Part shown: one piece after another, positions 1 to 32,397 of the stretch | Numbering within the stretch: position 1 is the first letter of the stretch | How the letters are laid out: the number at the start of each line of letters is the position of its first letter | Assembly: GCA_947177345.1 (NCBI GenBank) | Contig: CAMWUB010000001.1 | Span: forward strand, 1 to 32,397 | Direction: 5' to 3' | Length of the DNA stretch: 32,397 bases | Source of the DNA: an uncultured Ruminococcus sp. | GTDB lineage: Bacteria; Bacillota; Clostridia; Oscillospirales; Ruminococcaceae | The notes under the pieces: generated by a model | What the model was told of the DNA's origin: nothing | The model's database searches: none | The model's input: the letters and a program-made list of their open reading frames with translations, nothing else | Position numbers and translations under genes: made by a program

Positions 1-125
1 TCTATATTTCTCACTCTCATCTATTACTTAAACGTCTATGAGAACAAATTCTTAAAGTTATTCCGTTTCTTAGAAAAATTAAGAATAGGTTAAAAGAAAC
101 TGAGCCTGATTACAGGAATATTTCA

Positions 126-1139
126 ATGTATCTTGATGACTGCGAAAAAGCAAAGAATTACGACGGGAACATAGTTACATCGCATTCAAGGTTTCTATAC
201 ATGAGTCTTGAAAAGTATACTGATTATCATATAATAATTGATGAAGATATAATGCGTACTTTACTTGACATTGAGTCGGTTTCAATAAATAAATTGATTC
301 AGTTTAAGAAAACGTTGAATCTGCCTGCTTCTGTTGTTTCAAAGATAGATTTTCTCTGTGATTGCAGAACGTCAGGAGAAAAGAAGTATGTCTGTTGTAA
401 GCGTATAGGCAGTTTGGAGGGTATGTTTAGTGAGGTAACAGACTTAAATAAGGTCGATGTGAATCTGTATGGTTTGTTGCAGTCGGAATGTTTTGCAGTC
501 GATGATGAAAATGTATATTTTCTTGATGAGAAGTTTCTGCCCGAAGTGAAGATGATTATTATGTCGGCTACGGTTGATTCTACGTTGTATCAGATGTTGT
601 ATAGTCGCCGAAAAATTCACTTTTATGAGTGCCGGAAAGCTAAGTATATGGGTAAAGTCATTCAGTATACGGATTACTCATACAGCAGATTTTTCTTCAA
701 CGAAAATGAAAAAATAATAGACGAACTTAGGAAACGGACAGAAAATCAGGTGGTTATAACTCTTAGCTGCATAGAAGATAAGTTTAACACGAAGTATCAT
801 TTTGGCAACGTTGAAGGTCTGAATGACAACAGGGGAAAGGATATTGCGGTTATCGGACTTCCTAATCTGAACAACGTGGTCTATGGTCTGTACGCAATGA
901 GAATGGGTTATGTTGGCAATGTTCATATGTGCTGCCGAAGAATAAAATACAATAATTGCGACTTCCGGCTTAACACTTTTGAGGACAAGATTATCCATAG
1001 AATACAACTATGGTTACTGTCATCGCAATTGGAGCAGGCGGTCGGCAGAGCAAGATTATTAAGAGAAAATTGCGTGGTCACAGTATTTTCTGGATTTCCT
1101 GTTGAGCAGGCTGAATTTTATAATACATATGATGACTAA
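126..1139 (+). CDS. Helicase-like protein (SF2-type motifs), C-terminal part of a probable mobile-element replication protein; possibly a 5'-disrupted gene
   Basis: Motifs IIIDED (Walker B-like), IMSAT (motif III) and LEQAVGRAR (motif VI); no Walker A in the ORF. The frame is open from 42 with an in-frame TGA at 39-41, and there is no clear RBS before ATG 126. Confidence 0.6.
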   Translation: MYLDDCEKAKNYDGNIVTSHSRFLYMSLEKYTDYHIIIDEDIMRTLLDIESVSINKLIQFKKTLNLPASVVSKIDFLCDCRTSGEKKYVCCKRIGSLEGMFSEVTDLNKVDVNLYGLLQSECFAVDDENVYFLDEKFLPEVKMIIMSATVDSTLYQMLYSRRKIHFYECRKAKYMGKVIQYTDYSYSRFFFNENEKIIDELRKRTENQVVITLSCIEDKFNTKYHFGNVEGLNDNRGKDIAVIGLPNLNNVVYGLYAMRMGYVGNVHMCCRRIKYNNCDFRLNTFEDKIIHRIQLWLLSSQLEQAVGRARLLRENCVVTVFSGFPVEQAEFYNTYDD

Positions 1140-1296
1140 GTTTCAGCTTTGTAAAAATAGCCAGATAATTTAGTTAAATATATAGCAGGCATTAATGAGC
1201 AGACAAAACAATTAATTTATAATGATTATTTTAAAAGCGTTGCAACATATCAATAAAAAATAATTGAAAATAAACAAAAATCCAGGAGGGGATATT

Positions 1297-1473
1297 ATGG
1301 CAGAAAACAATGAGATTATGAAGTTTGAAGAGGTTATGGAGTATCTGAACATCGGTAAAAGTACACTTTATAACCTGCTCCGAAGTGGTAAGATTAAGTC
1401 TTTCAAGATAGGCAAGGTATGGAAAATTCCGAGAAGTGCTGTTGAGGAATATGTTAGAAAGTCTATGAACTAA
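1297..1473 (+). CDS. Excisionase-family helix-turn-helix DNA-binding protein (HTH_17-like), 58 aa
   Basis: RBS AGGAGG (1284-1289) before ATG 1297; EEVMEYLNIGKSTLYNLLRSGKIKSFKIGKVWKIP is a typical xis-like winged HTH. Confidence 0.85.
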   Translation: MAENNEIMKFEEVMEYLNIGKSTLYNLLRSGKIKSFKIGKVWKIPRSAVEEYVRKSMN

Positions 1474-1512
1474 AAAAAGTCCCGGTCGGAATTCCGACCG
1501 GGATTATTCTTT
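1472..1512. terminator. Intrinsic (possibly bidirectional) terminator after the HTH gene
   Basis: Perfect 24-bp palindrome TCCCGGTCGGAATTCCGACCGGGA (1480-1503), preceded by an A7 run and followed by a T-rich tail. Confidence 0.75.
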
Positions 1513-1770
1513 GATAATTAGTTTGCATTAAATTTATTTTATAGCTATTCTAATAAGAGCTATAGGAACATAAAACAGCATACCGAATTTATACTATGCT
1601 TGAACTGAGATGTCGAAGCTGATATTTTAAGTCTTAAAAATATCAGAAAAAAAGAGAGACTTACTGCTATACTTGGTGGCAGAGACTATCAGAAGTACGA
1701 TTCCAGGGCTGGAATTAATATAGAAGAAATTCCATATCAGTTAAATGATATAAACAGTAATGTTCTGGAA

Positions 1771-2034
1771 TTGATTAATGCAAAGGTACTTATAAACGAC
1801 GGAATGAACACTTTGTATATAAAGGCGAAAAATTTTCCGTGCAAGAATGCTGTTATAATGTCGGCTGCTGCGAATTTTGATATTTATAAGTGGTTATTTT
1901 ATATGCAGATAACAGAATATCGATGTAAAGAAGCTGAATATATGGAAACAGTCAACTTATACACCGACAGTACGTATAGCCGTGATTCTCTTATTAATAG
2001 TGATAATCACATTGGCGAATCTATATTTAGCTGA
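1771..2034 (+). pseudogene. Degenerate fragment paralogous to the 126-1139 helicase-like protein
   Basis: VIMSAAANFDIYKWLF..ITEYRCKEAEYMETVNLYTDSTYSR aligns with IIMSATVDSTLYQMLY..IHFYECRKAKYMGKVIQYTDYSYSR of ORF 126-1139; truncated at both ends. Confidence 0.7.
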
Positions 2035-2097
2035 CAGATTTTCTCTGTCGGTCTGATTCTGTATGCCTTTGCGTAAAAAAATGAATATTTATTTGCT

Positions 2098-2127
2098 CAC
2101 TCGACATTTCTGCTGAGTGTTTTTTTT
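2098..2127 (+). terminator. Possible intrinsic terminator upstream of the cluster
   Basis: CACTCG-loop-TGAGTG stem followed by a T8 run. Confidence 0.45.
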
Positions 2128-2509
2128 GCGCTTTGTACTGATTGTTCATTATGCGGTGTTGACAATATCAAAAATACCCTGATATCCTTTGTTAGCAATT
2201 ATTAAAATATACTCTCTTATTCTTGTCAGGGAGTTCCTGAACAGTCTGAAATCATGAGTTTTTCCCTTGGAAAATTCAATACGGAGAATATATTTTGTTT
2301 TTCGAGGGCGTTAAATCTCAGTTGTGTCAACTATTATCAATTTTATGTCTTTTTTTATATTCGGCATTCAGAACTTTCAGCATTTAATCAAAGATATTTC
2401 TTTTTCTTTAATTTTTTGATTCTTTTTACTGCTAAAAACGATTTATTGAAGTATAAAGGGGAATATTTTTCACTCTTGACATATTTTTCTGATTTATTTT
2501 AAAAAAGAC

Positions 2510-2538
2510 TTGACAAATGCAGAAGTTTGTGCTATAAT
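2510..2538 (+). promoter_or_regulatory. Sigma-A promoter of the biosynthetic operon (perfect consensus, extended -10)
   Basis: TTGACA (2510-2515), 17-bp spacer, TATAAT (2533-2538), with TGTG immediately upstream of the -10 and an A/T-rich UP region. Confidence 0.9.
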
Positions 2539-2560
2539 ATAAAACTATGATATGTTGTAG

Positions 2561-2807
2561 GCATTATTTTTTTAACTCACTGTTATTCTGTGCTAACTTT
2601 TTAGCTTGAAATGCGGTGCAGAATGGTGATGCAAAGCATTATTTTTTATGATAATCAGTTATCATAAACTAACTAATTTTAATGTGCAGATGTGTCTTTT
2701 TGGGGAGTATCATGCATTTTTTATTTCTTTCATAGTTATCTGATGATAACTATATAAACAATACTTTAAGTATTATTTTTTTGATAAATCGTTATCTTAA
2801 GCTAACT
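2561..2807. repeat. Four degenerate ~38-bp direct repeats, each ending in the dyad GTTA-N8-TAAC(T); putative operator array in the 5' leader
   Basis: 2561-2598 gcattatttttttaactcactGTTAttctgtgcTAACt; 2636-2674 gcattattttttatgataatcaGTTAtcataaacTAACt; 2714-2751 gcattttttatttctttcataGTTAtctgatgaTAACt; 2770-2807 gtattatttttttgataaatcGTTAtcttaagcTAACt. Confidence 0.75.
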
Positions 2808-2847
2808 GTTATGAATTAATATCATGTGCTACAAAGGAGGAAATTAA

Positions 2848-3921
2848 ATGGCTGATGCTTGGGTATTTTATGACAATGGCAGTGACGTAAGTATGATAAG
2901 AAAAGATTATGAAATCTCTTCACTTGGCGATGATGAATTACTGCTAAAACCGATTTATGGAAGTATGGAGGGGAATATTGTTCACGCTTTTAATAAATTT
3001 CCCGAAGATGTTTTTTCTTTGCGTGGCGAAAAGGAAATTGTTATGGGAAATGCTGGTGTCATGCTTGTTTCGGAAACAGGAAGAAATATATCAGATTTGC
3101 AGAAAGGCGATTTATGCATATATTTCTGCAACGGTGAGCCGGACAGATACGGCTATCCGAAAAAAATAACAGGCTATGACAAAAAAAGTTCTATGGGAGT
3201 AATGGCGAAAACTATCAGGCTGAACCGGAACGAAGTTATAAAAATACCGAAAAACAGCAGTATTTCATTGCCTCAATGGGCGATTTTCTCTTTGAAATTC
3301 ATAACTGCATGGTCAAACTGGAAATTGGCTTATAATGCATATCACATACAGCTTCCGGAGGTTTCAGACGAAGAAATATCCGTATGGGGCTGGGGAGGAG
3401 GTGTTTCTTATGCTGAAATAAGACTTGCTCAGCTTATGGGATGCAGAGCCGGTCTTATAACTTCAAAGCAAAGTATTACTGAACTTTGTACTAAACATGG
3501 CATTGACGTTCTTGACAGGAAAATTCGGAATAATTCACTTAAAAAATTCCGTAAGGCATTCTTTGATAAAGCCGGCAGTGAGGGGGCATCAATATTTGTT
3601 GACAATATCGGTGCGGAAACGTATCAGGACACTATAAGGTTTCTTTCACGTGAGGGAGTAATTGCTACAAACGGCTGGAAAGATGGTGCGGTTTATCCGG
3701 TTATAAGGTCATCTGAATGCATTAACAGGCATATTCATGTGCATACCCATTATGCAAGTATGCCAGAGGGGATTGAGGCGGTTGAATTTGCACTGAATCA
3801 TGACTGGATACCGCAGTATACCGGAAGAATATATGATTTTGACAGTCTGCCGGAACTGATGGAGGATTACCGATGCGGCAGGCTGGAAAATTATTTTACT
3901 GTATTCCAAATAAATAATTAA
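2848..3921 (+). CDS. MDR (zinc-binding-dehydrogenase superfamily) NAD(P)H oxidoreductase; candidate trans-acting enoyl reductase or reductase/carboxylase
   Basis: RBS AAAGGAGG; 357 aa; GroES-like N-domain (VMGNAGV..ETGRNISDLQKGD), Rossmann VWGWGGGVS and IFVDNIG; no structural-Zn Cys cluster. Confidence 0.7.
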   Translation: MADAWVFYDNGSDVSMIRKDYEISSLGDDELLLKPIYGSMEGNIVHAFNKFPEDVFSLRGEKEIVMGNAGVMLVSETGRNISDLQKGDLCIYFCNGEPDRYGYPKKITGYDKKSSMGVMAKTIRLNRNEVIKIPKNSSISLPQWAIFSLKFITAWSNWKLAYNAYHIQLPEVSDEEISVWGWGGGVSYAEIRLAQLMGCRAGLITSKQSITELCTKHGIDVLDRKIRNNSLKKFRKAFFDKAGSEGASIFVDNIGAETYQDTIRFLSREGVIATNGWKDGAVYPVIRSSECINRHIHVHTHYASMPEGIEAVEFALNHDWIPQYTGRIYDFDSLPELMEDYRCGRLENYFTVFQINN

Positions 3922-3930
3922 GGTGATGAA

Positions 3931-4845
3931 ATGAAAATTATAGCTGTAGGAAAATACATACCTGAAAATCTGATATCAAATTACGAAAGAGCCGAAAATT
4001 TCGGAAGGAAAAAAAGCTTTATTGATAAAAAAATAGGCTTCCGTTCACTTTCTGTTGCGGATAAAAATGAAAGTATCAGGGATATGTGCATGAAAGCATA
4101 TTCTGATTTGATTTCAAAGGTTGATATAGACGTAAGCGGACTGGAGATTATAACAACAGTTGTTCAGCGTCCTGACCAGTTTATGCCGAATATGTCGGCA
4201 ATTATTCATAATTGCATAGGTGCGGAAAAAAACTGCATGGCTTTTGACATCGTTCACGCCTGTTCCGGCTATGCTTATGCACTGAATATAGTAAATTCCA
4301 TGAATGTTAAATATGCTCTGATTTTCACGGCTGATAAGTACAGCGAAGTTGTATCTGAAAATGACGAAAATGTTGCAATGATTTTTGCTGACGGTGCAAC
4401 AGCAACGCTCCTTTCCACAGAGGGAAACGGCTATGAAATATGCGACGGTGATATGGGAAATCTTCCGGCAAGCTGGCAGTGTATAACAGGAAAAGACTTT
4501 ATAAATATGAATGGAGCAGAAATTTTCAGAAATGCTTCGTTTGAAGTTCCGGAAAGTATTAATAAAATTCTGAAAAGAAACAATCTCGCTAAAGATGATA
4601 TTGACAGGATATTTCTTCATCAGGCAACGAAAAAAATTGTTGATTTCCTTTCTTTTCAGCTTGAATGTCCGGAAAAAGTGAGTTTCTGTGCGGAAGATTA
4701 TGGAAATACTGGTCAGTCTTCATTGCCGGTTATACTTAGCGATATAGAGGATTTCTCTATATATAGCCATGTTATTTTATGTGGTTTCGGAGCAGGCTTC
4801 AGTTGGGGAACGGTGCTTTTGAAGTATGTATCAGAAAATTATTGA
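3931..4845 (+). CDS. fabH: 3-oxoacyl-ACP synthase III (FabH-like KSIII), cluster-specific homolog
   Basis: Cys-His-Asn triad: HACSGY, FLHQA, YGNTGQSS; C-terminal GFGAGFSWG. Confidence 0.9.
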   Translation: MKIIAVGKYIPENLISNYERAENFGRKKSFIDKKIGFRSLSVADKNESIRDMCMKAYSDLISKVDIDVSGLEIITTVVQRPDQFMPNMSAIIHNCIGAEKNCMAFDIVHACSGYAYALNIVNSMNVKYALIFTADKYSEVVSENDENVAMIFADGATATLLSTEGNGYEICDGDMGNLPASWQCITGKDFINMNGAEIFRNASFEVPESINKILKRNNLAKDDIDRIFLHQATKKIVDFLSFQLECPEKVSFCAEDYGNTGQSSLPVILSDIEDFSIYSHVILCGFGAGFSWGTVLLKYVSENY

Positions 4846-4859
4846 AAGAAGGTGTATTT

Positions 4860-5069
4860 ATGAATATCAAAGATTTAACAGAATTAATGAAATCTGCGAA
4901 TGTGGAATTTGAGGGCGAAGTTTCTGAAAATGTTACTTTCAGTGACCTTGAAATCGACTCTCTTGATATTATGATGCTTGCATTTGAAATAGAAAAGAAA
5001 ACAGGCAGAAAACTTACATTCGCAAAAGATGAAACAATGAAAGAAGTGATGGAAAAAATAAATGGCTAA
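4860..5069 (+). CDS. Acyl carrier protein (69 aa)
   Basis: RBS GAAGGTG before ATG 4860; acidic, with LEIDSLDIMML phosphopantetheine motif. Confidence 0.9.
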   Translation: MNIKDLTELMKSANVEFEGEVSENVTFSDLEIDSLDIMMLAFEIEKKTGRKLTFAKDETMKEVMEKING

Positions 5070-6243
5070 AGATATTTTTCTTATTGTTGCAGATGGAAGT
5101 ACGAAAGAGGAATCTGTAGAAAATCTGAAGAAAAAAGCACAGAAGATTTCTGAAAAGAATATAAGCATGAAACTTTGCAGTCTGTTGAATGAAGAAGTTT
5201 CAGGAGAAAAATTCCGTTCATGCATTGTCTTTTCAGATGCTGAAAATCTCAGGAGACAGCTTGCAGACGAAAACAGTATCTCAACGTGCGAACACAAAGA
5301 GAGTGGAAAACGGGTGTTTTTATTTCCCGGAAATGGCATATACCAGAAAGATATGCTCAGAATATTGAAAAATTCTCATTCTTATCTGAAACACATCATT
5401 GAAGAATGCGAAAACAGCGACAAAACCCATGTACTTGAAAATGATGATTATCTTTCAAGGCAATTGCAGATATGCATAAGTGAAATTGCAGTTATGAAAT
5501 TTTGGATATACTGTGGTGTTGTCCCTGATTTCATTATTGGTCACAGTCTCGGCGAATATGCTGTGGCAACGGCGACAGGAGTTATGAGTATTGAAAACTG
5601 TATCAGAATGCTGAACGCAAGAGGAAAGATACTCAATGAAAAAATGAATGATTTTATCATGCTTGCCGTATATGCATCTTATGAAAAAGTCAGCGAGGTT
5701 CTTGGTGGAAATGTTGATGTTTCTGCTTATAACTGCCCCGAACTTATAACCATAACTATTGAGTCGGGTGCACTTGAAAGAATCGGCAGTATATTTAAGG
5801 AATGCGGAATAAAATATAACCGTCTTCCGCTTTCCGGCGGAGGTCACAGCAGAAAGCTTAAATCAGCGGAAAAGGAATTTAAAGAAGCGATAAGTGATAT
5901 TCAGCTGAACACTGCGGAAATTGAAATTATACCTACCGCTGTTGTCGGTGCGGACAAAACGGCATTATATGATATTGATTACTGGACAGGGCATCTTGTT
6001 AATCCCGTCTGCTTTATGCAGTCATTTGAAAGGCTGTGCGGAGAGGATATCCGTTCAATGATAGATGTCGGCGTGTCTCCGGTACTGCTTAATATGGCAA
6101 TGATGAATTTCAGAGATTTAAGTGTAAGGTGGATACCAAGTATAAAAAGTGGAAGAAATTACAGAACACAGCTTATAAAATCAGCATCTCAGCTTTATCT
6201 GAGTGGTGAAAATATTATATGGAAAAATTTATTTGAAGGATAG
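5062..6243 (+). CDS. Free-standing PKS-type acyltransferase with flanking KS-AT and post-AT linker segments
   Basis: VFLFPGNG, GHSLGE (catalytic Ser), conserved Arg (NARG), SAYNCP, GGGHS, YWTGHLVNPVCF; C-terminal SQLYLSGENIIW. Confidence 0.9.
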   Translation: MAKDIFLIVADGSTKEESVENLKKKAQKISEKNISMKLCSLLNEEVSGEKFRSCIVFSDAENLRRQLADENSISTCEHKESGKRVFLFPGNGIYQKDMLRILKNSHSYLKHIIEECENSDKTHVLENDDYLSRQLQICISEIAVMKFWIYCGVVPDFIIGHSLGEYAVATATGVMSIENCIRMLNARGKILNEKMNDFIMLAVYASYEKVSEVLGGNVDVSAYNCPELITITIESGALERIGSIFKECGIKYNRLPLSGGGHSRKLKSAEKEFKEAISDIQLNTAEIEIIPTAVVGADKTALYDIDYWTGHLVNPVCFMQSFERLCGEDIRSMIDVGVSPVLLNMAMMNFRDLSVRWIPSIKSGRNYRTQLIKSASQLYLSGENIIWKNLFEG

Positions 6244-6254
6244 GAAGTGCAGAA

Positions 6255-6959
6255 ATGCAGGAGTTTGTGAAAACTATTGTTGAACTGAAAAATGTTTCCA
6301 AAGAGTTCGGGTCAAACGGCAATATTCAAAAAGCAGTTGATAATGTAAGCTTTACTGTCAATAAGGGCGAGTTTGTCGTTCTGCTTGGGCAGTCGGGTGC
6401 TGGAAAATCCACTGTGCTGAATATGATTGGCGGGCTTGATTTTGCGACAAGCGGAAACATTATAGTAGACGGAACTGATATTTCAAAAATGTCTGAAAAA
6501 GATATTACTCTTTATCGTGCTGATAAGGTTGGATTTATTTTTCAGTTTTATAATCTTATTCCCAGTCTTACAGCTCTTGAAAACGTATCACTCATAAAAA
6601 GTATAGTCAAAGATTGTGACAATCCGAGTAAAATGCTTGAACTTGTAGGACTGGGCAAACATGAAAAGAAATTTCCGTCACAGCTTTCAGGTGGTGAACA
6701 ACAGCGTGTATCTATTGCAAGGGCATTATGCAAAAAGCCTGATATTATTCTCGGCGACGAACCCACTGGTGCATTGGATTCAGAAACCGGAATGGCTGTT
6801 ATCGCCCTTTTGCAGAAACTTTGCAGAGAAGAGAAAAAAACAGTCATAATTGTAACTCATAATGTTGATTACTCTGCATATGCTGACAAGATTATCAAAA
6901 TGTGCGACGGAAAAATTGTTGAATGCATCGAAAATAATAACGTAAAAAATATTGATTAA
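6255..6959 (+). CDS. ABC transporter ATP-binding protein (LolD/MacB family)
   Basis: Walker [18 protein letters not shown], signature LSGGEQQR, Walker [13 protein letters not shown]-loop IVTH. Confidence 0.95.
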
Positions 6960-6973
6960 AAGAAGGTGGAAAA

Positions 6974-9274
6974 ATGCTGCTTAAAAAAATGTTCCGTGAA
7001 TTTTTGAAAAGCAAAGGGCAGTTTATTTCAATAATTTTACTGGCGTTTCTCGGTGTATTTGTGTATTCCGGTTTGAGTGCTATGGGCTATGGTTTAAAGG
7101 CCTGTTATACTGATTATTATGAAGAAACAAATTTCTCTGATTACTGGATATACGGAAAAGGGTTCAGTGAAGAAGATGTAGGAAACGTAAAGTCAATAAG
7201 CGGTGTTTCAGATGTTCAGCGGAGTATCACTCTTGATACTGCTGTTTCCGGCGAAGAATCTAAAACTGTCACATTGAATATTCTTGAACAGAATACCATA
7301 AATGCCCCGAAAGTCATGGAGGGCGAACCCGTTGACCTTGCAATTGCCGATGCAATATGGATAAATCAGAATTATGCAGAAAAGAACAATATTAGCACAG
7401 GTGACAGCATTAAGCTTGAATACGGTAGTATTTCACTTGAATTTACTGTCAAAGGCATTGTTCTTGCTCCAGAGTATATTTATTATGTTGCAAGCGATGC
7501 TATTTATCCCGATTTTGAAAATCTGGGCTATGCTTTCTGCTCTGCTGAAAGACTTAAAGAAGAGGGTTTGTCAAATTTCGTAAAATATAATAAACTTACT
7601 GTTGTTTCAGATATTGAAGATAAAGACAAATTCGAGGAGCAGGTTTCTGAAAAGCTTGACGGCGGATATGCTGTTATTATCAACCGTGATGATTTTGCAA
7701 GCCATAATATGATAGCCGGAGAATTTGATGAGGCTCACTCAATGAGTGTTATTTTCCCTGTTATATTTGCACTTATTGCACTGCTTACAATTATTATTAC
7801 AATGAGAAGACTTATCAAAACGCAAAGAACACAGATAGGTACTTTAAAAGCATTAGGTTTCAGCAATAAGAAAATAATTCTGCATTATATTTCCTATGGA
7901 TTTTTCACATCTGTCATAGGTGCGGTGCTTGGTCTTGTAACAGGACCGGCGGCTCTGCCTGCGATGTTCTGGCCGTCATACAAGACAGCTTATGCTATGC
8001 CGGAATGGAAAGGCGAGTTTCAGCTTTCTTCTTTCGCAATTGCTGTTGCATTTATTATATTCTGTACTGCTTCAGTATATTTTGCGTGCCGTAAAATACT
8101 TGCAGAAAATGCGTCTGAGGAACTCCGACCGGAAGTTCCTCCGGTTGCAAAACATCATGGTTTTGTAAATTCAAAATGGTGGGCAAAACGCAGTTTCTAT
8201 ACGCAGTGGAATTTAAGAAATTTAATGAATTCCAAATTAAAGCTTGTAATAGGAATACTTGGTACTATGAGCAGTATGGGAATTCTTGTAAGTGCATTTT
8301 TGACAAATGACTCTTTTGCATTCATGAAAAAATGGACGTATGAAGATATAAGCAAATATAAATATCAGGTTTTCTTTTCCGAAGACGCTTCTGCTGAACA
8401 GAAAGAAACTGTTATTGAAGAAATCAACGGCGAAAGCATGATGACCGGAAGTATCGTTATTCAGAAAGACAAGGACTCTGAAAAAAAGACTTCCAATATA
8501 ACAGTTGTTGAAAACGGCAACAGTGACCTTTACTGTCTTGTTGACCATAACCTGAACAAGATGTCAATAAGCGATGATGACTTTGTGATTTCTGAACAGC
8601 TTGCAGATGTTATGGGAATTGAAAACGGCGATACAGTCCGCTGGCATCTCTATTCTGGTGAAGAATGGATTGAGTCTAAGGTGACAGCAGTAAACCGTGT
8701 TCCTATGGGGCAGGGAATATGGCTGACAAAAAATGCCCTTGAAAAAACATATGTTGAATATAACGGAAATATTGCTGTGACAAATGATGACCTTGATGGT
8801 TATGAAAGTGACTATGTATCAAAGATTTATAATCAGGACGATATCCATGAGGCATGGGACAAAGGCATGATGGCTCTTAATCTCATGATATATATGCTTA
8901 TATTGGCGGCTCTGCTTTTGGCAATAGTTGTTCTTTACAATATCGGGGCATTTTCATTCATGGAAAGTTCCAAAGAATTTGCACAGTTAAGAGTTCTTGG
9001 TTTCAGAAACAAGGATATAAGAAAGATACTCGTTGTACAGAATATATGGCTTTCAGCCGTCGGAATTATTCTCGGCATTCCATTAGGTTATGCTATTCTT
9101 CGTGCTGTTACCGGAAGTGCCGGAGAAGATTACGACTTTGTACTTAATCTTTCGCCTGCCGCATTGGTGGTTTCTGCGATTATAACCTTACTGGTAGGAC
9201 TTGCAGTAACGTTTATGTTTTCAAAGAAAATAAAGCGTATGAACCTTGTCAAAGAATGCAAGGGCAATGAATAA
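6974..9274 (+). CDS. ABC transporter permease with two FtsX-like domains
   Basis: 766 aa; two repeats of TM + large extracellular domain + 3 TM; QIGTLKALGF and EFAQLRVLGF motifs. Confidence 0.93.
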   Translation: MLLKKMFREFLKSKGQFISIILLAFLGVFVYSGLSAMGYGLKACYTDYYEETNFSDYWIYGKGFSEEDVGNVKSISGVSDVQRSITLDTAVSGEESKTVTLNILEQNTINAPKVMEGEPVDLAIADAIWINQNYAEKNNISTGDSIKLEYGSISLEFTVKGIVLAPEYIYYVASDAIYPDFENLGYAFCSAERLKEEGLSNFVKYNKLTVVSDIEDKDKFEEQVSEKLDGGYAVIINRDDFASHNMIAGEFDEAHSMSVIFPVIFALIALLTIIITMRRLIKTQRTQIGTLKALGFSNKKIILHYISYGFFTSVIGAVLGLVTGPAALPAMFWPSYKTAYAMPEWKGEFQLSSFAIAVAFIIFCTASVYFACRKILAENASEELRPEVPPVAKHHGFVNSKWWAKRSFYTQWNLRNLMNSKLKLVIGILGTMSSMGILVSAFLTNDSFAFMKKWTYEDISKYKYQVFFSEDASAEQKETVIEEINGESMMTGSIVIQKDKDSEKKTSNITVVENGNSDLYCLVDHNLNKMSISDDDFVISEQLADVMGIENGDTVRWHLYSGEEWIESKVTAVNRVPMGQGIWLTKNALEKTYVEYNGNIAVTNDDLDGYESDYVSKIYNQDDIHEAWDKGMMALNLMIYMLILAALLLAIVVLYNIGAFSFMESSKEFAQLRVLGFRNKDIRKILVVQNIWLSAVGIILGIPLGYAILRAVTGSAGEDYDFVLNLSPAALVVSAIITLLVGLAVTFMFSKKIKRMNLVKECKGNE

Positions 9275-9287
9275 AATCGGAGGAAAA

Positions 9288-10031
9288 ATGAGAAAAACAG
9301 CAGTTATAACAGGTGCATCAGCCGGCATAGGAAGTGCCGCTGCATTGGCATTCGCAAAGAACGGATATGATGTTGTACTGAACTACAGAAAAGACGAAAA
9401 GTATAATATGACTTTGAATATCGCTGAAAAGTGCAGGCAATACGAAGTTAATGCCATATGCATAAAAGCTGATGTATCAGATTTTGAACAGTGCCAAAAA
9501 CTTACAGGCGAAGTAATGGACAAATTCGGGAGAATAGATGTTCTCATCAATAATGCCGGAATGTCAAGAGTTGCTTTTCTTGCCGGTCACGCCCCTGAAC
9601 TTTATAAAGAGGTTATTTATAATAATCAGTTCAGCGTTTTCAATATGATGAGTCTTGTTTCTGTCATTATGAAAAAGCAGAAAAGCGGTCGTATAGTTAA
9701 TATTTCGTCTTTGGCGGGAACACACGGCAGTCAGGGACTTACCGCTTATGCGGCGGCAAAGGCAGGAGTAGAGGCAATGACAAGATGTGCAGCAAGAGAA
9801 CTTGCAAGGAGTGGTATTCGTGTGAATGCCGTCTGCCCTGGTGCTGTCAATACTGAAGCATATGCCGGAAATCTTTCAGAATTACACCTGAAAGAAATCA
9901 AAAGGTCAATTGCGGTTGGTCATCTGGCTGAACCTGAAGAAATAGCTGAATTTATAGTTACTATATGTTCAGATAAATTTGACTCGATAACAGGTGAAGT
10001 TTTGAATATAACCGGCGGAATGGTTTTATAA
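9288..10031 (+). CDS. FabG-like SDR ketoreductase 1
   Basis: RBS GGAGG before ATG 9288; TGASAGIG, INNAG, NISS, YAAAK, VNAVCPG. Confidence 0.9.
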   Translation: MRKTAVITGASAGIGSAAALAFAKNGYDVVLNYRKDEKYNMTLNIAEKCRQYEVNAICIKADVSDFEQCQKLTGEVMDKFGRIDVLINNAGMSRVAFLAGHAPELYKEVIYNNQFSVFNMMSLVSVIMKKQKSGRIVNISSLAGTHGSQGLTAYAAAKAGVEAMTRCAARELARSGIRVNAVCPGAVNTEAYAGNLSELHLKEIKRSIAVGHLAEPEEIAEFIVTICSDKFDSITGEVLNITGGMVL

Positions 10032-10045
10032 TAAAGGAGATATTT

Positions 10046-12067
10046 ATGAAAAATAATGTGGCAATTATAGGAGCAAGCTGTAAATTTTTCGGAATTAACA
10101 GTATTGAACATTTGCATGAGGCTCTTGACAAAGGAATAAACGGTGATATTGAATCATCTGCTAAAGAACGCGGTCGTATTCTCGGAATAGGCGGATATGA
10201 AAAATTCGCCTCAAATGCACTGTATATCAATGATATTGATAAATTTGACTATAAGTTTTTCGGCATATCCAAAAAAGAGGCATCAAGCATGAGTCCTGAA
10301 ATGAAACTTGCGTTTCAGGGGGTTGTATCGGCTCTTAACAATGCCGGAATACCACTTGATTATGTAAAGAAAAGCGAAACAGGTCTTGTAATTGCACAAA
10401 GCGAATGCGATTACCGAAGTATGATTGAAAAGAAAGACGCAATGTCGTTTACCGGAAATCTCAGGGGAATGACCGCCGGCAGTATTGCCTATCACCTTGA
10501 CTTAAGAGGGCCGTCAATGCTCGTGGATTCAACCTGTTCTTCTTCTCTGCTTGCGGTATGGGAGGCTGTACAGTTTATTATGACGGGTCAGGCTGATATT
10601 ATGATAGCCGGAGGCACTGAAATAATATTCCAGAAGGAAGATACAGTTCAGGAATTTAAAAATATTTCCGTAAATTCCGCTGATATGAGATGTATACCAT
10701 TTGACGAAAACGCAGACGGAATTGTTGCCTCAGAGGGCTGTGGTTTTGTGGTTCTGAAATCATATGAAAAGGCTGTGGAAGATGGAGATTACATTTATGG
10801 CATTATAACTGGCGGTGCAGTAAACAGCAACGGCTCACGGAGCAATACTATGACAACACCTAACAGAGAAGCTCAAGTAAATGCTATGGAAAGAGCATTG
10901 AAACTTGCCGGAGTCGGAAAGGACGATATAACAGAAATTGAGGCTCACGGAACAGGTACGAAAATAGGAGACCCGATTGAAGCAGGAGCATTTGCGGATA
11001 TTCTCAGAGACAGAAAAAATCCTGAACTCGTTTATATAAGTTCTGTAAAGTCATTCATCGGTCATACGGGAAATGCCTCAGGAATTGCCGGTCTTATTTC
11101 GGTTATTTCAGGTTTTGAAAATAATTCGCATTATATGATTAACGGTTTTACAAAACTTAATCCATCTGTTGAAAATGCTGAAAATATGAAATTCATAAGC
11201 AGAACTGAATCCGCCGGAAAAAATCATAAACGTATAGCCGGAGTAAATTCTCTTGGCTTCAGTGGACTTAATGTGCATCTTGTCGTTGAAAATCATATCA
11301 GTGAAACTGAAAAAAATGACAGGCTGGCAGATAACAATCAGCTTGTTGTAATCAGTGCAAAGACAAGAGAGGCTTATTCTGCTGTTGTTTCTGATATTAT
11401 TGATGCCCTGAAAAATTATGACGGAGATATAAATAAATTCGTTTATTCGCTTAACAGTGGACGTGATATTTATTCATTCCGGAGGGCGTTTGTTTGCAGC
11501 GGAAAGGACGAACTTATATCTCTGCTCAGTCAGCACGATGAACCGTCAGAAGTTTCAGGTTTGCAGACAATTTCTGTTACAGGGCTTGACGTTCATGCTG
11601 TTGCAGATTTAATTAATTCATCAGGCAATATTGACTGGAATGAATATTATAAAAATACTTCATTCAGAAAAGTTCCCGTTCCGGCATATCACTTTGACAG
11701 GCTGACTGCATGGGCATTTGATATAGGGGCGCTGCCGGCTGATTTCTATTTAGGCGTTAACAGCAATTCTGTAACTGAACCGGAAAAAGAAGAAGTTTCT
11801 GAAAACCAGAATAAAAAATCCGGCTATACAGTTGACGAGATGAAAGAAATAATCCGTGAAATATGGAAAGAAATTCTCGAATCTGATGAGGATATCGATG
11901 ACGACACGTCATTTTTTGAACTCGGCGGAAATTCTCTGCTTGGAAGCGTAATGATAGAGGAACTTGTTGACAGAACAGGTTGTTCATTTGAAATTGTTGA
12001 AATCTATGAAAAAAACACAATCGGTCTTCTTGCAGATTATATTATAAACGGCGGTGGTAATAAATAA
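10046..12067 (+). CDS. AT-less type I PKS module (KS - linker remnants - ACP)
   Basis: KS triad DSTCSSSL, EAHGTGT, GHTGNASG; linker LVVISAKT..YSLNSGRDIYSFRRAF; post-AT linker IDW..VPVPAYHF; ACP FFELGGNSL; no GHSxG AT core. Confidence 0.93.
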   Translation: MKNNVAIIGASCKFFGINSIEHLHEALDKGINGDIESSAKERGRILGIGGYEKFASNALYINDIDKFDYKFFGISKKEASSMSPEMKLAFQGVVSALNNAGIPLDYVKKSETGLVIAQSECDYRSMIEKKDAMSFTGNLRGMTAGSIAYHLDLRGPSMLVDSTCSSSLLAVWEAVQFIMTGQADIMIAGGTEIIFQKEDTVQEFKNISVNSADMRCIPFDENADGIVASEGCGFVVLKSYEKAVEDGDYIYGIITGGAVNSNGSRSNTMTTPNREAQVNAMERALKLAGVGKDDITEIEAHGTGTKIGDPIEAGAFADILRDRKNPELVYISSVKSFIGHTGNASGIAGLISVISGFENNSHYMINGFTKLNPSVENAENMKFISRTESAGKNHKRIAGVNSLGFSGLNVHLVVENHISETEKNDRLADNNQLVVISAKTREAYSAVVSDIIDALKNYDGDINKFVYSLNSGRDIYSFRRAFVCSGKDELISLLSQHDEPSEVSGLQTISVTGLDVHAVADLINSSGNIDWNEYYKNTSFRKVPVPAYHFDRLTAWAFDIGALPADFYLGVNSNSVTEPEKEEVSENQNKKSGYTVDEMKEIIREIWKEILESDEDIDDDTSFFELGGNSLLGSVMIEELVDRTGCSFEIVEIYEKNTIGLLADYIINGGGNK

Positions 12068-13392
12068 TGGCAGAGTTTGTGTTTGAAAAGGATATTAACG
12101 GCGATGAATACTGTGACTTGACGCAGATGCAGAAATTCATGCTTTCCGACGATGAAATCAACAAGGGTTATGTTGAAAGATGTGCCGGCACTTCAAATGT
12201 TCCTGTGCCGATAAGATTTTACGGAAAATTTGACCTTAAAAGATTTGAAGAAAGTTTCTGTAAGACCATTGAATATTATGACGCACTTAGGATAGTTTAT
12301 TCTGAAATTGATGGAGACTACAAGCAGAGATTTATTAAAAATCTTGATTTTCATATTGAAGTAACTGATACTGCGGGCGAAACTCATGAGGAACGTGAAA
12401 AAAAAGCACTGGAAAGCATGATGAAATTTGTTAACAGTCCGATAAATGAAGGCACAAATCTTGGCAAGCTTATCTGGAAGTATGCTCTTTATAAAATTGA
12501 AGAAGATGATTATATTTTTATATTCGTTATGCATCATTCCATGTCCGATGGTACTTCGCAACAGCTTATGGGACGTACTCTTTTGAATTTCTATGCCGGA
12601 AAGGATAACGGCACATCTTACCGGTATCGTGATTTCATAAGCTATGATAAGGAGTTTATGTCGTCTGAAAGAGGAAGAAAGCAGATTGAATACTGGCACA
12701 GGGAACTTGACGATTACAGGAAGATAGACCTTGACTTTGTAGCACCCGAAAATGAACAGATAAAGCACGTTTCGTTTGATACTAATATAGCAATTCTTGA
12801 CAGAATATGCGAAAAAAACAACGTGAGCAGACTGGCGGTTTACATTACGGCATATCATATTGCATTGAGCAAAATATTACATAACAACGATGTTATAATA
12901 GGTTTTTCCTGTGCAAACCGCACAAAAATAAGATTTCTGAAAACACTGGGATATTTTTCAAGACCAGTCCAGAACAGAGTTATTCTCAGGGACGATATGA
13001 AAATATCAGAGCTTCTTGAAAAAGTAACAGACAAAATCAATGAAAACGTCGCTATGCAACAGACCGCTCATATATATGGTCAGGGACAGTTTAATATAAG
13101 TTATGGGGCTTTTAAAGTAATGACGGGAAGAACTCTACTTGGAGATACCGGCGTGGAATGTGAAATTCTTCAGGCAAATCCGGAAAGGGCGTTCAGATTT
13201 TTCTATATCGGAGTTTATGAATTTCCCGACCATCTTTTTTCTGATTTGCATGGAAATCCTGAAATATACAGCATTCGTTTTCAGGAGCAGTTAGCCCGTT
13301 ATATACAGAAAACCCTTGAAATCATTAGCAATGAGGATGAAATCACGGTAGGAAATATTGATTATACAGGAGGCATAAATGAAAAGCTATAA
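12067..13392 (+). CDS. Stand-alone NRPS condensation domain protein 1
   Basis: LTQMQ C1 motif, YDALRI, intact HHSMSDG active site, YW..EL, IIGFSCANRT..TLGYF. Confidence 0.9.
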   Translation: MAEFVFEKDINGDEYCDLTQMQKFMLSDDEINKGYVERCAGTSNVPVPIRFYGKFDLKRFEESFCKTIEYYDALRIVYSEIDGDYKQRFIKNLDFHIEVTDTAGETHEEREKKALESMMKFVNSPINEGTNLGKLIWKYALYKIEEDDYIFIFVMHHSMSDGTSQQLMGRTLLNFYAGKDNGTSYRYRDFISYDKEFMSSERGRKQIEYWHRELDDYRKIDLDFVAPENEQIKHVSFDTNIAILDRICEKNNVSRLAVYITAYHIALSKILHNNDVIIGFSCANRTKIRFLKTLGYFSRPVQNRVILRDDMKISELLEKVTDKINENVAMQQTAHIYGQGQFNISYGAFKVMTGRTLLGDTGVECEILQANPERAFRFFYIGVYEFPDHLFSDLHGNPEIYSIRFQEQLARYIQKTLEIISNEDEITVGNIDYTGGINEKL

Positions 13393-14683
13393 TTTTATTA
13401 AAAACGAAAACGGAAGTGAATTTTTTGAACTTACTGCCCAGCAGAAGTTTATGCTTGACGATGACGAAACTAACAAGGGCTTTGTTGACCGTTGTGCCGG
13501 AACTTTCAATGTTCCTGTGCCGATAAGGCTTTATGGAAATCTTGACATCGCAAGATTTGAAGAAAGTATCCGGAAGACGATAGAATACTATGATTCTCTC
13601 AGAATTATGTATTTCAATGTAAACGGCGGATTCAAGCAGAAATTTATTGAAAAGCTTGATTTTAAACTGAAAGTCACCGAGGCAGAGGGCGACACAAAAG
13701 AAGAACGTGAAAAGTTTGCAATGGATAATATTGTCAAATTCGTGAATGCACCAATTAATACCGATACTAACATGGAAAAAATCATGTGGAACTATGTTCT
13801 GTATAAAATAGACGAAAAAGACCATATTTTTGTCTTCATGATGCATCACTCAATGTCTGACGGTACTTCACAACAGCTTATGGGACGTACTCTTTTGAAT
13901 TTCTATTCCAGTGCAGACAATGGTGAGCCAAAACTTTACAGGGAATATGTAAAATACGACAGGGAATTTAAAGAGTCTGAAAGAGGAAGAAAACAGATAG
14001 AATACTGGCACAATGAACTGAAAGACTATCAGGAAATAGACCTTGCTCTTATCGCTCCGAAAGAAAAGGAAACGGAAAAGCACGTAATTTTTAAAACGGA
14101 TATGAAACTTATGGACAGTATATGTGCAAAAACAGGCATAAGCCGTTTGGTTGCATATATGGCTGCTTATCATATTGCATTGAGCAGAATTCTAAATAAT
14201 CTCGATGTGGTCATAGGATTATCATGCGCTAACAGAACTAAAATACGTTTTCTGAAAACTCTTGGTTATTTTTCAAGGGCAGCACAGAACAGAGTAATTC
14301 TCCGTGAAGATATGAAGCTCACTGAACTGCTGGATGTTTTAAAGGAAAAAATAAGCAAAAACGTTGAAGCGCAGCAGACAGCCGACCTCAACGAACAGGG
14401 ACAGTTTATGATAAGCTATGGTGCATATAAGGTTGTAACCGGCAGACAGAAACTCAATGATGACATTGAATGTGAAATACTTCAGGTAAATCCGGAAAGG
14501 GCTTTCAGATTTTTTATAATCTGTGCATATGAATATCCCGATTATGTTTTATCCGACCTTCACGGAAACCCGAATGTATTCAGTATTGAATTTCAGGAGA
14601 AGTTAGCGGATTATATCCAAAGAACTCTTGAAGCTATGAATGAAAATACAGATAATACCGTAGGCGGTATTATGCAGAAATAA
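13379..14683 (+). CDS. Stand-alone NRPS condensation domain protein 2 (tandem paralog)
   Basis: RBS GGAGG; HHSMSDG; colinear with and highly similar to 12067-13392. Confidence 0.9.
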   Translation: MKSYNFIKNENGSEFFELTAQQKFMLDDDETNKGFVDRCAGTFNVPVPIRLYGNLDIARFEESIRKTIEYYDSLRIMYFNVNGGFKQKFIEKLDFKLKVTEAEGDTKEEREKFAMDNIVKFVNAPINTDTNMEKIMWNYVLYKIDEKDHIFVFMMHHSMSDGTSQQLMGRTLLNFYSSADNGEPKLYREYVKYDREFKESERGRKQIEYWHNELKDYQEIDLALIAPKEKETEKHVIFKTDMKLMDSICAKTGISRLVAYMAAYHIALSRILNNLDVVIGLSCANRTKIRFLKTLGYFSRAAQNRVILREDMKLTELLDVLKEKISKNVEAQQTADLNEQGQFMISYGAYKVVTGRQKLNDDIECEILQVNPERAFRFFIICAYEYPDYVLSDLHGNPNVFSIEFQEKLADYIQRTLEAMNENTDNTVGGIMQK

Positions 14684-14707
14684 ATAAAATGAAAGGTTTG
14701 TATACTG

Positions 14708-15472
14708 ATGAATAAGACAGATAGTAAATGGATTGCTCATGGCAGAATAAGTGAAAATGCAGAGTATAATCTTATCTGTTTTCCCTTTGCGGGTGGCAGT
14801 GCGTCGGCTTATGCTCCGTGGGTAAGAGTTTTAGGAGAAAATATTTCGCTTTTTCCTGTTCTTTATCCGATGAGGGAAAAAAGAATGAGAGAGCCTATGC
14901 CGGCTTCCCTTTCGGTTCTTGCGGAAAATTTCACTGCTGAAACACCGGCGGCATTTGAAAAGCCCTATATACTGCTTGGTCACTGCACCGGTGCTATGAC
15001 AGCATACGAAACTTTTAAAAATGCAGTAAGGCTTTACGGAAGAAAACCGTCACTTTTTGTTGCAGTAAGTGCGCCGTCACCAAGAATGAAAATTACTGAC
15101 CGCAGTCTAAGAACGTTTTCAGATGAAGATATGCTGAAATATATGGCTGAAAAAAATCTTGTTGACGAAAAAACACTTGCATTAAAAGATTTTGTGAAAT
15201 ATTATATACCGATATTCAAAACAGATTTCATTCTGCATGATGAATATGACTGCTGCAACGCTGAAAAGCTTGACTGTGATGTCATTGTCCTTACGGGTAC
15301 TGATGATAAACTTGTAGACAATGAAAAAATTATGGACTGGAAGAATTTTACAACCGGAAGTTTTGAGCATATTTCATATTCAGGTGACCATTTTTTTATT
15401 AACTCTCATCTGAATGAAGTAATTGAACTTATAAAATCAAAAATATTCACAGGAGCGGTGAATAATGGATAA
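14708..15472 (+). CDS. Type II thioesterase-family alpha/beta hydrolase with Cys nucleophile
   Basis: LICFPFAGGSAS, GHCTG in place of GHSxG, GDHFF. Confidence 0.9.
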   Translation: MNKTDSKWIAHGRISENAEYNLICFPFAGGSASAYAPWVRVLGENISLFPVLYPMREKRMREPMPASLSVLAENFTAETPAAFEKPYILLGHCTGAMTAYETFKNAVRLYGRKPSLFVAVSAPSPRMKITDRSLRTFSDEDMLKYMAEKNLVDEKTLALKDFVKYYIPIFKTDFILHDEYDCCNAEKLDCDVIVLTGTDDKLVDNEKIMDWKNFTTGSFEHISYSGDHFFINSHLNEVIELIKSKIFTGAVNNG

Positions 15473-18400
15473 AAAAGAAAAGTATGAGCTTACTGAAGTG
15501 CAGTTAGCTTATGTTATCGGAAGAAGCGATAATATGTATCTCGGTGGAAATTCAACTCATTTTTACTTTGAGGTAAATATGACAGCCGATATAAGCAGAT
15601 TTGAGACTGCACTTAATAAGGTTATAGAAAAACAAAGTATGTTGAGGAATGTTGTTTATGATGACGGAACACAAAATGAATATCAGGGAAATACCTATTT
15701 TACTGTAGAAACTGTTGATGTATGCGGAAATGAGGCTTTTTCAGAATGCCCACAGCTTTTAAGCCACAGAGAAAAAGCCTCACAGAGAGTATTTCCTCTG
15801 AATACATGGCCAATGTTTGAAATAAAGGCATTTTCCTATGGTAATGACAAATATGTTCTTGCCTTGGATTTTGACATGATTATTATGGACCGTTTCAGCA
15901 TAGATATTTTTCTTACAGAACTTTATAATTTTTATTCAAATCCAGATAATGAAAACGTTGGACTTAATCATACATTCAGGGATTATATTTCAGATAAAAA
16001 AGAATATAAAAAACTGAATTATGACAGTGACAAGGTATTCTGGAATGATATTATTACATCACTTCCGCCTGCTCCGCAGATTCCGCATAAAGAAGATATT
16101 CCGTCGGGAAGTCGTTTTTCCAGTAAGGAATTTATCATATCTGCTGAAAAATGGAACAGTATTAAAGAAATTCTTCACAGCAGAAGAATAACTCCATCGG
16201 TATTTGTTCTTGTCTGCTATGCAAAGATGCTTTCAATGTGGAGCAATCAGTCATCACTTACTATAAATATGACCGCCGGAAAAAGAAAAGTCGGCAGAAA
16301 AATATATAATGATGTCATAGGCGATTTCACAGAACTTCTGCTGATAGATTTTGATTTTATGAATGATTCAGACAGTAAAGCATATTCTATGCTTGAAATG
16401 TGTGAAACTACACAGTCCAAACTCAGAAAATATATGAAACATGATTCTTTTACAGCAATTGAGGCTATGAAAGAATATTCAAAACTTAATAACGGCACAG
16501 CGGATTTCTATTTTGCGTTCACCAGCCGTATAACTGATAATACATCGGAGGTATACAGTGAGCTTTTCACCGAAAGAGGCTATCAGATTAGTCAAACTCC
16601 GCAGTTGCTCATAGACTGTCAGGTATCGGAGCAGGACGGCGAACTTTATCTCCGCTGGGATTATATTGAGATGGCATTTGATGAGAATTTTCTTGATGAT
16701 ATGTATAGGACTTTTGCTGAATACGTTTTGCAGGGAATTGAGGCAGAAAGCCATGTATTATATGAACTGGAAAAGGCTATAGAAAAATATAATTCAACCA
16801 GACAGGATATTCCGTCATGTACTCTTCAGGAGCTTTTCAGGCATCAGGCTGAAAGAACTCCCGACAAAACCGCTGTATATGCAGATGGGGAAAGTCTCAG
16901 ATATAAAGAACTTGACGAAAAAGCCACTGTTGTTGCATCATATATTGTGGAAAATTTTGGCATCGGAAAAAGAATATGTGTTCTTGCTGAAAGAAATGTT
17001 ATGACTATAGTTAATATAGTCGGAATCCTTAAAGCAGGCTGTACATATATTCCGATTGACTCTTCCTATCCGGAGGAGCGAAAAAACAGCATTATCAAAC
17101 AAAGTTCTGCTGTCGCACTGCTTGGTACAGATTTCTATGAAAGCATTAAAGATAATGTAACAATACTTTCGGAGGCTGTCAGGGGCATAGGAAACAGCAA
17201 TGATGAGGCTTATATAATTTACACGTCCGGCAGTACCGGAGAGCCTAAGGGCGTTGTTATAACTCATGACGCTGTATGCAATACTGTACAGGATATAAAT
17301 AAAAGATTTTCTATAACTGAAAAAGATTGTATTATAGGTATATCTTCATTCTGCTTTGACCTTTCAGTCTATGATATTTTCGGTGCGTTAAGTACAGGTG
17401 CGGAACTGGTTATAGCAAAAGATATCTTTGATACTGAAAATATCAAAAATCTTATGAAAGAATTTAATGTGACGTTCTGGAATACTGTTCCGTCTATTAT
17501 GGAAATGCTTATAAACAGTATAGAGTCCGGCGAAAAATTCCTGCCTCTGCGGAACGTTTTTCTTAGCGGTGACTGGATACCGCTTAGACTTCCGGACGAA
17601 ATAAAGAAACATTTCCCGAATGCCTCCGTAACAAGTCTCGGAGGTGCTACAGAGGGTTCTATATGGTCAATTTATTATCCGGTTGAAAAGAATAACTCCT
17701 CATGGAAAAGTATTCCATATGGCTATCCTCTGACAAATCAGCAGATGTATGTGCTTAATTATGACGGCAAGCCTACGCCTTTCGGAGCAGTAGGGGAGAT
17801 TTGCATAGGCGGACGCGGGGTAGCCAAATGCTATCAGGGAATGGAAAAACTGACGGCTGAAAAATATACACTTCATGAAAAATATGGTCGGATATATCAT
17901 ACGGGAGATTTCGGTGTTTTTCACCGGAACGGGTGTATTGAGTTTATGGGACGCAAGGACTCTCAGTTTAAGATTAGAGGTTTCCGTATTGAATTAGGAG
18001 AAATTGAATCTGCCCTTATGAAATGCGAAAATGTAAGAGAAGCTGTTGCAGATGTATTTGTAAACAGTGCGGGAACGCAGTATCTTTTAGGTTATGTTGT
18101 ATTGAATGATGAAAGTGCAGAGTTTGACGAAGACAGTATGAAGAAAACTATCGGAAATTATCTGCCTAAATATATGATGCCTTCACATATTTATGAACTG
18201 AAAAATATCCCTCTGACCTCAAACGGAAAAGTGAACCGTAAGGCACTTCCGAAAAAGATTGAGAATATAACTGCTGAATATATTGCTCCTTCTACTGAAA
18301 CAGAAAAATTAATTGTATCTTTAGTTGAAAATATATCCGGATGTGAAAATGCTGGCATAAATGAAAGCTTGTTTGATTTGGGAATTGATTCGGTAAAAGC

Positions 18401-21400
18401 CATACGCATGGTTTCCAAAATCAAGGAAAGCGGATACAGCATTTCGCTGACGGAATTATATAAGCATGATAATATAGGAAGTATGGCGGAATATCTTGCC
18501 AGCATGAAACCGGCGGTTGAAAATCATGAAAAAACTTTTGAAATTGCACCTTTGGACAAGTGGAAACCTTTTAGGCTCACGCCTCTTCAGGAGTCATATT
18601 TTATCGGCAGAGTAAATAGCCGGAATAATTCGTCTGTCTTTACCGGCGGATATATTGAGCTTGACTGTAATGAATATAACCATGATAAAATGCAGTTCTG
18701 CATCAGAAAAATTATAGCAAAGCATGATATTCTGAGATGTTCAATAAATGATGACGGAACACAGCAGTTTCTTGAAACAGTTGATGTATATAATATAGAG
18801 CTTGATGACCTTACATCGCTTAGTGAAAGTGAAAAGCAGAAGGCACTTTCAGTTTCAAGAAAACAGGTATCAGAAACAAAAACAGATTTGAAAAAACCTC
18901 CACTTATTTTTATAAAATCTTCGCTTATCGGAAAAGAACACGCAATAATGCACATATATCTTGACGGACTTATACTTGATGGCTGTGGAACAGAGCTTTT
19001 TATTTCGGAGCTGGCAAGTCTTTATATCAACGGAAAATATATGTATGATTCTGTAGACGTTACTTTCAGGGATTATGTCCGTTATCTTGAATATCAGCGT
19101 ACTACAGAACAGTTTCAGACAGATAAGGATTACTGGAAATCACGCATATCTGATATGCCTGAAAGTGCATCGCTTCCGCTTTTGAAATCTCCTGATGAAA
19201 TTACAGATGCAATAAGCGGACAGATACCATGTAGTATTTCAATTGAAGACTGGGATAAACTCGGCATGATAGCAAAAAAATACAGAGTCACGACTTTTTC
19301 AGTGCTTTTTACAGCGTTTGCATATGTAATGTCAAGATGGAACAACAAAAAGCGTTTTCTGTTGAATATCCCGGCGTTTGACGTTCCGGATTTTCATAAG
19401 GATTATTTCAAGGTAATGGGTGTGTGTTCGTCATTCCTGATTGTAACGATTGAGATTAACACAAATAAAAGCTTTCTGGAAAATGTAAAGAAAATTCAGT
19501 CCCATATTCTTGAGCTGAAAGAACACAGCACCTATTCCGGCATGGATGTTGTACATGATATTTACAGAATGAACGGAAGAAACGATACTGAGTCACTTGT
19601 GCCATTTGTTTTCGGAATGGTAATGGAAACCGGAAAAAATGACAGCAATATTCCGGAAGACAAGCAGAAACTTATAAAACTAAGCTATCAGGAAAATCGT
19701 ACGGCTAAAATACTTATAGATATAAACACTATAAAATACGAAAATCATATTGAATTCAACTGGAATTATCTTGAGGGTGTACTTGACAGGAAAATGCTTT
19801 CTGAAATGGCTTCGGCACAGATTGACATTATAACAAAAGCTGTAAATTCAGAAAATTTTTGGAATACGTCTGTTAATATCAGTCTTCCCGAAAGAGACAG
19901 AAAAGTTATAGAACAGGCAAATAATACGGAAAGTAATTTTGATTTTGTATCAATGCCCGTTGTTATTGAAAAAAGCATAAAAGAATACAGCGACAAACCA
20001 TATCTTAATACTATTGATAAAAGCTATACATATTCGGAAATTGGTATACTATGCCGGAGATTTGCGTCGATGCTCTTGGAAAAAGGCTGTTGTGCGGGAG
20101 ATTACATTGCAGTGCATATGGAAAAATCAGCGGAGCAGATTATTGCTATTCTTTCAATAGCTATGACAGGTGGTGTTTATGTTCCTGTTGAATATAATTA
20201 TCCTTTCAGGCTGGCAGAAAAATGTTTTCGAAATACCGGCTGTAAACTTATGATTGTTTCAAGGGAAAAATCAGCGGATTTTGAAAAATCAGGAATTGAT
20301 ATAATTGTTCCTGATTTGAATGCCCTTCCGGCAGATAACGTCTTTAAAGTAAGCCCTACAGATGAGGAAAGTCTTATTGCAATAATACATACTTCTGGCT
20401 CTACCGGAGAACCTAAGCCGGTAATGGTAGGACAGAAGGGACTTTTAAACAGCCTGATATTCACTAACCATAAATTCGGAGTATCTGCTAATGATTCGGC
20501 TATTGCCCTTACAAATACCGCACATGATATGTCAATGTATGATATTTTCGGAATGCTTATGGCTGGTGCTTCATTGACTCTTCCGTATGAAAAAGACGCA
20601 AAAAATCCGCGGGTATGGATAGAACTCATCAGAAAATACGGCGTTACTATATGGAATTCTGTTCCGGCAATGCAGGAAATGCTCCGGTCTGTTATCAGGG
20701 ACGAACAGTTAAAAGATATAAGCACTCTCAGGCTGATAATTCACGGGGGCGATTATCTTAAGCCTGCTTTGGCACAGTGGATACATGACAGCATAAAAAA
20801 TGTCGTTCTTGTAAATGTCGGCGGTCCTACAGAAACTACTTTATGGAATATTTTTCATATTGTCAGCGAAGAGGATATAAATTCAAGAAATATACCTTAC
20901 GGCAAGCCGATAAGCAATACAAAATATTATGTTCTTAATGAAAATCTTGAAAAGCTTCCAATAGGTGTTTCAGGCATGATGTACTGTGCCGGTGTTGGGG
21001 TGACTAAAGGTTACTATAATAATCCGGCTCTTACAAGTGAAAAGTACATTATTTTACCTGAAACTAACGAGAGAGTATACAGGACAGGCGATATGGGAAA
21101 ATACCGCGAGGACGGAACGCTAATGTTTATGGGGCGTGAAGATAATCAAGTAAAAATTAACGGAAAGCGTATCGAGCTTAAAGGAATTGCTTCTGTTATT
21201 ATGGAATTTGAAGAAGTAAATGAATGTGAAGTATTTGTCATAAACGGCAATGAAATAACAGCATATTATACAGCAGATAAAAAAATTCGGGCTGATATTC
21301 TCAGAAATCATACTGCCTCTCTTCTTCCGTCATATATGATTCCGAAACATTTTGTATTTGCAGACAGAATAATATGCAAGCCTAACGGAAAAGTCGATAA

Positions 21401-21698
21401 GCAGGCTATGATTTCAGCCTATGATGTCGGGACAGACAATGTAAACACTGAAAACATTGAAAATCTTGATGAGATTGAACAGAAAATCCTTGATATTTAC
21501 AGAAGGGAACTGAATATTGAAATCGATGCTGATACGGATATTTATATGGCTGGGGGAGACTCAATAATGATTCTCAATATGATACCACTGATAAAAGAAA
21601 TGTTCAGTATTGAAATGGAGTTATCAGAAATTTTCAGTTTTACGACTGTCAGGGAAATTGCTGATTATATTAAAGAAAGTATGGTCGATAAGCAGTGA
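15465..21698 (+). CDS. Bimodular NRPS, Cy-A(Cys)-T-Cy-A(?)-T, with no terminal TE, Ox or MT domain
   Basis: Cy1 LTEVQLAYVIGR, DMIIMD, SQTPQLLID; A1 YTSGSTGEPKG, FDLSVYD, LSGDWIP, SLGGATEGSIW; T1 LGIDS; Cy2 PFRLTPLQESYFIGR, DGLILD; A2 HTSGSTGEPK, NVGGPTETTLW, PNGKVDK; T2 AGGDS. Confidence 0.95.
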   Translation: MDKKEKYELTEVQLAYVIGRSDNMYLGGNSTHFYFEVNMTADISRFETALNKVIEKQSMLRNVVYDDGTQNEYQGNTYFTVETVDVCGNEAFSECPQLLSHREKASQRVFPLNTWPMFEIKAFSYGNDKYVLALDFDMIIMDRFSIDIFLTELYNFYSNPDNENVGLNHTFRDYISDKKEYKKLNYDSDKVFWNDIITSLPPAPQIPHKEDIPSGSRFSSKEFIISAEKWNSIKEILHSRRITPSVFVLVCYAKMLSMWSNQSSLTINMTAGKRKVGRKIYNDVIGDFTELLLIDFDFMNDSDSKAYSMLEMCETTQSKLRKYMKHDSFTAIEAMKEYSKLNNGTADFYFAFTSRITDNTSEVYSELFTERGYQISQTPQLLIDCQVSEQDGELYLRWDYIEMAFDENFLDDMYRTFAEYVLQGIEAESHVLYELEKAIEKYNSTRQDIPSCTLQELFRHQAERTPDKTAVYADGESLRYKELDEKATVVASYIVENFGIGKRICVLAERNVMTIVNIVGILKAGCTYIPIDSSYPEERKNSIIKQSSAVALLGTDFYESIKDNVTILSEAVRGIGNSNDEAYIIYTSGSTGEPKGVVITHDAVCNTVQDINKRFSITEKDCIIGISSFCFDLSVYDIFGALSTGAELVIAKDIFDTENIKNLMKEFNVTFWNTVPSIMEMLINSIESGEKFLPLRNVFLSGDWIPLRLPDEIKKHFPNASVTSLGGATEGSIWSIYYPVEKNNSSWKSIPYGYPLTNQQMYVLNYDGKPTPFGAVGEICIGGRGVAKCYQGMEKLTAEKYTLHEKYGRIYHTGDFGVFHRNGCIEFMGRKDSQFKIRGFRIELGEIESALMKCENVREAVADVFVNSAGTQYLLGYVVLNDESAEFDEDSMKKTIGNYLPKYMMPSHIYELKNIPLTSNGKVNRKALPKKIENITAEYIAPSTETEKLIVSLVENISGCENAGINESLFDLGIDSVKAIRMVSKIKESGYSISLTELYKHDNIGSMAEYLASMKPAVENHEKTFEIAPLDKWKPFRLTPLQESYFIGRVNSRNNSSVFTGGYIELDCNEYNHDKMQFCIRKIIAKHDILRCSINDDGTQQFLETVDVYNIELDDLTSLSESEKQKALSVSRKQVSETKTDLKKPPLIFIKSSLIGKEHAIMHIYLDGLILDGCGTELFISELASLYINGKYMYDSVDVTFRDYVRYLEYQRTTEQFQTDKDYWKSRISDMPESASLPLLKSPDEITDAISGQIPCSISIEDWDKLGMIAKKYRVTTFSVLFTAFAYVMSRWNNKKRFLLNIPAFDVPDFHKDYFKVMGVCSSFLIVTIEINTNKSFLENVKKIQSHILELKEHSTYSGMDVVHDIYRMNGRNDTESLVPFVFGMVMETGKNDSNIPEDKQKLIKLSYQENRTAKILIDINTIKYENHIEFNWNYLEGVLDRKMLSEMASAQIDIITKAVNSENFWNTSVNISLPERDRKVIEQANNTESNFDFVSMPVVIEKSIKEYSDKPYLNTIDKSYTYSEIGILCRRFASMLLEKGCCAGDYIAVHMEKSAEQIIAILSIAMTGGVYVPVEYNYPFRLAEKCFRNTGCKLMIVSREKSADFEKSGIDIIVPDLNALPADNVFKVSPTDEESLIAIIHTSGSTGEPKPVMVGQKGLLNSLIFTNHKFGVSANDSAIALTNTAHDMSMYDIFGMLMAGASLTLPYEKDAKNPRVWIELIRKYGVTIWNSVPAMQEMLRSVIRDEQLKDISTLRLIIHGGDYLKPALAQWIHDSIKNVVLVNVGGPTETTLWNIFHIVSEEDINSRNIPYGKPISNTKYYVLNENLEKLPIGVSGMMYCAGVGVTKGYYNNPALTSEKYIILPETNERVYRTGDMGKYREDGTLMFMGREDNQVKINGKRIELKGIASVIMEFEEVNECEVFVINGNEITAYYTADKKIRADILRNHTASLLPSYMIPKHFVFADRIICKPNGKVDKQAMISAYDVGTDNVNTENIENLDEIEQKILDIYRRELNIEIDADTDIYMAGGDSIMILNMIPLIKEMFSIEMELSEIFSFTTVREIADYIKESMVDKQ

Positions 21699-22363
21699 AA
21701 GTATTTTTATTTGCACATTCAGGCGGAAACGTCTGGACATATTCAAGGCTTTTCAGTTCGGTTGAGGGTCATGAATTTATACCGGTTGAATTGCCAGGAA
21801 ATGTTTCAAGATTCAGGGACAAACTGCCTAATAACTTTGAAGGTTATCTTGAAACTGCATATCAGATAATAATGCAGAAAGTTGACTATGACGAGGAAAT
21901 AGCTTTATTCGGGCATAGTTTCGGCGGATATCTGCTTTATGACCTTTCGCTCATGCTTGTCCCGAGAGTAAAAAGAGTTATAATATCATGCAGTACGCCG
22001 TTTCATAGATATACTCTTCCGCCTGAAAGTATCGATTACAGTTCGCTTTATAATTTTCCGGTCAAGCCCGATAAAAAGATAGTTGAGGTTTTCAACCCGA
22101 TTATAAGGCATAAAATTGAACTTATAGATGCATATAAGGAAAGATTTAGCTGTAACTCTGATATAAAGCTTTCAGATACAAAGGCAACTCTTATATATGC
22201 CTCCGATGATATTATGACAGGTTATATTTATGAATGGTCAAAATATTTCGGCGAAGGAAACTGTGAGATTATAAAATTTGACGGCGGGCATTTTTATTGG
22301 ATGGAAACCGAAGAAAACAAGAAAAAACTTTGCAGATTAATTGCAGAAAGGTTGAAGAATTAA
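21695..22363 (+). CDS. Type II thioesterase (Ser nucleophile)
   Basis: GTG start overlapping the NRPS stop; LFAHSGG, VELPG, GHSFG, GGHFY. Confidence 0.88.
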   Translation: MKVFLFAHSGGNVWTYSRLFSSVEGHEFIPVELPGNVSRFRDKLPNNFEGYLETAYQIIMQKVDYDEEIALFGHSFGGYLLYDLSLMLVPRVKRVIISCSTPFHRYTLPPESIDYSSLYNFPVKPDKKIVEVFNPIIRHKIELIDAYKERFSCNSDIKLSDTKATLIYASDDIMTGYIYEWSKYFGEGNCEIIKFDGGHFYWMETEENKKKLCRLIAERLKN

Positions 22364-22596
22364 TGAAAGTAAATAAAGAAGAACTCCGTAAACTTATTGC
22401 AGAAGTTCTTGAAATGGAAGCTGAAGACATTGATGATGAAACAGATTTCAATAAAGACCTTGCTATAAATTCACTTCAGATGCTTGATATGGTAGCTGAA
22501 ATAGAGGATAACTATGACCTAATCATTGAGCATAACGAAATCAGAAACATGACCAACATAAACAAAATCGCTGAGGCACTCGAAAAACGCATATGA
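22363..22596 (+). CDS. Acyl carrier protein (77 aa) of the type II KS-CLF system
   Basis: ATG 22363 overlaps the upstream stop (TAATG); acidic; DLAINSLQMLDMVAEIE motif. Confidence 0.9.
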   Translation: MKVNKEELRKLIAEVLEMEAEDIDDETDFNKDLAINSLQMLDMVAEIEDNYDLIIEHNEIRNMTNINKIAEALEKRI

Positions 22597-23792
22597 ACAG
22601 AAGAAGAATTGCTGTTGTTGGTCTCGGCGTAATAAGTCAAGCTGGTTGCAATAAGGAAGAATTTTTTGAAAATATTCTGAGTGGTCAAAAGCATGAGACT
22701 GAATTTATTCCGGAAAGAATTACACAGTCATACTGTCGTAAGTATGATATGATTGACAGGAATATTCTTCAAACTCTTGAAAAAGAGCGTCTAACGAAGA
22801 ATGAAAGGAACACTCTGGGGCTTTGTGCGAAACTGGCGGTATTATCTGCCGATGAGGCTTTAAAGGATTCAGGAATTATTATTGATGAAATTAATGCGGA
22901 ATTGGTTTCAGTTCTTATCGGTTCGGCTTATGGTGAAAATTACAGCTATGAAAAATTCACATCTTCTGATGCAAGAGTTTACAGTAATACTGATATTTCT
23001 TCGTCTGTGGCAAGACATATCGGTGCAGCCGGAGAAATTTTCACTAATATCAATGCCTGTGCCACCGGAAACACAAGTATTGCTTATGGCTGTGAACTTA
23101 TTTACAATAAAAGAGCTGATATAGTTGTTGCCGGAGCTTCAGATGTTTATTCAGAACTGCTTTATGGAGGGTTCAGCAGAATAAAAGTTTTGTCGGGCAA
23201 TGTGCAGAAACCTTTTGATGTAGACAGAGATGGAATAATTCTCAGCGAAGGAGCAGGTACAATTATATTAGAGGATTACGACCACGCTGTAAAACGAGGG
23301 GCATATATTTACTGTGAAGTTCTCGGAACAGGAATGAGCAATGACGCATATCATATGGTTGCTCCCGACCCGACGGCAAAAGGTGCAGTTTCAGCTATAA
23401 TGAATGCACTTGAGGACTCAGGTTGTTCTGCTGGTGATATTGACTATATATCACTGCACGGAACGGGCACTCAGGCAAATGACATATGCGAAAGTCTTGC
23501 CCTGAAAAAAACATTTGGTGATTATGCCGGAAGAATATATGCAAGTTCGTTAAAAGGTTTGCTGGGGCATAGTCTCGGAACGGCTTCTATGCTTTCATCT
23601 GTAAGCTGTGTGATGAGTATTGAAAAGGGTATGATACCTTTTACTGCAAATACAGAAAATCCTATAAGCGAATGCCCCGTGAAACTGGTTATAAATGAGA
23701 GTGTAAAAAAAGATTTGAATATAGTTATGAATAATGCTTTTGCTTTCGGAGGAAGTAACTGTATAATTATTTTCGGTAAATGCCGGAACTGA
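22593..23792 (+). CDS. fabF: FabF-like type II ketosynthase (KS-alpha), cluster-specific homolog
   Basis: Cys-His-His triad NACATG, LHGTGT, GHSLG; PFDVDRDG, SEGAG, NAFAFGG. Confidence 0.92.
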   Translation: MNRRRIAVVGLGVISQAGCNKEEFFENILSGQKHETEFIPERITQSYCRKYDMIDRNILQTLEKERLTKNERNTLGLCAKLAVLSADEALKDSGIIIDEINAELVSVLIGSAYGENYSYEKFTSSDARVYSNTDISSSVARHIGAAGEIFTNINACATGNTSIAYGCELIYNKRADIVVAGASDVYSELLYGGFSRIKVLSGNVQKPFDVDRDGIILSEGAGTIILEDYDHAVKRGAYIYCEVLGTGMSNDAYHMVAPDPTAKGAVSAIMNALEDSGCSAGDIDYISLHGTGTQANDICESLALKKTFGDYAGRIYASSLKGLLGHSLGTASMLSSVSCVMSIEKGMIPFTANTENPISECPVKLVINESVKKDLNIVMNNAFAFGGSNCIIIFGKCRN

Positions 23793-23816
23793 TTATTATT
23801 ATGAAAAGAGGTTGTT

Positions 23817-24884
23817 ATGAGAGCATTGGGAATAAGCTGTGAAAGCTACATTTCTTGTTTCGGAAGTTCGTCTGAAAAGCTGCATCAGATGCTTTTTTGC
23901 CGGAATGCAGCAGCAAATACAGGCAGTTCGGCAGACCTTAGCGACATGGCAGAAAGTCCTGTTTACAATATTACTGATGGATTTGAACTTTCTGCCCGAA
24001 TGCTTGCACTTACTGTATATAGTTCAACAGAAAAATTCAAAGCAAAGTTCAGCAGTGCCGATATTGAAAGTTTCGGGATTTCGGCCGGCTGTGTTTTTGG
24101 AAGTGTAAAGGAAACGGAAATTGCTGACAGGAAAGTAAACGAAAAAGGTCTTAGGGGAATAAGCGTTAAAAATATGCTGAACAGTGTGCCGTGTGGTTCG
24201 TCATCAAAGTCGGCTATTGTCAGTTGCCTCAGAGGTGAGAACGTTATAAACTGCAACGGCGTGACAGCTTCAATTGACTCACTGATTTATGCTTCCGACC
24301 GTATTGAAAGAGGCATCTGTAAGGGAATGGCAGCAGGCGGTACTGAAGAAAACAATCTGCTTGTAAGACTTGCGTCATCTGATTTGAAAAATGTCACACT
24401 AAGTGAGGGAGCAGGTTCTGTGATAATTCATGATGCGGCTTGTGGTGCTGATTGTTATATGCTGGGAAAGGGAAGAAGTTTTTCACCGGAAAATAATTAT
24501 TCCTCTGCATTGATATCAGCCGTCAGCAAGGCAATAAAAAGCATTGAAGATTCTGATAAAAAAATTGACCTTGTTATATGCGGTTTCAATTCTGATGAAG
24601 AAAGTGACAACGCCCGTCTTTCCGCAATGGAATACTGTTTCGTGAAAACAGGAGTCCGCTGTTACTCTGCTAAAGGAATTTTCGGAGAAGTTGCCGGTGC
24701 AGATGGTATACTTGCGGTTATTGCCTCAATGGAAATATTACGCTCACAGAAATTTCCGTCAGATTGTATAAATATAGGGAATGTTTCAGAATGCAGTGAA
24801 ATAAAGAATATTCTTATTGCTGATGTTGATAAATGTGGTCTGGCATCTTGCGTTATTTTAGGAAAGGAAATCTATTATGGATAA
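23817..24884 (+). CDS. Non-catalytic KS homolog (chain-length-factor-like partner)
   Basis: KS fold remnants (AGGTEE, LSEGAG, SAKGIFGEVAGADG), but NGVTAS at the catalytic-Cys position, no HGTGT, and GE replacing GH; directly follows the active KS. Confidence 0.8.
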   Translation: MRALGISCESYISCFGSSSEKLHQMLFCRNAAANTGSSADLSDMAESPVYNITDGFELSARMLALTVYSSTEKFKAKFSSADIESFGISAGCVFGSVKETEIADRKVNEKGLRGISVKNMLNSVPCGSSSKSAIVSCLRGENVINCNGVTASIDSLIYASDRIERGICKGMAAGGTEENNLLVRLASSDLKNVTLSEGAGSVIIHDAACGADCYMLGKGRSFSPENNYSSALISAVSKAIKSIEDSDKKIDLVICGFNSDEESDNARLSAMEYCFVKTGVRCYSAKGIFGEVAGADGILAVIASMEILRSQKFPSDCINIGNVSECSEIKNILIADVDKCGLASCVILGKEIYYG

Positions 24885-25620
24885 TAGAAGTGTTGTTATT
24901 ACAGGGGCTGTTCAGGGAATAGGGCGTGCGGTGGTGCTTAAGTTTGCCAATAACGGATATAGCGTTGCAATAAATTATCGTAATCCCCTGAAAGAATCTG
25001 AGGCAAAAGCACTTGCAGAAGAATGCAGTAAAATTTCCGGAAGAGAGGCTATTGCAATCTGTGCCGATGTTTCTGTGCCGGAAAACTGTAAGTTTCTGAT
25101 TGATGAAACTGTCAGAAGATTCGATAAAATAGATGTTGTTGTAAATAATGCCGGAATAATGAAATACTCGCTTTTACATAGAATGAGCGATGAGGATTAC
25201 AGGCAGATGGTATCTTCAAATCAGGACAGTGTTTTTTTCATGATGAAATATGCCGGAAAGCATATGCTGAAAAAAAAGAGTGGTTCTATTGTGAATGTAG
25301 CGTCTGTTGCCGGAATATACGGCTCGTCTGCATTGTCGGTATATTCAGCCACTAAGGGTGCTGTTATAGCTATGACAAAGAGTGCGTCAGTGGAATTTGC
25401 ACGTAAAAATGTAAGAGTAAATGCTGTCGCTCCGGGGATGGTAAACACTCCTATGACGAATGATTTTACAGCGGAGGAAAAAGAAAATATGAGCAGTAAT
25501 ATTCCGGTAGGAAGGTTTGCCGAGCCGCCGGAAATTGCAGAGGCGATATACTGGCTTGCGTCAGACGAATCTTCATATATTACTGGTCATGTCATGGAAA
25601 TCAGCGGAGGACTGAAATAA
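24877..25620 (+). CDS. FabG-like SDR ketoreductase 2
   Basis: TGAVQGIG, VNNAG, NVAS, YSATK, VNAVAPG. Confidence 0.9.
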   Translation: MDNRSVVITGAVQGIGRAVVLKFANNGYSVAINYRNPLKESEAKALAEECSKISGREAIAICADVSVPENCKFLIDETVRRFDKIDVVVNNAGIMKYSLLHRMSDEDYRQMVSSNQDSVFFMMKYAGKHMLKKKSGSIVNVASVAGIYGSSALSVYSATKGAVIAMTKSASVEFARKNVRVNAVAPGMVNTPMTNDFTAEEKENMSSNIPVGRFAEPPEIAEAIYWLASDESSYITGHVMEISGGLK

Positions 25621-25623
25621 TTT

Positions 25624-26373
25624 ATGTTCCATTCTGAAAAAAAGACAATTTTTTCTTACAAGGACAAAATTTATCCGGTTTCATTTTCCGCAGTTTCACT
25701 GGAAAATTCGGATAAAACAGAAATCGAAAAATACCTCGGCACGAGAGAGTATGAATATTTCAGAAGTCTGAAATACAGAAAAAAGCGTCATGATTATCTC
25801 CTGAGCAGACTTAGTGCAAAATTTGCAGCTACAAATCTGGATATATCATATATTCCTGAAAATATAACGATAACAAACGGCTGTTTTATGCAGCCCTGTC
25901 TGCACATGAAAAACTGTGAATCGGGATATTCTGTAAGTATTACCCATTGCAGTAATATAGGCATATCGGTGGTATTTCCCGATGAATATGCAGTGGGTAT
26001 AGACCTTGAATATATTGATACCAAAAGTGCGGATGTGATAAAAGAGTACCTGACAGAGAATGAAAGAATTATAAGCAGAAATGGCAACGATATGATAACA
26101 ATGATGTGGACTGCAAAGGAAGCACTTTCAAAAATTATCAGAACAGGTTTTACTGCAAATATGAAAATTTTTGAGATTTCAACTACTTGCAGTTCAGATA
26201 CAGAAAATGTTTTCATTTTGGATTTTTTATATTTTTCAAATATGACAGCATACAGTTTTAGGTTTAAAGAATATATTTTTTCGGTAGTTATGCCAAAAAA
26301 TTCTGATTTCAGCATATCAGATATTATCAGTCTGTTGAAAAAAATTAAGGAGTGGAAAATCAGTGTCAAATGA
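25624..26373 (+). CDS. 4'-phosphopantetheinyl transferase (Sfp-type)
   Basis: VSITH, VGIDLE, WTAKEALSK; 249 aa. Confidence 0.92.
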   Translation: MFHSEKKTIFSYKDKIYPVSFSAVSLENSDKTEIEKYLGTREYEYFRSLKYRKKRHDYLLSRLSAKFAATNLDISYIPENITITNGCFMQPCLHMKNCESGYSVSITHCSNIGISVVFPDEYAVGIDLEYIDTKSADVIKEYLTENERIISRNGNDMITMMWTAKEALSKIIRTGFTANMKIFEISTTCSSDTENVFILDFLYFSNMTAYSFRFKEYIFSVVMPKNSDFSISDIISLLKKIKEWKISVK

Positions 26374-27115
26374 ATTTAAAGACAGGAATTTTATTGTGAC
26401 CGGTGGCTGTAAAGGAATAGGAAAAGCCGTAGTGACAGCACTGTTGCATTCAGGTGCAAATGTTGTGGCTACTTATAACAGTTCTGCTGACGAGGCGGAG
26501 CAGATGATGAAAGACTCGGAAGATTATGAGGGTACTTTGCATATTTACAAAATGAATGCAGGTCTTGAGGAAGAAATTTCAGATGTGATAAAAAAAATTA
26601 TTTCCGATTTCAACGGCTGTATTGACGGTCTTGTGAATAATGCCGGAATAACCAGCGATTGTCTGTTGGTAGGAATGAATAGTGACGATTGGAATAATGT
26701 TATAAATATCAATCTCAACGGCGTATACAATGTTACAAAAAATGTTATTGTACCAATGCTGAAACGTAAAAAGGGTTCTGTTGTAAATATAAGTTCAGTC
26801 AATGGTATGCACGGCGTTGCAGGTCAGACGAATTATAGTGCCTCAAAGGCGGGTGTTATTGCCTTCACAAAGTCTCTTTCAAGGGAAACAGCTGGTAAAA
26901 ATATCAGGATAAATGCAGTATCACCAGGATATATTAATACTTCAATGGTAAGAAATATGAATGCTGATACTGTTGAACGCATAAAGTCGATGATTCCCGT
27001 GCATCGTCTGGGAAGACCGGAGGAAGTTGCAGAGGCTGTTATGTTTCTGCTTAGCGATAGGTCGAGTTATATTACAGGACAGGTTATTGTCATTGACGGT
27101 GGTATGACAGCATGA
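26363..27115 (+). CDS. fabG: 3-oxoacyl-ACP reductase (FabG-like SDR 3)
   Basis: GTG start after AAGGAG; TGGCKGIG, NNAGITSD, NISS, GQTNYSASKAG, PGYINT. Confidence 0.9.
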   Translation: MSNEFKDRNFIVTGGCKGIGKAVVTALLHSGANVVATYNSSADEAEQMMKDSEDYEGTLHIYKMNAGLEEEISDVIKKIISDFNGCIDGLVNNAGITSDCLLVGMNSDDWNNVININLNGVYNVTKNVIVPMLKRKKGSVVNISSVNGMHGVAGQTNYSASKAGVIAFTKSLSRETAGKNIRINAVSPGYINTSMVRNMNADTVERIKSMIPVHRLGRPEEVAEAVMFLLSDRSSYITGQVIVIDGGMTA

Positions 27116-27278
27116 TTATGAACTTTAATAATATGTGAATAATATCTTATATATTCCGGATTTATCTTAAGGCAACACCGCATAATGAACAATCAGTACA
27201 AAAAGTAAAGAAAAACACTCGGCAGAAATGCCAAGTGAGCAGAGAAATATTCAGTTTTTTAAGCAAAGGCATACAGAA

Positions 27279-28256
27279 TCAGGCCGACGGATAAAATCTG
27301 TCAGCCAGATACAGATTCGCCAATGCGAACACGATATTCTGTTTAGCGGTTTGTTTTTTCAAACCTCGGTATCGAGTTCTGCGATAATGAAAGATATTTT
27401 TCACTACCGCAAATATATGCTCTACTTTACAGCGTAAAGATGATTTTTCATGCTCTTTTTTCTTTGCTTCTGACTGTTCATTTTTTGATAATTTCTGAAT
27501 CATGGATGGTCTCTGATTGATCCTGTACTTTATTTTTTTGCCTTTTTTGTTCTTGAGAATTGCTTCCGGACGTTTTTCTATCCCCAAATATCCACTGTCT
27601 CCATAAACAGTTTTTTCCTTGCCCGACAGCAGCTCTGCCACTGCTGTTACATCGTGTTCGTTGGCGGCGGTGGTTTTCAGATGGTGTACAAGCCCTGTTT
27701 TTTTATCCACTCCTATGTGTGCTTTATACCCGAAGTGCCAGTTGTTTCCCTTCTTTGTAGAATGTGCCTCCAGATCACGCTTCTTTTCACGATTTTTTGT
27801 TGAACTGGGAGCTTCTATCAAGGTAGAATCTACTATAGTTCCCTTTTTGAGAATCAGTTTACGCTCTTCAAGAATTTCGACTACTTCTGCAAATATTTTC
27901 TCCTGAATTCCGTTTTTTTCCAGAAGATTACGGAATCTTCCTATCGTATCTCCATCTGGTACCTCTTTCGGTGAACCAATACCACAAAAGTTTGAAAACG
28001 TCCGGCTGTCTATCACTTCCGTCATTACTTTCATATCTGCCAGATCGTACAGATTCTGAAGCAAGAAGATTCTCAGCATCAATTCCATTGGGTATGGCTT
28101 ATTTCCACGTTCTCCTTTGTAATAACATGGTTCGATCAACTTTAAAAATCTTTCCCACGGTATGATTCTTTCTATCTTTTCTAAAAACTCTTTTTTCCCG
28201 GTTCTGGCTGCTCCGAGTTCATCGTTTATTTCTGCCAGTCTCATTTGTCTTTCCAT
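27279..28256 (-). CDS. IS5-family DDE transposase
   Basis: IIPW..GNKPYPMELMLR, VPDGDTIGRFR, IVDST (D), WHFGYKAHIGVD, YGDSGY (D), RCKVEHIF (E), RYRGL. Confidence 0.95.
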   Translation of the reverse strand: MERQMRLAEINDELGAARTGKKEFLEKIERIIPWERFLKLIEPCYYKGERGNKPYPMELMLRIFLLQNLYDLADMKVMTEVIDSRTFSNFCGIGSPKEVPDGDTIGRFRNLLEKNGIQEKIFAEVVEILEERKLILKKGTIVDSTLIEAPSSTKNREKKRDLEAHSTKKGNNWHFGYKAHIGVDKKTGLVHHLKTTAANEHDVTAVAELLSGKEKTVYGDSGYLGIEKRPEAILKNKKGKKIKYRINQRPSMIQKLSKNEQSEAKKKEHEKSSLRCKVEHIFAVVKNIFHYRRTRYRGLKKQTAKQNIVFALANLYLADRFYPSA

Positions 28257-28262
28257 ATCTCT

Positions 28263-28291
28263 ATTATATCACTTATTTGCCTCTTTTGCAA
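28263..28291 (-). promoter_or_regulatory. Transposase promoter (sigma-A type), probably giving a leaderless mRNA
   Basis: Minus strand TTGCAA-17 bp-TATAAT with TG extension; only 6 nt separate the -10 from the ATG, with no RBS. Confidence 0.65.
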
Positions 28292-28459
28292 CTGTGCGGT
28301 GTTGCCTTAATGCGTTTCCATAGTGCTTTTGGTGATGTCTCTTATTATCTGTTTCTCCTGTACATCATGGTTCTTGCACAGATTATACCGATTATCTTTC
28401 TTTTTTTCCCTGCATATATATTCACCTCCGAAAGCAGATACTAAATCTTTCTTCATATA

Positions 28460-28488
28460 ATTATATCATTACACGCTTCAAAAATCAA
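28460..28488 (-). promoter_or_regulatory. Sigma-A-like promoter upstream of a short disrupted ORF, pointing toward the IS
   Basis: Minus strand TTGATT-17 bp-TATAAT with TG extension; RBS GGAGGTGAA (28429-28421) and ATG at 28415 follow. Confidence 0.5.
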
Positions 28489-28611
28489 GTGAAATATTCC
28501 GGATTTGTACCTGATAATCCACTTTTGTTATGAATAGAGAAACGATTCAGCTTTGGTGAGATGTATAGTTATCCTGCTTAAAAACAAAAATATAATTAAA
28601 ACATAACTAAG

Positions 28612-28640
28612 GAATAATTTAAGCCATTTTGCACATACTG
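28612..28640 (+). promoter_or_regulatory. Putative sporulation (sigma-G-like) promoter
   Basis: GAATA (28612-28616)-17 bp-CATACTG (28634-28640), close to the B. subtilis sigma-G consensus; RBS GAGGTGA follows. Confidence 0.45.
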
Positions 28641-28658
28641 ATTTTGAGGTGATGTAAA

Positions 28659-28934
28659 ATGGCAAAAAAAGGAATGAAGCGTCCCGAATACACTCATACG
28701 CAGCCAAGAAACGACGTGTCTCCTGCACCTGAGATTCATGGAAAAGCTAAGTCTGGAAAGATTCATGCGAATCCTGTAATTGCAGGAACATCAAGTTTTT
28801 CACAAAAGGTATGGCATAATAAATCATACTCACACGAAATTCCAATATCTTCTGCATATCCGACTATCGACAACGACCTTGCACGCGACAATCTGGAGAA
28901 CGATATTCCTGCCGCAGATTTGCAGGATATATAA
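28659..28934 (+). CDS. Small hypothetical protein (91 aa), possibly sporulation-associated
   Basis: Strong RBS GAGGTGA; basic N-terminus MAKKGMKRP, acidic C-terminus; followed by a hairpin. Confidence 0.7.
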   Translation: MAKKGMKRPEYTHTQPRNDVSPAPEIHGKAKSGKIHANPVIAGTSSFSQKVWHNKSYSHEIPISSAYPTIDNDLARDNLENDIPAADLQDI

Positions 28935-28951
28935 AAATCTATTCTAAAATT

Positions 28952-28985
28952 AAACGTCGTTTGCATTTATACAAACGGCGTTTTT
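28952..28985 (+). terminator. Hairpin with T-tail between the small gene and the oxidoreductase (terminator or attenuator)
   Basis: AAACGTCGTTTG..CAAACGGCGTTT (12-bp stem with one G-U pair) running into TTTTT. Confidence 0.6.
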
Positions 28986-29000
28986 ACAATGGAGGACACT

Positions 29001-30296
29001 ATGGAATCAGTATGGAATGTTAATACAAAATTGCCGGAATTTCCGGAACCGGAAAAAGATATAGAAACTGACGTTCTTATTATTGGTGGAGGAATTGCAG
29101 GAATACTAACAGTATATTTTTTGCATCAGAATGGAGTAAAATATATTCTTGTGGAAAAGGACAGAATATGCTACGGTACAACTCGTAATACAACGGCAAA
29201 AATTACTTTTCAGCATGGACTTAACTATCAGAAAATTCTCAGAAGCAGCAGTATAGAAACTGCTCAGAAATATCTGAATGCAAATAAGACAGCTTTTGAT
29301 AAATATACAGAAATGTGCCATAATATCAAATGTGATTATGAAACAAAGGATAATTATGTGTACTCCATATGCGACAGAAAACAGCTTGAAAGTGAAATAA
29401 ACATACTTAGTAGAATTGGCTATAAAGCGGAATTTTGCGAAAATCTGCCAATACCGATAAAAACTGTCGGAGCAGTGAAATTTCTGAAACAGGCACAGTT
29501 TAATCCGCTTGAATTTATTTCAACAATTGCAGGCGGACTCAATATATACGAAAATACTTTCGTGCGTGAAATGATTGGTACTACAGCAGTTACGGATAAA
29601 TGCAGAATAAAGGCGGATAAAGTAATTGTTACAACTCATTTTCCCTTTATCAATAAACATGGAAGTTATTTTCTTAAGTTATATCAGCATCGTTCATACG
29701 TTATTGCTTTGGAAAATGCTCAGTATGTAAATGGTATGTATGTTGACGAAAATCATAAGGGAATGTCTTTCAGGAATTATGGCGGTTTACTGTTCATAGG
29801 CGGTGGAGGTCACAGGACAGGTGAAAAATGCGGAAACTGGAACGAACTGCGTGACTTTGCAAAACTCCACTATCCTGATGCTCATGAGAAATTCTACTGG
29901 TCGGCACAGGACGGCATGAGCCTTGATGGAATACCGTATATCGGTAAATATTCACAGAATACTCCGAATCTGTATGTGGCAGGCGGATTCAATAAATGGG
30001 GAATGACTGGTGCAATGGTATCTGCAATGATACTCAGCGATATGGTTATGGGCAGACGAAGTGAATATGCAGATATTTTCAGTCCATCAAGAAGTATTAT
30101 TAAGCCACAGCTTTTTATAAACAGTGGAAAAGCTGTAAAAAATTTGTTTACTCTAACTACTAAAAGATGTCCACATATGGGCTGTGCACTTAAATGGAAC
30201 TCCGCTGAACATTCATGGGACTGTGCTTGCCACGGTTCACGTTTTTCTGATAAAGGAAAGATTCTTGATAATCCGGCAAATGGCGACTTGAAGTAA
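29001..30296 (+). CDS. FAD-dependent oxidoreductase with C-terminal Rieske [2Fe-2S] domain (YhfW-like)
   Basis: RBS GGAGG (28991-28995) favours ATG 29001; IIGGGIAG, TTAKIT, PYIG, GFNKWGMT; Rieske motifs CPHMGC and WDCACHGSRF. Confidence 0.92.
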   Translation: MESVWNVNTKLPEFPEPEKDIETDVLIIGGGIAGILTVYFLHQNGVKYILVEKDRICYGTTRNTTAKITFQHGLNYQKILRSSSIETAQKYLNANKTAFDKYTEMCHNIKCDYETKDNYVYSICDRKQLESEINILSRIGYKAEFCENLPIPIKTVGAVKFLKQAQFNPLEFISTIAGGLNIYENTFVREMIGTTAVTDKCRIKADKVIVTTHFPFINKHGSYFLKLYQHRSYVIALENAQYVNGMYVDENHKGMSFRNYGGLLFIGGGGHRTGEKCGNWNELRDFAKLHYPDAHEKFYWSAQDGMSLDGIPYIGKYSQNTPNLYVAGGFNKWGMTGAMVSAMILSDMVMGRRSEYADIFSPSRSIIKPQLFINSGKAVKNLFTLTTKRCPHMGCALKWNSAEHSWDCACHGSRFSDKGKILDNPANGDLK

Positions 30297-30388
30297 ATAT
30301 TTTGAATCAAGTAATTTTGTTTTTATCTTGTTTTTTTAATTCTTGAATATGATATAATATAATTGATAGAAAATCGTGAGGTGATATT

Positions 30389-30893
30389 ATGGCAGGGTTT
30401 AAACCAATACCAATTGGAATTGAGGACTTTAAAGAAATAATTGATAAGAATTAATATTTTGTTGATAAAACTTTATTGATTAAAGATATTCTTGATAACG
30501 GTTCAAAAATTACTCTTTTTACCCGTCCGAGAAGATTTGGAAAAACACTCAATATGAGTATGCTGAGAAGATTTTTTGAGAAAACAGAAGATGACAATTT
30601 ATACCTTTTTGATGGACTTTCAGTATCTGAAGCAGGGGAGAAGTACCATAAATATATGGGACAATATCCTGTTATTAGCATCTCTTTGAAAAGTATGAAA
30701 CAGCCTACATGGGAAGAATCATTTTCACAGTTCAAAGAAATAATTGCTAATGAATTTGAACGTCATCAGGAAATTTTAAAATGAGCTTCAATTTCAGAAA
30801 GAAAGAGAAAAAGAATTCAAGGTGTTTTGGAAAATACAGCCGATAACACTGTGTATTTAATTGCATTAAAACTTATCTCCGATTGTCTTTTTC
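30389..30893 (+). pseudogene. AAA-ATPase-like (PF09820-type, normally fused to a PD-(D/E)xK nuclease) pseudogene, 5' part only
   Basis: RBS GAGGTGA; PIGIEDFKEI..*YFVDKT..LFTRPRRFGKTLNMSML..GQYPVISISLK; in-frame stops at 30452-30454 and 30782-30784; similarity is lost before Walker B. Confidence 0.85.
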
Positions 30894-31341
30894 AAAAAGC
30901 ACAAAGAATCAGGTGACTGTCTATTTTAAGGATAAGCCTCCGAAAGTAGAAACCGGAAAATCTCTCAGAAATATTCTCGAAAAGTATGGTGATGAAAGGT
31001 TTAATTCCGAAAATAAACTCGCTGTAAGTCAATTTGAAGTATCTACACCAGATTTTGCTTTTCCGCAAGAAGTATTTCTGATTGATAGTTCCGGACTAGA
31101 TGCCTATGGATATGAGGGACATTAAAATCTTACAATGAGCAGTCTACTCCCGACAATTGATTTCTGTATTTTTGTAACAACATACCAAACAAACAGTGAC
31201 GCAAAAATGAGAAGCGTGTTGGATATTATCGCCGATTATGATTGTCCGTTGATTATTGTTCAGAATATGATTGATTCAATAAAATCAAGTCCGGACGGCA
31301 AAAAGTCGGTTAATGAAGTTGCTGATGAACATCGGAAATGA
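30883..31341 (+). pseudogene. Dynamin-like GTPase internal fragment
   Basis: VFLIDSSGLD (G3-like) and LIIVQNMID (G4-like); ORFs 30883-31125 and 31135-31341 share a frame and are split by TAA; no G1/P-loop. Confidence 0.65.
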
Positions 31342-31717
31342 CTTGAGAAAATCTAATTTCAATAGTCTTATCAAAGCGATGGATATTTTTAACGAAATCC
31401 ATCCTGAAATTGAATACCACAGGTTGTATGGCATTAAAAAGCAGATTATTGAGATTGTCCGGAATACAAGGGAAGATTTACAGGTAACAGAACAGGAAAG
31501 AAAATCTTTGAAGTTTGATTATATAGGATATGGCAGAAAAATTGAGTCTATTTTTGAATCTGTCCAAAGTGAATTGAAGAAAGTTATAAAAATGCTGGAA
31601 GATATTAATAATACTGTTGAAAACATCAGAAATCAGATTTCTAATTTAATAAATCTGACACTTAACAATGTATTTAAACTGCTTGACAATACAACAGATG
31701 AGGAGAATCAAGAATGA
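31313..31717 (+). pseudogene. Coiled-coil fragment, probably the C-terminal remnant of a dynamin-like gene
   Basis: Helical heptad-like composition; no RBS; overlaps the preceding fragment in another frame. Confidence 0.4.
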
Positions 31718-31968
31718 AAAAATATATAGATGATTTACATCTTGTACAGATACTTGATTTTTATACTAAATCAGAAAATAGGTGGTGCAGTTGGCAATGC
31801 CACTAAAAAAGGAGTAACAAATTCCACAGCTGAAAGATGACAGAAGAGAACAGCAGTCACAGATAGAAGAAAAAGTTTATTCCGTTGGTAGTGAAAATAC
31901 AACGGACAGACAGAAATTACAGGATGATTTTTCCTATCTGGAAACTATCACAAAGGAGATGGAACAGG

Positions 31969-32324
31969 ATGTATAATATTTCGGAACTCATGCAGAAACT
32001 GGATATGCTGTCACTACTGTTGGAATTTGCAGATAATCCACAGCTGAAAGTGCTTGCTAAATTTCTTGCAGAATGTATCAGTTCTTCTGAAAGTTTTGTC
32101 ATATTTCTGGGATAAACAAGCAGTGGCAAACCTACACTTATTAACGGACTGATTGGAAAAAAACTTCTTTCTGTGAAAGCGTACCTGACTACTGGCTTTC
32201 AGAAATCATACTAAGTCCGGAAAAGAAAAATGATGGATTCTATGCCGTTAATAAAGATGCAACAATGGAGGAAATTGACCGCCCGACCTGCCTGTCTTTA
32301 ATTGAACAGCCCCCTCAATTTTGA
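31969..32324 (+). pseudogene. Second dynamin-like GTPase, N-terminal fragment
   Basis: Read-through of the TAA at 32113-32115 gives FVIFLG*TSSGKPTLINGLIGKKLLSV, a degenerate G1 motif (GExSSGKSTLIN); a frameshift follows. Confidence 0.7.
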
Positions 32325-32397
32325 GGTTTTTTAAATTTTCATTAACATCTTTATAGCAGATTATTTTTTGTATAATATGAACATTATTTCATAAAAT

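Follow-up and report, generated by a model that had tools for sequence, protein, structure and literature searches.

A 24 kb operon from a likely Ruminococcus that combines an IcuL-type carboxylase/reductase with type II PKS, type I KS-ACP and Cy-NRPS genes

Here we describe an intact 19-gene hybrid biosynthetic operon on a 32,397-nucleotide stretch of DNA (the window) from an anaerobe known only from uncultured material and probably belonging to Ruminococcus. The operon may make an exported lipid with a thiazoline ring and an alkyl branch contributed by an IcuL-type extender cassette, a reading in which the order of steps is inferred and to which we give a probability of roughly 0.45. The 19 genes occupy positions 2848-27115 of the + strand with intergenic gaps of -14 to +24 nt, and every frame is open (internal stops in 0 of 19), in agreement with a preliminary description of 19 co-oriented, coupled genes. 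The features are as follows.

2510..2538, + strand: sigma70/sigmaA-type promoter with extended -10, predicted by consensus match (12/12 consensus positions, TG present)
2848..3921, + strand: gene 1, IcuL/TgaD/Leu10-type enoyl-thioester carboxylase/reductase by homology and pocket residues, 357 aa, MDR fold
3931..4845, + strand: FabH-like KSIII (Pfam ACP_syn_III and _C; Cys, His and Asn motifs present)
4860..5069, + strand: free ACP1 of the putative extender cassette (PP-binding; RBS-led start; DSL motif)
5062..6243, + strand: discrete acyltransferase (Pfam Acyl_transf_1; GHSLG active site, GGGH specificity motif, N-terminal KS-AT linker remnant)
6255..6959, + strand: ABC exporter ATPase, MacB/LolD-like (Pfam and further sequence matches)
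6974..9274, + strand: FtsX-type ABC permease (Pfam)
9288..10031, + strand: FabG-like ketoreductase KR1 (Pfam; YxxxK)
10046..12067, + strand: type I KS-ACP without AT or KR (Pfam; Cys/His/His intact)
12067..13392, + strand: stand-alone C domain C1 (Pfam; HHxxxDG intact)
13379..14683, + strand: stand-alone C domain C2, a tandem duplicate of C1 by sequence comparison (63% aa identity)
14708..15472, + strand: TE1, thioesterase fold with a Cys nucleophile, GHCTG (Pfam; Cys kept in four related loci)
15465..21698, + strand: NRPS, Cy1-A1(Cys)-T1-Cy2-A2(Thr/Ser-like)-T2, 2077 aa (Pfam, structure-sequence matches, A codes)
21695..22363, + strand: type II thioesterase TE2, GHSFG (Pfam)
22363..22596, + strand: free ACP2 of the type II set (Pfam)
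22593..23792, + strand: FabF-like type II KS (Cys/His/His intact)
23817..24884, + strand: predicted catalytically dead, CLF-like KS partner (triad lost; weak FabF matches; heterodimer model)
24877..25620, + strand: FabG-like ketoreductase KR2 (Pfam)
25624..26373, + strand: 4'-phosphopantetheinyl transferase (Pfam)
26363..27115, + strand: FabG-like ketoreductase KR3 (Pfam)
27170..28310, - strand: IS5 element, flanking and outside the pathway

A Pfam scan of 28 ORFs recovered five carriers (the ACP at 4860-5069, the ACP of the KS-ACP, two NRPS T domains and the ACP at 22363-22596), along with the FabH-like KSIII, the AT-less type I KS, the FabF-like KS, two stand-alone C domains, two TEs, the PPTase, the ABC ATPase and FtsX permease, three SDRs and one discrete AT. 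The domains listed in the preliminary description, including its five carriers, three KS classes, PPTase and exporter, are all present, and its gene list left out gene 1. Near-identical contigs occur in a second data set (run X1) for 29 of 30 bins of positions 2500-22400 and, over positions 12400-32397, for 25 of 30. Substitutions in them are scattered and indels are absent from the listing; being short, these contigs are not in themselves proof of gene order. The predicted promoter lies 310 nt upstream of gene 1, and positions 2007-2161 are an inverted copy of the IS5 3' end (88%).

Gene 1 is an IcuL/TgaD-type crotonyl-CoA carboxylase/reductase (CCR), predicted from its sequence to fix CO2. 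It aligns over its full length with IcuL (P0277, SOCE836_041200; 37% identity over 378 columns, E 3e-97), and a profile of 119 homologues ranks CCRs first in the PDB (the six best of 25 matches, best E 9e-16). The same profile retrieves the icumazole locus (E 3e-168), which has a non-terminal TE architecture, and the 90% cluster of that match includes SOCE836_041200, the final tag of the icu cluster (bioRxiv 10.1101/2022.11.22.517467). IcuL, TgaD and Leu10 carboxylate enoyl-SNACs in vitro (bioRxiv 10.1101/2022.11.22.517467). The CO2 pocket of Ecr comprises N81, F170, E171 and H365 (PMC6628652), and the positions aligned with these in the gene 1 sequence are N43, Y110, D111 and H301, two exact and two conservative with respect to Asn/Phe/Glu/His. 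Family members retain them almost without exception (N43 and Y/F110 in 119/119 rows, D111 and H301 in 118/119), and IcuL has the same N/Y/D/H set. In a 36-row tree with long-branched outgroups, gene 1 nests within the family. IcuL-type CCRs are about 380 aa long and about 18% identical to canonical CCRs (bioRxiv 10.1101/2022.11.22.517467); gene 1 is 16-18% identical to CCR structures and 19% identical to a canonical CCR from a locus of the same genus (G120), and scores 20.4 bits against the canonical family TIGR01751, below the cut-off of 378.55 bits. Foldseek searches with the gene 1 model did not separate alcohol dehydrogenases from CCRs (TMq 0.74-0.82 for all). Our search returned 288 family matches and 354 genomic stretches, a family far larger than the published network of 11 IcuL-type proteins (edges >25%; polyoxypeptin CCR 41.6%; bioRxiv 10.1101/2022.11.22.517467). 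The operon adds a clostridial/bacillar branch to these CO2-fixing reductases, which have been described from antibiotic pathways of myxobacteria and actinomycetes.

Together with FabH, ACP1 and the xxGH-motif AT, gene 1 is likely to provide the AT-less KS-ACP with alkylmalonyl as extender unit. Among 80 gene 1 family loci, FabH occurs in 26 and a type I KS in 26. The xxGH motif is found in 15 of 23 distinct ATs recovered from such loci, as against 1 of 28 control ATs, where the controls are the best Pfam scorers of three genomes (30 of 61 matches), a choice that favours canonical ATs, and related sequences do not count as independent; the lone xxGH control lies 2 kb from a gene 1 family member. 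FabH and CCR with an SPGH AT motif form an alkylmalonyl pattern in PMC6490886, on which the link from AT motif to substrate depends, and the discrete AT here has GGGH, not HAFH. The KSIII and first ACP most probably belong to this cassette, and the product should accordingly carry an alkyl branch. The term 'AT-less PKS' in that description suits the KS protein itself, whereas the operon does encode a discrete AT, which with its own extender cassette would be a useful engineering part.

The FabF-like KS is accompanied by a dedicated ACP and KR (Pfam) and by a partner (23817-24884) that has no Pfam match, gives only weak FabF matches elsewhere and lacks the Cys/His/His set, which bears out the earlier assignment of a type II KS with a Cys-less CLF partner. 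The two are predicted to form a heterodimer: their model scores 0.96 (best of three controls, 0.00), although it may pass by likeness because similar dimers have already been solved. At least 97% of contacts recur between runs, the pLDDT of the partner is at least 88, and the mark applied is reached by 116 of 157 solved pairs and 2 of 215 mismatched pairs. A KS-CLF-like fusion is present in the related locus G041. Highly reducing type II PKS polyene systems are expected to have a dedicated dehydratase; no hot-dog domain was found among the 28 ORFs scanned. Since the cluster is without a dehydratase, formation of the enoyl substrate of gene 1 would need host FabZ, and a FabZ-like gene is located on host contig C51.

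For both condensation domains of the NRPS, the best matches are exclusively Cy structures (BmdB, with E values of 4e-67 and 6e-46). Module 1 has the DxxxxD motif, the conserved Thr and Asp and a Cys-type A domain, and A1 is predicted to read Cys, its signature being one position off the Cys code, which relative L147 has exactly. A2 appears Thr/Ser-like (8/10 match to a Thr-class signature). Cy2 seems atypical, and in this respect the earlier count of two Cy domains needs qualification: it keeps the catalytic Asp and has Gly in place of the conserved Thr, as in L147, so that the second ring may stay open. In PchE, however, other residues can replace the conserved Cy Thr (PMC8807600). Pfam finds no oxidase or dehydratase encoded in the cluster, and the ring should therefore be a thiazoline, as previously proposed, rather than a thiazole.

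The two free C domains and two TEs reported earlier are confirmed, with the additions that C1 and C2 are close duplicates and that TE1 has Cys for Ser. Twin free C domains are not a defining feature, because the set of a relative has one. In P0124/P0125 the orthologous PKS ACP is fused to a C domain, which argues that the C domain takes its donor from the PKS ACP and leaves the identity of the acceptor aside; no gene making such an acceptor is found in the cluster. Like hybrids of the zeamine/fabclavine type, the operon appears to have a stand-alone C that would work on the ACP of its PKS. The N(D/E)KD motif marks PCP-accepting cis-AT KSs; its absence from the KS of the KS-ACP, in contrast to the A-T-KS of L031, speaks against a hand-over from the NRPS to this KS, though a KS-ACP gene directly behind an NRPS in G047 is also without it.

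From gene content, motifs, homology and co-occurrence we infer all substrates, the order of steps and the product. ACP2, KS/CLF and KR2/KR3, probably with host FabD and FabZ, would build an acyl chain, which Cy1-A1-T1 would couple to Cys and close to a thiazoline; Cy2-A2-T2 would incorporate Thr or Ser, which probably becomes a (methyl)oxazoline. FabH, ACP1, a KR and host FabZ would furnish a short enoyl thioester for reductive carboxylation by gene 1, and the GGGH-motif AT would load the resulting alkylmalonyl unit on the KS-ACP. The KS would then extend the NRPS product once, with reduction by KR1 to an alpha-alkyl-beta-hydroxy thioester, and the C domain(s) would release the chain from the PKS ACP onto an amine or alcohol acceptor, TE1 likely acting as acyl shuttle and TE2 as editor, before export by the ABC transporter. 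In favour of this scheme, the same-genus G120 carries a comparable group of genes, comprising AT, KS-ACP, Cys-TE, free C, Ser-TE, ACPs, KS/CLF and ABC, with a canonical AntE-like CCR in place of the gene 1 type. Against it, the KS-ACP and C genes precede the NRPS gene here, in L147 and in G185.

It is conceivable, though on balance unlikely, that two branches converge as an ester instead. The KS-ACP would add the alkylmalonyl unit to the type II chain, giving a mycolate-like alpha-alkyl-beta-hydroxy acyl group, while the NRPS separately made an acyl-thiazoline-Thr/Ser with its side-chain hydroxyl free owing to the atypical Cy2; a C domain would esterify the two and a TE release the product. 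In favour of this, the ACP-C fusion leaves the acceptor undefined and no gene of the cluster would make a free one, the KS lacks the hybrid motif, and Cy2 is without its Thr in two lineages. An SgcC5-type stand-alone C (4znm), which we take to be ester-forming, is among the C-domain PDB matches (E 7e-9). Similarly, the two branches of zeamine are joined by a stand-alone C (PMC5811116). The tolerance of PchE to Thr replacement (PMC8807600) and the essential Asp kept in Cy2 nevertheless weaken the case, as do two related loci. In L031, A-T-KS-AT(TAGH)-KR-ACP-C adjoins the same extender cassette, placing the same parts in linear PCP-to-KS-to-C order, and G041 has ACP, free C, Cys-TE and Cy-NRPS with KS absent from the 19.7 kb fetched, which fits terminal release by C better.

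A linear route that begins with the PKS is a long shot. The branched acyl from the KS-ACP would be the Cy1 starter, passed on by the Cys-TE, and the C domains would be extra acyl transferases or accessory. The gene order KS-ACP, C, (TE), NRPS here and in L147, and similarly in G185, would suit this, as would an NRPS starting with Cy, which requires a carrier-bound donor, and the position of the TE2 gene behind that of the NRPS; it leaves unexplained the ACP fusion and the intact, conserved HHxxxDG C domains, and TE2 is a free type II-like TE. We also consider it improbable that gene 1 is a trans enoyl reductase only, with malonyl as extender and an unbranched product near that first envisaged, or that the locus is a silent island. 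IcuL, proven to carboxylate, shares the Asp that replaces Glu in the gene 1 pocket, the AT motif is not HAFH, and 19 open frames follow a perfect promoter consensus; on the other side stand the score of gene 1, which at 20 bits is far under the 379 bits required of a canonical CCR, the fact that ECRs also reduce (PMC6628652) and the same-genus G049, which keeps only a broken 650-bp CLF remnant, making the cluster dispensable.

The earlier view that an anaerobic clostridial genus has a dissociated hybrid of type II KS/CLF, Cy-NRPS and a type I KS acting in trans is supported. Its claim of novelty holds insofar as no characterised cluster with the full set was found in our searches, MIBiG lying outside them, but each part has a precedent and the combination alone is new, since zeamine (three-way hybrid, stand-alone C) and ossamycin and polyoxypeptin (FabH with CCR) came before. 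The icumazole, thuggacin, leupyrrin, ansaseomycin and polyoxypeptin clusters share the carboxylase/reductase family and are likewise PKS/NRPS hybrids with azole/azoline modules, and use of FabH and a discrete ACP has been proposed for polyoxypeptin (bioRxiv 10.1101/2022.11.22.517467). They are, however, myxobacterial and actinomycete systems built on large modular PKSs of the cis-AT type, whereas the operon comes from an anaerobic clostridial host and combines a single KS-ACP that has no AT of its own with a discrete AT, separate KRs and a type II KS/CLF. In the available part of PMC6490886, the ossamycin/divergolide cassette likewise has FabH beside CCR and a small-residue AT motif, and is proposed to rely on FAS enzymes of the host to reduce and dehydrate, but serves a macrolide PKS, and no dedicated ACP with discrete AT is described there. 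Zeamine resembles the operon as a lipid/NRPS/PKS hybrid with a terminal stand-alone C on a PKS ACP, and differs in its PUFA-type synthase making a polyamine acceptor, its malonyl extender and its lack of Cy (PMC5811116); by Pfam the cluster has no zeamine/fabclavine-type PUFA-synthase-like branch, aminotransferase or reductive release. Ishigamide Iga11/12 and aryl polyene systems (PMC9582728) also pair a FabF-like KS and dead partner with ACP and KR (type II KS profile against 6kxd, E 9e-63; 9s5h chains B and C are the top matches of the KS and CLF profile), but the operon lacks a dehydratase and is coupled to a Cy-NRPS and type I KS. Bacillamide (BmdB), yersiniabactin and pyochelin, the best structural-sequence matches, have Cy-A(Cys)-T chemistry in common with it; their aryl or pyruvate starter, oxidase, reductase and methyltransferase are absent. 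Another Firmicute PK/NRP hybrid operon is the 16-gene sar cluster of Streptococcus salivarius, whose product salivabactin has one N and one S (PMC10847043). In a plasmid collection that may or may not include the sar plasmid, the matches contained no Streptococcus record for gene 1 (4 records), KS-C DNA (0) or CLF (1). The complete and compact operon suits heterologous expression, and because its AT, KR, KS-ACP, C and Cys-TE are dissociated, the passage of the chain between type II PKS, NRPS and type I PKS is open to direct test.

To our knowledge, few metabolites have been described from fibre-degrading ruminococci. In a speculative variant that we hold to be improbable, alkylmalonyl extension and ketoreduction would give the alpha-alkyl-beta-hydroxy thioester and the Cys-TE with the stand-alone C would then close it to an alpha-alkyl-beta-lactone, the warhead of a thiazoline-oxazoline lipid; the Cys-TE of obafluorin reportedly closes a beta-lactone. 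If so, a fibre-degrading anaerobe would make a covalent inhibitor of hydrolases resembling lipstatin, the first of a Ruminococcus family whose shared module of KS-ACP, free C, Cys-TE and Cy-NRPS swaps between two unrelated carboxylase families.

The operon at 2848-27115 is filled by 19 forward-strand genes with intergenic gaps of -14 to +24 nt, and the window that carries it is the entire contig C1 of a 2.09 Mb assembly that is 79% complete. The GC content of the cluster is 37.8% (38.4% for the genome), and near-identical short contigs from a second sequencing run (X1) cover 29/30 and 25/30 bins of the region. Searches of 28 ORFs with Pfam and NCBIfam bore out the domain inventory of the preliminary description: KSIII, two free ACPs, a discrete AT, an ABC exporter, three FabG-like SDRs, a type I KS-ACP, two stand-alone C domains, two TEs, a PPTase, an NRPS of 2077 aa, and a FabF-like KS accompanied by its dead partner. 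That gene set stands, but an extender-unit cassette around gene 1 had been overlooked. In a motif survey, the two KSs, KSIII, the KRs and the two C domains all retain their catalytic motifs; the cluster encodes no oxidase, methyltransferase or dehydratase, and an Rfam scan of the window returned no matches. The operon is framed by the following features:

2007-2161, inverted copy of the 3' end of the IS5 element (88%)
2510-2538, promoter consensus, 12/12 matches
27170-28310, intact IS5 element

One X1 contig omits 215 nt of the 310-nt leader (window 2560-2776; the short side measures 23 nt and depth is low), possibly reflecting strain variation. A 64-nt stretch just 5' of the -35 box (2426-2489) is 83% identical to 2938-3001, which is gene 1 coding sequence around the N43 codon, with no clear extension of the similarity beyond the 64 nt.

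Gene 1 (2848-3921, forward strand) gave only a weak ADH_zinc_N match in Pfam, and its product scores far under the cut-off for canonical crotonyl-CoA carboxylase/reductases (CCRs). Such enzymes are nevertheless the six best of 25 matches of the gene-1 profile to the PDB. A homologue search found 288 proteins, and the window protein was aligned with 118 of the 120 listed (P0001 and P0064 were left out). The CO2 pocket is given as N81/F170/E171/H365, with CinF equivalents N77/F166/E167, in the available text of PMC6628652; with numbering anchored on the CinF alignment and 3hzz, the corresponding columns of the 119 aligned rows hold N43 (119/119), Y or F110 (119/119), D111 (118/119) and H301 (118/119). 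The structure model is good (pLDDT 96), and Foldseek searches with it did not rank CCRs above ADHs. A non-canonical CCR family of about 380 aa, comprising IcuL, TgaD and Leu10, with 18% identity to CinF and carboxylation demonstrated in vitro, is described in the accessible part of bioRxiv 10.1101/2022.11.22.517467. The gene-1 profile retrieves a locus with icumazole architecture at E 3e-168, in a protein cluster that includes SOCE836_041200 (P0277); this protein is taken to be IcuL because its tag is the last of the 12-gene icu range in that preprint. Its identity to the gene-1 protein is 37% over the full length, and the N/Y/D/H set is common to both. In a tree with long-branched outgroups, gene 1 falls within a group of clostridial and Bacillus rows with 100/99 support; searched in viral contigs, the profile scored 0 of 49.

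Together with the FabH-like KSIII, ACP and AT directly downstream, gene 1 very probably constitutes an alkylmalonyl extender cassette. Genomic context supports an extender-supply role: among the 80 gene-1-family loci retained out of 354, a FabH-like gene occurs in 26, a type I KS in 26, an AT in 23 and NRPS parts in 25, with a KS/CLF match in none. Distinct ATs could be recovered from 19 of the 80 loci; of these 23, 15 have an xxGH motif (GGGH in the window AT). The control, drawn from three genomes and biased to canonical ATs, has one such motif among its 28 ATs, and that AT neighbours a gene-1-family member. For an alkylmalonyl extender, the available text of PMC6490886 describes FabH and CCR, with host enzymes proposed to carry out the reduction and dehydration, and an AT bearing SPGH. 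Aminomalonyl or hydroxymalonyl extenders were ruled out by the absence of the dehydrogenase pair, and a beta-branching cassette by the absence of HMGS/ECH. The window's parts occur in cis in a further cluster, which bears a ProRS gene and is predicted to give an alkyl-branched product:

L029-L031 (loci of uncultured Clostridia), IcuL-type carboxylase, FabH split in two frames and ACP, then A-T-KS-AT-KR-ACP-C; also a prolyl-tRNA synthetase

The type II KS is FabF-like and its partner (CLF) lacks the catalytic triad. The top match of the KS is 9s5h chain B, and the CLF profile matches FabFs and 9s5h chain C; a CLF homologue search found only itself, and its single-chain fold (pLDDT 38) was excluded from the fold search. 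Modelled together, the two scored 0.96 (best control 0.00), with contacts agreeing to at least 97% and a partner pLDDT of at least 88; the heterodimer score mark is reached by 116 of 157 solved and 2 of 215 mismatched pairs. Because like dimers have already been solved, this predicted heterodimer shows likeness rather than binding. In its mode of action the set would resemble the highly reducing type II PKSs, but the dehydratase of that class is missing.

Both condensation-type domains of the NRPS are Cy domains. The conserved Thr and Asp are both present in Cy1. Cy2 retains the Asp and has Gly for the Thr, as does the metagenome locus L147, and loss of that Thr can be compensated by other residues (PMC8807600, in the text available). 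The motif-based A1 signature, DLYNFSLIWK, is one position off the Cys code, which L147 has exactly, and that of A2, DMYNIGVLWK, agrees at 8/10 with DMFNFGVLWK, listed among Thr-class signatures in the accessible part of PMC12283262. The nucleophile motif of TE1 is GHCTG; a Cys-TE is also found in L147 and in genomes G120, G041 and G185, and Ser in 6 of 11 aligned TEs, TE2 included. Cys-TEs can serve as acyl shuttles or beta-lactone formers; our literature search on these roles found no supporting paper. A pyochelin-type siderophore was ruled out, as salicylate genes, reductase and uptake receptor are absent from the window.

The stand-alone domains C1 and C2 are a tandem duplication, as their 63% identity and constant 1312-nt offset indicate. 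An assembly artefact was ruled out, since the DNA is 72-76% identical at that offset and both versions occur in public proteins. L147 has a single C (74% to the window; KS-ACP end 83%, TE1 64%, NRPS 63%). In proteins P0124 and P0125 a C domain is fused to the orthologous ACP, a fusion suggesting that the C domain takes its donor from the PKS ACP. Zeamine offers a precedent, a three-way hybrid in which a stand-alone C releases the NRPS/PKS product from an ACP (PMC5811116, in the portion available). Giant NRPSs dominated a C-domain profile search of 1.84 billion representatives, in which only P0123 scores as a close relative; a C1 scan of genome contigs gave 94 pattern matches, none confirmed.

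We tentatively favour a linear route, at a probability of roughly 0.45. The type II set would build an acyl chain, Cy1 would condense it with Cys to a thiazoline, and Cy2 would add Thr or Ser; a single alkylmalonyl extension and ketoreduction would then precede release through a C domain. Three rivals are entertained because the window KS lacks the motif found in the L031 KS, which we take to be a hybrid-type KS marker, the PKS genes come first in the operon, Cy2 departs from the usual Cy pattern and the window encodes no acceptor pathway. A convergent route to an ester is unlikely, though it ranks ahead of the other two. A reductase-only gene 1, or a silent cluster, is improbable; a PKS-first route, in keeping with the gene order, comes last in our estimate.

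Each single part has a precedent. What appears to be undescribed is the combination, together with the host and the conserved module of KS-ACP, free C and Cys-TE: no matching cluster was found in the literature searched (mostly open literature, MIBiG lying outside it), nor in the available portions of PMC9582728, PMC13291983 and PMC6164871, and the salivabactin cluster (PMC10847043, likewise in part) is probably a different one, as plasmid searches gave no match.

The cluster is rare among the genomes searched. The gene-1 family occurs in 2 of 161 genus genomes (E<=1e-20) and 1 of 400 class genomes (E<=1e-40), the window's own counted in both and one genome unscored; KS-ACP occurs in 1 of 351 order genomes (E<=1e-100), free C (E<=1e-25) in 5 of 161 and CLF in 4 of 161. 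Distantly related loci in G185, G041, G007 and G120 carry Cy-NRPS, ACP or KS-ACP, and free C. Three related loci are:

L127 (contig C46 of G120, same genus), 684-20000, canonical AntE-like CCR, four KS-fold genes, KS-ACP, free C and Cys/Ser TE pair; uncharacterised
L128 (contig C17 of G041), 960-19595, A plus T-Cy-A(Cys)-T-Cy-A(Cys)-T NRPS, nitroreductase-type oxidase, U32-like protein, ACP, free C and Cys/Ser TE pair
L136 (contig C32 of G049), 13004-16552, broken 650-bp CLF piece (95%) and short KR2 piece beside the window's right-flank genes (94%)

The analogous G120 cluster encodes AT, KS-ACP (34%), Cys-TE, free C (29%), Ser-TE, two ACPs, three KSs, a CLF-like protein, KR and ABC. It differs from the window in that a canonical AntE-like CCR replaces the gene 1 type and the AT motif is HGAH rather than xxGH; Cy-type genes lie on a separate contig and may or may not belong to the cluster. 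G041 also encodes a fused KS-CLF-like protein (locus L139, 11103-13538).

The CLF remnant in G049 reads as a deletion scar; it adjoins apparent type I restriction-modification genes. The operon, promoter included, lies between two IS5 ends, with no further copy found in the assembly. A composite-transposon origin is only suggested, because the IS end on the left measures 156 bp and the equivalent position in G049 gives no IS match. An FAD oxidoreductase with a Rieske domain (window 28989-30296) is probably outside the pathway, since it is kept, at 92% identity, in G049, which lost the cluster. Two related ORFs without family match lie at 126-2034 (126-1139, and a 1771-2034 region 33% identical to the first); helicase-like motifs, seen by eye, suggest that they are possibly mobile-element remains. 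A Bacillus cereus plasmid NRPS cluster (L178, 15472-22295) with FabG, ACP, KS, CLF-like protein, FabZ and aminotransferase is, by its predicted gene content, another Firmicute type II/NRPS hybrid.
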